From: Mobula birostris
Lineage: Eukaryota
NCBI RefSeq assembly: GCF_030028105.1
Contig: NC_092379.1
Location: 29,009,821 to 29,073,820, forward strand
DNA: 64,000 nt
Direction of reading: 5' to 3'
Below the pieces are notes generated by a model that worked only from the letters and a program-made list of their open reading frames with translations, was not told the origin of the DNA and searched no databases. Position 1 is the stretch's first letter; each line of letters starts with the position of its first letter. The position numbers and the translations under genes are program-made. Below are positions 1 through 64,000 of the stretch, piece after piece.

Positions 1-849
1 TAACTGAATCGATGCAATTATAGGACAATAATAAACACATTCCGTTCGCAATCAAGGTACATACACCAAAATACTCCATGTGGTGATTACATCGGATCCG
101 TTAAATCTGGTTGGGAAACCAGATTATACAAGTTATCACTCTGTTGTGATCCCATTTCCTCTCTTCCTTTCTCGCTCTTTCATTCTGAATATGACTTCAA
201 AATATGAGTCTTAGCGTAGTATGCGGTCGCCTATATGTATTTTAACCAAAAGTTAATTTCAACACTGAACCTCTTGCACACAGCACGGGAATACACCGAC
301 GAACATAGTATCTGCATCTCTATCACGCTAAACATCTGCAGGTTCTGTCGGATTATCTAAGCACTCCGTATAAACCATGGATAGCTGTTGTATCTTCCTT
401 AATTTCAGTGGGTTGTTAATTTCTGGGTTTCGTCAGCATGCCGCTTTCAATTCTTTGTCATTCTGGAAAACACAGTTTTGCCACCCTCTGTTTTCCATTG
501 ACCACTTTAAATATATTCCGGTGCCACTCTGTCCGTATTATTTTTCCTTGCAAACAAACGAACAAACTGGCCAAAGACAATGTCAGACAAGGCTGTCAAT
601 CGTTCTATACCCTTACAGGAAAAGAAGATGGGCGAATGCACATTGCGTTATTCAGGAAATGAATTGTAAATTTCCAGTTCGGTTGCGCCTTGCAATCAGA
701 AATTGTTCCTTTAGATTCGGTGCCTTGTGCTGCTGCTTACAGAGCTCTTAGGCATGGCACGTGACCATGGACGATTTCCGGGTGCGCCCCTTCCAGATTC
801 GCCGCGAACAGGCGCCCTCCTGTGAGAGCTTTGTGCATCATACAGGACT

Positions 850-888
850 AGTTTTTGTCCGGACCCGCCGTCTCCATACAACAATGTG
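850..888 (-). other. 23-RSS of V at 889-1308
   Basis: CACATTG + 23 nt (TTGTATGGAGACGGCGGGTCCGG) + ACAAAAACT. Confidence 0.9.
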
Positions 889-1308
889 GTACTCATTGCA
901 CAGAGATACCTGCCCGAGTCCGACACGAGAACTTCACTAATGTTCAATTGAGCCGTCTTGCTGACTCTCTGCAAACTAGCGGTAAACCGATTATTTCGAT
1001 GCATTCCTCCAGTGCTAGATACCTTCAGCAAATACTTTGGCGGTTCTCCACTATGTTGAATGTACCAAAAGCTATATGCAGCATCGTCAGTGTAATTACA
1101 GTTCAGTGTAATGTTCTGTCCTTCCTTGGCCGTTAAGTCGGGAGGATCCTGCGTTACTGAATCTTTCCCACTCGCTCCTGCAATAAAGGACAGAATACAT
1201 CAACAACGCCGGCTTGTATTGAACGCCGGGGAAATTCGCTGGCCATCTTCGCAGAAACTCACCAGGCAGCACAGCCAATGCGATCATTAATAAACAGAGG
1301 GAAATCAT
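889..1308 (-). CDS. TCR alpha/delta-like V segment, family A, intact (leader 1263-1308, V exon 889-1177)
   Basis: Leader MISLCLLMIALAVLPG with GTGAGT donor and TTGCAG acceptor. Open V exon ASGKDSVTQDPPDLTAKEGQNITLNCNYTDDAAYSFWYIQHSGEPPKYLL...SDSGRYLCAMS with both Cys and the Trp. Followed directly by a 23-RSS. Confidence 0.9.
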
Positions 1309-2629
1309 GGTGCCTAATTTCTGGCTGAATCCAACGGCAGATGCCTTCCAGGACGTGATTATCACTCAATAGATATTGGGGTGTGAGGCCTTTTCAGCGA
1401 TACCTTTCACCTTATGTAATAGCAGGAGCGTTTTCCTGGTTAAAGGACTTGGCTGACACGATAAACCGAGACTTTGTGAGCACCAATCAGAATCTGTTTT
1501 TCTCATACGTCATTCTGCCTGTTTCTCCGCTATTTCAATGCCCCGCGTTCCTCTCTCTCTCTCACTCTCTCGCTCGCTCGCTCTCTCTCTCTCTCGTTCT
1601 TTCTCTGTCTGCCCTACTGCCTTTGTTACCCGGTTATCTGCAGAATCGCAACATATTCAAACACTTATCAAAGTGTAATCATACTCAATTAGGCACTTTC
1701 CACATGGTCGTTTCTTCGACATCGACAGTATCCCGCTAGAAGTAGCTCATTTATTTATTTGTTTGTTTAGTTAGTTATTCGGTGATATATCCCACAATAA
1801 TCCCTTAGTTCAACATTTTTCAATCTTCCGGCATTGAACTAGTTATTCAATGCCAGCAAGTGTTCATCTAGTTTTCGTTTGCTGTTGCGGAGCCAATCTG
1901 CTATCCACGCCAATAGACTCCTGAAAGCACACTTTGCGTCGCCAGCGCTCTCTTCGTTCAAAAAAAAATAGTCACATTTGCATGCCCCTTGTAATTATTT
2001 CCAATCGCATTAAATTATCGTAACCTCGCATTAGCCATTTCCACACTTATGTCAAAGCGCTGATTGTCCTCTCTATCTATGCCTCTGGACATATTATACA
2101 CAGTTATTAAGTTACCCCTCATCTTCTTCCTCTACAGAAAGAAAGGACCTTGTTCGCAGAAACTGAGGTGACCGGTGGAAGAAACAGGCATTTGCGATGT
2201 GTAACTGAAGTTGAGCATTACGATTCCTCTTCCTTTAATTGTTGATGCAGAGAGCCAGATCTTTCCCACACGCTTTCATAGAAGAAGGATGAAATAACTG
2301 AACATCAAGTGCTCTCATTGCACCTGCGAAACACCCACTGACTACTTAGGAAAAGAATCGCCAGGCAGCTTAGACGATATAATCAGTAAGGGTCAAGGAC
2401 GCACATGGCGTCTGCTCTCACGCACGTTCTTAAGCAGATAACAAGAAGCTGATACCACAGATTTGCGAGAATTATGTCAGATACACTACACCCTTCACTT
2501 CGTGGAAAACCTCCTTAATTTGTTCTTCTAACTGGAAGTTCAACCTTGGAAGTCAGAGCTGAGCCTATTTAACCACCGACATGCATGTTACTAATACACT
2601 CTCTGTTTATTTATCAGTCACTCACTTTC

Positions 2630-3335
2630 ATTCAGGTGCCTTGCCGTTCGGCGTTGGCGATCATGTCTCTCCTTCCATCACAGTCCCTGACCTCCAAATT
2701 GTAATTTTTGCCTGCCCTGTTTCTAACCATGATGTTATTCCATCTATCATTTTCATTCTCTGTCTCGCCCTGCTTCTCTTTCTTCCAGTTTTCCAGTTGT
2801 AACTAAATGATCTAATGTCTATCTTCGGATGATGTGTCCAAAGAATTTTGATTGATGTTTTCTGATTTTTAAGTAATGTATGTTTTCTTTTCGTTCTCTG
2901 TAGAGCTTCTTCGTTGGTAAATCCGTCCGTATATGATATGCATAGCATTTTTCTGAGGAACCACATCTCTGCTGCAATGATTCTATCTCCAATTGCATTT
3001 GTGATGGTCCATGACTCGCTACCATACACCAATATAGGGCGAATTTAGTAACTAAGAGTTGTAAGACGGATGTCAGTTGCTGTTTTCTTGTTCGTTAGAA
3101 TGTTTCTGATTTCTCTAAATGCTGTTCTTGCCATTGCTATTCTTGCTTTTATGTCTGTTTCGCATTTGCCATCAGATGTTACCCATGATCGAAGGTACTA
3201 GAAGTAGTGAACATGTTTCAGGATTTCATTTCCCAATAGGATCCTACAGTTTGGGATATCAGGTTTATTTGATATTACCATTACTTCGGCTTTCTTTTTG
3301 TTTAAGGTTCGTCCAAGTCTTTCGCTGTCTGTGTT
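2630..3335 (-). mobile_element. RTE-clade LINE, 3' fragment, disabled
   Basis: Minus strand translates, with stops, to LNKKKAEVMVISNK...YLRSWVTSDGKCETDIKARIAMARTAF...YGSESWT...AAEMWFLRKMLCISYTD, the typical RTE RT C-terminus. Absent from the paralogous blocks. Confidence 0.8.
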
Positions 3336-4027
3336 GAAGGTAGATCATTCACTCTAACTATATTCTGTTTGTCAATCTCACTTTTCCCTTTTTCGTTCTA
3401 CTTTAATAAACACTTCATTTCTTGCAACGAATCTCGGTCTTTGTTCCCTATTCTGTTACTGTCCTATATTTCCGTCGCTATGTCAGTCAATGTCTCCCAG
3501 TCTGCCTCTGTATTCCAATTTTACTAAATCATCAATGTACAAACGTAACTTAAAACTTGTTGAGGGAACTTCCTTTCAACCAACGCCAGTCCATTCGGTA
3601 TTAATTTGCAATTCGTAAAATAAACATCCATTTATCTGAAATTTTAGGACGCTAATGTCAACAGACACAACCTGCAATTTATTTTCATCACAAGCATTCG
3701 GTGTGACAGCATGTCGAATGCTATCTAGTTATATACACCCTCAGTATCTCTAGACTGCAATCATCTTCACTGTTAATACCTCGAGGTAGTGAAAAATGAA
3801 GTCTAGCAAAAAATTAACCACAAGATATTCTTGGAGGCAACAGAGCGACATGGATACCGCAATATAGTAGAAATACTTCGGAAAGCCGCCACAATTTCCC
3901 TAGGTAAATCTAAATTCAAGAAGTGTTCCACAAGTTGGGTCACATTTTGTTGCTGAATGCGGCATTTCAAATCGACCGCGTGATTTTCATGCTTTCTGCG
4001 TACAGCTGTTCCAGTTCCGCGGCAAAA

Positions 4028-4042
4028 GGCGCCCTCTAGTGA
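4028..4042 (-). promoter_or_regulatory. CTCF-consensus motif downstream of the V RSS
   Basis: TCACTAGAGGGCGCC, 13/14 match to CCASYAGRKGGCRS. Binding is inferred, not shown. Confidence 0.6.
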
Positions 4043-4093
4043 CTACGCAACGCTGGACTTTTTACAGACCCGCTGTTTCCCTACAACACTGAG

Positions 4094-4519
4094 GGGTCCT
4101 TTATACAGAGGTACTGTATACACTTGAGTCCTGGACAAGAATTCCAGAGATACTTGAATGAGCTGACCCTGCCTCTGTGCATTACAACTGTAAACCTCGC
4201 CCGACATTCCGAGGCTGCTGCAGTTTTACTCAGCGATATAGCTACAGCAGTCTTTAGGACATACTCTGCGATGCTGAGTGTATCAAATATGTTTGTCTTA
4301 GTTCGTGTGCAACTGCATTTCAGTGTTATCGTCTGACTTCCGTCAGCCGATAATTCAGGAGCATCCTGATCACAGAATTGTACTTTCTCGTTCCTGCAAT
4401 AAAGGACAGAATGGAGTGACTTCCCTGACTTGCACCGAACTACGCTCTCACTGGTCATGTGTGCAGTATTTTAGCTGTCCGGATGGCGAATGAAACCTGT
4501 AAGAAACGGAGGGACACAT
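4094..4519 (-). pseudogene. V pseudogene, family B
   Basis: Frameshifted leader (ATG 4517-4519) with donor mutated to CT. Acceptor at 4394. V-like DAPELSADGSQTITLKC with frameshifts and lost Trp. Degenerate RSS (CTCAGTG). Confidence 0.8.
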
Positions 4520-4728
4520 ATTCACACGCTTCAGCCCCGATAGGATCACAAATCACTTACAAGAATTTATCAACATGACAGATAATGGAGAGTAAAACGT
4601 ATCAGAAGTAGAGAGAATGGTGCAATGCCCAACGATTGCAAGATTAAACCAGAACAAAGGCTATATGAGAACTAGTCAGAACAGAATCCAGTTACGTTGA
4701 AAGCCCCATTTGGCCTTTTCACACGCTA

Positions 4729-4732
<4 letters not shown>

Positions 4733-4794
<62 letters not shown>

Positions 4795-4830
4795 ACTCTC
4801 TCTCTCACCTCTCTCACTTCCTCTCTCTCT
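4733..4830. repeat. (CT)n microsatellite
   Basis: Pure TC dinucleotide run of about 55 nt, then an interrupted run. Confidence 0.95.
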
Positions 4831-5319
4831 CTTCCCCACTTTCCTTCACTTTCCTCTCCCCTCTCCCCACTCTGCCTCCGGCCATCTATTTATTTATTTA
4901 GCTTTCTCTCTTTATCTCCGTCTCTCCTTCTCACTCTCTTGTTCTCTCCCTGCCTACTCCTCTCTCTCTTGTTCTCACTCCGGATATTGATTTATATTTT
5001 GGTATTTATCAACATGGTTGAACGCTCTAATAACTCACTCTCGCTTTCTTTGCCATTCTGCCCCTGCTCTATCCTTTTTCACACCATGTCACTCCATGCT
5101 AACCAGCGTTATCTGCGACAATTCCGACGAGTCATGCGCAGAATTATGACTTTCCACTGTTGCTGTTATCTAACTTATTATTAGCTTTTTAAGTTATTGA
5201 CAGAAAACCATTCAATCTTCCAGAACCCCGTTGGAAATTTCTTGTCAATAGCACATCAAATATCTATTCCCATAGACGAGCTGGGATTAGATGTTTAACG
5301 GACGAGGAAGGCTCCGCCT

Positions 5320-5782
5320 AGAGCAGGCAGACATTGCGAACATTGAGGTGTCCAGATCCTGTATCGCCGTGGAATGTTGATGCTGAACTGCGCAAAGCTA
5401 TTCAGTGGATTCCGGCACGATTCCCCCGAACTTATTTAAGCGGAACATCTTTTCCCAGAGACCCGGAATATTACTGGATTGTCTTCACGTAGAACAATAT
5501 TCCTGTCATGAATATTTTCATCGGTTTTCCAGAATATTGCGCGCGCGACAAATAGGTTCTGCCAGATTCCAAGTAACTGCATCTAATTGACAAGGTTTGC
5601 CCTTCCACGGTCATTATATCTCTCTTTCTGAGGTTCACAAAATCTACCTCACTCGTCCCTGTATCAAACCCCGAAGGTGTGAGGGGCGCCTAAACGCAGT
5701 GACCTTGGAGCGAACGCTCTGACGGCTTCGCCGGATTCACCAAACAGAGTAGTAAGTACAAAGAACATCGCAGTGGGAACAT
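5320..5782 (-). pseudogene. Decayed V pseudogene, family D
   Basis: Leader-like exon 5741-5782 with GTGAAT donor and acceptor at 5659. Exon reads GTSEVDFVNLRKRDIMTVEGQTLSIRCSY...QYSGKP, with stops and the Trp lost. Homologous to the plus-strand copy at 16250-16735. Confidence 0.7.
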
Positions 5783-6322
5783 GGTAATTTGAATAAAATA
5801 AACAGAGGAAGATTTGAAGACGGTACTCAAATAAAACAGAAGTTACTCAAGTAAGTACAACAAGCGGCTTTCCGGGAGACTCGGCGCTTTCGTTTCGATG
5901 TATATTCGTCTCACCTCTCTCTTCCTGTGTTCCTATGAGAGAGTTTACTGCCGATTGCTGTCAGGGATATTGGAATTAAAAGAATGCTTGACTGTAACAT
6001 CGAAACAGCGACTGCTGTCTCCTCTCTCGCTTTCGAACAAGCCATATCAGACTCTCCCTGGTTAGTGTGAGAGACAGAACGCCTGTGGGGCAAAGAAATG
6101 ATGCAGTAAACAGCTATTTTTTCCTGTACTGCAGGCCAAGCCTCTCCTTGTACTTTTGCGGTGACTTCGACGGTGGTTGGTGGTGGAAATGCTAATGCTT
6201 TATATTACAATGAGTGAGAGAAGTAGAAGCTGGTTAGGTTAATGCAGCTGGCCGCTGATTTTGCGAGAGATGTGGCAGTGGGCGTTCAGATTCTTACCTT
6301 CTTTTCTGACATAGATGCTTTG

Positions 6323-6790
6323 GGTTTTTGTTCTGTATTAAAGATATCTGTGGAGACTATACATTTCAGGTTTTGTATTGTGTCCATTCTTCGATTTTAA
6401 ACGTAACCGAAAAGCATGCTGGGCATTCTTTTCGCAGTACTCTGGTATATCTGACAACAGCAAAATATATGATAAACCAGTATGGGGTAACTGTAAGCGT
6501 CAGCAAAGTGAAGGAGTACATCAGTCCGTCTTTCATTAGTTCATAAAATATCGGTTGAGCGGGGAAGTGGCGGTAGTTGTGTACTGCAGAGTGCCTATAG
6601 TGGCACCTTGGTGATATCTGGTGTTATTTCACCATGGATCCGGTTGGATTCTGAAAATTTCGATGCTGTCAGCAAATATTTCTGTGCTCGGTTTCCACAT
6701 TTTGCACGTTACCAAATATTACACTGCCCGCAGAAGACTTTCCGGGTAGCATGTGCCCGTGATCGGAGGATCACTGAGTGTGTACGTTAA
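6323..6790 (-). pseudogene. Highly decayed V relics (one or two segments) with a shortened RSS
   Basis: Fragments NIW*...QKYLLTA and KECPACFSV align to family FR2/FR3. Ends in CACAGAT + 14 nt + ACAAAAACC. Paralog at about 49700-50170. Confidence 0.45.
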
Positions 6791-8124
6791 GAGGAATGTG
6801 CGACAATTGGGCCGATAAATCAGTTGACCATAAGACCATAAGTATCAAAGAACTGAATTAGTCCACTTGACCTATCGAGTCTGCTCCACCATTTCAGATG
6901 AGACAGTGTGGCAATAGAACTTTTCGGCACCATAAACATATAATTAATATAATTGGTTCAAAAATAGTCGAAATAGACCTTTGGAAACAGAAGCTATCAC
7001 TGTGTGCTCCCTCGATAGTAACCGGACGTTCCCTCTCTTTGTCTCTTCGATGGTGAGCTGATTCAAAGTTCCAAAAGAAGCAATAGATTATTTCCTTTGC
7101 AAGTGTATTAAACGGCAGGATGAAACTGAATCTCAATCCCATCCACCTCTGTATGACCTTGCTCTTTAGTTCCTGCCTGCGCTGCATTTTTATACGGCCC
7201 TTACAATTGATTTTTGCATTATTTTATTGTTTAACTTTGTACTACCTCCATAAGGGGTGTATTGAATTCATCTGTAAAAACAGAATCAAGGCGATCATGT
7301 GACAGTAATAAATAAATTCCTATCCAATTTGCATATGTAGAGAACTTCACGTGGCGGTAACATTAGATCACTTAAGTCTGGTTGGGAAACCAGATTATAT
7401 AAGCAATCACCCTGTTATGATCCCATTCCCTCTCTCCTCCCTCGCTCTCTTTTAGACTGCAAATGCCTTCAAAAATATGAATCTCGGAGTCGTATGCGAT
7501 CACGTACATGTAGTTTAATCATAAATTCACTTTAAGTATTGAACCTCTTTCTCACAGCAACGACCAAAATAGTATCTGCATTCTCTATCACGCTAAGCAT
7601 CCGCAGGCTGTGTCGCATCATCTGAATTCTCAAAATACACAATAAGTAGTTTTTTTTTCCAACATCCTGACTTTCATTAGCGTGCCACTTGTAATTCCTT
7701 ATCAATCTGAAAACCACAAACTTGCACACCATCTATTCTCCTTAAGTCAGTCATTGTGTCATTTAAATATATCCCGAATCCACTCCGTTCTCATTATTTC
7801 TCACTGCAGACACTCAAACAAAGGGCCATAAGACAATGTCAGGCAAGGGTCTCAATGGGGATATGCCGTTGCAGCAACAGAGCGTAGGTGAATGCACATT
7901 CCGATATCCCGGAAAGTTGTGTAATTCCAGTTTGGGTCCGCGTTGTAATCAGCAACAGTTCCTTTAGATTCGGCGTCTTGTGCTCTTAGGTAGGATACGT
8001 GACCATGGCTGATGGGGCACCCCTTCGAGTTTCGTCGCAAAAGGACGCCTTCCAGTGAAAGCTTTTAGCATTATACAGGACCCACTTTTTGTTTGGAGAT
8101 CCGCCGTCACCGTACAACAGTGTG

Positions 8125-8555
8125 CTGTTCATTGCACAGAGGTACATGCCAGAGTCTGACACAAGACTTCACTGATATTCTATGGAGCCGTCTTGCTGGC
8201 TTTCTGCAAACTAGCGGTAAACCTCACTGGGCAATCTTGACGGCACTCCATTCCTCTTGTGTTATATAACGTCAGCAAATAATTTGGACGTTTTCCGCTA
8301 TGTTGAATGTACCAAAAGATATCTGCACTAGCATAAGTGCAATTACAGTTAAGAGTTATGTTCTGTCCTTCCTCGGCCGTTAGGTCGGGAGGATCCTGCG
8401 TCACTGAATCATTTCCGCTTACTCCTGCAAAAAAGGGCAGAATACATCGACATCACTGGCTTGTATTGAACGCCGGGGAAATTCGCTGGCCAGCTTCGCA
8501 GAGATTCACCAGGCAGCACAGCCAATCCAATCAGTAATAAACAAATGGAAATCAT
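8125..8555 (-). pseudogene. V pseudogene, family A
   Basis: Intact leader 8510-8555 (MISICLLLIGLAVLPG) and V exon from 8424. In-frame TAG at 8180-8182 plus a 1-nt deletion before the DSG motif. RSS CACACTG + 25 nt + ACAAAAAGT. Confidence 0.9.
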
Positions 8556-8790
8556 GGTGTCTAATTTCTTGCTGAAGCGATCGGAGATTCCTTCCAGGAT
8601 GTAATTATTACTTAATAGATACTGTGGTGTGAGATTGTTTCATTAATACCTTTCACCTATTGTAAAAGCAGGGGCGGTTCCCTGGTTAAAGGATTTGCTG
8701 ACACAATGAACCGAGCCTTTTTGAGCACAAACCAGCATTTGCTTTGTTCCGATTCGACATTCTGCCTGTTTCTTCGCTCTCTCAACGTCC

Positions 8791-8840
<50 letters not shown>

Positions 8841-9990
8841 CATGCTCTGCTTCCTCGGTTTCCCAGTTCTCTGCATGTTCACTACACATATTATCACTGT
8901 GTAATCCATCACAAGACTTTTCACGTTGTCGCTTCTTCAACATCAGCTAAATCTCGCTGGAAGTAGTTGATGCATTTATTTATTCGTTTTTTCAGTTAGT
9001 TATTTGAAGACCCTTAAATAGGCCCTTAAGACAATATGTTTCAGTCTGCCGGCAGTGAACTAGTTTTTTTTCAAATGTCAGCAAGCTTTATTCGCTAAGG
9101 TTTGTATTCTGTTAGAGAGGCATCTCCTATCCACGCCAATAGACTCCTGACAGCACACTCTGTGTAGCCAAAACATTCTTCGTTAAAAAAAACTCACTTC
9201 TGGCATTCCCATTGTAATTGTTTCCAGTCGTGTTAAAATGTCGTCCTCTTGCATAAGCCATTTCCACCCTTAGATCAAGGTGTGAGTTGTCCACTTTATC
9301 TATGTCTCCTATCATAACATACACAGCTACCCCTCATCTTCTAAAGATTCAAAAAGAAAGGTCTTTGGTCTCAGAAACTGAAATGCCCCGTGGAATATAA
9401 AAGTGCTTTCAAATGTCTAACAGTAGTTCAGCATTACCACTTGTTCTATCTTAATTGTCGATGCAGAGAGATAAATCTCTCCCCTACGAGACAACCACTA
9501 TTTGTGCAAAGATTGGCCGGGAAGCATAGTCAGTAAGGATCAAAGAAGCACATGGTGTCTGATTTCAGGCACGATCTAATGCCAGATTGCATCCTATATG
9601 CTAATACCACAGATTTGTGAGAATGATCAGATACGCTGCACCCTTCAATTCGTTTAAAACCTGCGTGAATTGCTCTGCTAAATGGGACCCGAACCATGGA
9701 AGTCAGAGCTGAGTCCATTTAGCCATCGATCTGAATGGAACTACAACGTTCTCCGTTTCTTAAACTTTCACTCTAATTTTATTCTATTTGTCGCGCTCAC
9801 CACTTCCCTCCTTCGTTCACTTTGAATGACACTTCATTTCTAGGAATGCATCTCCTTCTCTCATCCTTCTTTCGATACTCTCCTATATTTCCGTCGCTGA
9901 GTCTCTCAATCTGCCACTGCATTCCGATCTAGTCGATCTTTGTTGACCTCAAGCCCCTACCGCCCATCTCTCTCTCCACAAGATATTGTG

Positions 9991-11732
9991 GTAAGACCGA
10001 TTAGAGATGAAGGTGTGAAGATGTGCCTGGAGACTGTGGAAGTGAGCGAGGTCCTCAATGAATACTTCTCTTCGGTATTCACCAATGAAAGGGAACTTGA
10101 TGATGGTGAGGACAATATGAGTGAGGTTGATGTTCTGGAGCATGTTGATATTAAGGTAGAGAAGATGTTGGAGTTGTTAAAATACATTAGGACTGATAAG
10201 TCCCCGGGGCCTGAAGGAATATTTTTCCCAGGCTGCTCCACGAGGCGAGGGAAGAGATTGCTGAGCCTCTGGCTAGGATCTTAATGTCCTCGTTGTCCAC
10301 GGGAATGGTACCAGAGGATTGGATGGAGGCGAATGTTGTCCCCTTGTTCAAAAAAGGTAGTAGGGATAGTCCGGGTAATTATAGACCAGTGAGCCTTACG
10401 TCTGTGGTGGGAAAGCTGTTGGGAAAGATTCTTAGAGATAGGATCTATAGGCATTTAGAGAATCATGTTCAGATCAGGGAGAGTCAGCATGGCTTTGTGA
10501 AGGGCAGATCGTGTCTAACAAGCCTGATAGAGTTCTTTGAGGAGGTAACCAGGCATATAGATGAGGGTAGTGCAGTCGATATGATCTATATGGATTTTAG
10601 TAAGGCATTTAACAAGGTTCAACACGATAGGCTTATTCAGAAAGTCAGAAGGCATGGGATCTAGAGACGTTTGTCCAGGTGGATTCAGAATTGGCTTGTC
10701 TGCAGAAGGCAGAGGGTCGTGGTGTAGGGAGTACATTCAGATTGGAGGATGTTGACTAGTGGGTTCGAACAAGGATCTGTTCTGGAACCTCAACTTTTCG
10801 TGATTTTTATTAACGACCTGGATGTGGGGGTAGAAGGGTGGGTTGGCAATTTTGCAGACGACAGAAAGGTTGGTGGTGTTGTAGATAGTGTAGAGAATTG
10901 TCAAAGATTGCAGAGAGACATTGATAGGATGCAGAAGTGGCAGATGGAGTTCAACCCGGAGAAGGGTGAGGTGGTACACTTTGGAAGGAAAAACCCCAAG
11001 ACAGAGTACAAAGTAAATGGCAGGAGACTTGGTAGTGTGGAGGACCAGAGGGATCTCGGGGTACATGTCCACGGATCCCTGAAAGTTGCCTCACAGGTGG
11101 ATAGGGTAGTTAAGAAAGCTTATGGGGTGTTAACTTTCATAAGTCGAGGGATAGAGTTTAAGAGTCGCGATGTAATGATGCAGCTCTATAAAACTCTGGT
11201 TAGGCCACACTTGGTGTACTGTGTCCAGTTCTAGTCACCTCACTATAAGAAGGATGTGGAAGCATTGGAAAGGGTACAGTTAGATTTACCAGGATGCTGC
11301 CTGGTTTAGAGAGTATGCATTATGATCAGAGATTAAGGGAGCTGGGGCTTTACTCTTTGGAGAGAAGGAGGATGAGAGTAGACATGATAGAGTTGTACAA
11401 GATAATAAGAGGAATAGATAGCGTAGATAGCCAGCGCCTCTTCCCCAGGGCACCACTGCTCAATACAAGAGGACATGGCTTTAAGGTAAGGGATGGGAAG
11501 TTCAAGGGGGATATTAGAGGAAGGTGTTTCACTCAGAGAGTGGTTGGTGCGTGGAATGCACTGCCTGAGTCAGTGGTGGAGGCAGATACACTAGTGAAGT
11601 TTAGGAGACTACTAGACAGGTATATGCAGGAATTTAAAGAGGGGGCTTATATGGGAGGCAGGGTTTGAGGGTCGGCACAACATTGTGGGCCGAAGGGCCT
11701 GTACTGTGCTGTACTATTCTGTGGTCTATGTT
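9991..11732 (+). mobile_element. CR1 LINE, 5'-truncated ORF2 (RT) plus 3' UTR, disabled
   Basis: ORF pieces contain NYRPVSLTSVVGKLL, QHGFVKGRSCLT, YMDFSKAF, QGSVL, FADD and the CR1 C-terminus. Flanked by a 15-bp direct repeat. Confidence 0.92.
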
Positions 11733-11948
11733 GACAACCACAAGATATTGTGATAGGCAACAGAGTGACACCTAGACACCGAGATATAGTGGAAATGCTT
11801 CGGAAAGCTTCTGCAATATCCTTAGTTAAACCGGAATTCAAGAAGTGTTCCTCAATGTTGTGCGCATTTTGGTGCTCAATGCAGCGTTTTAAGTTGATCA
11901 CGTGATCTTTATACTTTGTGCGTCTCGCTGTACCGGTTTCCCAGCAAA

Positions 11949-11963
11949 GGCGCCCTCTGGTGA
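11949..11963 (-). promoter_or_regulatory. CTCF-consensus motif (belongs to the V pseudogene at 12654-13058, displaced by a Penelope insertion)
   Basis: TCACCAGAGGGCGCC, 13/14 match to the consensus. Confidence 0.6.
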
Positions 11964-11979
11964 TCGCTCAAGCCTGGAC

Positions 11980-12605
11980 TCGGAACACGCTGGAGAAACT
12001 TAGCAGGTCGGGCAGCAACTGTGAAAAGATCGGTCGACTTTTTCGGCCGGAACCCTTCGTAAGGACTGTAGATAGAAGGGGCAGAGGCCTTATAAATAAG
12101 GTGGGGGGAGAGTGGGAAGGAGAAGGCTGGTAGGTTCCAGGTGAAAACCAGTAAGGGGAAAACTATGGGGTGGGGGAGAGGAAGCAAGGAGATAATAGGC
12201 AGGAAAGGTGAAGAAAGAATAGGGGAAAACACCATGGGTAGTAGAAGGAGGCGGATCCATGAGGGACGTGATAGGCAGCTGGGTTGAGGGGGCAGAGTGA
12301 CATAGGGATAGGGGAAGGGAGGGGGAGAGAATTACCGGAAGTTGGAGAATTCTATGTTCATACCAAGGGGCTGGAGACTACCTAGAAGGCATATGAGGTG
12401 TTGCTCCTCCAACCTGAATTTAGCCAGATGAGGCTAAACTCAGGTTGAAGGAGCAACACCTCACATACCGTTTAGGTAGTCTCCAGCCCCTTGGTCCGAA
12501 ACGTCGACCGATCTTTTCCACGGATGCTGCCCGACCTGCTGAGATCCTCCAGCGTGTTGTGAGTGTTGCTTTGACCGTAGCATTTGCAGATTATTTTGTG
12601 TGTAC
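11980..12605. mobile_element. Penelope-like element 3' end in fold-back (inverted) configuration
   Basis: Minus arm encodes RLEEQHLICLLGSLQPLGMNIEFSNFR* (PLE GIY-YIG ORF terminus), then the UTR and a degenerate hammerhead. Plus arm repeats the ORF end and the terminus. Hairpin at the inversion centre 12411-12446. Confidence 0.75.
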
Positions 12606-12653
12606 GCAAACCTGGAGTTTGTCCGGACCTAAAGTCTCCCTGCTAATCCTGAA

Positions 12654-13058
12654 GGGTCCATTGCACGGTGGTATACGCCAGAATCTGGCACAAGAACTTC
12701 AGTGATATTTAAATAGCTGACTATGCCTTTGTGTATATCAGCTTTGAACCTCGCTGAGTATTTTGGAGGCTGCTCCAGCTTTCCTGAACCATATACGTTC
12801 AGCAGTAATATTTCGAGATTTGCCACGATACAGAGTGTATCAAAAATGTTTGCATTAGTTCGTGTGTAATTGCAATTCAGTGTGATGATCTGACTGACGT
12901 CAGCCGTTAATTTAGGAGCATCCTAGATCACTGACTGTTTTTACCCTCGTTCCTACTTTAAAAGACTGAATGCAGTAATATTCCTAACTTACACTGAACT
13001 CATGTTTCACTCCTTGGTCATATGTACAGCATCTTACCTGTCAGGATGGCAAATGTAC
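12654..13058 (-). pseudogene. V pseudogene, family B, leader truncated by CR1
   Basis: Leader remnant TFAILTG with GTAAG donor at 13037. Exon from 12952 has a TAG in SVI*D. The second Cys is mutated to Arg (VYHRAM). Degenerate heptamer, nonamer ACAAACTCC at 12614-12622. Confidence 0.85.
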
Positions 13059-13405
13059 ATAGAACATAGAACATAGAATACTACAGCACAGTACAGGCTC
13101 TTCGGCCCACAATGCTGTGCCGACTCTCAAAACCTGCCTCCCATATAAACTCCCACCTTAGATTCCTCCATATACCTGTCTAGTAGTCTCTTAAACTTCA
13201 CTAGTGTATCTGCCTCCACCACTGACTCAGACAGTGCATTCCACGCACCAATCACTCTCTGAGTAAAAAACCTTCCTCTAATATCCCCCTTGAACTTCCC
13301 ACCCCTTACCTTAAAGCCATGCCCTCTTGTATTGAGCAGTGGTACCCTGGGGAAGAGGCGCTGGCTATCCACTCTATCTATTCCTCTTATTATCTTGTAC
13401 AACTC
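13059..13405 (-). mobile_element. CR1 LINE 3' fragment
   Basis: IELYKIIRGIDRVDSQRLFPR...RFFTQRVIGAWNAL, 3' UTR and a (TATGTTC)n tail. Same subfamily as 9991-11732. Confidence 0.9.
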
Positions 13406-13968
13406 TATGGTAGTCTTCATGTTAAAGCAGATTGCAGCTTCACATAGGAGCAGGAATAATTTAGAAATGAATAATTAGGCTTCCAGGCCATCTGTATGGG
13501 ATTTAGGTATTCGTCTTCTAGCACCATCCAATAGGGGTGTTACGCGGGTTCCATTTTTGCAATCTCTTTAAACATCTTCAACTGTGTCTCGTTGCTGCGC
13601 TGTGCTCGCAGCATTGCGAGAAAGCGAGCGCGCGTACGCGTGTTTGTGTGTGTGTGTGTGTGTGAGCAATTGTCTCGGAGTCCACGCATTCTGATGACTG
13701 TTGCTAAGATGACAACGTGCAGATGTCCGAAAAAAGTTCTGAGAATAGAGGATAGGGTTATCGTGGAGAAATCAGAATGTTACTAATCTCCCAAGGAGAG
13801 TTCACATTACAGAAAGCTGGGTACTAGAGAACATCTGGCACATTAATGTACATAAATCGCCTGGGCTGATCAGGTTCGACCTCGGATGTCCTGGGAGGCC
13901 GGGGACGAAATCCATTTGGGTACCTCTTTGAGGTATATACTTACTTAGGACATGTATATATTTATGTG

Positions 13969-13999
<31 letters not shown>

Positions 14000-16249
14000 C
14001 TCCACCGTTGAGAACATTTAAAAGCAATAACCAATGGGTATACATGAAGGATGTGGCGAAACGTGGACAAATAGGATTATCACATTAGGCAATTTTGTCA
14101 GTATGGTCGAATTGGGCCTAACTCTGTCTTTCTGTGCAGTAGCTCTTTGTCTGTATGATCAGCATTTCAGGTTCTTTCAGCAAAATGCCCGAGCAGGTAT
14201 CTAAATGAACAGCGGGGATACAGTCAGAAATTTTCAAGTCAGCTGTGCCATCCTCCGCCACGAATTGCTATGCATTCAGTCCACGCACTTTCCCTGATCC
14301 GGCAAATCCTGACAAAATATTTCCCCTAGAATTTTGCATTTTCCTTTCCCAGGAATGCAGTTGCTCTTCCATCACTCAGCACGTGCCTGCGTCGAATCCA
14401 TCCGAAGGTCTGCAATGGAAGCTGCGGTTATTGTGGTAGAGAAGGAGGCAATTCGGCCTGTCGTGTTGTGTTTGGCCAAGAGCCTATTAGTGTGAACTCC
14501 TGTTGTTGATCTGCATTCCATCTCTTTATCTGCCCAGGTAAAGCTAATACAACTCGAGGAAATGTGTCCCATGTTTCGCCGGGCGTGTTTACATCGCACC
14601 CGCATGAAAAATAAAATTTGCAGTTTGATGTATTCCATCCCTTTTTTTTCTCTCATCTCTTCTGATTTGCTAATTTCCCTCGCACGTCTCTTATCTCTAA
14701 GCACCATCCAGCTCTTTGCCTTCAAGGTTCTTTACCCTCCCCACCTGTCTCCAAGCACTCAACGTCCTCAGTCCCATGTCTTGCCCCGGAACCTTTGCCC
14801 CTCGATCCAGGTATGCCCATTGGCCCACCATCTCATCCCCATTTGGTTGTAATCACTGCCTTCCTTTCCTATCTCATTAGCTAGGCACATTGTTGACTCC
14901 ACCGATCCCCTTCCTGCCCCTGACCACATGTACACCCACTTTCTACTGTATGTTTCCTTCCATGTTCTTTCTCGTACACTTTATACCAGCAGCCGGAATA
15001 CTCAATTCTCCAAGTGACGTTCAATCACCGTTTTATAAATTTGTAACATCGATCTTACTTTCTCTACCGGAACATATGAAGTCATTGTTCCTCAATCATA
15101 TAGAAGACATTTGTCTCTGCTGCCCTCAGAAGGGAATGTGTTTCCCTGCTGTTGTCCTCACTTGTCCTCTCAATATTCACATTCATTTAACATCAGCATT
15201 ATCTATCCCTGTGATCTCAAATACAGACGCAAACTGCTCGATCACAGCTGTTTTTTCATCAGACAAACAACCATAGCTCATAGAGCATCGAACATGCCTG
15301 ATATCCTGGTGAAAGAACATCCACCTCACAATAAGAATATTTGTTGTCGGGATTTCCCTTTCCGTAAAACATCGTTGCAGTATCTCCCTACTCTGTTTTG
15401 TAAGTATGCGAGACGTAGACACTAGATACTTGAACAAGGAGTAGTTGTAGCCGTAACCGGGACTAGTTCCACGTTTACAATTAAAGGCGAGCAGAGAAAG
15501 ACCAAACTATCTGAGTCGGTCGAAACTGCTCAATATTCTTTGTTTATATTTTATAGAAGCTTGCTGATATCTCTGATTCCTTGAAGATGCAAACAGATTC
15601 TCTGTGTTTTAAAGGAAATCACTGCCTCCGCAGCCCTTTCTGAGAGAGGATTGCAAGAGATCATCCGCTGGTAGCAAAGTCTTCGTATCACAATTTTATA
15701 TCGTTACTCATTTTTCTGGGGCCGTTTTCAGCTTCTGGGAAAGGGGCTGCAGAAAGGTGGATGGGAAAGATCCGAAAGAAGGATCGAAAATGCAGGAGTT
15801 GGAAAGAGGACTTGACAGTGACAGAGAGAAACTGAGGAGTCGAATAGGATGAGGATATAGAGAGGCGGACGTCAGAGAGATGAAGTGAGACAGTGAGAGA
15901 CATCAGACAGTGAAGGAGAAAGGAAAATACAGTACATTGTGGAAGAGAGAAAAAACTGATAGCGGATGGAAGGAGGGCGAAAGGGTGAATGGGAAAGCGA
16001 GAGATAGAGAGAGAGAATGAGAGAGAGAGAGAGAGAGAGAGCAGAAGTAGGAGGAGAAGAAGAGAGACAATTAACGTCAGTCCATTTTTATGATCTATAA
16101 TCCCCTATTTTAGACGTAAAAGGCGCATATACTTCGAAACGAAAGCACCGAGTCTCCCCGAAAGTCTTTGCCAGTCCTGACTTGAATTACTTGTCTTCTA
16201 TCGGAATAACATCTTCAAATCATCATCCTTTTAATTGATTTAATATACG

Positions 16250-16735
16250 ATGTTGCCGATACAACTACCCTATGGAGTTTCTTTTTTATCGGTTTTTCTA
16301 CCTGTTGAATCTGTCTACTCTGTTGGAGCGTGTCCTGCAGGGTCAGTGCGTTCCTGCACCGCTCAAACATTTGAGGTTTGTAACAGGGACGAGCGGTGCA
16401 GATTTTGTAACTCCAATAGGAGGGATTTAATGACCTTGGAAGGGCAGACGGTGTCATTGTGCTGCAGTAACTTGCAATCTGGCGGAGCCTATTTGTTGTG
16501 CGTTCAATATTCTGGAAAACCGACAAAAGCATTCATGAGTGGAGATATTGGTCTAGACGAAGGCAGATCGGTCAGGATTTCGGGTCTCTGTACAAAAATG
16601 GCAGGTGTTCCGCTTAATTATGCTCGGGGGGATTCTGATGGACTTCACCGAATAGCATCGCGCAATTCCGTACATAACGTTCCACGGCAATAGAGGATCC
16701 GGACACCAGAGTGTTCTCAGTGCTTGCTTGCTCTA
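16250..16735 (+). pseudogene. Inverted V pseudogene, family D (plus strand)
   Basis: Acceptor GTAACAG|GG at 16386/16387, then GTSGADFVT...DLMTLEGQTVSLCC...QYSGKP. Intron and exon align with the reverse complement of 5320-5740. Confidence 0.7.
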
Positions 16736-18439
16736 ACGGGTGCCATCGCTGTTCCCTCAACATTCAATTCCAACTCACCATGGGGCGAAGACGTCATCGC
16801 ATTCTCCCTCCGGAGGAGATCCTCAAGGCTGCAGCAACGAGGGATACGGTCTGCAAAGCACTACCACCTCTCCTCCGAGCAAATTCTGCCGTCTTTCTCT
16901 CTACTGTCAGTGGCATGACGCTAATGTATGGGTTCAGATGTGCAATAGAGTAAGCCGGAGTAAGATGAGGATAAATGAAAACAGTGTGTTGTGACAGAGG
17001 AGCGGACAGAAGGAATTCGAGAGAAATTAGTGAGAAACGAAAAGCGAGATAGCCAAAGAAATATGGAGAGCGAAATATGGTGAAGGGCAAGAGAAAGTGA
17101 ATAAATGCGGGAGAGCGACACAGAGGGAGAGAGAGAAAAATGATGCCAAAGAGAGGGAAATAGAAGAAAGAGTAAAGAGATATAGGAGGAGGGCGAGAGA
17201 GAAGTAGGAAAAAGAGGAGGGAGCGGGAACGGCTAGAGTGGGGAAAGGAGGGAGCTTGGATTGATATCGAGAGAAAGACTAGCTGGGAGGGGAGTGGGGA
17301 AGGAGAAGCACGACACAGGGAAGGATAAAGCAGGAAAGAGAGGAGAAAAAGCACGTGAGGAAAGAGTCAGTGAGAAGGAAAGAGGACCACTTTCAGTAGC
17401 AAAATGTGCTCAAGATTGAGGAACGTTTCTCGAAATTAATGCGTGCTGAGAGATACAAATGTTATTTTTATAAAGAACGGCCAGTGCAATTTGATGTTCT
17501 TGTCACTATACTTTTTACCCTCAACGTCATATCGCAGTTGGCAATTTTGCTGGACTTGTTTTTGACACTTTAATACTCTTCATTGAAGAATTCCCAGTGA
17601 GGATAGGAGCGGAATGAGGAAAGAATGAGGCCGTGAGATTGAAAGATAAAAAAGAGAGGGAGCGATAAAGAGATAGAGAGGGAGGTAAAGAAAGGGAGAG
17701 AGAAGGATTGACAGAAACGTATTTTAAAAAGAGTGCCAAATTCATTGCAGCTTAATCTGACAGCGAGGTATAACGGGTTCGAGGTTGACCCAGATGGAGT
17801 CGGAATTGTTTTATTTTTGCCAAGTATTCTGAGATACAAGGAAATACTGTCTTGAAATGTCTTGTTCATACCCATCGATTTATTACACAGTGCAACGTGG
17901 TTGAAAAAGGGAAACAATATCAGGAAGCAAATTAAAGTGCAACATCTTCCGAAAAATGTAGAGCAGAGAGACTATAAAGCGTAAAGACATAACAAGGAAA
18001 ACTGTGGTATGGGTCAATATTTCATCCCATCGCGACATTCAATAGTGCCATACCACCAGGCGGAAGACATTCTTTATGCCGTTCTACTTTATTTCAGGGT
18101 ATTGCATCTTCGGATTTCTGGGAGAGGGAGCGGCGAATACGCCCGGTTTTCTGCCGAAGGGTTGCAGAAATTTTAAGCATACGGATGCTTAAATTGATTC
18201 TTCTCAATTTTTTTCAACAATCCTCATTTTTATTTTATGTTTGCCGTTATTCACATCGCCCAGTTTATTTCCCTATCACGAATTTCACGGCGTTTTCAAC
18301 CAGATCTCCTTTCTAATCGTGACCAGCTATGAACCAGTGCGACTAACTTGCAGAGGAACTGAATACATATTTTGCATTAGTCATCAGAGTGGAAGTCATC
18401 TGCAGTATCCCGGAAACTCAAGAGTGTCAGGAAAGTAAA

Positions 18440-20075
18440 GCGCGTGCAGAGAAAATTAAGACTGAGAAGGTACTCAGGAAGCTTAATGGTCTGATGCTGG
18501 ATAAATGCACACTTGGGTTCTGAAGGAAGTTGCTGCAGAGATTCTGGAGGAATTAACAATGATATTTCAAGAATTGATAGAATCTGACATTGTACCAGAT
18601 GACTGGAAAATTGCAAATGTTACTCAGCTATTTAAGAGCATGGGTGGCAGCAGATAGGGACCTGTTAGCCTGACATCCGTGGTTGCGAAGTTATGGGAAT
18701 CGATTGTTAAGGATGAGATTCCGGAATACATTGAGGCACATGACATTATAGACCAGAGCCAGCATCGTTTCCTGAAAGGAAAATCCTGTTTGACTAGCCT
18801 ACAACAAATTTGGGTCAAATTCCATGCACGAGAGACAAAGGAGATTCGGTAAATGTGGTGTACTTGGATTGTTAGAAGGCGTTTGATAAGGTGCCGTGCA
18901 TTAGACTGTTTAGCAAGTTAAGAGTCCTTGCAATTACAGGGATGTTACAAGCGTGCGTGGAGCATTGGCTGATCGGCAAAAAAAAAAAAAAAAAACAGAG
19001 AGTGGGAAGAAAAGAATCGTATTCTGGCTGGCTGCCGGTTACCAGTGGAGTTCCAGAGTGGTCGGTTTTGGGACCGTTGCTTTTTACGATGTGTGCCAAT
19101 GATTTGGGCTACGTGACTAATTAATTTATGGGTAAACTTGCTGATAACACAAAAATAGGTTGAGGAGCAGTTAGTGTTGAGGAAACAGAGAGCCTGCAGA
19201 CTCAGATAGTTCTGCGAAAGGGGCAAAGAAGTGGCAAATCAAATACAGTGTTGGACAATGTATGGTCATGCACTTTGTTGGAAGAAATAATCCATTAGAC
19301 TATTATTGCGATGGGGAGAGATTTCAGAATGCAGAGATGGATGCAAATGGAATGGGGAATTCTTGTGCACGATGACCTAACGGTTGGGTCCATGGTGCAG
19401 AAGGCCAATGCAATGTTGGCATTCATTTGTAGTGGTATAGAACATAGATGTGTTCTATACCACTACAAATGTGAGCAGAGATGTGATGTTGAAGCTCTTT
19501 AAGGCACAACACTTGGAGTGCTGTATGCACTTTCGGGCTCCTTATTTTAGAAAATATACACTGACATTGGGGAAGGTTCAGAGACGATTCACGAGAAGGA
19601 TTGCAGGAATTAAAGGGTGACCGTATGACGAACGTCTGACAGCTCATGGGCTGCAATTCCTGGAGTTCAGGAGTATGAGGTGGGGTCTTAGAGAAACATT
19701 TCGAATGTTATAAGGCCTGAAGAGACTAGATATGGCAAAGTTATTTCCCATGGTAGGGGAGTCTAGGACAAAAGGACACGACTTCAGGATTGAAGGAAGT
19801 GGATTTAGAACAGTGATGCGGAGAAGTTATTTTAGTCGGAGGGTGGTAAATCTGTGGAATGTGTTGCAACCAGCGGCTGTGGAGGCCAAGTCACTGGTGC
19901 ATTTAAGGCAGAGATATGTTCTTGGTTAGCCAGAGCACCAAAGGGTATGGGGAGAAGACAGGGGAGTGGGGATGACTAGAAGAATTAGATATACCTATGA
20001 TTGAATGGCGGAGTAGACTCTACGGGCCGAATAGCCTGCTTCTGCTCCTATATATTTTGGTCATATAGTCTTTGG
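18440..20075 (+). mobile_element. CR1 LINE, older decayed ORF2 3' part
   Basis: Frameshifted RT motifs (PVSLTSVVAKL, VTSGVPEWSVLGPLLF, YFSRRVVNLWN) and a CR1-type 3' UTR. Confidence 0.85.
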
Positions 20076-20589
20076 GACTGCGGAGGAAACGAGACACACG
20101 GGCAGGTGAACACATTCTTCTATGTTTCCATGTTTCTATGTTTCAGAAAAGATGATTGGTCCAATTGAAACAGCATCCCTGGAGGTATCACTATGCAGTC
20201 TCTAGCACGGCACGAAATAGAACATACATCCGAAAACGACCACCTCGCTATCCTCCTACCCTATGCTTTTAATAATGACGGCCTGAATCCTTGCGTCACC
20301 CCGTTTACTCACACAGACTAATCAAGCTGGATTAAATTTTCGTTAGATAGTGGTTTATCTTCCGTGGTACAGTGAAAAAACTGTCTTCAATATCTTTAAA
20401 AGGATAAAGTCATTGCATTGGGATTTGAGGTTGTACAAGCTGAGTCAACAACAGAATTGGCAATACGGTTAAGCAGCTGCAAAGAAAGTGTTGTGCAAGG
20501 TGACGAAATGTTGGAAGGTCATACAGATTTAGTTGTGAGTTCAAGTGTTCAACTTCTCTTACAGTGGAGCTATGCAGTTGCCTTTTAAT

Positions 20590-20817
20590 AGCATTAAGTG
20601 GTAGCATTCTGGATACTCTATGGTAGCTGAAAACCTCATCTGATATTCCGGAGAGCGCTCAAGCTTTCCTCAGCCATACACGTCATTTTGGAGAGTCTGG
20701 CGATGCTAGTGTACCAAGCACTGTTTGCATCATTGTACGTATTGACAGTGACCTTGACCTTGCTCAGCCGTTAATTAAGAGGGAGCTGAGTCACTGAATC
20801 TTTCGCTGTTATTGCTT
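20590..20817 (-). pseudogene. V pseudogene fragment
   Basis: Acceptor, then AITAKDSVTQLP...SAWYT. Frameshifts, 3' end and leader missing. Confidence 0.65.
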
Positions 20818-20844
20818 TAATAAAGATCAGAATGCATTAACATA

Positions 20845-20940
20845 GTAAGATATATAAATGCTGGAGGAACTCAACGGGTCAGGCCGCATCTGTGGAAAGG
20901 AAGAAACAGCCCACGTTTTGGCCCACCGACCTTTTGCTAC
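20845..20940 (-). mobile_element. Penelope-like element terminus
   Basis: aatgctggaggaactcaacgggtcaggccgcatctgtgg matches the PLE termini at 11980-12040 and 41660-41710 in reverse. Confidence 0.6.
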
Positions 20941-20949
20941 AGTGCGGAC

Positions 20950-21215
20950 TACTTGGCTTTGAGATACACAGCGGTGCCCGACAGGAAAGCTCTAGCGATA
21001 TGCAAATGAGCCGTTTTGCTATATTGCTGCAAACTAGCTGCAAATCTCCATCTTGTCTGGCTTATGTTTCTTCAACAGATATTATGGGAATTACGTACCA
21101 TGCTGAGTGTACCAAAAAAATGTTCGTTATCAATTGTGTAATTACAGTTAACTTTTGTGACCGCCTGTCTTCATCTTCAGCCACTAATTAAGTAGAATCC
21201 TGTTTCACGGAGATT
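20950..21215 (-). pseudogene. V pseudogene fragment
   Basis: ISVKQD...CNYTIDNEHFFWYTQH...RFAASLQQYSKTAHLHIARAFLSGTAVYL, with frameshifts and stops and no leader. Confidence 0.7.
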
Positions 21216-21239
21216 CCGCCTCCCCCCGGCCACCCCCGA

Positions 21240-21276
<37 letters not shown>

Positions 21277-21364
21277 CCTCCCTCTCTCTCTCTCTCCCTC
21301 CCTCTCTCCAACTCGCTGAGCACACAGCAATGGGAGCCATGCGTTGCCGGTTCCTGCCTCTCCA

Positions 21365-21960
21365 CCTACATGTTTACAGATAACAGCACAGTAGTGGGAT
21401 GTGAGTCTAATAACGATGAGACTCAGTACAGGAATGAGAAAAAGAGTTTAGTAACAAGGTGTCAGGTGGGCAGCCTACACTACATGTCAACAAAACAAAA
21501 GAGCTGCACAACAGAGGGCGAGAGTGTGCAGATTTCACTTAGAATGAACATCACTGAAAACACATCCATATCCAATTATGAGAAGGCCACATCCTAGAAT
21601 GCTCAGCAGTGCGTCAATTTCGTCAGAGGCTAAAACTATCTGGCACGTCTTTCCATCATCAACAATTGATATCAATGCATCATAGAAAGCAATCTGTCCA
21701 GATTTATCTCGGCTTAGTCCATTCTGCACTATCCAATAGAGCAGGTAATTGCAGGCCTGTGTATGCAGCTCAGCACATCACAGAACCCAACCATTGAAAA
21801 CCTTGGACTCTGACAGCACATCTCGTAAAGTCGGTAAAGAGCCATTGTAAACAAAAACCGATCCACTCAACGTCCATTCCATGATACAAGTGCCTCCGGA
21901 ATTAAGCATTGAGGACGCTGCTGTGCATATTTTTGCTGTAGTCGGGATCTCGAGGAATCG
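21365..21960 (+). mobile_element. Rex1/Babar-type LINE fragment, decayed
   Basis: FTDNSTVVGCESNNDETQYRNE...NKTKEL resembles the Rex1 RT motif FADDTTVVGLISNNDETAYREE...KTKEL. Confidence 0.6.
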
Positions 21961-22220
21961 CACAGAATGACTAATTCTATTTCAGGTACACTGTGAATGA
22001 GTTGCATGTCTACTGTTTGGGTACATTTTGAATTCAAGAACTGTTCCAAGCCTGGACGCTTTTGCTACTCAGTTCAGCCCAATCGAACCAGTGACTCTCG
22101 CAGATCTCTGGTCACGCCACTTATAATTTCTCGGAAAAATGCACTTTTTAGTGAGCGCTCATTGCATAACCCATGGTTCATGTTTGTACAGACCCGTGCT
22201 CACCCTCCCGCAGCACTACG

Positions 22221-22611
22221 GGCTCCAAGGTACAGAGACACATTGCGGAGTCTGATACAAGAGCTTCAGACATATTCAAATTCAAACATTTTCTCGCTGT
22301 CTTTCTGCAATCATGCGGTAAACATGACCGGTCGTTCTGCAGCTGGTTCCATTTTTCCTGAGTTATATACCTTGAGGAAGTATTTTGTGGATTCTCCGCG
22401 ATGCTGAATGTACCAGAAAATACGTGTATTACCGCGGCTATATTTGCATTTCAGTTTGATCTTCCGGACTTGCACAACTGTTACTTCTAGACTGTCCTGC
22501 GCGACTCAATCTTTTCAACTTGTTTCTTCAATCAAGGATATCATGGATAAGCAGCACCGTCTTACCTGGAACGAACAGGACACGCACTGTCCGTCTTTGG
22601 AGAAACTCAAT
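22221..22611 (-). pseudogene. V pseudogene
   Basis: 46-nt leader with ATG changed to ATT, GTAAG donor, 40-nt intron. Exon KLKCKYSRGNTRIFWYIQHRGESTKYFLKVYNSGKM...SDSAMCLCTLEP with three stops and a frameshift. Degenerate RSS. Confidence 0.85.
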
Positions 22612-23394
22612 GGGAAGACGGACAAGGTAATCATTAAGGAGCAAGGAACCTCATCCTTTCTGGTTTCTGGCCAGAATGAAAGGCATTATTGCACGAAAAT
22701 AATGCTACTGGACTGATATTGGAGCGTGAAATCAGCCTCACTGTACATTTAATGTTCTCTAATCCTGTGATGTTTCTCTCTCATGGATTGGTTTCGAGCA
22801 CGAAACTGGTCCTACGTGTGAACAGATCAGAATAGAGTTGTTTCAGTTCCTCTGCTTATTTCTCGTTGCTTTTACGATCTGTTTTCTCTCGCTTCTATCC
22901 ACTGGCTTTGTTTCTGGCTCTCCCGAACAAAATCTTTCTCTCGCATTCACTCTTCGTCAATTCTCTCTTTCGGCTCCTCTTTTTCTTTTTTTTTTACTTA
23001 CAGTCTCTCTCTCGCTCCTCACTGCGGTGTTTCTTCTTCTATGGCTCAACATGTTACTCCGTCCTTTCCCTCATTACTTCTTCCTTCACTCTTCTCTCTT
23101 CCACTGGCTGCACGCCATTCCTCTTTCCCCCTTTCTATCAGTCTTCCTCTCACACTTGCTCCCCTGCCGTCTGTCTCATCCCGTTCCTTCGCTCTAACCG
23201 TCTCTCTGCCATCATCGCTTTCGGTCAATCTCCGTTGCCTTCATTCATTCATTCGCTTTCTCTCATTTCTCAGGATGTCCCTCTCTATATCTCTTGACCG
23301 ACTTCTTGCTCCTTTGCAGACAATATTCCTTCCTTCCGTTCCTCTGCCCCAAAACGCTATCTACCTTCAGTCACATCTCGTTCTTGGTGTGAGT

Positions 23395-23743
23395 GGGGAG
23401 GATGTGGAACTCGGGAATGCAGGCGAATCTCTTACCGTCTTGTACCTGGAGATGAACATTGTAAACACTTGTTCGATGATTTTCCACGGTGTTAGACGTA
23501 CCACATATAGGTTCTGATATTTTGCCGAGTACCTGCAGCTCAGCGACACTGCTGCTCTTCCTCGGTCATTAATTCCCTCGAACCCGGGGTCGCCGAATCT
23601 GGCCCACTCGTACCTCTAACAAATCCCGATGTGTGTCAGCGATACCGGACAACACAGACCTCGAATGACAGGTGTTCACAATTAGACATGGACTCGCCAG
23701 GCTGAGCAGCAATCGGGATCAGCAAATTGCATTGAAGGCACAT
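23395..23743 (-). pseudogene. V pseudogene, 3'-truncated
   Basis: Leader MCLQCNLLIPIAAQPG (23698-23743) with GC donor. Exon from 23613 reads GTSGPDSATPGSRELMTEE...LSCRYS...WYV*, with frameshifts. Confidence 0.75.
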
Positions 23744-24889
23744 GGTGTCCTGTTTAAAGTCAACAGATGATCATGAAAATATTACCGCGATTAGGGCGAA
23801 TGGGTCCACCTCAGAACCTTCAGTCTGTCAGCTGTTCAAGTAGTGGGGATGATGGACCAATCAGAAAAAGCATGTGCTATTACAATGTTTTTCGTCCTTC
23901 TGATGTTGTCAGTTTTAAACAGCCCCCTTTCTATTTTCCGTTATCGCGTTCTCTCTGCTCTCTCGCTCTCTCTTCCTTAGTTCTTCCTTATTCCCTCCTT
24001 TCCTTTCATCTAATCTCTCCATTTCGCTTCCCTGCCCTGATTTGCTTTCTCCTTTTTTATTTTTTTCTCTGTCTCTGACCACATCATCTTCCATATATAT
24101 GTTTACCCTCCACTCTTTTCGACTATGCTGTTTTCCATTGATACTGCATACACTATCCTGTACCTGCAGCATTTTGTGTGCTGTAAAGAATGCAAATGAA
24201 TCTCCATTGATCAAACGCCTGGTCGATTCCCTGCGGCTGGCGACAATAATACCGTAACTTGTCCTGGTAATGTGGATGACTGTTCACTGTCAAGCATCTC
24301 CGCGACACCTTTCGCGTACTTTTTAAGCAGAGTATGGAGTTTCTGCAGCAATCATAAAGGGAAAAAGAAGGGCCTCTATTCTTGAAAAAAACAGAAAAGA
24401 ATCATACACTCTAGGAACTACATTCACTAAATCTTTACTGCGGGTAAAGTGCTTGATCTTAGGGCAGACTATAGAGCACATCAGTGTTTTAGGGATGACG
24501 TCCCGGTGATTTGAAAAGAAAATTGATCAAGTATTCGTATTTATGTATTAACGAATAAGCAACGCTTGTGTGTATCGTACAGGATACAGCGGGATTTTGG
24601 AAGGAACTGCAGAGAAAACGCTTGGGGTAGTTAGGGCAAAGGGACATTGACAGGTTTCAGAGAAACCAGAAGTCAGGTCACAGTATAAGATAGATACTTC
24701 TAGTACAAATTTACGAAACAAGAATTAGATCTTCCTTGAATTATTAATTGAGGACCCGGTAGCAGAAAAAGAAAATGGTACAGCCAGCGACAGGGGCTTC
24801 AGCTAATGTGATTTGAGAGAAATTGGCGAGTGCAATCACGTAATGGACAGAAATTAAGCCGTTAAGAACAGTTGGGGATAGGGAAATAG

Positions 24890-25155
24890 ATAGGACACCG
24901 ACCTTTCATGATCTTGAATGTACCACTGACAGGATATGCCAGTTTCCGAATAACTATCGCTCAATGATAGTCTGCCCTTCTTCGATCGTTAATTCTCTGG
25001 GAACGTGGATCACAGAATCAGCCCCATTCCTATCTGTAACAAACCCCTGAGTGTGTGAGCAGCGCCTACTCACACTGATCAAATAGGTCACTCGCTATTC
25101 CAATGGACGGAGCTCTACTTGTCAGAACAGCAATGAGGATCAGCATATACCACAT
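24890..25155 (-). pseudogene. V pseudogene, 3'-truncated
   Basis: Leader MWYMLILIAVLT (25119-25155). Exon from 25033 reads RNGADSVIHVPRELTIEEGQT...SYSETGISCQWYIQDH. Frameshift, first Cys lost, no FR3. Confidence 0.7.
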
Positions 25156-26059
25156 TAGGAGGTTGGTGTCCGCATTATTTTCAAGAGCGGTATATTTTGA
25201 TGATATTACCCTGATGGGATAGAACCGGCAAAGATTATATGGCCAATAGACGTCATTTCCTCCGCATCTGATTTGTCCCTTGCTCAAGATGAGTGGATTA
25301 CAAAACCAATCGGAAAATACATATGCTACTACAATGTTCATCGGACCTTTTCGCACATCCTATCCTGCTTTCAGTTTCCTCCCCTCACTTGTCTCTTTGC
25401 TGGCACTACCTCTCTTGTTTCCCTCTCTCCCTATTTTACTAACTTTCCTCATTCCCGTCCTTCCTCTCATTCTAACTCACTCTGTTTCGCCCCGTATCTC
25501 CCTCTCTGGCTCTTTCCGTCTTATGCTTCTCCTGAGTCTCTGATGAGATCTCTCTCTACTTTCCTGTTCTTTAAACTTACGTCAGTACCTGCCCCTCTAC
25601 ATCTACACAATACCACTCTCTGAACCCTATCGCTCTTACTTTCTCCTCCAACTCTGGGTGTGTTTAGTGTTTGCGAGTTTTTAGAAACAGAGAAACAGAA
25701 AAACAGAAAACTTATAGCCATTCGGCCCACAATGCTGTGCCGAACATGTACTTACTTTAGAAATTACCTTGGTTACACAGTTTTTCTTTTCCTTTTCATA
25801 CGGGGATGGGTGATTGATGTTTTCTTTCAATTACAATATGTTTCTTGTATGCTAAGGCCATCTGCGGAAGGGAAAATTTTCAGAAATGCATTCTAGATAC
25901 TTATTTTGATGGTAAAATGAACCTTTGAAACTTTGAACATTTGAAGATATATAATAGTTGATGTAACCCAGTGTTTTTCTCTGCCTTTAATTATCAAGTA
26001 TTTCATTGTAATGCTGCCGAGAAAATACATTTTACGACACGTGTCGATATTAACTCCGG

Positions 26060-26460
26060 TTCCAAACATTTCAAGTGACTAGGAGTAAACAGTACACCCA
26101 CGTTAACGCCACGGCCAAGATACCTCACCAGAACTCTGTATTGCATACGACTAAAGAAGATTGGCATGTCGCCATCGGCACGTAGAAATATTTATCGATG
26201 CTTCACGCCTTGGTATTGCAACTGCTCTGCCCATGACTGTAAGAATCTGCAGAGTTACAGTCGCATCTGAGAAACCAGCCTATCCTACATGAATTTTGTC
26301 GCCTCAGTGAAGCCGCCATCTTAAATAAAAACAAAACATAACTTAATCAATCCCAGATATTGTCCCATCCCCCCATCTTTACCATCCGTTCTTCCATCGG
26401 GCAGAAAAAAGAAACAGTGGAAACTCGGACTACCAGTCGCAAGTGCAGCTACAGAACTCT
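26060..26460 (+). mobile_element. Rex1/Babar-type LINE 3' fragment, decayed
   Basis: Nucleotide resemblance to the RLYFLRRLKKFGMSP...WYGNCSAHDCKKLQRV coding region. Confidence 0.5.
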
Positions 26461-27009
26461 CGAAAGAAAATTCAATGGTTGCAAGCAAGATCAGGTTCAC
26501 TCTTCATTTCGCAGCATACATACCCATGGCTCTTGAACCTTGCAGTCCAACTGTACTACATATTCTCGGTATTTTAATTGCTGAGGTCACGGTAATTCCT
26601 GCTTTTGATCCCTGGTGACCCACACAGCGGCAAATTTTTCACGATACTTTTGTACAGATGACAATATTTACCACAAATCTAAATCTCCTCAGACTCTCTG
26701 TATCGATCACTCAAAATGAATGTTAATCATATCAAATCGTCTAATCTGTATTTTTCTTTTTAGTAGTAAATCGTCCATCAGACACATTGCACCTGAAAAC
26801 TTCACGTATGTTGATTGTGGCAAGACATTAGATGTTTGTTAGAAATCTAACAATCCAGTATGTCCACAGTTCCCTTGTTACAAAATGTAATGAGTCGAAG
26901 AAATATAGCAGAGTGGGAAATTACGATTTCCTCCAAAATTGTCAACAACAGGCAGGAAAAAAGCTCCGTATCCTATTACATGTACCTCGCTGAAATCCCT
27001 ATTTTTACT

Positions 27010-27560
27010 GGAAGTTTAAAGTTCGAAGTTTAAAGTACAGATATGACACTTCATATTACCCTGAAATTCTTCTTGCAGGCATTCACAATAAATAAAAAGA
27101 AACACGATAGACTCAAAGAAAACCTGCAACGACGAACAAACATGCAAAATGCAAACGGCCTCAAATTATGCAACTACAAAATGAAAAAAAAATCAAAATG
27201 ATAATAAGTAAAAAACTATGTCAAAAGCTCTGAGAACAAGAGTTGCAGCGTCCTTGAAAGTGAGTCCATAGGCTGTGGAAACATTTCATTGCTGGAGTGA
27301 GTGAAGTTATCTACTCTGGTTCAAGAGACTGTTGGGTGAGGGGCTACAGCTGTTTCTGAACCTGAGGGGATCTAAGTCTCATGTGCCGCCTTCCTGATGG
27401 CAGCATGGAGAGGAGAACATGATCTGAATGGTGGTAGTCCTTTATGATGGAAACTGCCTTCCTCCTTGTTCAATGGTGGGGAGAGCTTTACCTGTGATGA
27501 ACTACCCTGTATTCACAACTTCTTGGAGGCTTCAGGAATAATTCTCTCGCTTGGGCAGCA
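27010..27560 (-). mobile_element. Rex1/Babar-type LINE 3' end, decayed
   Basis: Decayed 3' ORF (ccttcctgatggcagc, reverse LPSGR) followed by a UTR and a short tandem tail. Confidence 0.5.
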
Positions 27561-27654
27561 CACCAAGAGCCGAACACTTAGGTGTCTATGCTGACCCTCA
27601 GTAATTTGTGTGTGTATCATTTCTGTTTTCACTGCGACTTGTCCTGTACTGAGA

Positions 27655-28050
27655 GCCTATTTGAAGACAAAGAACATATTTCGTAATTCATCACTAGAAT
27701 CCGGGTTATATTTAATTGTACGGTTTCCTGTATTTTCCTAAGAAGTGGGTATATCCCACTGGGCATTCTGGCCACTGTTTCATATCTCCTAACTCACATA
27801 TCTTCACCCTGTATATAGGAGATTCCTGATGATGCTGAGTGTTCAAATATATATATAATATGCTCTTCCTAGGTCATTAATCGCGCAGCTCCTGTGTCAC
27901 TGAATCGTTTTCCATCGTTCCATCAACAAAGCACATAGTGGCCAAACACCTCAGGACTGTGCTTAATCCTTGGAACATTCAGGAACAACGGGTGACCTAC
28001 CTGGCACAACGACTGTGACAATTTGGAACGTCGACGTTAAACACGTTGCG
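27655..28050 (-). pseudogene. V pseudogene, decayed
   Basis: Leader end FQIVTVVVPG|GTAGG. Exon GTMENDSVTQELRD...TQHHQESP...WPECPV...VQLNITRILV, with an internal deletion and frameshifts. Confidence 0.7.
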
Positions 28051-28108
28051 GGAAAATTCAGGTAATCATCATGCTCAGCTGTGATTTGTGTGATCTCTGG
28101 ATTTCTAC

Positions 28109-28955
28109 TGTCACGTACCCCGTGATGGGTTAAAGAACCAGCAGAAATGGAAAACACTTTGGAGTCCGGTATTGCTATTAAGTAATGGTGTTTATTAGTA
28201 ACGACGCAATACAGTAATGTAAAATCAGATATATAAAACAGGTTAGCAATGATTATAAATAAGTAAGTGTTGAAATATATGAAAACCAAGATTCCTCAAG
28301 TCAAGGGGTAAATAGATAGTCTTACGAAGATGAGTAAAGTTCAGTGGAGTTCGTGGTATTGAGTTGGGTAGTGATGGAGAGAGAGTGAGAGAGAGAGAGA
28401 GAGAGATTTGAGTCTTCAAGTGAGCTGACGCCGTCGATCTTTCCGTTGTCCTCCGAAATCCTTTAGAAGTAATCGACTGTGACCGAAACAAAGGTGACCG
28501 TTCTTCTGTGGTGGGATTATTAACCCAGGCGAGGGTTGGAAACACGAATAACTGCCCCCTCACACCATTTTCACACTGCGAGAGCCACTGATCAATCCGC
28601 CTGATCTATCCTCCAAAACGCACCTTTTCTGTGGGCACAACAAAGCTCATTTATTGTCCAAAACCATGTGTCTGTAGGTCTAACAGCTGACCTTCTATTT
28701 ATCTCACCGTGCTGAATACCAGCTGTCCACCAAGCAGCTCCTCCCTTCTCTCTCCGTAAGAACTTGGAAGCTGAGACTGTCCTTGTAGAAAGTATAAACA
28801 AACTGTGAGCAGTCTTCGCCTCTCTCTCTCTCTCTCCCTTTCTTTCGTTCTCTCTCTCTCTCTCTTTAACAAGGTGTCTGTGTTGAACAACTCACTCTCT
28901 CTCATGTTAAAGGTATAGTCCATGAAAGAAATATGACCCCTAGGGGTGCATAGCA
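28109..28955. mobile_element. Probable solo LTR (~850 bp)
   Basis: Begins TGTCACG, ends ...CATAGCA. Flanks CTAC/CTAG could be an imperfect 4-bp TSD. No coding content. Confidence 0.5.
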
Positions 28956-29204
28956 CTAGCATTTGTGTAAGCTCTCCGTTTTAACTCCACACCCTGCCTC
29001 GGTCTCTTTCTCTCTCGTATCTCAGTCTTTATTTCCGTCCCTCTCGTTCTCTCTTCCTCTTTGTGCCTGCATTTTTCGTTCGCATTGCTGATCCCTCTTT
29101 ACTTCGTCTCTCGACCTCTCCTTTGACTTCCTCTGCCCCTTTCCTTCTGAATGTCTTTTTCTACAATTCTTGTTCGCTTTCTCTATCTTTCTCTCCTGAT
29201 TTCT

Positions 29205-29257
<53 letters not shown>

Positions 29258-29939
29258 ACACCCCCCCCCCTCCACCTCTCTGTCTCAATCTCTCATTCTC
29301 TATTTGCACCTTTCTCTGCCAAGGTTACTTCACCTGCTGCTCTTTGAAACCAGAAATTTCCTCTAAGAGAGAGTTAATATTGACTGGATCCATTGGGTAT
29401 CATCTGCATCAAGATAACATTCTAGTGAAGCAACTCTGGCTCGTGATCGGTGTGAGGAGTTGGCTGAATAATTAAAGATGATAGCTACTGACTCACTGCG
29501 CTCTCGATGCACGGACTCGAACCTCTTCCTTTTCGATTGATGTAATTTCTGTTTCTTCTTGTCGGTCCATTTTTTTTTTCATTTTCAAAGTGTAATAAAT
29601 CAAGAGTCAATTCGCTAATTGAAAACAAAATGTCGGCCGCGGGATCTTGAAATAGGGGTGCATTAATTGCTCAGGAACATCTGTGGAAAGAGAATGGCTT
29701 GATCTTTCCTCAAACATTCTCACAAGTTGTGAAACGTCACGGGTTCTTCCAATGGAAGGATACGGTTAACACATCCGAAACTTTTCAAGACGGCCAGTTG
29801 TGAACCAAGATTAGAGGTTATCCTGTGTAAGTGTCTCTCAAACCATGATATTTGTAAATACAGCTGGAAACAGCAAATGCACAGAATTTTATTTAGTTGA
29901 ACAAGAAGTTCCCCCAGAAATGATTTGTAAAGTCTTCGT

Positions 29940-31378
29940 TTGTTTCTCTAGTGCGCAATCAGGTGAAGAAAAGCAACACAAGTTTGGATGCTTTTGTTCC
30001 TGATTCCGGTCCTCGTAAGTCTATTTTCAGCTGTAATTTCTCGCCCTATACTCCGCCACCACAGGAATCATTCTTTGCGCGGCCACCCCATCGAGGCTTT
30101 TCCACATTCGATGTTTCAATGAGATCCACCTCCTCATTCCTCTGAATTCCCCCCGAGTACAGGCCCAGACCAATCGCACCCCCCTCTATGATAAACCGTT
30201 CAATCCTGTGAAACTCCTTTGAAACTTCTTCAATTTCAGCGTATCGTCTCAAAGAGAAGATTTCCAAACCACTCACAATCCTCCAAGTGAAGCATTGGCA
30301 GCGTCCTTCATAGACCCAATATGATATAATTCCTTTTCATTTCTAGACCTCACGAAATGAACGCTAACGTTCCTTTCATAACACACTGCCTCCGTAATCC
30401 AACTACCACATCGTCAATCCTATCGTTCCGGTTCCCATCACCCTGCCAATTTTTTTTTTGAACTATACAGAGCCGCTCTAGCAAACCTCCCGAAAGGATA
30501 CTAGTCCCCCTCGGGATTAGGTGTAATCCGTCTATTTTCTACAAGCCGTACCTTTCACAGAAAATATCCCAATGATGCAGAAATCTGAACCCACTGCGCC
30601 CTGCACCGTTCCTCAGCCAAGCATTTATATGCAAAATGCTCCTATTCTTACGCTCTCTGACTAGTTGCAGAGACACCAATGCAGTGATTACTCTCCAGAA
30701 GGTCCTGCTTTTCCGCTTCCTACTATTCTCCCTAAGCTCTTTCTTCAGGACCACCTCGCAATTCTGACCTGTGTCATTGATGACAACACGTCTCAAGACT
30801 TCTGCTGCTAATCTTGCCCCTTGAGAATGGAGTGGATACAATCCGAAACAACTCTGCCTGGATCTTAGAAGATACCATATTATCTATGAGTCTCATCCGG
30901 TCCAAAGAATCCCGTCTCTGTTCCTTTAACTATGGAATTTCCTATCACTACTGCAGTCGAGTTTACCTGTCCTCTCTTCTGAACCTCAGCACCGGTCTGA
31001 GTGCCGGAGGCTTGGTCGATGTCTCGCTTCCAGTAGCTTGTCCCCATTAACAGTATCCAAACTAGCATATCTATTATTGAGTGGAAAGGTCACAGGGGTA
31101 CAGTCCCCTACCTTCTCCTGAAGTCACCCAGTTCTCTACCTCCTGCATCCTGGGGGTAACTACCTTTCTGGAGCTCCTATATATCACCTGCTCACTCTGC
31201 TGAATCAACAGAAGTTCCTGGACCTGCAGTACCAGTTCCTTAACATTTTCTCTGAGGAGTTGAACTTCGGTACACCTGGTGCAGATATGATTATACGAGA
31301 AGCCGTACGTCTCACACAAAGAATACAATACAGCTCCTGCAACCATTCTTGCTGCTCTATCTACCGGCAGCCAAAGAA
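29940..31378 (-). mobile_element. CR1 5' part (ORF1 esterase region), decayed, runs into an assembly gap
   Basis: AVVIGNSIVKGTE (GDS esterase motif variant) and LHINAWLRN...GFRFLHHWDIF. Confidence 0.75.
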
Positions 31379-33460
31379 NNNNNNNNNNNNNNNNNNNNNN
31401 NNNNNNNNNNNNNNNNNNNNNNNNNNNNNNNNNNNNNNNNNNNNNNNNNNNNNNNNNNNNNNNNNNNNNNNNNNNNNNNNNNNNNNNNNNNNNNNNNNNN
31501 NNNNNNNNNNNNNNNNNNNNNNNNNNNNNNGTATCAGACACTTAACTCACCCAAGTCTGGTGAACCCAATTCAAATCTTCCCGCTTCAACAATTGATGAT
31601 CCACTAGCATTTGTCTTGTTTCTATTCGCCCTTTGGGGTGAATGCTGTTTACTGATAGACCGCAGTTCAACATTCCGACGATAGGCTGTTAATACCCATT
31701 GTTCTGCACCCGTGAGTTCGAATACTCAGTTCAATTTGGGTAATTTCAATTTCTACTTGCCAGGATCGGTGAAATGTATTTTCCCCACAAGTTAATAAAC
31801 CAAGGGTCAAATTCAATTTAAAATTGCGGACACCTGAAGGAGGAAATATGGAACTACAGTTCCGAACTACTCAGATGATCTGAAAATACATATGGAAAGA
31901 CAGAGTTTTCAATCCTCTTATCTACACGTTATTTTGAAGCTGTTAAAGCGCACGAGCTCTCCGTCTACAGAGTGAATTTTAAACACTGGATACTTGTTCT
32001 GATGGCCAGTGGCGAACCAGGATGAGAAAATCTAGTTATGAGTGTGCCCTCAAGTCAATATAATGACAAAAGCATTTTGTTACTGAAAGAAGTGCAACAG
32101 CGCACTCTTTTTCCAATTTCCTGAACGAGTTACAGAGATGTTTTGAGCAGGAGGAAATTACAGTGTCAACACCCACCCTGACAACCTCAATGCCACTGAA
32201 ACCACAGACACGGTTGTGAGTGCAATATTCGTCTCCAGGAGAGTGAAACAACGCAAATAATTTGGACGGATTGGTGTCGGAGGCCATGACCTTAGATATT
32301 GCACAGTTCAGCTGGCGGCTTCTTTTCAAACGTTTTGACCCTCCCATTGTTTTAACCTGATTCTCTCATCTGCCCTAAGAATACAACCATCGGATCCGCA
32401 CTTATAAAAACATTGTAACACATGACCCCGAGAATTCATTCCGATTTGCACTGATGCACAATACAATGCTCTCTATATGAAAGCATTTTCTTGCCCCAGT
32501 CTGCAAGAAACTCCAGAGTAATGGACACAATTCAATGATTTCAAACTCAAGGATTTCATACAATAATTCTGCCTATATTTTCGCCACCTGGGTAAAGCTG
32601 TCAGCAAAAGCAAACGCTTTAACCACTTCTAATATTTTCTCTTTTGGTCCACGCATAGAGAAGAAGATCCAGGGTAAAGGGCAGCACCTACCATGCCGAC
32701 ATATGCGCAATGATTTTTTTTAACTTATATTGACCTGGTTGTGACTTTGCACTTTTTCATCTACCTGCAGTGCACTTTGACTGTAGCTGCTACATTCTAT
32801 TCTGCCTCTTTCCGTTTCGCTCTTTTTCCCTCTCCCTCTCACTGCTCCCGCCTACACAGCGTGAGAAAATGACTACAGTCATAGCATCCGTAAATTACGT
32901 CATGTAACACGTAGTCCCTTTATGAGCATATCAACTTACATTATAAGTAGATGTCGTAACGTCATTTAATGTAGCGCATTCCCACCAGTCATGCACACTA
33001 ACTACCCATTTATCCCCTCTCTTTACTTTCCTTTCCTGGTCCATAGACTCTAGCTGTATCTTTATTTTGATCAGTTGCGTTTTGATGTGATCCATTCCCG
33101 TCTTGACATGTACAGTTTCGGCATTTGCAAGCTCCTCCCTCATCTTCACTGTAAGAACCTCTAAAATCTCTGCCAAAGTTGTGAAAGGCGATGTCCAGCA
33201 AAAATATCAGGCAGATAATGGATTTGTAGATAAACGGGGAAAATGGACTTCCATGTGTGGGAAATGTTCAGTAACGTTTCAGTTTGTGCAACCTGGTACA
33301 CATTCACTTGACGGATAGTTCCTTAAGCCTGCATATCTTTTGCGAATATGTTTCACATTCTTAAGTCGATCACGTGACCGTGGAGGATTTGTGTGTGAGT
33401 CCCTGGCAGTTTTCCCGCAAAGGGCTCCCACTAGTGGGCATTCATTGTATTGCGGAGGTC

Positions 33461-33499
33461 CAATTTTGTTCGGAGTCGTCATCGCCCTGCAATACTGTG
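33461..33499 (-). other. 23-RSS
   Basis: CACAGTA + 23 nt + ACAAAATTG. Confidence 0.88.
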
Positions 33500-33932
33500 G
33501 GCTTCATGACACAAAGATACACGGCGGAGACCGACACAAGAGCTCCAGAAATCTTCAAATGACCTATCTTATTGGCTTTCTCCCAACCAGCGGTAAACCT
33601 TGCCGGACATTCTGGATGCTGTTCCATTTTTCCGCTGCTATATACTAGTAGCAAATATTTTGGAGATTCCACGTGATGCTGAACGTACCAAAAAATAGTG
33701 GCAGCAATGCCACTGTAATTACAGTTCATTGTTATACTTTGTTCTTCCACAATAGTTATTTCAGTCGGCCATTGCGTCACGGAATCCTTCCCAATTGTTC
33801 CTGCCATAAGAAGACAGAATGCATGAACAGATCGATCTTTCTCCGGACAGAAGGAACAGATACAGGCCGTTACCGCGGAGACTCACCTGGCATCATAGTC
33901 AATATAATCGTCAGAGAACACAGAAAATTCAT
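33500..33932 (-). CDS. TCR alpha/delta-like V segment, family C, intact (leader 33887-33932, V exon 33500-33800)
   Basis: Leader MNFLCSLTIILTMMPG with GTGAGT donor and GGCAG acceptor. Open exon TIGKDSVTQWPTEITIVEEQSITMNCNYSGIAATIFWYVQHH...ECPARFTAGW...VSAVYLCVMK. The usual Asp before SAVY is Val. Confidence 0.88.
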
Positions 33933-35214
33933 GGTGTCTGTTTTCAATCTCAATCGAAAGGCAGTTTACTTGCTGTAAAATAAGTTAATATCCTTGACCG
34001 ATATTAACGAGTAAAATCAGACTTGCTGCATATTTCAGCTCGCGTAAAGCTGGGGGCGCTGCCACGCTAATGCATTGATTGGCTGTGAGCACCGAACTGA
34101 TCCACTAATCAGAGTTAAGCTTGTTTCAATCCTCTGGCTGTTTTTGCTTGCCTTTATAACCCTTTCTATCACGTATTTCTCCTTCGCAATGTTTCTCCAA
34201 TTTTCACTTATTTACAATCTCACTCACTTCTTACACCACTCTTTCCCACTCCTTCTTCCTTTCTGTTCCACGTCAGCGCTCTCTCTCTCTCGCTCTGTAC
34301 ATGCATTTCATCATATTCATCCATGTCCTTCCATTTTTCATTCCCTCCTGTGACACTCTTCTTCCATCGATCCTTCCTTCAGATGCACTCGCGTTGCTAT
34401 GTCCTTCCTTCCCTCTTGCTCTTTGTTTCCCTTTCTCTTGCTCTCGCTCCCTCCGTCCAGCTCTCTGTCACCCTTTTTCTATCCCGCACTCTGAACTTTT
34501 TATTTAATTAGCGGTAGATCGCGGAATAGGCCTTTCACCTCCAGCGCTCCCAGATCCTAGCGTAGCACAGCGGAATTTACAATAACTTATCAACCTACTT
34601 ATCCGTACATTTTGCACAGTACGCTGATACCGCGGAACCCGGAGAAAGCCCGGCCATTCCGAAAGGAGGACCTACAGACCCTTTACTGATGCGCAAAACG
34701 GAACACCGAAATCTATGCCGGAGCTGGAAATAGCGCCGCGCCACGACTATACTATGGTGGCTGGACTTCAATCTCTCTCTTACATTCCTCTTCGACTGAG
34801 TCTCCCATTCCCTGCTTTTCGCTCCTCCTCAGTCCCTATCTTTGCTTACTGCTCTATCGATTATCATCTCTCTCGCTCTCTTACCTCATTACTCTTACGT
34901 CTCCTATATTCACTTTCTCACTCCATCGTTCCTGACCGCCCTCTTTCTCCCCCTATTTTACTCACGATATAAGTCCCCCAACATTTCTCATAGATTTCAT
35001 TGTCTCCTCTGCTCACTCGTAAACCGCAATTCACACCTAACGCATTTCTCCCCTCCGGCAAACGGGGGACACGTCACTGATGCAGACAACAAAGAAAACA
35101 TATTCGTGGGGAGAGGGAGTGGGACATGTTGCTTTCTGTACCCATCTCGTGTCCTCTACACTTCAGCCTTTTCTCTCCAGGGAAGATGTTGTCGCCCGAG
35201 TCTCGACGGACCAG

Positions 35215-35900
35215 ATTTTGATGAAAAACCTGCAAATGCTACACGTCCAAAACAACGCACAAAACTCTGGAGGAAGAGAGCGTGTCAGGCAGCATCTATG
35301 AAGAAATGTAAGCAGTCGGTGATGCGGTGCAAGCCCCATCTTCAGGACTGAGAAGGGAGGAAAGTGATGCCTAAGGTAAAAGGTGGAGGGGGCGGGGGGA
35401 AAGAGGGTAACTGAAAGGTGATATGTGAAATCATGCTGAAGAAAGGCCAAGGGCTGGAGAAGTATCTGACAGGAGAGGACAGTGCACAGCAGGAGACTTG
35501 GAAGGATAAGGATACACAAGGGGAAGTAATAGGTTGGTGAGGAGTAAAAGGTTAGAGTGGGGAATAGAATAATTGGTAGTTTGTGGTAATTTGTTCAATC
35601 GGAAGAAGTAATCATACCATGAGGTTTTTAAGCACCCGGTAGGAATGTAAGATGTTGCTCTTCCTCCCTGAGTATGGTCTCACCCTGGCACAAAAAGAGG
35701 CCATGGATCGACATGTCAAAATGAGAAGGGATGCGGAATTAAAGTACTTGGCCACCCAGAAGTTCCACTTGCAGCGGATGATGCTGAAATGCTGGACGAA
35801 CCGGTCCCCAGTTTATAACGGGTCTCACCAATCTAGAGGAGCCCCTATTGGGATGACTGGACACAACAGGGGACCAAGCAGATTTGCAGGTGAAATGTGT
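35215..35900 (-). mobile_element. Penelope-like element 3' fragment, decayed
   Basis: Reverse strand has the EEEQHL-type ORF end, a purine-rich UTR, a degenerate CTGAAGA...CGACTG motif and the PLE terminus. The terminus is also in the paralog at 48060-48140. Confidence 0.55.
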
Positions 35901-36299
35901 TTCAGCTGGAAGAAATGTTTGTGGCTCTCAGTGGTAGTGCGCCGGCTGCAGCTATCAAGCCGCTTGCAGGGATCAGTGCCTGGATGAACTTAGTGGGGAG
36001 GACGAATAAAAAAGAATCGTGGAAAATGTGTTCCCTGTCGAAAGCGCAGGGACCTGGTAAGGTAGTAGGGTCCCTTAGCAGAGGGTGTACCTTAGGGCGT
36101 CCCCTAAACGAGCTCTCATTTCATTCAGGGTGAACTTTTTAAAAGATCTGCAGTCGCCCTGGTACACTATGGACTGAATGGCAAAAAGATACATGGCGGA
36201 ATCAGGTTCAAAAATCCTGAGATATTTAAATAAAATCGTATGAAAATCAGTAATATTGCTTTATGAAAATCTGACCCAGGAGAAGGTCATTGCGTCACA

Positions 36300-37110
36300 T
36301 TAGGAATTGCGGAGACTTAAGGGAGACACGTGTCTGCCCGTTCCCTCGCACCCGATTGGTAATTTGCTCAAGATGTGCCTTCCACTGGCAGGGGTGTTCG
36401 CTCTGGGAAAGCTTCTCTTAGGTTTTACTTTTTCCTTCTTACTTTACCTAGTATAGTAAAAGGCTGCTATTTGTTTTTTCATGCCAGAAGTTGGAGTCCT
36501 GTGAGATCCAGAGTCTCCCAGAAAACTACACCTGCGTGGTGTGTATCTGTCTGAAGCCCCTGGAGCAACATGTTAGGGATCTGGAGCAGCAAATGAATGA
36601 CCTTTTCGCTCCTACGGCAGAGCGAGGAGACAATCGATAGGAGTTACAGGGAAGTGACCATCGCGAAGCTGCAGGAGGCTAGTGGTTGGGTGACTATCAG
36701 GGGAAATGGAAATGTAGTTAGCACAGAGCACACTTGCGGCCATTCCTCTCAATAATACGTACAGCGTTTTCGATATTGTTGTGGGGAATGACCTCCCAGG
36801 GGAATGGTTCGGAGACCGGTTCACTGCCACAAGCATAGGTCTGTGGTGCAGAAGCGAATGAGGAATGAGAAGGAAGCGATAGCGGCTCAGTAATCAGGGG
36901 AACAGTCAGGAGATACTGTGGACATAAACGGGACACCAGAATGATATGCTGCCTCCCAGGCACCAGGGTCAGTGACTTCTCCGATCACGGACACGACATT
37001 TTTGCGAGTGAGTGACCGCATTCAGATGTCTTGGTACGTTTTGGTATCAATGACATACGAAGGAAAAGCAAAGAGATGCAGAAAAGAAAATTTAGACAGC
37101 CAGATAGAAG
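36300..37110 (+). mobile_element. CR1 ORF1 fragment, decayed
   Basis: Nucleotide match in reverse to the ORF1 region at 30700-31300 (e.g. tgctgcctcccaggcaccagggtcag, aggaagtgaccatcgcgaagctgcagg). Confidence 0.65.
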
Positions 37111-37135
37111 GCACTGAGAGTGTGTCAGAACCATA

Positions 37136-39340
37136 AAACCATAGAACCATAGAAACTACAGCACAGAAACAGGCCTTTTGGCCCTTCTTGGCTGTGCCGA
37201 ACCATTTTCTGCCTAGTCCCACTGACCTGCACACGGGCCATATCTCTCCATACACCTCCCATCCATGTAACTGTCCAATTTATTCTAAAAATGTTAAAAA
37301 AGAATCCGCATTTACCACCTCGTCTGGTAGCTCATTCCATACTCCCACCACTCTCTGTGTGCAGAAGCCCCCCCTAATGTTCCCTTTAAACATTTCCCCC
37401 CTCACCCTTAACCCATGTCCTCTGGTTTTTTTCTCCCCTTGCCTCAGTGGAAAAAGCCTGCTTGCATTCACTCTATCTATACCCATCATAATTTTATATA
37501 CCTCTATCAAATCTCCCCTTATTCTTCTACGCTCCAGGCAATAAAGTCCTAACCTATTCAACCTTTCTCTGTAACTGAGTTTCTCAAGTCCCGGCATCAT
37601 CCTTGTAAACCTTCTCTTCACTCTTTCAACCTTATTTATATCCTTCCTGTAATTTGGTGACAAAAACTGAACACAATACTCCAGATTTGGCCTCACCAAT
37701 GCCTTATACAACCTCATCATAATATTCCAGCTCTTATACTCAATACTTCGATTAATAAAGGCCAATGTACCAAAAGCTCTCTTTACGACCCTATCTACCT
37801 GTGACGACACTTTTAGGGAATTTTGTATCTGCATTCCCAGATCCCTCTGTTCCACTGCACTCTTCAGTGCCTTACCATTAACCCTGTATGTTCTACGTTG
37901 GTTTGTCCTTCCAACGTGCAATACCTCACACTTGTCAGTATTAAACTCCATCTGCCATTTTTCAGCCCATTTTTCCAGCTGGTCCAAGTCTCTCTGCAGG
38001 CTCTGAAAACCTTCCTCACTGTCTACTACACCTCCAATCGTTGTATCATCAGCAAACTTGCTGATCCAATTTACCACATTATCATCCAGAGCATTGATAT
38101 AGATGACAAAGAACAATGGACCCAGCACTGATCCCTGTGGCACACCACTAGTCACAGACCTCCACTCAGAGAAGCAATTTCTACCGCCACTCTCTGGCTT
38201 CTTCCATCGAGCCAATGTCCAATCCAATTTACCAACTCTCCATGTATACCTAGCGACTGAATTTTCCTAACTAACCTCCCATGCGGGACCTTGTCTAAGG
38301 CCTTACTGAAGTCCATGTGGACAATATCCACTGCCTTCCCTTCATCCACTTTCCTGGTAACCTTCTCGAAAAACTCCAACAGATTGGTCAAACATGATCT
38401 ACCACGCACAAAGCCATGTTGACTCTCCCTAATAAGCCCCTGTCTATCCAAATGCTTGTAGATTCTGTCTCTTAGTACTCCCTCCAATAACTTACCTACT
38501 ACTGACGTTAAACTCACCGGCCTATAATTTCCCGGATTACTTTTCGATCCTTTTTTAAACAACGGAACAACATGAACCACTCTCCAATCCTCCGGCACTT
38601 CACCCGTAGACAGCGACATTTTAAATATTTCTGCCAGGGCCCCCGCAATTTCAACACTAGTCTCCTTCAAGGTCCGAGGGAACATCCTGCCAGGTCGCGG
38701 GGATTTATCCACTTAAATTTTCCTCAAGACAGCAAGCACCTCCTCCTTTTCAATCTGTACAGTTGCCATGGTCTGACTACTTGATTCCCTCAATTCCATA
38801 GATTTCATGCCAGGTTCCTTAGTAAATACAGACGCAAAAAACCTATTTAAGATCTCCCCCATTTCCTTTGGTTCCGCACAAAGCCGACCACTCTGATCTT
38901 CAAGAGGACCAATTTTATCCCTTACAATCCTTTTGCTCTTAATGTACCTGTAAAAGCTCTTTGGATTATCCTTCACTTTGACTGCCAAGGCAACCTCATG
39001 TCTTCTTTTTGCCCTCCTGATTTCTTTTTTAAGTATTTTCTTGCACTTCTTATACTCCTCAAGCACCTGATTTACCCCTGTTTCCTATACATTTCATACA
39101 ACTCCCTCTTCTTCTTTATCAGAGTTGCAATATCCCTTGAGAACCAAGGTTCCTTATTCCTATTCAATTTGCCTTTAATCCTGACAGGAACATACAAACT
39201 CTGCACTCTCAAAATTTCCCCTTTGAAGGCTTCCCACCTACCAATCACATCTTTGCCAGAGAACAACCTGTCCCAATCCACGCTTTTTAGATCCTTTTTC
39301 ATTTCTTCATTTCTTTTTAACTCCTTTCTCATTTCTTCAT
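37136..39340 (-). mobile_element. CR1 LINE ORF2 (linker + RT), 5'-truncated, relatively young
   Basis: ORFs 39072-39332, 38713-39066, 38152-38712 and 37280-38227 are consecutive ORF2 pieces (NYRPVSLT, QHGFVRGRSC, GVPQGSVLGP, SKFADD). Tail (CTATGGTT)n at 37136-37155. Confidence 0.93.
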
Positions 39341-40519
39341 TTCTTTTTTAAATCCTTTCTCATTTGTTATCACGGGAATCCTTGGAGGGCAGTATGTTGG
39401 GAGTATTTAAGGCAGATCGTGATAGGTCCTTGGTTGAATATGGCATCAAAGGTTACAAGGGGAAGGCCGGCAGGTGGTGCTGAGGAAAGACCGATGGATC
39501 AGCCATGATTGACAGACTCCATGTGCAAATGGCATATTTATACCGCTATCTCTTATCGTCTTATGCTGCCTTTCGCAATCAGCAGGTTTAAGCAGCACAC
39601 ACTTCTTCGCTCGCGGCTCTTCTGGCGCGTCTTCTTTTTGTCTGAATCCTTACTACGTCATGTCTCCCTCCCTTCTTTGTATCCCATAATCACTCCTCAT
39701 TACCTGTTTCCTATCTCTTCTCCCCATTATCGATACACCTCTCTTTCTCTTTTCTACGTTCTCCGTTGTTTTCCCATTTTCTCCACTCTTTCGCGCTGTC
39801 TGACTCCCCCAGTTTACATGCTGAATATGGTGAATGTCTCCGTCCTTTTCGTTCTCCCCTCTCCCCGCCCTCGTTTTGCTCTATGTTTGTTTTTTTTGTA
39901 ACCAGTTTCTCTGTATTTCTCTCTCAATCATTTTGTTCTGTTATTCCGTCTCCCGACTCTCTCTCTCTCTTCCTCTCTCTCTCTCTCCCTCTCTCTCTCT
40001 CTCGATCTCTCACTGTCACTTTTTCCACCCTTCAATCTCTGTATCACTCAATGTGGTTATTCCACACGCCAGCGCCGTTGTTAAAGAATGGATAGATAAA
40101 AAGGAATAATCCAGTGATCTGGGTTACCAGGGTCATGCCTGGCTTTCTCCAGGCGTTACCAGCTTCATGCCTGGTTCTCTCCAGGCTTTAACAAGCTCAT
40201 GGTCAACTGCATAAAATAACTGTATCATGGTTCCTCACTACGATAAGATTTATCTCCATCTACCTCTTGCACCTTTGCCAAAGATTCGCAGTAGTTGCTT
40301 CACATTTGCCAAGTTTTATCCACGCATTGGTATATAGCCTCTTCTCTTCCGAAACTGCTATTGGGGGCGCAGGGTGTGTTGTAACTCTTGGTCCCGAGCC
40401 CCCGCACACCCTGGTAGCCTCTACGCAGAGAGTGGTGTTGTCTGCTGGTCTCTGAGGACGGGACGTTTTTCGTGGTTGAGCTGGGAGTGGTGGGGTTAGG
40501 GTGCCCTCAGAACCGAATG

Positions 40520-40645
40520 CCCACTGCCCAGATCCGTCGTCGCCCTGCAATCGGGAGGGGTGATAATGCAAAGATACACAGCGGAATGCAGCCCACAACC
40601 ACCGGAGATATTTTAATGTTAGCACTGGCCATTTGTTGTCCAAAC
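40520..40645 (-). pseudogene. V 3' fragment (FR3 + degenerate RSS), family C-like
   Basis: SAVYLCIITP followed by a spacer TTGCAGGGCGACGACGGATCTGG resembling the family C spacer. Heptamer and nonamer destroyed. Confidence 0.6.
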
Positions 40646-40784
40646 TATTTGAAATCCAGACCGATTTATTTTGCTTTTGAATATCGCCCTCTTAAGTCAA
40701 ACATGTAATTCTCGCAAATATCTGGGTGCGCCACTTCCAGTTTTCATCCAAATGCCGCCATCTGGTAGCCGTTTACTGCATCAT

Positions 40785-41127
40785 ACCTGGCCATGATGTA
40801 CAGGGCGTAGTCCATCACCAGAGCTCCAGAGATACTAAAATGAGCCACTCTGCTGCCCCTCTCCATAACAGAGGTAAACCACACCGGAGATCCTGGTGAC
40901 CACTCCATCTCTCCGGAGGTATATAACATCAACATGTATTTTGCAGTTTCCCCACGATACAAATGTATCAAAAAATGCAAACACGCCGTTGAAATTTGAA
41001 ATCACTCTTGCAATCAGCCCTTCCTCAACCGTTAATTCAGGAGACTGCTATGTCACTGTATCTTTCCAACTCGCTCCTGAAAGAAAAGGACAACCAACAT
41101 AATCAACAAAGAACTGAGGGAACACAT
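40785..41127 (-). pseudogene. V pseudogene with a deleted leader intron and deleted RSS
   Basis: MCSLSSLLIMLVVL is fused to the intron acceptor. Exon has a TAG and a frameshift, then AKYMLMLYTSGEMEWSPGSPVWFTSV...ISGALVMDYALY with no Cys. CTCF-like motif retained at 40755-40768. Confidence 0.8.
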
Positions 41128-41614
41128 GGTGTCTGACTTCCCACACAATCAAAAAACAACTTACTTCCAAAAGGTTCATAACGTTGATCGATATTGCAGA
41201 TGAAGATCAGTCCTGCTATATCTTTCAGCTGGTGGATTTACCCGCTCAATCGATTTATTGCTGGGAATAATAAATCCCGTTTCAAATAGGAATTAGAATT
41301 GCTTCATTTCGTCTGTCTGTCGCAACTTGTCTTTGTAAACTACTTTGTCCCAATCTTCCACCTCGCCGTTTCTCTCCTACTTTCACCCAATTAAAATCTC
41401 ATTTACTCCCTCCCAGGCAGTCTACTTCCCCCCTTTTCTTCTATCTCTCTCTCTCTCACACACACACACTCATATACATCATCGCTCCCCGTCTCGCCCG
41501 TATTTATTCTCAGACTCTCTCTTCAATCACCACGTCCCACACTCTAACTGTATCTTCCTTTACTGTTTGCAAGAGATTTAATTTCTTTCGTCTCTCATTC
41601 TACTAACCTCTTAA

Positions 41615-41760
41615 TTCAGTTAGTCCTGACGAAGGGTCTCGGTCCGAAACGTCGACTGTGATTCTTCCTATGGATGTTGTCTAGCCTGCTGCGTTCCACC
41701 AACATTTTGTCTGTGTTACTTGAATTTCCAGCATCTGAAGATTTCCTCATGTTTGCGCTA
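41615..41760 (+). mobile_element. Penelope-like element terminus
   Basis: Hammerhead motif followed by ggatgttgtctagcctgctgcgttccaccaaca...ccagcatctgaagatt, the same terminus as the other PLE copies. Confidence 0.65.
41621..41658 (+). ncRNA. Minimal hammerhead ribozyme motif (PLE-associated)
   Basis: TAGTC-CTGACGA-A-GGG(TCTCGG)TCC-GAAAC-GTC-GACTG: stem I, complete core, stem II, and a palindromic ACGT stem III. Confidence 0.6.
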
Positions 41761-42689
41761 CAAGCCTCCTCCCATCGCTTTCCTTCCTTTTCTCATTTTC
41801 ATTCCCTCACATTCCTTCCCGCTTTTCTCCTTTGCTTTCCTCGCTTTCCTTCTCTCCATCTCGTTCCATTCCTTCACCTTATTTTTAATTCCCATTTTGT
41901 TTCTTCCTATTCCGTCGGTGACTAATTTGCACGCTCTCAGCCCTCTCCACAGCTATTTCTGTCGCTTTCTCTCGTTCTCTAGTTCCACATCCTCCCTTTC
42001 CATTTCTCATGTTCTATCCATACCCTACATTCAATTTCACTTGCTTGCACCTTCTTTCTGCCGTGCCTCACCTTCCATCTCTATCATTCAACTGATTGCT
42101 CACTCGACCACTACTCCTTTCACTCTTTCACTTCTTCATCGCTTTCTGCGCCGCCATCGATCATTTACATACCCTAACTTTCTATCCCTCTGTTTCACTC
42201 GTTCTCTCTCTCCCTCACTGGTCACCGCCATTTCCCCTCACCTTCTACAACGTTATCCCCCATTCTTAAACTCCTATCTAAACATAATATACATCTTCCT
42301 CTCCTCGGCCCTGAAGACAGAAAGGTCACGCCCCTGAAGACCGAAAGAAATAGGAAAGTCTTTGCTCGGTGGTTGTGTACGGCGGTTAGCGAAGGTGTTG
42401 AATCAACTGTTGCTCGGCACTTAATTAGGCCTCGTCCAGAGCGGGTACGTTTTTGCCAAGGTCCTATGGATGGGCCTTATTGAATGTTGCCGGTGAGGCC
42501 TAGGGCGTCCCCTAGAGCGGCAACACGGTGATCTTTTGTGCAGTTCAGCTGTCACCTTGGGACTCAATGGGCTGAAACGCACAAAGATTTACGGTGGAAA
42601 TTATCCTGCTGTCCAGTTTTGTTCATCGAACCTGAACTTTAGATTGAACCGCGTTTCCATTCCAAAATAGTATCAAATTTGTTTCAGAG

Positions 42690-42924
42690 ATTTTCCAGAA
42701 TGTCACCAGTTTCCGAGTAGCTGCATCTCAGTGACGCTTCATCGCTCCTTAATTCCTGCCGATCCTGAGTCACCGAGTTTGCCCCACTTGTATCTGCAGA
42801 AACTCCCAGAGTGTGTGAGCGGCGTCGAATCGCACTGATCACATAGGACAAGCGCCAACGGATTAGACTGAGACACACCAGGGAGAGCAGCCGTTAGGAT
42901 CATCGACTAACACAGGGGAAACAT
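42690..42924 (-). pseudogene. V pseudogene, 3'-truncated
   Basis: Leader MFPLC*SMILTAALP with GT donor. Exon TSGANSVTQDRQELRSDEASLRCSYSETG, then lost. Confidence 0.75.
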
Positions 42925-44808
42925 GTTGTCTGCAATAAATCAATAATAGGATTTTATGAAATTGTTACTCGAGAGAAGTTATAGATTCAGTTCAGGGGCA
43001 GAAGAGACTCAGGTGGAACTAGAAAGCGTGACTCTCGCACCTCATTCGTCACTTACTCAAGGTGTATGATTATGGAATCAATCAGTACAATTATGTGTTC
43101 ACAGAAGCCCTTAGTTTCCCACTCATGATCCCCATCGGCGATATTCTTCTTGTAGTCTGAATCCTTCCCACACTGGCCCTCCTTGCTTTGTTTCTCTCCC
43201 GCAGTTAACTTCTCAACTGTTTGTCACTCTTTTCTCCTATCTCTTTCCCCTTCTCTTTTCCTTTCACAGTTTTGTTCTTCCTCTCTTTTACCCAATTCTC
43301 TATTCTGCTCTGTCTCACACACACCCACATGCGCACACATCCTCTCTCTCTCGCTCTCTCTTTCTCTTTCTCTCTCTCTCTCTATCTATCTATCTCTCAC
43401 TCTTACTTTCACTCTCCCTGTCTATCGCTAGTTTGCTCTGTGCCATATGCAAGTACACAGTTTGTATAATAATGGTTATACGACGTTGAATTTCTGAAAG
43501 AGGTTGTTCCCTTGTTTTACTGTTCTGTGTGGTGCCTGGAGACAATGCAGCGGTTAATATCACGTACAGCAGTTGTGAGATATGTACAGACAACCGAACG
43601 TTGGATGCTGATGTTAGAGAATGAAGATGATACCTGGAGTGGCGAAATGGCCTGTTCTTTCTCCTCTTGCTAATAACAGTTACGCTCTAAATTATCCTGG
43701 TTACTTCGGTTGACTATTCAGAAATGTGATCGTCACAGCTCACATTCTCAGTAAACAGAGCAGAAAGCATTGTGACGATAGTCAAGGGCAAAGACGAGAA
43801 GTTCGTTCTTGTGTGGTTTCGGATTTAAAAGTAAAACGGACTCTCTCTCCACGAGGCACATTCACGGAAGCTTCATTCGGAGTGCAGTGAGTCTCCTTTC
43901 AACAGATGTTTCAGGAGGTTCGGTGTTTATAGTGCTGAAGATGCTGTCTGTCCAAATAATCATATCGATTGAACCGTCCACATCTGTGTTGCAGAGCGAA
44001 GTATAAGCATTATTGGACATATAAAGTTTTTATGTGGCTTACCCAGTGAACCGAGGACGCTTCTCCTGGCAAAAGCAGCCAGGGTATTGAGACTTCGATA
44101 GGATTGAGAGGCATTGTCTTCAGAATGTGGGCTGAATATGGTGGAATCAGAATAGGAAAGGAAGGAAACCTGCGACCAGATAGGGGCGGGCTATCGGGAA
44201 GCTGGGGGGAGCGGGGTCGACATAGGTTATCAAGAGAGGATCGGAGTAGTTGTGGAAAGAAAATAATTCTCGGGGGGAAGGTTGGAGCGGGTTGGACAGG
44301 AGGAATTTTCTGAGGGGGATTTACGTTGATCAGAAGGAGAGACAGGGAACAGTATTGCCGGAGGATTTGAACATTGAGAAATAAAACTTAATAACATCGT
44401 TTTGCAGATACTCCATGGGAAAATACATGCAGTTCCATCAGTTTGTATTTTGCTTCACACTGCTATTGGTGGAAGCCGGCAAGGTCCGACTCTCCGTTTA
44501 TATCAAAACGCTATCCTCGTCTGTGCATCTTGCGGTCCTCCTCCCCTTCGAGTTCGAAACTGTAAGCAAGTAAAGAAAAGCAATAAGTAACGTCTTTTCT
44601 GAGCATAGGAGTCGGGTGTTCAATCTCTTGTCCCCTAACGGTGTTGTCTTCATAGGGCTCTGTCCTGGGAAGGTGTGAAGGTGCCTGGGTCTCGTGGCTG
44701 GGCTCACATTGATGTGGAGGTTAGGCTGAGGCCACCCTCTGGTATCAGAGCTCACTGCAGTCAGGATCTATTATTTGTCCAGATCCGCCTTCATCCCCAA
44801 TCTCTGTG

Positions 44809-45080
44809 GGCTAATTTGCGCAAAGATGCAGCGCAGAAACCCACACAAGAACTCCGGAGATAGTTTCCTGCTCTGGAAATACTGACATGGTTGTCTTCAG
44901 ACCGAGCGACGTAAGCAAGGATGAAGATTGTAAACATTTTTCGAAAGTTTCCGAGATACTGACTGTTCTACAGGTAGGCATTGGTAGTTCCTGAGTAATT
45001 TCAGCTCAGCGACATGCTCTGTTCTTCCTAACTCAATAATTCCTTCCGATCCTGGCTCAACTAATCCGGCCCATTCGTAC
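44809..45080 (-). pseudogene. V pseudogene with a retained 23-RSS (44770-44808)
   Basis: GTNGPD*LSQDRKELLS*EEQSMSLS*NYSG...TISGVLVWVSALHLCAN*. RSS CACAGAG + 23 nt + ACAAATAAT. Leader not found (CR1 debris upstream). Confidence 0.8.
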
Positions 45081-45129
45081 CTCCAACAAACCCAAAGTTT
45101 GTGAGGGGCGCCGGATCCTTATGGGTTGC

Positions 45130-46680
45130 GTTAAGAAACTGCAAGGGTTAAGGAACACTGCCGGCAGCTACATACAAGCCTCCCGACAGCAGGTAGAATG
45201 TGGAGTAGAGATTACAAGAGGAAATAGAAACGGCGTTTTAAAGGGTAATGTTATGTTAGTCATGGGAGATGTCAACATGCAGGTTGATTGGGAAAGTCAG
45301 GTTAGATATGGAGCTCAAGAGAGTGAGTTTGTTGAATGCCTATGAAACGACATTATAGAGCAAATTGTCCATCACCCTACAAGGGGATCAGTTGTATACG
45401 ATTGGATGTTGTGCAATGAACTGGAGATAATTAGTGACCTCAGGATAAAAGAACAATTTCAAGGCAGTGATCCCAATATGATTGAGTTCAACTTGAAATT
45501 TGCCAGTGAGGAAGTAAAGTCTGACAAAGCAGAATTTCAACACAGTAAAGGAAATTTCAGTGGTATGAGAGAGGAGTCGGTCAACGAATTCAGAGAGGAG
45601 GACTTGGAAGGGCAGGCTGCAAGGGAAGACAACAGAGCGAAAAGGGCGTGAATTTCTGGGGAAAATGCGAAAGGTGCCCGATACCTGTATCCAAAAATGA
45701 GGAAATACGCAAATGGAAAAGTAGTGCAACCGTGGCTGACAAGGTGAGTTAAAGCAAAACAGCGGCTACACAACAAAGCAAAAGTTAGTAGCAAGACAGA
45801 CGATTTTGAAGCTTTCAAAACCCGAGAGATCAACTAAAAGAATCATTAGGAGGAAAAAGATATATGAGCGCAAGCTAGCAAACGATATCAAAGTAGATAG
45901 TAAAAGGCAGATGAATGATATGAGTATTTCGCATCAGGCTTCACTGTGGAAGACCCGAGCAGAGGGTCAGTCGTTCCAAGGTGCAAGCTATGAGAATCCA
46001 ATTATGTGAGCGCAATTACGGTTACAAGGGTGAAGATCTTCAAAACGCTGAAGGACTTAAGGGTATATAAGTCATGCGAACCAGATGAACTGAATCCTTG
46101 CGTCCTAAAAGTAACAGGGGTGGAGATTGCGGAGGCATTAGAAATGATTTTTCAAAATCATTGTTAATGATATAGATGATGGAATAGATGGCTGTGTTCC
46201 CAAGTATGTAGATGATACAAAGATTGATGGAAGGATAACTCGTTCTGAGGAAATATGCAGGCTACAGGACAAAAAAGATGAGGAGAATGGGCAAGAGAGT
46301 GCAGACAAAGTACAATGTACCAAAATGAATGTCATGCACATTGGTATAAGAAATAACTGTGCAGACTATTTTGTAAACGGGGAGAAAATCCAAAAATCTA
46401 CGATGCAAAGAGACTTGGAGGATCCAAGTGCAGAACATCCTGATGGTTAACTTGCAGGTAGAGTCGATGGTGACGAAGGCAAATAAAATGCTAGCATTCA
46501 TTCAAGATGTCCAGAATACATGGGCAGAGACATAATGCAGAGGATTTATAAGACACGTGAGGCGTCACCTTGAGCATTCTTGAGCATTCTTGAGCATTGA
46601 GTTTTGGGTTCCAATTCTAACAATGATGTACTAGTATTGGAAAGGGTTCAGAGGATACTCACAAGGATGACACCGTCAGT
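45130..46680 (+). mobile_element. CR1 ORF2 debris, strongly decayed
   Basis: Fragments VMGDVNMQVDWE, HNMIEFNL-like and KYVDDTKI. Many indels. Confidence 0.7.
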
Positions 46681-46856
46681 CCCGCAAGCAAAGCAGCTGT
46701 CCAACTAAATGAAAAATGTAGTCAGTAATTTCTCCCCTTCCCCTGGAGTTTCGCCTTCTTAAGTCAATCACGTGACAGTGGTGGATATGTGTTTGCGCCC
46801 GGCTGTTTGCCGGCAAAGTGCTCCCTCTAGCGAGCGCTCACTGTATCACGGACGTC

Positions 46857-46895
46857 GAATTTTGTCCAGAGCCAGCATCGCCTTGCAACACTGTG
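46857..46895 (-). other. 23-RSS with consensus heptamer
   Basis: CACAGTG + 23 nt + ACAAAATTC. Confidence 0.92.
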
Positions 46896-47319
46896 GGCAC
46901 CATGGCACAAAGATAAACGGCGGAATCCGACACAAGAACACCAGTGATGTTCAAATGGGCTGCCTTGCCGTCACGCTGCCAACCAGCGGTAAACCTCGCT
47001 GGATTCCGGTCCATCTGCCCACTGCTATATACCGTCAGCAAATATCTTGGAGATTCCACGCGACGCTGAACGTACCAAAAAATAGATTGAGGAACGCCAG
47101 TGTAATTACAGTTCAGTGTTACACTTTGTTCTTCCGCAATCGTTAATTCAAGAGGCCATTGCATCACCGAATCTTTCCCATTTGTTCCTGCAATAAAAGG
47201 ACAGAATGCATGCATAAATTGGACTTTCTTCATACATACGGAACAGATATAGGGCGTTACCGCAGGGACTCACCGGGCAGCATAGTCAATATAATTAGCA
47301 GATAACACAGAGATTTCAT
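46896..47319 (-). CDS. TCR alpha/delta-like V segment, family C, intact (leader 47274-47319, V exon 46896-47187)
   Basis: Leader MKSLCYLLIILTMLPG with GTGAGT donor and TTGCAG acceptor. Open exon TNGKDSVMQWPLELTIAEEQSVTLNCNYTGVPQSIFWYVQRR...SDSAVYLCAMV. Confidence 0.92.
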
Positions 47320-48206
47320 GGTGTCTGCCTTCAAACTCGATCGAAAGACAGCCTACTGTCAATAGGTTAATATCCTTGACCGATCTTGAAGAGTAAAATC
47401 AGATCTGTAGCATATTTCAGCTGGTGTAAATCTGGGGGCGTTTCGCTGCCAATGGATTGATTGGCTGTGAGCATCGATCTGCGCCGGTCCGAGCACCAAT
47501 CACGGATCGGTTTCCTTCAGTTCCTCAATATGCTTTTATAAAACGGACGCCCGGAGCTGTAAAGAGCGTCGCGCTAACCACTGTGCCAGAGAGTGGTTAT
47601 ATCTCATTCTCTCTCTTGCCTTCTTCTTCCAGTCAGCCTCCCATCGCTGCTTCTCTCTCCTCCCAATGTTTATCGCAGTAATCTCTGTTCTATCGATAAC
47701 CATCTCTCGCTCGCTCACTTCAATTCTCTTCCATCTCCCCGAGTTATCCACTTTGTCATTCCATCATACCAAACCGCCCACATTCTCCCCCCATTTTACT
47801 CACCATATCAATCGCCCACCGTTTTCCCTAGATTTCACTTCCTCTGCCCACTCGCAAACCGGAATTCACACTCAGACGCGTTTATCTTCACATTTCTACC
47901 CTCCGCCAAACGGGCGAAACGCTACTGAGGCAGACAATAAGAAAAACGTCTTCACTCGGGGGAAAGGGGATGTGCTTTCTGTGCTAGTTTCTTGTCTCTC
48001 TGCGCTTCAACCTTCTCTCTCCAGGAAAGTCCTTGTCGCTTGTGTCTTGTGGACGGGCGAGAGTTGGATGAAAAAATTGCAGATGCTGAAAATCCAAAGC
48101 AGCTCACAAAACTCTGGAGGAAGTCAGCAGGTCAGGCAGAACCTTTCTCTATTCTGCTCTCTCTCTCACACACACACACCCAAATGCACACGCACATTCT
48201 CTCTCC

Positions 48207-48264
<58 letters not shown>

Positions 48265-48674
48265 CTCTTTTATCTATCTCCTCTCTCCTTTGCACGGATT
48301 TCCTGTGTTTTCTTTGTTAGGCACTGTGCAATGTAAATATATCACGTTTTTAGGCAATACTTATTATTTCTCGCTGCAGACTCTCGGAGAAAGCGGCCAA
48401 AGACAATGTCAGGCAAGGTTGTTAATCGTAGTATGCCGTGGCGGCAAAAGGGAATGGGTGAGAGCACATTGTGGTATTCCGGAAATGCATTGTAAAGTTA
48501 CAGTTTAGCTGCGCATTGTAATCAGGAAATGTTCCTTTAGATTCGGCGGCTTGTACTGCTGATTCACGCACACTTAAGGAGGACACGTCACCATGGCTGC
48601 TTTCTCGGTGCGCCCCTTCCAGTTTCACGGAAAGAAGACGTCCTGCAGTGAGTGCTTTTTGAATTATAGAGGAC

Positions 48675-49100
48675 CAGTTTTACACAAATGCCAGAATTCA
48701 ACATAAGAGATTGAGCGCTATGCAATTGAGCCGTCCAGCTGCCTTTATGCAAACTAGTGATAAATCTCACTGGGAAATCTGGATGTCCCTCCATTACTGC
48801 TGTACTATAATTTGCTTCAGCAAATAATTTGGAGTTTCTCCACAATGTTGAATGTTCCAAAATCTATCTGCATCAGCGTAACTGTAATCACATTTGAGTG
48901 TTATGGTCTATCCTCTCTCAGCCGTTCAGTCAGGAGGATCCGGCGTCACTGAATCTTTCCCATTCGCTTCTGCAATAAAGGACACAATACATCAACATAG
49001 CTGGCCTGTATTGAACGCCGGGGAAATTCGCTGGCCACCTTCAGAGGCTCCTCGGGAAGCACAGCCAATGCAATCAGTCATAAACATAAGGAAATATTGG
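48675..49100 (-). pseudogene. V pseudogene, family A
   Basis: Start codon lost, TGA in the leader, donor mutated. Several in-frame stops. A deletion removes YLC, the heptamer and the spacer. Abuts an N gap. Confidence 0.85.
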
Positions 49101-49323
49101 TGTCTAATTNNNNNNNNNNNNNNNNNNNNNNNNNNNNNNNNNNNNNNNNNNNNNNNNNNNNNNNNNNNNNNNNNNNNNNNNNNNNNNNNNNNNNNNNNNN
49201 NNNNNNNNNNNNNNNNNNNNNNNNNNNNNNNNNNNNNNNNNNNNNNNNNNNNNNNNNNNNNNNNNGATTACTGCCGATTCCCAATCGGGTATATCGGTAT
49301 AACAAGAATTACTGACTGTAACA

Positions 49324-49447
49324 TCGAAATAGCGACTGCTGTCTCCTCTCTCGCTTTTGAACGAGCGATATCAGTTTCTGATTTATCAATGAGAGATTGA
49401 TATCGCTCGTTCAAAAGTGAGAGAGGAGACAGCAGTCGCTATTTCGA
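49324..49447. repeat. 50-bp inverted repeat with a 24-nt loop
   Basis: 49324-49373 is the reverse complement of 49398-49447 with one mismatch. Confidence 0.9.
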
Positions 49448-51491
49448 AAGAGAGAGAGAATGCCTGTGAAACGATCAAATGTTGCAGTAAACAACTAGCT
49501 TTTGTTTTACTGTAGACCAAGCCACTCTTTGTGTCTGTGGTTGTTTCGATGGTTGTTGGTGGTGGAAATGCTGATGCTTTATGCTAGAATAAGCGAGAGA
49601 GGTAGAAGTTGGTCAGGTTAATGCTGTTTGCCGCTGATTGTGCGAGGGATGTGACAGGAGACGTTTAGGTTCTTATCTGTTTCTCCGATATTGATGCTTT
49701 GTGTTTTTGTTCTGTTTTAAGGATGTCGGTGAAAACCATAAATTTCAGGTTGTGTATTTTGTACCTTCTCTGATTTTAACCGGAACCATTAAAACAAACT
49801 GGGCATTCTTTTCGCTGTACCCTGGTACATCTGACAACAACAAATATATAATAAACATAAGCCAGTTTGATGTAACTGTGAGCGTCTGCAAAGTGAAGGA
49901 ATATGTCAGGCTGTCCTTCATTAGTTTATAGAACATGGGTTGAGCAGGAAAGTGGTGGTGGTGGTGGTGGTGGACTGCACAGCGCCTATCATGGCACCCT
50001 GGCGATATCTGGTATCATGTCCCAGGGATTCGGTTCGATTCCGACCTTCCGATGTGTCAGCGGATACTTACGTGCTCAGCTTCCACAATTCCCGAGTTGC
50101 TATGTTTTCCACTGCCCGTAAAACACGCTCTGGGTCACTCGTGCTCGTGATCCGAAGATCACTGAATGTACATGTTAAGAATTTGCGAATTTGGACAGAT
50201 AAATCAGTTGAAAATAAGATCATCAGATATAGGAACTGAATTAGGTCATTTGACCTGTCGAGTCAGCTCCGCCATTTCAGATGACAAGGTGTGGTAATGG
50301 AATTATTCGACACACTAAACATACAATTAAAATGAGATTTTCATAAGGTCGAAATATACCTTTGGAAACAGATGCTATCAGTTTGTGCTCCTTCGACTGT
50401 AACCGGACGTTTTCACTGTTTTTTTCTCTTCTATCGCTGGACAAATACAAAATTCTAAAAGCAAGTTCCCATGAAACAACAATAGACTATTCCCACTTGC
50501 AAGAGTGGAAAACTGTAGGATGAAATTGAATCTTAATCTTGGTATGACCTTCCTCTTTATTTCCTGCCTGCGCTGCATTTTTATACGTCTGTTCCACTTT
50601 ATTTATGTATCCTTTTATTGTTATATTTTCTACTATCTCGATAAGCTGTGTAGTGAATTCATCTGTATAAACAGAATCAATGCAATAATGCGACAATAAT
50701 TAACAAATTCGGTTTTCAATTTAGATATGTAGCAAGATGCTACACGTGCTGATAACATCGGATCCGTTAAATCTGGTCGGGAAACCAGATTATACAAGCA
50801 ATCACATTCCCATTCTCTCTTTCTTCCCTCGCTCTCTTTTATACTGAAAATGCCTTCAAAAATATGAATCTCAGGATAGTATGCGGTCACGTATATGTAT
50901 TTTAATCATAAATGTAATTCAAACATTGAATCTTTTTCTGACAGCCTGGAATGCAACGACCAAAATAGTATCTGCATTCTCCAACACGCTAAGCATCCGC
51001 AGGTTCTGTCGAATTATCTAAATACTCAGTATAAATCATAAGCAGCTGATGCAACATCCTTAATTTCAGTAGCATGTCACTTGCAATTACTTGTCAATTC
51101 GAAAATGACCAATTTTCACACCCTCTGTTTCCTTTAGTCAGCCATTGTGCTATTTAAATAAATCCCGGTTCCACTCCGTCCTCATTATTTCACACTGCAG
51201 GTACCTGAACAAAGTGGCCAAAGACGATGTCAAACAAGGCTGTCAATCGTGATAAGCTGTTGCAGCAAAAGACGGTGGGTAATTGTACATTCCGGATTGC
51301 AGAAAGTTATAAAGCGGAGCTTCTGTCCGCGTTGTAATCAGGAACTGCTCCTTTAGCTTCGGCGCCTTCTGCTGCTGAATGCAGCGGTCTGAATTAGGGC
51401 ACGTGACTGTGACTGATTTCTGGGGGTGCCCTCTGCAGATTCCTCGGAAAAAGGCGCCCTCCACTGAGACCTTTTTGCAATATACAGAACC

Positions 51492-51530
51492 AGTTTTTGC
51501 ACGGACACGCCGTCTCCATATAACAGTGTG
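51492..51530 (-). other. 23-RSS
   Basis: CACACTG + 23 nt + GCAAAAACT. Confidence 0.9.
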
Positions 51531-51962
51531 ATACTCATTGCACAGAGATACACAGCAGAGTCCGACACAAGAGCATCGCGGATATTCAGTTGCGACGTCT
51601 TGCTGCTTTTCTGTAAAGTAGCGGTAAACCTTTCTGGACAATCAGAATGCCGCTGCATTTCTCCTGTGCTATATAGCTTTAGCAAATAATTTGGAGGTCC
51701 TCCACTGTGTTGAATGTACCAAAAGATATATGGATCATCGTAAGTATAATTACAGTTCAGTGTTATGTTCTGTCCTTCCTTGGCAGTTACATCGGGAGGA
51801 TCCTGCGTCACTGAATCTTTCCCACTCGTTCCTGCAAGAAAGGACACAATACATCAACAACGCTGGCTTGTACTGAATGCCGGGCAAATTCGCTAGCCAG
51901 CTTCGCTAAGACTCACCAGGCAGCACAGCCAATAAGATCAGCAATGAACAGAGAGAAATCAT
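51531..51962 (-). CDS. TCR alpha/delta-like V segment, family A, intact (leader 51917-51962, V exon 51531-51831)
   Basis: Leader MISLCSLLILLAVLPG with GTGAGT donor and TTGCAG acceptor. Open exon TSGKDSVTQDPPDVTAKEGQNITLNCNYTYDDPYIFWYIQHSGGPPNYLL...DCPERF...SDSAVYLCAMS. Confidence 0.92.
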
Positions 51963-53661
51963 GTTGTCTAATTTCTGGCTGAATCGAACGGCAGATTTCT
52001 TCCAGGGCGTTGTTATCACAACAGATATTGTGGTAGTAGATTGGTTCAGCGATACTTTTCACCTTGTGTAAAACCGGAGGTGTTTCTCTGGTTAAAAGAT
52101 TGGCTGACAGAAAGAACCGAGCGTTCCAGAGCACCAATCAGAAGCTGTTTTGTATCCATTCGTCATTCTGCCTGTTTCTCCGCTCTTACAATGTCCGGNN
52201 NNNNNNNNNNNNNNNNNNNNNNNNNNNNNNNNNNNNNNNNNNNNNNNNNNNNNNNNNNNNNNNNNNNNNNNNNNNNNNNNNNNNNNNNNNNNNNNNNNNN
52301 NNNNNNNNNNNNNNNNNNNNNNNNNNNNNNNNNNNNNNNNNNNNNNNNNNNTTCACATACCTATCAATGTGTAATCGATCATAAGACTTTTTCACGAGTT
52401 CGCTTCTTCAAAATTGACACTATCCCAATGGAAGAGGTTGATTTCTTTATTGTATTTATTTTGTTGGTGAGTTATTTGAAGATATATCCTACAGTAGGCC
52501 CTTAAGTCAATATGTTTCAATCTTCCAGCATTGAACTACTTATTCAAATGTCAGCAAGAGTTCATCTAGATATTTCCTAATCTTTGTTTTCTGCCGGGGT
52601 GCCAATTCCTTATTTACGCCAATAGGCTCCTGACAGCACTTTCTGTGTAGCCATCACTTTCTTCGTAAAAAAAAAAAACCTCACATCCGGCATTCCCCTT
52701 GTAATTTCTTCCATTCGCCTCAAGGTATCATCCTCCCGCATGAGCCATTTCCACCCTTCGGTCAAAGCGCTAGTTGTCCACTTTACTTATGCCCCTTATC
52801 ATATCATACACAGCTATAAGTGGCCCCTTACCTTCCGTCGTTCCAAAAAAAAGGTCGTTACTCCCAGAAACTGAAACGTCCCGTGGAATATAAATGCACT
52901 TGGGGGATGTGTAACTCAATTTCAACATTGCGATTCCTTCTCCTTTCATCGTCGATGAAGAGCGATAAATCTTTCACAGACGATTCTACAAAAGAGGGGC
53001 AAAATGACTGAACACTCAATGCCCCCGTTGCACATGCGAGACACCCGCTCACTATTTGTGCAAAGATACGCCGGGCAGCATAACCCATATTGTCGGCAAG
53101 GATCTGGAATCACATAGAGTCTACTTTCAGGCGAGATCTAAGCCAGTTTACATTCAAGAAACTAATGCCACAGACTGGCGAAAATTATGTCAAATACGCT
53201 ACACCCTTCACTTTGTGAGAAACCTCCGTTCTTGCAAGGGGGCGTTTAAGGACCCGACCCAAATGCAAGACACAGACACCGAAGTACTAGGAACGGGACT
53301 ACGATTATTAAGAATGCAAGGGAAGTCGGGAAGCAGGGATTGATCAGAGGGTAATCCAGGAAAGAGCAAAGCCTAAGCGGGAAGAAGCGTACCTGGACAC
53401 GGGCACAGGCCCTGGTCTAGACTAGAAATAGGAGCACGGGGTCCGGACGTGGAACTTGGAACAAGGAGCCTGGACTAGGAACACGGAACTCCGGAACCAG
53501 AGTCTGGACAGGGACTCCGATCCGAAGTCTTGACTGGCACTCGGAACCTCGGTCTTGAATCGGACCAAAAACCCGGGCCTAGGTTAATACTCGGGAGGAG
53601 GATTTGGATCGGACTTGAAACTCGAATGGGACTTGGATCGGAATTGAAACTCAACAGGGAC

Positions 53662-53809
53662 CTGGAACACGAGTTCTTGACTTGGACTGGACTGGAACAT
53701 GAAGCCTTGACGTGGACTGGACTAGAACACGAATCCTTGACGTTGACTGGACTGGAACGCGAAGCCTTGACTTGGACTAGACCGTAACACGAAACCTTGA
53801 CTTGGACTG
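53662..53809. repeat. 30-bp minisatellite inside the LTR-type element
   Basis: About 5 units of CTGGAACACGAAGCCTTGACTTGGACTGGA. The array resumes at about 54748 after the nested inserts. Confidence 0.85.
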
Positions 53810-53810
53810 T

Positions 53811-54744
53811 AAACACAAAATAATCTGCAGATTATTTTGCTGATTATCTGCAGATTGGAAGAGCAGCACCTCATATACCATCTAGGTAGTCTCCGGCCCC
53901 TTGGTATGAGTATAGGATTCTCCAACTTTCGGTAGTTCCCCCACCCCCCCACTTCCTCTTTCCCTATGTCACTCTTCCCCCTCCACCAGCTGCCTATCAC
54001 CTCCCTCATGGTACACCTCCTTCTACTACCCATTATATTTCCCCCTGTTCCTTCTTCAGCTTTCCTGCCTATCACTTCCGTGCTGCCCCTCCCCCACCCC
54101 CTTCATCTTTCCTTTTACTGGTTTTTTACCTGGAGCCTACCAGCCTTCTCCTTCCCACCCTCCCCCCACCTTCTTTATAGGGCCTCTGTCCCTTCCCTCT
54201 ACAGTCCTGACAAAGGGTTCCGGCCCGCCCGAAACGTTGACTGAACGTTTCCATGGATGACAATAGACAATAGACAATAGACAATAGGTGCAGGAGTAGG
54301 CCATTCGGCCCTTAGAGCCAGCACCGCCATTCACTGGGATCATGGCTGATCATCCACTATCAGTATCCAGTTCCTGCCTTATCCCCATAACCTTTGATTC
54401 CGCTATCTTTAAGAGCTCTATCCATCTCTTTTTTGAAAGCATCCTGAGACTTGGCCTCCACAGCCTTCTGGGGCAGAGCATCCCATATATTCACCATTCT
54501 CTGGGTGAAAAAGTTTTTCCTCAACTCCGTTCTAAATGGCCTACCCCTAATTCTTAAACTGTGGCCTCTGGTTCTGGACTCACATATCAGCGGGAACATG
54601 CTTCCTGCCTACAGCGTGTCCAATCCCTTAATAATCTTATATGTTTCAATAAGATCCCCCCTCAGCCTTCTAAATTCCAGAGTATACAAGCCCAGTCGCT
54701 CCATGATGATGCCCGACCTGCTGAGTCCTCCAGCGTGTTGTGGG
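53811..54744 (+). mobile_element. Penelope-like element 3' end (interrupted by CR1)
   Basis: RLEEQHLIYHLGSLRPLGMSIGFSNFR* at 53852-53935, UTR, mutated hammerhead at 54202-54243, terminus resumes at about 54705. 24-bp palindrome at 53816-53839. Confidence 0.75.
54259..54703 (-). mobile_element. CR1 3' fragment nested in the PLE
   Basis: LGLYTLEFRRLRGDLIETYKIIKGLDTL...RKNFFTQRMVNIW, 3' UTR and a (CTATTGT)n tail. Confidence 0.9.
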
Positions 54745-55567
54745 TCATGACTTGGACTGGACTGGAACACGAAACACAGAGCCGGGACCCCTCCTTGGAA
54801 ACAGGACATGGGGCCGGGACTCTACTTAGACACGTAACACAGAGCCAGGAGCGTTCTTGTGTGCAGGACATAGGGCCGGGACTCTTCTTATACATGGAAC
54901 GCTGAAAACGAAGAGACAGATCTCCACTCAAGGTAGCGGCAAACCGCCGGACCTTCCTAGCGAAGGCGAGGACACGAAGAGACAAGACCACACAACAATA
55001 GACTGTTCCTTCTATTGACGCGACAAGGCTCCAGTCTCACTCCGGCAGGTTAACTTGACGGGGATTCTGCCGAAGTCAGAGACGAGGTACAGACGAGGTA
55101 GAGACGAGGTAACTCACAGGGCATTCTGGCGGGGACGGTCCAGCCACTATCACTGGACCCCAGAGCTATTTATGTTGCCAGTCCGAGACGAGAAACAGTT
55201 GCCTTAATTAAGGCTCCCAAGGGTACAAAGGAAAAACGGAATAACCGGAGTACGGAATCCACGGAGCGGACCGTGACATCCGTAAATTGCTCTGTAAATG
55301 GGAACTGAGCTGGGGAAGTCAGAGCTGAGCCTATTTAGCCAGAGATGTGAATGGAACTACAACATTGTCAGTTTCTTAATAATTTACTCTAATTCTAATG
55401 TATTTGTCGATCTCACACTTCTGTCCTTCGTTGTACTTTAAATGGTACTTCATTTCTAGCAATGGATCGTCGTCCTTGGTCCGTCTTTCTTTACTCTCTT
55501 AAATTTACGTCACCATGTCACTCTGTGTCTGTCTCTGTATTTCAATTTAGTATTTTATTTCTCTACC

Positions 55568-55570
<3 letters not shown>

Positions 55571-55657
<87 letters not shown>
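55571..55657. repeat. (CT)n microsatellite
   Basis: Pure TC run of about 87 nt. Confidence 0.95.
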
Positions 55658-55659
<2 letters not shown>

Positions 55660-56129
55660 GTACATCCTTTTACAAGCTGCCAGACCACTCGGTATTCATT
55701 GTCATTCTGAAAAAAAAATCAATTGTTCTCCACTTTTAAGAAGCTAATGTGTTAATAGAGCGAACCTGAAATTTATCTTCATCAGAAGGATTTACATGAC
55801 AGCTTAGCCGATGCTGTCTAGTCACATGCACCCTTAGTATCTCCAGGTTGCACTCATCTTCACTGTTAATCGCTCAGGCCAATCAAAAATTATGTCCATC
55901 CAAATGTTAACCGCACAATGTTGTTATAGGCAGCAGACACACAATATTGTTATGGACACTGAGATATAGTGAAAAATGTTTCGGAAAAATGCCACAGTAA
56001 TCCGAGGTAGAGCTGAATTCAAGAAGTGTTCCTCAATGTTTGGCGCATTTCGCTGCTCAATGCAGCATTTTAAGTAGACCACGTGATCCTTATGCTTTGT
56101 GCGTGCGGCTGCTCCAGTCTCCCAGCTAA

Positions 56130-56144
56130 GGCGCCCTCTAGTGA
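56130..56144 (-). promoter_or_regulatory. CTCF-consensus motif downstream of the V pseudogene
   Basis: TCACTAGAGGGCGCC, 13/14 match to the consensus. Confidence 0.6.
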
Positions 56145-56182
56145 TCACGAGCACGGACCCGCTGTATCCCTGCAGTTATGTA

Positions 56183-56613
56183 GGGTGCTTTGCACAGTGC
56201 TATACACCAGAGTCTGGGACCAGAACTCCAGATATATATAAATGAGCGAACTCTGCCTCTGTGCATATCAGCTGAAAATCTCACCGAACATTCTGGAGGT
56301 TGCACCAGTGTTCCTGAACCATATACCTTCAGCATTTATTTTTCGAGATATTCCGCAATGCTGAGTGTGTCAAAAATTATTGCACTATTTCTTGTGTAAT
56401 TTCAGTTTTAGTGTTATGAGCTGACTTTTGTCAGCCGTTAATTTGGCAGCGTCCTAGATCACTGAACCTTTCTTTCTCGTTTCTGCATTAAAGGACAAAA
56501 TGCACTAATATCCCTGACTTGCACTGAACTCACGTGGCACTCTCTGGTCATATGTGCAGCGTCCTGCCTGTCAGGATGACGAATGTAATAAATACGAACC
56601 AAACGGAGCACAT
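56183..56613 (-). pseudogene. V pseudogene, family B
   Basis: Leader MCSVWFVFITFVILTG (56568-56613) with GC donor. Exon from 56482 has SVI*D, frameshifts and DSGV*HCAK. RSS destroyed. Confidence 0.85.
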
Positions 56614-57572
56614 TCTTCTGACTTCCGCCTCGATAGGACGGTAGATAACTTCCAAGAACTTATCACTATGGCAGATATTAGGGAGTAAAATCGTATAAAA
56701 AATAGATTTCACAGTTCCCTGCTCAACGATTGGTAGATAAAACGAAGCCGAGGCTCTATGAACACGAAAGAGAATCGGATTTCGTTGATTTCCGTTCTCT
56801 GCCTTTTCCCCCACACACTATAAATCTTTCTCCGCATCTCTCTCTCCTTTTCCCTCCTCTCTCTCCACTCCCTATCTCTCTCCATCTATTTATCTATCTT
56901 TCTCTCTTTCACGCTCTTTCTCTCTGTCTCTCTTTCTTACACTGCTTCTCTCTCTCCACCTTCTTCTCTCTCTCTCGCTCTCCTTCCGAATATTGATTTC
57001 TATTTATCTACCTCTTTTGTTCGCTCCGTGAATTCATTCTCGCTTCCTTTGCCTCTGCTCTCTCCCTTCTCACACCATGTCACCCCACGCTAACCAGCGT
57101 ATTACTGAGTCATCCACCATGTCATGACTTTCTACTGGCCCTGCGATCTATCTTACCGTTACCCTTTTCGGTTATTGACGAAATACCTTTCAATATATCA
57201 TCTATCTATCTATCTAGATATTCCTTATCAATAGCATAACAAATATTTATTCCCTAATATTTTTCCATAAGTGAGCCAATCCCCTATCCATTGCAATAGT
57301 CTCAATTGAAAATTTTATTTTCTGCAGTTGCCTTCGGCCTCACATCTTAATGGCTCCTTTCTCAGAATGTGAAGACCCTGGAAGTCCAGTTTCCCGTGTA
57401 CCATGAAGGAAATCTTGTGAAGTGATCAAAGTCGTGACCGTTTATTGTAGACAACAAGGGGAAATGAATATTGAGATGTCTCAAACATCTTTTAATTTCT
57501 TATTTGTACCTACAAACTGAATTTAGGCCGAGACGCCTACGATCCTGAGAGCTGCCAGATTAAGGCAAACGA

Positions 57573-58787
57573 GTGGATGTGGTATATTTGGATTTTCAGA
57601 AGGCTTTTGACAAGGTCCCACACAGGAGATTAGTGTGCAAACTTAAAGCACACGGTATTGGGGGTAAGGTATTTGTGTGGGTGGAGAGTTGGTTAGCAGA
57701 CAGGAAGCAAAGAGTGGGAATAAACGGGACCTTTTCAGAATGGCAGGCGGTGACTAGTGGGGTACCGCAAGGCTCAGTGCTAGGACCCCAGTTGTTTACA
57801 ATATATATTAATGACTTGGATGAGGGAATTAAATGCAGCATCTCCAAGTTTGCGGATGACACGAAGCTGGGTGGCAGTGTTAGCTGTGAGGAGGATGCTA
57901 AGAGGATGCAGGGTGACTTGGATAGGTTGGGTGAGTGGGCAAATTCATGGCAGATGCAATTTAATGTGGATAAATGTTAAGTTATCCACTTTGGTGGCAA
58001 AAATAGGAAAACAGATTATTATGTGAATGGTGGCCGATTAGGAAAAGGGGAGGTGCAACGAGACCTGGGTGTCATTATACACCAGTCATTGAAAGTGGAC
58101 ATGCAGGTACAGCAGGCGGTGAAAAAGGCGAATGGTATGCTGGCATTTATAGCGAGAGGATTTGAGTACAGGAGCAGGGAGGTACTACTGCAGTTGTACA
58201 AGGCCTTGGTGAGACCACACCTGGAGTATTGTGTGCAGTTTTGGTCCCCTAATCTGAGGAAAGACATCCTTGCCATAAAGGGAGTACAGAGAAGGTTCAC
58301 CAGATTGATTCCTGGGATGGCAGGACTTTCATATGAAGAAAGACTGGATGAACTGGGCTTGTACTCGTTGGAATTTAGAAGATTGAGGGGGGATCTGATT
58401 GAAACGTATAAGATCCTAAAGGGATTGGACAGGCTAGATGCAGGAAGATTGTTCCCGATGTTGGGGAAGTCCAGAACGAGGGGTCACAGTTTGAGGATAG
58501 AGGGGAAGCCTTTTAGGACCGAAATTAGGAAAAACTTCTTCACACAGAGAGTGGTGAATCTGTGGAATTCTCTGCCACAGGAAACAGTTGAGGCCAGTTC
58601 ATTGGCTATACTTAAGAGGGAGTTAGATATGGCCCTTGTGGCTACGGGGTTCAGGGGGTATGGAGGGAACGCTGGGGCGGTGTTCTGAGTTGGATGATCA
58701 GCCATGATCATAATAAATGGCGGTGCAGGCTCGAAGGGCCGAATGGCCTACTCCTGCACCTATTTTCTATGTTTCTATGTTTCTATG
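57573..58787 (+). mobile_element. CR1 LINE, 5'-truncated RT, young
   Basis: ORFs 57573-57980 and 58023-58688 are in one frame separated by a single TAA. Motifs DFQKAFDKV, GVPQGSVLGP, SKFADD. Tail (TTTCTATG)n. GAGTG occurs at both junctions. Confidence 0.95.
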
Positions 58788-58895
58788 AGTGACTCTCTTT
58801 CGTCTTTGCGTCCATTCTTGATTCGCTCTCTAGTCAGCGCTCTGTGCACCAGATAGCGACTGTATTTCTGTGTCGATTATTCCCCTTTAACTGTG

Positions 58896-58995
58896 CGTGC
58901 TGCAAGGCAGAAAGATACAATGAAGAGTCCGACGCAAGAGCCTCGGTGATGCATCACTGAACCATCTTCGATCATTTTGCAAAGCAGTGGTAAAC
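58896..58995 (-). pseudogene. V 3' fragment (FR3) with a degenerate RSS
   Basis: FTTALQNDRR...ITEALASDSSLYLSAL followed by CACAGTT + 17 nt + ACAGAAATA. Confidence 0.6.
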
Positions 58996-59240
58996 AGCAA
59001 AACATCAATTATCGACAAGTTGGGGTGCAGAAAAGAGACAGAGATGATGCGATGAATACAGTCTCATCAGTGTCAGCAAAACAAATGAACTGTTCATTGA
59101 CTTCAGAAAGGGGGAGGGCAAGCGAACATAACCAATAACTTATTCAGGTTCAGCGCGTAGGCGCCATGGCCAAGAAAGCTCAAAAATGCCATCAAGACCT
59201 CAGTTGGCAAAACAAAATTCTCATGTCCCCATTGACCCAA

Positions 59241-62200
59241 CATAGAACATAAACATAGAATAGTACAGCACATTACAGGCCCTTCGGCCCACAAGGTTGT
59301 GCCGACCCTCAAACCCTGCTTCTCATATAATCCCCCCACCTTAAATTCCTCCATATACCTGTATAGTAGTCTCTAAAACTTCACTAGTGTATCTGCCTCT
59401 ACCACTGACTCAGGCAGTGCATTCCACGCACCAACCACTCTCTGAGTTAAAAAGCCTTCCTCTAATATCCCCCTTGAAATTCCCACCCCTCACCTTAAAG
59501 CTATGTCCTCTTGTATTGAGCAGTGGTGCCCTGGGGAAGAGGCGCTGGCTATCCACTCTATCTTTTCCTCTTATTATCTTGCACACCTCTATCATGTCTC
59601 CTGTCATCCTCCTTCTCTGCAAAGAGTAAAGCCCTAGCTCACTTAATTTCTGATCATAATCCATACTCTCTAAACCAGGCAGCATCCTGGTAAATCTCCT
59701 CTCTATCCTTTCCAATGCTTCCACATCCTTCCTATAGTGAGGTGACCAGAACTAAACACAGTACTCCAAGTGTGGCCTAACCAGAGTTTTACAGAGCTGC
59801 ATCATTACATCGCGATTCTTAAACTCTATCCTTCGACTTATGAAAGTTAACACCCCATAAGTTTTATTAACTACCCTATCTACCTGTGATGCAACTTTTA
59901 GGGTCTGTGGACAATTGCTGCCAGATCCCTCTGCTCCTCCACACTACCAAGTATCCTACCATTTACTTTGTACTCTGCCTTGGAGATTGTCCTTCCAAAG
60001 TGTACCACATCACACTTCAAACAACAGGAATTCTGCAGATGCTGGAAATCAAGCAACACACATCAAAGTTGCTGGTGAACGCAGCAGGCCAAGCAGAATC
60101 TGTAGGAAGAGGTGCAGTCGATGTTTGAGGCCGAGACCCTTCGTCAGGACTAACTAAAGGAAGAGTGAGTAAGGGATTTGAACTCCATCTGCCACTTCTC
60201 AACCCATTTCTGCATCCTATCAATGTCTCTCTGCAATCTTCGACAATCCTCTACACAATCTACAACATCACCAACATTTGAGTCGTCTGCAAACTTGCCA
60301 GCCCACTCTTCTAACCCCACATCCAGGTCGTTAATAAAAATCACGAAGAGTAGACGTCCCGGAACAGATCCTTGTGGACACCACTAGTCACAATCCTCCA
60401 ATCTGAATGTACTCCCTCCACCACAACCCTCTGCCTTCTGCAGTCAAACCATTTCAAAATCCACCTGGCAAAACTTCCCTGGATGTCATGTCTTCTGACT
60501 TTCTGAATAAGCCTACCGTGTGGAACCTTGTCAAATGCCGTACTAAAATCAATGTAGATCACATCCACTGCGCTACCCTCATCCATATGCCTGGTCACCT
60601 CCTCAAAGAACTCTATCAAGTATCTTAGACACGATCTGCCCTTCACAAAGCCATGCTGACTGTTCCTGATCAGACCATGATTCTCTAAATGCCCATAGAT
60701 CCCATCCCTAAGAATCTTTTCCCACGCTATCCCACCATAGACGTAAGGCTCACTGGTCTATAATTATCCGGACTATCCCTACTATCTTTTTTAAACAAGG
60801 GGACAACATTCGCCTCCCTCCAGTCCTCCGGTACCATTCCCGTGGACAACGAGGACATAAAAATCCTAGCCAGAGGCTCAATAATCTCTTCCCTCGCCTC
60901 GTGGAGCAGCCTGGGCAACATTCCGTCAGGCCCCGGGGACTTATCTGTCTTAATGTATTTTAACAACTCCAAAAACTCCTCTCTCTTAATTTCTACATGC
61001 TCCAGAACATCAACCTCTCTCATATTGTCCTCACCATCATCAAGTTCCCTCTCACTGGTGAATACCGAAGAGAAGTATTCATTGAGGACCTCCCTCACTT
61101 CCACAGCCTCCAGGCACATCTTCCCACTTTTATCTCTAACGGTCCAACCTTCAATCCTGTCATCCTTTTTTTCGTCACATATTTGCAGAGTGCCTTGGGG
61201 TTTTCCTTTACCCTACTCGCAAAGGCCTTCTCATGCCCCCTTCTTTCTCTTCTCAGCCTCTTCTTAAGCTCCTTTCTTGCCACCCTATATTCCTCAATAG
61301 ACCCATCTGATCCTTGCTTCCTAAACCTCATATATGCTGCCTTCTTCCACCTGACTAGATTTTGCACCTCACTTGTCACCCATGGTTCCTTCACCCTAAC
61401 TTTCTTTATTTTCCTCTCCGGGACAAATTTATCCCTAACATCCTGCGAGAGATCCCTAAACATCGACCACATGTACATTGTACATTTCCCTGCAAAATCA
61501 TCACCCCAATTCACACCCGCAAATTCTAGCCTCACAGCCTCATAGTTTGCCCTTCCCCAGTTAAAAGATTTCCTGTTCTCTCTGATTCTATCCTTTTCCA
61601 TGATAATGCAAAAGGCCAGGGAGCGGTGGTCACTGTCCCCCAGATGCTCACCCAATGAGAGATCTGTGACCTGACCCGGTCCGTTATCTAATACTAGATC
61701 TAGTTAGGCCTTCCCCCTAGTCGGCCTGTCAACATACTGTGACAGGAATTCGTCCTGGACACACTTAACAAAATTTGCCCCATCTAAACCATTGGAACTA
61801 ATCAGGTGCCAATCAATATTAGGGACGTTAAAGTCAGCCATGATAACAACCCTGTTATTTTTGCACCTTTCCAAAATCTGCCTCCCAATCTGCTCCTCTG
61901 TATCTCTGCTGCTACCAGGGGGCCTATAGAATACACCCAACAGAGTAACTGCTCCCTTCCTGTTCCTGACTTCCACCCATACTGACTCAAAAGAAGATCC
62001 TGCTATATTACCCACCCTTTCTGTAGTTGTAATAGTATTCCTGACCAGTAATACGACCCCTCCTCCCCCTTCCCCCCCCATCCCTTTTAAAGCACTGAAA
62101 TTCAGGAATATTGAGAATCCATTCCTGCCCTGGTGCCAGCCAAGTCTCTGTAAATGGCCACTACATCATAATTCCATGTATTTATCCAAGTTCTCAGTTC

Positions 62201-62725
62201 ATCACCTTTGTTCCTGATGCTTCTTGCATTGAAGTTCACACATTTCAACCCTTCTACCTTGCTACCTTTACACCCTTTATTCTGCTACTCTTTCCTCAAA
62301 GCCTCTCTATATGTTAGATCTGGCTTTACTCCGTGCACTTCTTTCACTGCTCTATCGCTCTGGGTCCCATTCCCCTTGCAAATTAGTTTAAACCCTCCCG
62401 AACTATTCTCGCAAACCTACCTGCAAAGATATTGCTCCCCCTCGAGTTCAGGTGCAACCCATCCAATCTGTACAGGTCCCACCTTCCCCAGAAGAGATCC
62501 CAATGATCCAAAAATCTAAAACCCTGCCCCCTGCACCAACTCCTCAGCCACGCATTCAACTGCCATCTCCTCCAATTCTTACCATCACTATCACGTAGCA
62601 CTGGCATCAATCCTGAGAACGCCACCCTTGAGGTCCCGTTCTTCAGCCTGCGGCCTGGTTCCCGAAACTCACACTTCAAGACCTCATCCCTCTTCCTACC
62701 TATGTCGTTGGTACCAACATATATC
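59241..62725 (-). mobile_element. CR1 LINE, longest copy (ORF1 esterase end, APE endonuclease, RT), disabled
   Basis: VGTNDIGRKRDEVL...DGLHLNSRG (SGNH ORF1), GVFYRPP...MADFNVPNIDW (EN), LGDSDH, NYRPVSLT, and the 3' tail at 59241. Internal deletion/PLE insertion near 60012-60165. Confidence 0.93.
60012..60165 (-). mobile_element. Penelope-like terminus nested in CR1, with a mutated hammerhead
   Basis: Reverse strand TTAGTC-CTGACGA-AGGGTCTCGGCCT-CAAACATCGACTG, then the PLE terminus. Confidence 0.7.
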
Positions 62726-63494
62726 GGGACTAATTTTTGATGAACCCTATAGAAAGTATCATTTCCAGGTGCATCATGGCTTGAATGGCAAATGTTCTGA
62801 CCGTGACTGCAAGAAATGTGGCCGAGATGTAGACACAACCTAGCACATTACTGATAGAACATGAATTCTGCCTGCACTCTTGCTGAATCAGTGAAACACC
62901 CAGCATGATCAAAATATTATCCATTCCAGACATTCGTTCATTCTCCCCTCCGATCGGGCAACAGATATAGAAGCATTAGTGTCAACCTCTAAAATTCTAT
63001 TAAAAGACAACTGCATAGTTCCCCTGTAAGAGAAGTTGAACACGTGACCTCACAAACTAAATCAAACGAAATTCACCATTTCGTCAACTTGCACAACACT
63101 TTCTTTGCAGCTGCTTAACTGTATTGCCAATTCTGTTGATGACTCAGCTTTTACACCCTCAATGCACAATGCAATGATTTGATGCCTGTAAAGATATGCA
63201 AGGCAGTAATTTCACTGTGGATAAGTCACTTTTTAACCAAAGCCTAAACCAGCTGGTCAGTCTGTGTGAGTAAACAGGGTGAGGCAAGAAATTAAGCCGG
63301 CATTATTTAAAGTATAGGATATAGCGTTAGCGAGTAAACGTGGCAGTGGTCGTGTCCAGAAGTATGTTTTATTTGTCAACGTGCTAAATTCTGCTCCCTG
63401 ATATCTCCAGGAACCCTGTTTTAGTTCGACCACTGAATTTGTCTGAAGGTATGTCTTGACGTGCCCATGTGTCTCGCTCCTCCGGAATCCGAAA

Positions 63495-64000
63495 GACCGT
63501 AAGACCATAAGTTATAGAGACAGAAGTACGTCATTCAGCCCATCGAGTCTGCCCTGCCATTCAATCATGGGCTGATCCAATTCTTCCAGTCATCGCCACT
63601 CCTCTGCCTTCTCTCCATACCCTTTGATGTTCAGGCTAATCAAGAACCCATCTATCTCTGCCTAATGCACCCAGTGACTTGGCCTCTACAACCCCTCGTG
63701 GCAACTAATTCCAGATTTACTGCCCTCTGACTAATGTAATTTCTCTTCTGTCCTAAGTGGACGTCTTTCAATCCTGAAGTCGTGCCCTCTCCTTTTAGAC
63801 TCCCTTACCATGGGAACTAACTTTGCCATATCTAATCATATCAGGCCTTCTAACATTCGGAATGTTTCTATGAGAGCGCTCGTCATTCTGAACTCCAGGG
63901 AATACAGCCCAGGAGCTGCCAGACGTTCCTCATACGGTAATCCTTTCATTCCTGGAATCATTCTCGTGAATCTTCTCTGAACCATCTCTAAAGTCAGTAT
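63495..64000 (-). mobile_element. CR1 3' end, continues beyond the window
   Basis: Tail gaccataag, CR1 3' UTR and decayed ORF2 C-terminal sequence. Confidence 0.8.

What the first reader, a model, noticed from the sequence alone, without database searches (positions are those of the whole stretch)
811..56144. CTCF-consensus motif at a near-fixed distance downstream of the V RSSs, all in one orientation
Seen in the sequence, on the V sense strand after the nonamer: TCACAGGAGGGCGCC (811-825, gap 24 nt), TCACTAGAGGGCGCC (4028-4042, gap about 14), TCACCAGAGGGCGCC (11949-11963), CCACTAGTGGGAGCC (33423-33437, gap 23), CTACCAGATGGCGG (40755-40768), ATACCAGAGGGTGG (44732-44745, gap 24), TCGCTAGAGGGAGCA (46819-46833, gap 23), TCAGTGGAGGGCGCC (51453-51467, gap 24), TCACTAGAGGGCGCC (56130-56144). 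These match CCASYAGRKGGCRS at 11-13 of 14 positions across V families whose flanks otherwise differ. Established knowledge: mouse D-proximal Igh VH genes carry CTCF elements just downstream of their RSS, oriented toward DJ-C, that stall cohesin loop extrusion and license RAG scanning. Inference: a comparable RSS-proximal CTCF architecture operates in this cartilaginous-fish TCR V array, which would push loop-extrusion control of V(D)J choice back to the gnathostome base. I am not aware of it being described here but cannot search the literature.
Basis: partly seen in the sequence, partly recalled or inferred. Interest (0 to 1): 0.85.

Follow-up and report, generated by a model that had tools for sequence, protein, structure and literature searches.

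The report
CTCF-type sites behind ray TCR V genes
In this ray T-cell-receptor V-gene array, each V unit carries just past its recombination signal a same-direction motif for the genome-folding protein CTCF; the motif is identical in a skate, but it is decaying in many copies here and was not seen in the sampled shark, bony-fish, amphibian and lizard arrays.

Summary
Most start 23-25 nt beyond a 23-RSS nonamer. Only 5 of 9 are good CTCF matches (13.7-17.8 bits). The other four (6.5-8.7 bits) would pass as chance if they were not homologous in position.

The flanks do not "otherwise differ": the motif lies in a ~170-bp block that was co-duplicated with every V unit (12-13 copies).

The core is still the most conserved part of that block. 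Its base pattern fits the CTCF matrix at one offset and one orientation only. A little-skate V has the identical 15-mer, although 62% of the aligned flank positions differ.

Constraint is uneven. A pseudogene subfamily keeps the core, while the subfamilies holding the intact V genes let it drift.

The layout was absent from the sampled amphibian-like (0/12) and skink (0/9) arrays and from 2-3 other cartilaginous-fish-like V segments. It was nearly absent from a teleost array (1/13). The "gnathostome base" inference is therefore not supported for this locus type.

This scan had already noted the same layout elsewhere in this genome: in TCR-beta arrays and in this array 0.44 and 1.0 Mb away. No published description was found. 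CTCF binding remains untested.

The parts
811..825 (-). CTCF-like core of the intact V unit (V exon 891-1169, 23-RSS 850-888). TCACAGGAGGGCGCC, weak at 7.5 bits, 24 nt after the nonamer. E-box TCACGTG at 758-764.
4028..4042 (-). CTCF-like core of a pseudogene V unit (V relic 4116-4368, subfamily B). TCACTAGAGGGCGCC, 16.8 bits.
8044..8058 (-). Decayed core (TCACTGGAAGGCGTC, 4.6 bits) of a pseudogene V unit (V 8127-8416, RSS 8084-8122).
11949..11963 (-). CTCF-like core, 17.8 bits, subfamily B. A ~650-bp repeat insertion (11990-12655) separates it from its V relic (12634-12940).
22140..22154 (-). Homologous core position with the motif lost (TCACTAAAAAGTGCA), behind V relic 22226-22514.
27532..27656 (-). 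Weak 13th copy of the post-RSS block behind V relic 27665-27906 (profile E = 0.023).
33423..33437 (-). CTCF-like core of an intact V unit (V 33505-33792, RSS 33461-33499). CCACTAGTGGGAGCC, 13.7 bits, 23 nt after the nonamer. E-box at 33370-33377.
40755..40769 (-). CTCF-like core, 16.2 bits, behind V relic 40789-40959, whose RSS has been deleted.
44732..44746 (-). Weak core (ATACCAGAGGGTGG, 6.9 bits) behind V relic 44817-45072.
46819..46833 (-). Weak core (TCGCTAGAGGGAGCA, 8.7 bits) of an intact V unit (V 46898-47179, consensus RSS 46857-46895), 23 nt after the nonamer. E-box at 46768-46775.
48637..48651 (-). Decayed core (TCACTGCAGGACGTC) behind V relic 48687-48961, whose RSS is largely deleted.
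51360..51467 (-). Intact V unit (V 51533-51823, RSS 51492-51530). The primary core 51453-51467 is weak (6.5 bits). There are two further same-strand CTCF-like matches at 51424-51442 (11.7 bits) and 51360-51378 (14.5 bits). E-box at 51400-51406.
56130..56144 (-). CTCF-like core, 17.4 bits, subfamily B pseudogene unit (V relic 56191-56407). E-box at 56080-56086.

Best explanation
Each V unit of this TCR alpha/delta-type array was duplicated together with a ~170-bp post-RSS module. The most constrained part of that module is a CTCF-binding element. Its 15-bp core starts 23-25 bp beyond the 23-RSS nonamer and reads CCA..AG..GGC on the V-sense strand. A partial upstream (ZF9-11-type) TGCAGT block lies 3 nt 5' of the core.

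Inferred mechanism, by analogy with mouse Igh. CTCF bound here points its cohesin-interacting N-terminal side down the array, away from the V and toward where J-C should lie. It would stall cohesin-driven loop extrusion, so that the neighbouring V RSS dwells next to a RAG-loaded recombination centre. At the same time it would provide a same-direction anchor every 5-20 kb to fold the array. Because the element lies on the RSS side, it leaves on the excision circle when its V is used.

In this window the system is only partly maintained. About six strong sites survive (roughly one per 11 kb), mostly behind pseudogenes. The copies behind the four intact V genes are weakened.

Shown: sequence, position, orientation, conservation and recurrence in a skate. 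Inferred: CTCF occupancy, cohesin stalling and any effect on V usage.
For: Position and orientation.

Enrichment on one strand only: 6 against 0.62 expected at 13 bits or more, and 7 against 0.79 for the IUPAC pattern.

The core is the conservation peak. Between-subfamily identity is 0.61 for the core, 0.52 for the V exon, 0.34 for the linker and 0.2-0.3 for the distal flank. It is the top 15-column window among 9 lineages.

The lineage-weighted frequency matrix fits the CTCF matrix at a single offset and orientation (expected score +10.7 against a mean of -28.8, z = 5.65, r = 0.73). Per-position conservation follows CTCF information content (Spearman 0.59, p = 0.008).

Cross-species: 3/3 Leucoraja erinacea V segments have 17.1-17.5-bit same-strand sites 24-31 nt after the nonamer. 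An independent read-set contig (L004) is 1/1 at 17.5 bits. The skate core is 15/15 identical to the window's 4028 core, while 72/116 flank positions differ. Subfamily B shows core 2/45 against flank 129/387 differences.

The block is not a dispersed repeat: the profile hits only V-adjacent sites.

The upstream-motif consensus (CTGCAGTTCC-like) and its 2-7 bp linker range (PMC12885311) are compatible with the conserved TGCAGTGAG plus 3 nt.

Loop-extrusion signatures are reported in the little skate (bioRxiv 10.64898/2026.10.19.759930).

The density of strong sites is similar to bound CTCF sites in mouse V regions: 121 per 2.8 Mb in Igh and 144 per 1.8 Mb in TCRa/d (PMC5859386).
Against: No binding data exist.

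Seven of the 12 copies in the window score below 9 bits. The four intact V genes have 7.5, 13.7, 8.7 and 6.5 bits. Subfamilies A and C show core divergence equal to the flank (19/90 and 4/15 against about 0.25). So the element is not being kept where a licensing role would predict it most.

The most common base at motif position 4 is T rather than the strongly preferred C.

The copies are paralogous, so counts of sites are not independent events.

The convergent partner sites and the J-C end lie outside the window.
Confidence: 0.5

Rival explanations
1. The ~170-bp post-RSS block is a composite V-linked regulatory module (an enhancer or germline-transcript element, like mouse V8E/PAIR). The CTCF-like core is one of several factor sites, with the CACGTG E-box and the GGAACA block. 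It acts mainly through local chromatin accessibility or transcription rather than as a loop-extrusion barrier.
For: Several conserved blocks lie beyond the core: TTTGC..GGAAACTGGAA, TCACGTGA at about +45 (identity 0.60) and GGAACA..TTC.TGA (0.54). TCACGTG occurs 15 times against 4.7 expected, mostly in these units. In mouse, V8E enhancers sit immediately downstream of VH8 RSSs, and PAIR elements combine CTCF with other factors (PMC10390877).
Against: The E-box and the other blocks are not kept in the skate copies, while the core is. The core alone is the conservation maximum across lineages. No transcription or chromatin data are available.
Confidence: 0.2
2. Neutral carry-over: an ancestral V unit happened to have a CTCF-like sequence in its flank. 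The copies are simply inherited by tandem duplication and are now decaying, with no function in recombination.
For: All copies are paralogous parts of one duplication unit. Seven of 12 are degraded. Subfamilies A and C show no excess conservation of the core. The intact V genes have the weaker copies.
Against: The 15/15 identity between the skate and window cores against about 62% flank divergence, and 2/45 against 33% within subfamily B. The core is more conserved than the coding exon between subfamilies. Substitutions avoid the high-information CTCF positions. Unchecked notes from this scan report the same layout in TCR-beta arrays of this genome.
Confidence: 0.15
3. The conserved core is bound by a factor other than CTCF, for example another multi-zinc-finger protein or a lineage-specific one, and only resembles the CTCF motif.
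For: Position 4 is T rather than C in most lineages. Positions 11 (A) and 16 (G) are more fixed than the CTCF matrix requires. Conserved T-rich bases directly 3' of the core do not match the reported ZF1-2 downstream motif GAGCCA (PMC9004084).
Against: The matrix correlation is 0.73 with a unique offset and orientation. The commonest variants (TCACTAGAGGGCGCC, TCACCAGAGGGCGCC) are one base from canonical CTCF cores and score 17-18 bits.
Confidence: 0.1
4. The motif was delivered by a transposable element (as SINE B2 spread CTCF sites in rodents) that landed next to an ancestral V.
For: TE-borne CTCF sites are well known in mammals (my own knowledge). The window is rich in repeats.
Against: The element profile finds no copy away from a V 3' end in the window or in about 230 kb of other fetched loci. 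There was no Rfam, tRNA or SINE-type match.
Confidence: 0.03

Closest known systems
RSS-associated CTCF-binding elements of mouse Igh D-proximal VH families (7183/Q52 etc.; VH81X-CBE of Jain et al. 2018)
   Same: A CTCF core lies within 100 bp 3' of the V RSS, on the V-sense strand, with uniform orientation along the array. It is carried by functional and pseudogene V segments alike and is lost with the excised DNA when the V rearranges (PMC5859386 Table 2 and orientation section; PMC10390877).
   Different: The locus type differs (TCR alpha/delta-like V, not Igh), as does the vertebrate class (batoid). Here the element is part of a longer conserved module. Many copies are degraded, and the best ones sit behind pseudogenes. 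Occupancy and any effect on V usage are unknown.
CTCF sites of the mouse Tcra/Tcrd V region
   Same: The locus type is the same, and the density of sites is comparable (144 bound sites per 1.8 Mb).
   Different: In mouse they lie mostly upstream of V promoters or between genes and point both ways. Here they are RSS-adjacent and all co-oriented with V.
Mouse V8E / PAIR regulatory modules of distal VH8 genes
   Same: A conserved regulatory element lies immediately downstream of the V RSS and is co-amplified with a V family. CTCF is combined with other factor sites.
   Different: V8E is defined by open chromatin and enhancer marks, and PAIR by Pax5/E2A/CTCF binding and lncRNA. None of this could be tested here, and there is no sequence relationship.
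RSS-adjacent CTCF motifs noted by this scan in TCR-beta V arrays and other parts of this array in the same genome
   Same: Same genome, same idea: a co-oriented CTCF-type motif at a fixed distance behind V RSSs (notes s1-145128, s1-145130, s1-145193, s1-145196).
   Different: The spacing there is about 40 bp in TCR-beta, against 23-25 bp here. Those are AI notes that I did not re-test.

Membership tests
V-RSS-associated CTCF-binding elements (mouse Igh proximal-VH type) | The sequence matches the CTCF core motif well above chance | tested here: met
   Five of 12 window copies score 13.7-17.8 bits, and 4/4 skate and L004 copies score 17.1-17.5 bits. Strand-specific excess is 6 against 0.62 expected. 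Seven window copies are weak or lost.
V-RSS-associated CTCF-binding elements (mouse Igh proximal-VH type) | Located within about 100 bp 3' of the V RSS | tested here: met
   The core starts 23-25 nt after the nonamer in most units with an RSS, about 14 nt in one, and 24-31 nt in skate. The 11949 exception is explained by a repeat insertion.
V-RSS-associated CTCF-binding elements (mouse Igh proximal-VH type) | Uniform orientation, pointing from V toward D/J/C | tested here: inconclusive
   All copies are on the V-sense strand, the 'forward' orientation of mouse VH sites. J/C is not in the window, so direction toward it is inferred from V orientation only.
V-RSS-associated CTCF-binding elements (mouse Igh proximal-VH type) | Evolutionary constraint on the motif beyond its flanks | tested here: met
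   Conservation peaks on the core. Between lineages, core differences are 0.31 against flank 0.54. Skate against window is 0/15 against 72/116. Constraint is absent in subfamilies A and C.
V-RSS-associated CTCF-binding elements (mouse Igh proximal-VH type) | CTCF and cohesin occupancy in developing lymphocytes | not testable with these tools
   Needs ChIP or CUT&RUN in ray or skate thymus.
V-RSS-associated CTCF-binding elements (mouse Igh proximal-VH type) | Mutating the site lowers use of the adjacent V; convergent partner sites exist at the J/C end | not testable with these tools
   There is no genetics in this species, and the J/C region is outside the window.
TE-borne CTCF sites (SINE B2-like) | Many dispersed copies of the carrier sequence, independent of V genes | tested here: not met
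   The profile of the block hits only V 3' flanks in the window and in L002 and L004, with none in L001, L003 or L005. There was no Rfam match. Only this window and a few loci were searched, not the genome.
V-downstream enhancers (V8E/PAIR type) | Open, active chromatin and enhancer or promoter activity at a conserved post-RSS element | not testable with these tools
   Only the multi-block conservation and the CACGTG box could be shown.

The most novel reading that the evidence does not exclude
RSS-adjacent, V-co-oriented CTCF elements are an ancestral feature of cartilaginous-fish (possibly gnathostome) antigen-receptor V arrays. On this reading they are present in both the TCR alpha/delta and TCR beta loci of rays and skates. 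Cohesin/CTCF-guided presentation of V RSSs to RAG would then predate the split of cartilaginous and bony vertebrates. Mouse Igh would keep the old layout, while tetrapod and teleost TCR-alpha arrays lost or moved it.
Probability: 0.2. Interest if true: 0.85.

Novelty: new member of a known kind. Interest (0 to 1): 0.6.

Why it matters
How RAG finds V segments spread over megabases has been worked out almost entirely in mouse Igh and Igk. There, CTCF sites next to V RSSs stall cohesin and raise V usage.

Here the same architecture sits behind the V genes of a ray and a skate TCR alpha/delta-type locus. The motif is conserved while its flanks have randomised. Either this solution is much older than mammals, or it evolved more than once. 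That question is directly testable: the little skate is a laboratory species with Hi-C data, so CTCF/RAD21 profiling, thymocyte Micro-C, and repertoire sequencing against motif strength are all feasible.

The uneven maintenance seen here is also informative. Strong sites sit behind pseudogenes and weak ones behind intact V genes. That hints that the sites may serve array folding, as periodic anchors, more than licensing of the individual V next to them.

Tried and rejected
1. Word-indexed protein search with a window V exon: no hits. With skate P0003: only 3 hits.
2. A V-domain tree, to ask whether motif-bearing V segments form a clade: unresolved, with 11 of 15 inner branches open.
3. CpG observed/expected as a sign of germline hypomethylation: element 0.80 against background 0.64-0.68, so not distinctive. 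Dropped.
4. Rfam scan of the window: nothing.
5. Horn shark (Heterodontus, P0058) locus: gene found but no DNA served. Elephant shark P0006 and P0061: not on record. Shark and chimaera sampling is therefore very thin.
L003 and L004 remain of unknown species.
7. The reported CTCF downstream motif (ATT + GAGCCA) does not match the conserved TTTGC 3' of the core.
8. TE origin of the block: rejected on present data.
9. Species identity: only indirect. The LINE RT's best named hit is Hypanus sabinus at 86%. Other agents' notes call the genome giant manta ray. I did not verify this.
10. The species of assemblies GCA_933207985.1 (L001) and GCA_003427335.1 (L005) are from my memory (Pelobates cultripes, Chiloscyllium punctatum), not from a tool.

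Full report
**What is in the window**

The window is an array of T-cell-receptor V segments, almost all on the minus strand. tblastn with three V exons read from the window finds about 20 V segments or relics.

Four look intact: V exons 891-1169, 33505-33792, 46898-47179 and 51533-51823. Each ends in Y-L-C-A/V-M and is followed by a CAC-heptamer, a 23-bp spacer and an A-rich nonamer. The '...YLCAM' ends, the 23-RSS, the nearest relatives (TRAV-like arrays of other vertebrates) and a related V-J transcript with a TRAJ-like FGGGT motif (P0061) all point to a TCR alpha/delta-type array.

A LINE reverse-transcriptase fragment in the window is most similar to copies annotated in the stingray Hypanus sabinus (86%), then Mobula (72%) and Leucoraja (70%). 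The genome is therefore probably a myliobatiform ray. Other agents' notes in this scan call it the giant manta ray, which I did not verify.

**The observation**

All nine quoted strings sit at the quoted coordinates on the V-sense strand. Where the RSS survives, the core begins 23-25 nt after the nonamer.

They score 7.5, 16.8, 17.8, 13.7, 16.2, 6.9, 8.7, 6.5 and 17.4 bits. Five are good and four are weak.

Across the window there are 6 hits of at least 13 bits on the minus strand and 1 on the plus strand. A first-order Markov model expects 0.62 per strand. The tool's own IUPAC scan with dinucleotide-preserving shuffles gives 7 matches against 0.79 expected, six of them on the minus strand.

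The weak sites mean something only because they are homologous in position to the strong ones.

**The flanks do not 'otherwise differ'**

A profile built from the nine sites finds 12 copies. A later, longer profile adds a 13th, weak one. Every copy lies directly 3' of a V relic on the minus strand, and none lies elsewhere.

A wide alignment shows that intron, V exon, RSS and about 170 bp of 3' flank are homologous across all subfamilies:
- A: 811, 8060, 48650, 51453
- B: 4028, 11949, 56130
- C: 33423, 46819
- singles: 22150, 40755, 44732

The flank holds several conserved blocks. A TGCAGTGAGCGC stretch lies just 5' of the core. Then come the core, TTTGC..GGAAACTGGAA, a palindromic E-box TCACGTGA about 45 nt 3' of the core, and GGAACA..TTC.TGA.

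The 11949 site is far from its V because a ~650-bp repeat inserted between them. The 40755 and 48650 units have lost their RSS by deletion.

**Is the core constrained, or only inherited?**

Between subfamilies, identity is 0.61 for the 15-nt core and 0.60 for the E-box. It is 0.52 for the V coding exon, 0.34 for the 24-nt linker and 0.2-0.3 for the distal flank.

I then pooled 16 copies from 9 lineages: the window, three skate V segments and one independent contig. The most conserved 15-column window in the alignment is exactly the core.

The lineage-weighted base-frequency matrix fits the CTCF matrix at one offset and one orientation only. The expected score there is +10.7, against a mean of -28.8 over 316 alternatives (z = 5.65, r = 0.73). 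Per-position conservation follows the information content of the CTCF matrix (Spearman 0.59, p = 0.008).

The main departure is T instead of C at motif position 4. The conserved TGCAGT block 3 nt upstream is a partial match to the ZF9-11 upstream motif (CTGCAGTTCC-like). Its linker falls within the reported 2-7 bp range (PMC12885311). This is supportive, not decisive.

**Other genomes**

An exhaustive profile search with a window V exon returned multi-V gene-model chimeras, whose contigs I could fetch.

| Locus | Source | V segments with a post-RSS CTCF motif |
|---|---|---|
| L002 | Leucoraja erinacea (named by the source) | 3/3, 17.1-17.5 bits, 24-31 nt after the nonamer; one is the exact 15-mer of the window's 4028 and 56130 |
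| L004 | contig from read set SRR17051963, species unknown | 1/1, 17.5 bits, about 25 nt |
| L001 | GCA_933207985.1, tetrapod TRAV-like array | 0/12 |
| L007 | skink, Lerista | 0/9 |
| L006 | teleost, Danionella | 1/13 |
| L005 | GCA_003427335.1, which I recall as a bamboo shark | 0/2 |
| L003 | metagenome-assembly contig | 0/1 |

The skate core is 0/15 different from the window's 4028 core, while 72 of 116 aligned flank positions differ.

The layout is therefore shared by a ray and a skate, two batoid orders. It is not a general property of TCR-alpha-type arrays.

**Uneven maintenance**

Within subfamily B, which is all pseudogenes, the core shows 2 differences in 45 comparisons against 129/387 in the flanks.

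In subfamilies A and C, which contain the four intact V genes, the core diverges as fast as the flanks (19/90 and 4/15 against about 0.25). The intact V genes accordingly have the weaker sites.

One intact unit (51453) has two further same-strand matches, 28 and 92 nt downstream, at 11.7 and 14.5 bits. This may be site turnover.

The strong sites lie at 4028, 11949, 33423, 40755, 51360 and 56130, or one per 5-20 kb. That is comparable to the density of bound CTCF sites in mouse V regions. The pattern fits periodic, co-oriented anchors for folding the array better than strict licensing of each neighbouring V. The numbers are small.

**Comparison with what is known**

In mouse, CTCF sites lie within 100 bp of the RSS in the D-proximal VH families, and all V-region sites point toward D-J-C. 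In mouse TCR alpha/delta they lie mostly upstream of V promoters and point both ways (PMC5859386).

Proximal VH use depends on the site just downstream of the RSS (Jain et al. 2018, as cited in PMC10390877). Mouse VH8 genes also carry enhancers immediately downstream of their RSS (V8E).

The ray element therefore looks like the mouse Igh type placed in a TCR alpha/delta-type locus. Loop-extrusion signatures have been reported for the little skate genome.

I found no paper describing CTCF motifs next to RSSs in cartilaginous fish. The library searched is incomplete.

This scan has already noted the same layout in TCR-beta V arrays of this genome, and in this same array 0.44 and 1.0 Mb away. I did not re-test those notes.

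**Assembly gaps**

The three N runs are 1893, 459 and 732 nt from the nearest core. They touch no V exon, RSS or element used in the analysis. I made no attempt to fill them.

**Verdict**

The interpretation as an RSS-proximal CTCF element is well supported at the sequence level. Function is inferred, and the deep-ancestry claim is not supported by the sampling possible here.

Noticed in passing
window 758-764, 11898-11905, 33370-33377, 46768-46775, 51400-51406, 56080-56086 (minus strand): A palindromic E-box TCACGTG(A) lies about 45 nt 3' of the CTCF-like core in most V units (15 matches in the window against 4.7 expected). It is as conserved between the window's V subfamilies as the core, but it is not kept in the skate copies. 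It is a USF/TFE3/MAX-type site by sequence.
   Followed up: partly
window 39464-39482 (+): This is the only strong CTCF-like match on the opposite strand (AGGCCGGCAGGTGGTGCTG, 16.6 bits). It lies about 1.3 kb downstream of the V relic at 40789-40959. It could be a convergent partner or a chance or TE-borne site.
   Followed up: no
window 51360-51378 and 51424-51442 (-): The intact V at 51533-51823 has a weak primary core but two extra same-strand CTCF-like matches (14.5 and 11.7 bits) within 110 nt. This may be binding-site turnover.
   Followed up: partly
window 11990-12655: A ~650-bp interspersed repeat inserted between a V relic and its post-RSS block. Related copies lie at 53851-54225, 12362-12495 and elsewhere (85-88% identity).
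   Followed up: partly
window 5501-5644 (-) and 16424-16537 (+): Relics of a different V-like family (..EGQTLSIRCSYLESGRTYL..YSGKP..). One of them is on the opposite strand to the rest of the array. Neither has a post-RSS block.
   Followed up: no
window 37280-38712 (-): A LINE reverse-transcriptase fragment (Pfam RVT_1). Its best named relative is annotated in Hypanus sabinus (86%). Some database relatives are mislabelled as bacterial proteins (Proteus, Klebsiella), which is probably contamination.
   Followed up: partly
L001 (GCA_933207985.1) 23264, 27604, 42830, 61932, 95193, 95999, 104960, 115890, 117339 (+): This tetrapod TRAV-like array has no RSS-adjacent CTCF motif. It does have many strong V-sense-strand CTCF matches 1-2.5 kb from V segments (8 sense against 2 antisense inside the array). 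That is a different placement with the same orientation bias.
   Followed up: no
L006 (Danionella, GCA_007224835.1), V RSS at 15578: One of 13 teleost V segments has a 15.2-bit same-strand CTCF-like match about 27 nt after the nonamer, at the same spacing as in the rays. The other twelve have none.
   Followed up: no
window about 48200-48400 (-), downstream of the 48650 unit: A long (GA)n / (GT)n microsatellite follows the post-RSS block of this pseudogene unit.
   Followed up: no

What the first reader, a model, noticed from the sequence alone, without database searches (positions are those of the whole stretch)
758..56087. A CACGTGA E-box 42-45 nt beyond the CTCF-like motif, perfect at all four intact V genes
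Seen in the sequence (plus strand): CACGTGAC at 758-765, 33371-33378, 46769-46776 and 51400-51407, i.e. beside all four intact V genes of two families. The family B pseudogenes have CACGTGAT (11899-11906, 56080-56087). The site is mutated at other pseudogenes (CGCGTGAT 3977, TACGTGAC 7996, CACGTCAC 48584, decayed at about 40700). The central CpG is retained despite vertebrate CpG decay. Established knowledge: GTCACGTG is the USF1/2 (also TFE/MITF) site, and CTCF plus USF make up the chicken HS4 insulator. Inference: RSS-CTCF-E-box is a composite module combining a loop anchor with a chromatin-opening or barrier element at each recombination signal.
Basis: partly seen in the sequence, partly recalled or inferred. 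Interest (0 to 1): 0.75.

Follow-up and report, generated by a model that had tools for sequence, protein, structure and literature searches.

The report
Conserved E-box behind ray TCR V genes
In a manta-type ray, each working T-cell-receptor V gene has the same 8-letter protein-docking motif (GTCACGTG) about 130 bases past its cutting signal; it is better kept than the signal itself, so it is probably a control site, but what binds it is untested.

Summary
Observation confirmed. The window is a TCR alpha/delta-type V array with all V genes on the minus strand. There are 11 copies of one layout: V, heptamer, 23-nt spacer, nonamer, 23-24 nt, CTCF-like core, 44-47 nt, then the E-box. All four intact V genes (two families) carry GTCACGTG. 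Two of the seven pseudogenes that keep the layout still have CACGTG.

The motif is not merely inherited with the duplication unit:
- Across the four intact genes it is the only non-coding 8-mer shared in 1.5-kb units.
- It is the longest invariant run in the flank (8 columns; the next longest is 3; P about 0.008).
- It is the slowest-evolving 7/8-mer by parsimony and by likelihood site rates, ahead of the CTCF-like core and the RSS.

CpG observed/expected is 0.64 across the window and 0.7-1.1 in the flanks.

Interpretation partly supported. A selected class-B E-box is likely, with flanks that fit USF or MiT/TFE factors and not MYC/MAX. Binding, barrier function and opening of chromatin are untested.

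The motif is absent at the homologous position in three little-skate V genes. The whole module is absent from the shark and frog V genes I checked.

First-reader notes of this scan (s1-145321, s1-146258) report the same motif elsewhere in this locus. I found no paper that describes it.

The parts
758..765 (-). E-box GTCACGTG (V-sense) behind intact family A V gene (V exon about 889-1166)
   Evidence: RNA contigs show this V spliced (intron 1177-1261) and ending at the V end.
811..825 (-). CTCF-like core TCACAGGAGGGCGCC (12/15 to CCASYAGRKGGCRSY), 24 nt past the nonamer and 47 nt before CACGTG
850..888 (-). 23-RSS of the V gene next to 758 (heptamer CACATTG 882-888, nonamer ACAAAAACT 850-858)
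33371..33378 (-). E-box GTCACGTG behind intact family C V gene (V exon 33502-33789); CTCF-like core 33423-33437; RSS 33461-33499
46769..46776 (-). E-box GTCACGTG behind intact family C V gene (V exon 46901-47176); CTCF-like core 46819-46833; RSS 46857-46895
51400..51407 (-). E-box GTCACGTG behind intact family A V gene (V exon 51533-51820); CTCF-like core 51453-51467; RSS 51492-51530
11899..11906 (-). E-box ATCACGTGAT (palindromic TCACGTGA) of a family B pseudogene; CTCF-like core 11949-11963 (14/15). The V exon lies at 12659-12940, separated from the core by an inserted element of about 600 nt.
56080..56087 (-). E-box ATCACGTGGT of a family B pseudogene (V relic 56191-56471); CTCF-like core 56130-56144 (14/15)
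3977..3984 (-). Mutated E-box (ATCACGCG in V-sense) of a family B pseudogene; CTCF-like core 4028-4042 (14/15)
7996..8003 (-). Mutated E-box (GTCACGTA in V-sense) of a family A pseudogene
48584..48591 (-). Mutated E-box (GTGACGTG in V-sense) of a family A pseudogene that has lost its RSS; its 5' part runs into the gap at 49110
40667..40768 (-). Decayed module (E-box position reads TTACATGT) behind a pseudogene
22028..22160 (-). Decayed module (E-box position reads GTCACTGG) behind a pseudogene

Best explanation
GTCACGTG is a selectively maintained class-B E-box. It forms the far end of a control module of about 130 bp attached to each V-gene recombination signal: heptamer, 23-nt spacer, nonamer, 23-24 nt, CTCF-type core, 44-47 nt, E-box.

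Most likely a bHLH-leucine-zipper dimer binds it. USF1/2 is the best guess and MiT/TFE factors are the alternative. It would sit on the side of the CTCF-type site that faces away from the RSS.

Proposed action: together with the CTCF-type factor, it keeps the stretch from heptamer to E-box free of a nucleosome and marked by active histone modifications. That stretch is shorter than one nucleosome. USF sites recruit H3K4 methylation and acetylation, and RAG2 reads H3K4me3. The RSS would therefore stay usable.

Shown here: the motif, the fixed geometry, the excess conservation, and its tie to intact V genes. Inferred: which protein binds and every downstream step.
For: - Eleven modules, all behind V genes and all in one orientation.
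- Identity between intact family A and family C genes: E-box 1.00, CTCF core 0.67, RSS 0.68, V exon 3' part 0.70, flank beyond 0.42-0.47.
- Only non-coding 8-mer shared by the four intact 1.5-kb units.
- Longest invariant run, P about 0.008.
- Fewest parsimony steps, with all changes in pseudogene copies, and lowest likelihood site rate.
- CACGTG is perfect in 4 of 4 intact genes against 2 of 7 pseudogenes with a module.
- G at -5 and T at -4 are invariant at intact genes. This fits USF and MiT/TFE and not MYC/MAX (established motif knowledge).
- The USF site of chicken HS4 is required for H3K4 methylation and H2B ubiquitination, separately from the CTCF site (PMC3140996).
- Conserved open-chromatin elements directly behind the RSS are known for mouse VH8 genes (PMC10390877).
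- RSS-linked CTCF sites at fixed spacing are known for mouse and human VH genes (PMC6746451).
- At least one module-bearing V gene is expressed as spliced, rearranged-type RNA.
Against: - No binding, accessibility or methylation data exist for this animal.
- Only four intact genes in two families, so the statistics rest on few independent lineages.
- Three little-skate V genes keep a near-consensus or perfect CTCF core and an alignable flank, but read TGAAGTG or TCAAGT at the E-box position. The site is lineage-restricted or dispensable there.
- The bamboo-shark and frog V genes checked lack the whole module.
- Many proteins bind CACGTG (BHLHE40, CLOCK/BMAL1, HES/HEY, MAX partners).
- Two pseudogenes keep perfect sites, so the link to V function is not strict.
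- Other flank islands are also conserved (CTTAAG 5 nt on, AGCAGCACAA, AGGAAC). The E-box may be one part of a larger element.
Confidence: 0.55

Rival explanations
1. The E-box is functional but belongs to a V-proximal enhancer or non-coding-transcript promoter, like mouse V8E or PAIR elements. It would be bound by another CACGTG reader (BHLHE40, CLOCK/BMAL1, HES/HEY, TFE3) and would not act as a USF-type barrier working with CTCF.
For: Several further conserved islands flank it: CTTAAG at n5, AGCAGCACAA and AGGAAC. Mouse VH8 genes have conserved open-chromatin enhancers directly behind the RSS. Family A copies read CACGTGCC, which also suits HES/HEY-type factors (my own knowledge).
Against: RNA contigs of the same species cover the V exon but give almost no depth over 401-800, so no stable transcript of the flank was seen. 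This is weak evidence: the tissue is unknown and these are contigs. The invariant GT before CACGTG is the USF and MiT/TFE signature.
Confidence: 0.22
2. No function. The 8-mer was inherited with the duplicated V unit and has survived by chance or through a local low mutation rate.
For: All copies descend from one ancestral unit. The whole CTCF-to-E-box stretch is fairly conserved (0.57-0.61). The sample is small. Skate copies lack it.
Against: The flank beyond the module is saturated between families (0.42-0.47), yet the 8-mer is identical in four genes. P is about 0.008 for a run that long anywhere in the flank, and it ranks first by two phylogeny-aware measures. It holds a CpG, which should mutate faster, not slower. 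First-reader notes report the same motif up to 450 kb away in the locus (unchecked).
Confidence: 0.1
3. The site is part of extended CTCF recognition, or a docking site for a CTCF or cohesin co-factor, and not an independent transcription-factor site.
For: Spacing to the core is fixed within 3 nt, and the site lies on the 3' side of the core, where the CTCF N-terminus meets cohesin (established structural knowledge). The stretch in between is also conserved.
Against: Known CTCF side motifs lie within about 10-20 bp of the core, not 44-47 nt away (my own knowledge; PMC3368268 describes a 33/34-mer). The skate copies have a near-consensus or perfect core and no E-box. At intact genes the E-box is better kept than the core itself (11-13 of 15).
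Confidence: 0.05
4. CACGTGN is a cryptic RSS heptamer. It would be a RAG-related decoy or secondary signal about 120 nt from the true RSS.
For: It begins with CAC. A-rich stretches lie about 23-26 nt further on in some family B and C copies (read). Another window's first-reader note mentions an RSS-like motif about 110 bp from a V RSS (unchecked).
Against: The conserved letters are the palindrome plus the GT before it, not CAC plus a nonamer. The nonamer-like stretches are poor and vary in spacing, and family A has none.
Confidence: 0.03

Closest known systems
RSS-associated CTCF-binding elements of mouse and human proximal VH genes (PMC6746451)
   Same: A same-orientation CTCF-type core at a fixed short distance past the nonamer (17-19 bp in mouse VH, 23-24 nt here). 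It is conserved about as well as the RSS and favours functional genes.
   Different: No conserved CACGTG partner is described there. Here the locus is TCR alpha/delta-type in a ray, and at intact genes the E-box is better conserved than the CTCF-like core.
Chicken beta-globin 5'HS4 insulator (CTCF footprint II plus USF footprint IV plus VEZF1 sites; PMC3140996, PMC2795164)
   Same: A CTCF site and a USF-type E-box lie within one nucleosome-sized element. In HS4 the USF site directs H3K4 methylation, acetylation and H2B ubiquitination.
   Different: HS4 is a single domain boundary, not a repeated gene-segment appendage. It needs three VEZF1 G-string sites, which were not evident here by eye. 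Barrier activity is untested here.
V8E elements and PAIR elements of the mouse distal Igh region (PMC10390877)
   Same: Family-specific, conserved regulatory DNA immediately downstream of a V-gene RSS that promotes V recombination locally.
   Different: V8E and PAIR are enhancer-like, tied to Pax5-dependent activation in pro-B cells. PAIR E-boxes are of the E2A type (my own knowledge), not CACGTG. No sequence relation to this module.

Membership tests
USF-type class-B E-box | Core hexamer CACGTG | tested here: met
   Perfect in 6 of 11 modules, including all four intact V genes.
USF-type class-B E-box | Flank preference GTCACGTG (T at -4, G at -5) | tested here: met
   GTCACGTG is invariant at the four intact genes. 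T at -4 is invariant in all 11 aligned copies. The preference itself is recalled knowledge.
USF-type class-B E-box | Binding by USF1/USF2 in vitro or in vivo | not testable with these tools
   No ChIP or EMSA data for this species.
MiT/TFE CLEAR element | Full palindrome GTCACGTGAC | tested here: not met
   The second flank reads CC, AT or GT. No copy has the 10-mer. Three copies have TCACGTGA.
HS4-type compound insulator | CTCF site and USF site within about 250 bp | tested here: met
   At motif level only: core to E-box is 44-47 nt.
HS4-type compound insulator | VEZF1 G-string sites | not tested
   By eye the longest G run between core and E-box is GGGG. No formal scan was run.
HS4-type compound insulator | Barrier or enhancer-blocking activity | not testable with these tools
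   Needs reporter assays.
RSS-associated CTCF-binding element | CTCF-consensus core at fixed distance past the nonamer, with one orientation throughout | tested here: met
   23-24 nt past the nonamer. Match is 11-14 of 15 against a chance best of mostly 9-10 in 80-nt windows. All are on the V-sense strand.
RSS-associated CTCF-binding element | CTCF occupancy | not testable with these tools
   No ChIP data.
V8E-type post-RSS enhancer | Open chromatin immediately downstream of the RSS, with flank conserved within the V family | tested here: inconclusive
   Flank conservation is met. Open chromatin is not testable here.

The most novel reading that the evidence does not exclude
Ray TCR V genes carry their own accessibility element. 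A USF/TFE-type E-box is held at a fixed distance from an RSS-linked CTCF site. It seeds H3K4 methylation and a nucleosome-free gap over the RSS, and it is selected as strictly as the RSS. On this reading, V-gene choice in this lineage is set segment by segment by a two-factor module that has not been described in mammals.
Probability: 0.25. Interest if true: 0.7.

Novelty: new variant of a known kind. Interest (0 to 1): 0.5.

Why it matters
How each V gene is made available to the RAG recombinase is only partly understood, and almost all data come from mouse antibody loci. A second short element that is more conserved than the RSS, locked to an RSS-linked CTCF-type site in a cartilaginous fish, gives a concrete target for experiments. 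Candidate tests are EMSA, ATAC or ChIP in thymus, and V usage against motif status. It would show whether barrier-type bHLH-ZIP factors take part in V-gene accessibility, and whether such modules arise repeatedly in evolution.

Tried and rejected
- Word-index protein search with the V exon found nothing. The full HMMER search gave mostly fused multi-V gene models.
- Only one close batoid locus could be fetched, little skate L002. P0056 and P0150 were not on record.
- Read laying on 1-6000 with three related species showed that their contigs pile up over 601-1400, so the flank is multi-copy and conserved there. The table of differences was truncated (2467 rows not shown), so the state of the E-box in those species could not be read. 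The first attempt returned busy.
- A V-exon tree meant to date the family splits against the skate-manta split was unresolved (support 26-51). I cannot say whether skates lost the E-box or the manta lineage gained it.
- The CpG-retention argument was rejected as weak.
- The cryptic-RSS reading was rejected (see rivals).
- The CACGTGAC at 63041 has no V gene, CTCF core or module homology and counts as a chance hit. The hit at 33670 lies in V-exon framework 2.
- Literature searches found no description of an E-box or USF site linked to an RSS, or of CTCF sites at cartilaginous-fish TCR loci, in the library searched.
Full report
**What the window is.** Scan notes name the genome as a manta-type ray. 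The window holds an array of V segments, all on the minus strand. Their products read like TCR alpha/delta V domains (...FWYIQHSGEPPKYLL...YLCAMS), and each is followed by a 23-spacer RSS. tblastn and translation find four intact V exons: 891-1166, 33502-33789, 46901-47176 and 51533-51820. They belong to two families, called A and C here. There are also seven pseudogenes with a recognisable downstream flank, and a few older relics. RNA-type contigs of the same species match the first V exon exactly. They splice out its leader intron (1177-1261) and stop at the V end, so that gene is in use.

**The observation.**
- CACGTGAY gives 11 strand-hits against 2.4 expected by chance.
- Nine of the hits come from six V-flank sites. 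The other two (33670 in an exon, 63041 an orphan) match the chance expectation.
- In V-sense the layout is heptamer, 23 nt, nonamer, 23-24 nt, a 15-nt CTCF-type core, 44-47 nt, CACGTG.
- A profile of the module finds 11 copies on the minus strand, each behind a V gene, plus one partial inverted relic at 17387-17442.
- The three assembly gaps are 0.5-1.8 kb from the nearest module. None interrupts a module, and I did not fill them.

- *Invariant runs.* In a MAFFT alignment of the 11 flanks, 24% of flank columns are invariant among the four intact genes. The longest invariant run is GTCACGTG (8 columns) and the next longest is 3. Column shuffling gives a run of 7 or more in 0.8% of trials.
- *Parsimony.* On a tree of the copies, TCACGTG takes 7 Fitch steps over 7 columns against a flank mean of 2.7 per column. 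That is tied first of 281 windows, and all changes map to pseudogene copies.
- *Likelihood.* IQ-TREE site rates also rank GTCACGTG as the slowest 8-mer, just ahead of the CTCF-type core.
- *No alignment needed.* It is the only non-coding 8-mer shared in colinear position by all four 1.5-kb V units. The other shared 8-mers all lie in the V exon.
- *Identity by region,* intact family A against intact family C:

| Region | Identity |
|---|---|
| E-box | 1.00 |
| V exon, 3' part | 0.70 |
| RSS | 0.68 |
| CTCF-like core | 0.67 |
| Core-to-E-box stretch | 0.61 |
| Nonamer-to-core spacer | 0.45 |
| Flank beyond the E-box | 0.42-0.47 |

- *Intact against pseudogene.* CACGTG is perfect in 4 of 4 intact genes and 2 of 7 pseudogenes with a module. 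Three pseudogenes carry single changes (CACGCG, CACGTA, GACGTG) and two are decayed.

The window's CpG observed/expected ratio is 0.64, and the V flanks are at 0.72-1.14. Keeping one CpG is therefore not remarkable here. The CTCF-like cores at the intact genes are only 11-13 of 15 to the consensus, while the family B pseudogenes have 14 of 15. At working genes the E-box, not the core, is the best-kept element.

**Other species.**

| Locus | Species | V genes seen | CTCF-type core | E-box position |
|---|---|---|---|---|
| L002 | Little skate, Leucoraja erinacea | 3 | Near consensus or perfect (CTCTAGAGGGCGC, CACTAGAGGGCGCC) | TGAAGTG or TCAAGT, in a flank alignable to family B or C |
| L004 | Bamboo shark (from the accession) | 2 | None | None |
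| L001 | Frog (from the accession) | 12 | None | None |
| L005 | Probably a bony fish | 15 distinct V segments | CCACCAGAGGGAGCC about 40 nt past the nonamer in 12 of them; farther out in three | None |

Species names for L001, L004 and L005 are my recollection from the accession numbers. A V-exon tree could not order the family splits against the skate-manta split, so gain in the manta lineage and loss in skates both remain open. Contigs of three related species cover the module region at 80-90% likeness and in many copies. The truncated tables did not let me read the E-box itself in those species.

**What it most likely is.**
- *Factor.* The invariant G and T before CACGTG fit USF1/2 and MiT/TFE factors and argue against MYC/MAX (established knowledge, not tested here). 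The full CLEAR palindrome is not present.
- *Position.* The E-box lies on the 3' side of the core. From structural knowledge, that is the side where the CTCF N-terminus meets cohesin. The RSS lies on the other side.
- *Size.* The heptamer-to-E-box span is about 130 bp, less than one nucleosome.
- *Precedents.* In chicken HS4 the USF site, separately from the CTCF site, is required for H3K4 methylation, acetylation and H2B ubiquitination (PMC3140996). RAG2 binds H3K4me3 (my own knowledge). RSS-linked CTCF sites and conserved post-RSS regulatory elements are documented for mouse Igh (PMC6746451; PMC10390877).
- *Favoured reading.* A bHLH-zipper factor and the CTCF-type factor jointly hold the RSS in open, H3K4-methylated chromatin. 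Only the sequence facts are shown. The factor and the mechanism are inferred.

**Rivals.** These are an enhancer or promoter role with another CACGTG reader, chance survival, an extended CTCF or co-factor site, and a cryptic RSS heptamer. They are weighed in the Rival explanations section.

**Novelty.** I found no paper that describes an RSS-linked CACGTG element or CTCF sites in cartilaginous-fish TCR loci. Within this scan, first-reader notes s1-145321 (adjacent window) and s1-146258 (450 kb away, written as CTTAAG-n5-CACGTGAC) report the same module. I confirmed that CTTAAG-n5 arrangement in this window. Follow-up notes on the CTCF-like sites (s1-145193, s1-145196) agree with the 23-24 nt spacing and with a batoid-restricted distribution.

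Noticed in passing
window 11990-12600: An inserted element of about 600 nt, with internal inverted repeats, sits between the RSS remnant of the pseudogene V at 12659-12940 and its CTCF-like core at 11949-11963. The core (14/15) and the palindromic E-box are still perfect although cut off from the V gene.
   Followed up: partly
L005 (assembly GCA_011823955.1), 15 distinct V segments: TCR-alpha-like V genes of what looks like a bony fish. Twelve of the 15 distinct V segments carry a CTCF-type motif (CCACCAGAGGGAGCC/T) about 40 nt past the nonamer; three have CCACTAGAGGGCC farther out. None has a CACGTG partner.
   Followed up: partly
L002:2142-2230, 3509-3560, 6662-6750 (Leucoraja erinacea): Skate V genes have a near-consensus or perfect CTCF-type core behind the RSS and a flank alignable to manta families. 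The E-box position reads TGAAGTG or TCAAGT. One copy has a SINE-like insertion with the target duplication AACTTAAGTAAACT just past it.
   Followed up: partly
window 2600-3400: A very high-copy repeat, with depth in the thousands in all three related species and in the RNA-type run. Contigs of relatives join 2612 to 3344, skipping 731 nt. This copy therefore looks like an insertion absent from their orthologous site.
   Followed up: no
window, 697-742 nt upstream of each E-box in V-sense (e.g. 34070-34115): The promoters of all four intact V genes share CAGCCAA (a CCAAT box), GGTGCTC and TCTGATT in the same order.
   Followed up: no
window 16424-17442 (+ strand): An inverted V-like relic, related to the relic at 5507-5644. 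It is followed by a GA-rich low-complexity tract, a CACGTG at 17352 and a partial inverted copy of the module tail at 17387-17442.
   Followed up: partly
window, 5-70 nt beyond each E-box (e.g. 690-752): Further conserved islands in the flank: CTTAAG 5 nt after the E-box, AGCAGCACAA about 25-35 nt on (as few parsimony steps as the E-box, but with gaps in two copies), and AGGAAC about 55 nt on.
   Followed up: partly
window 890-1262: RNA-type contigs match the V exon next to 758 exactly from 893 upward. They splice out 1177-1261 (GT..AG on the minus strand) and give almost no depth over the post-RSS flank.
   Followed up: yes
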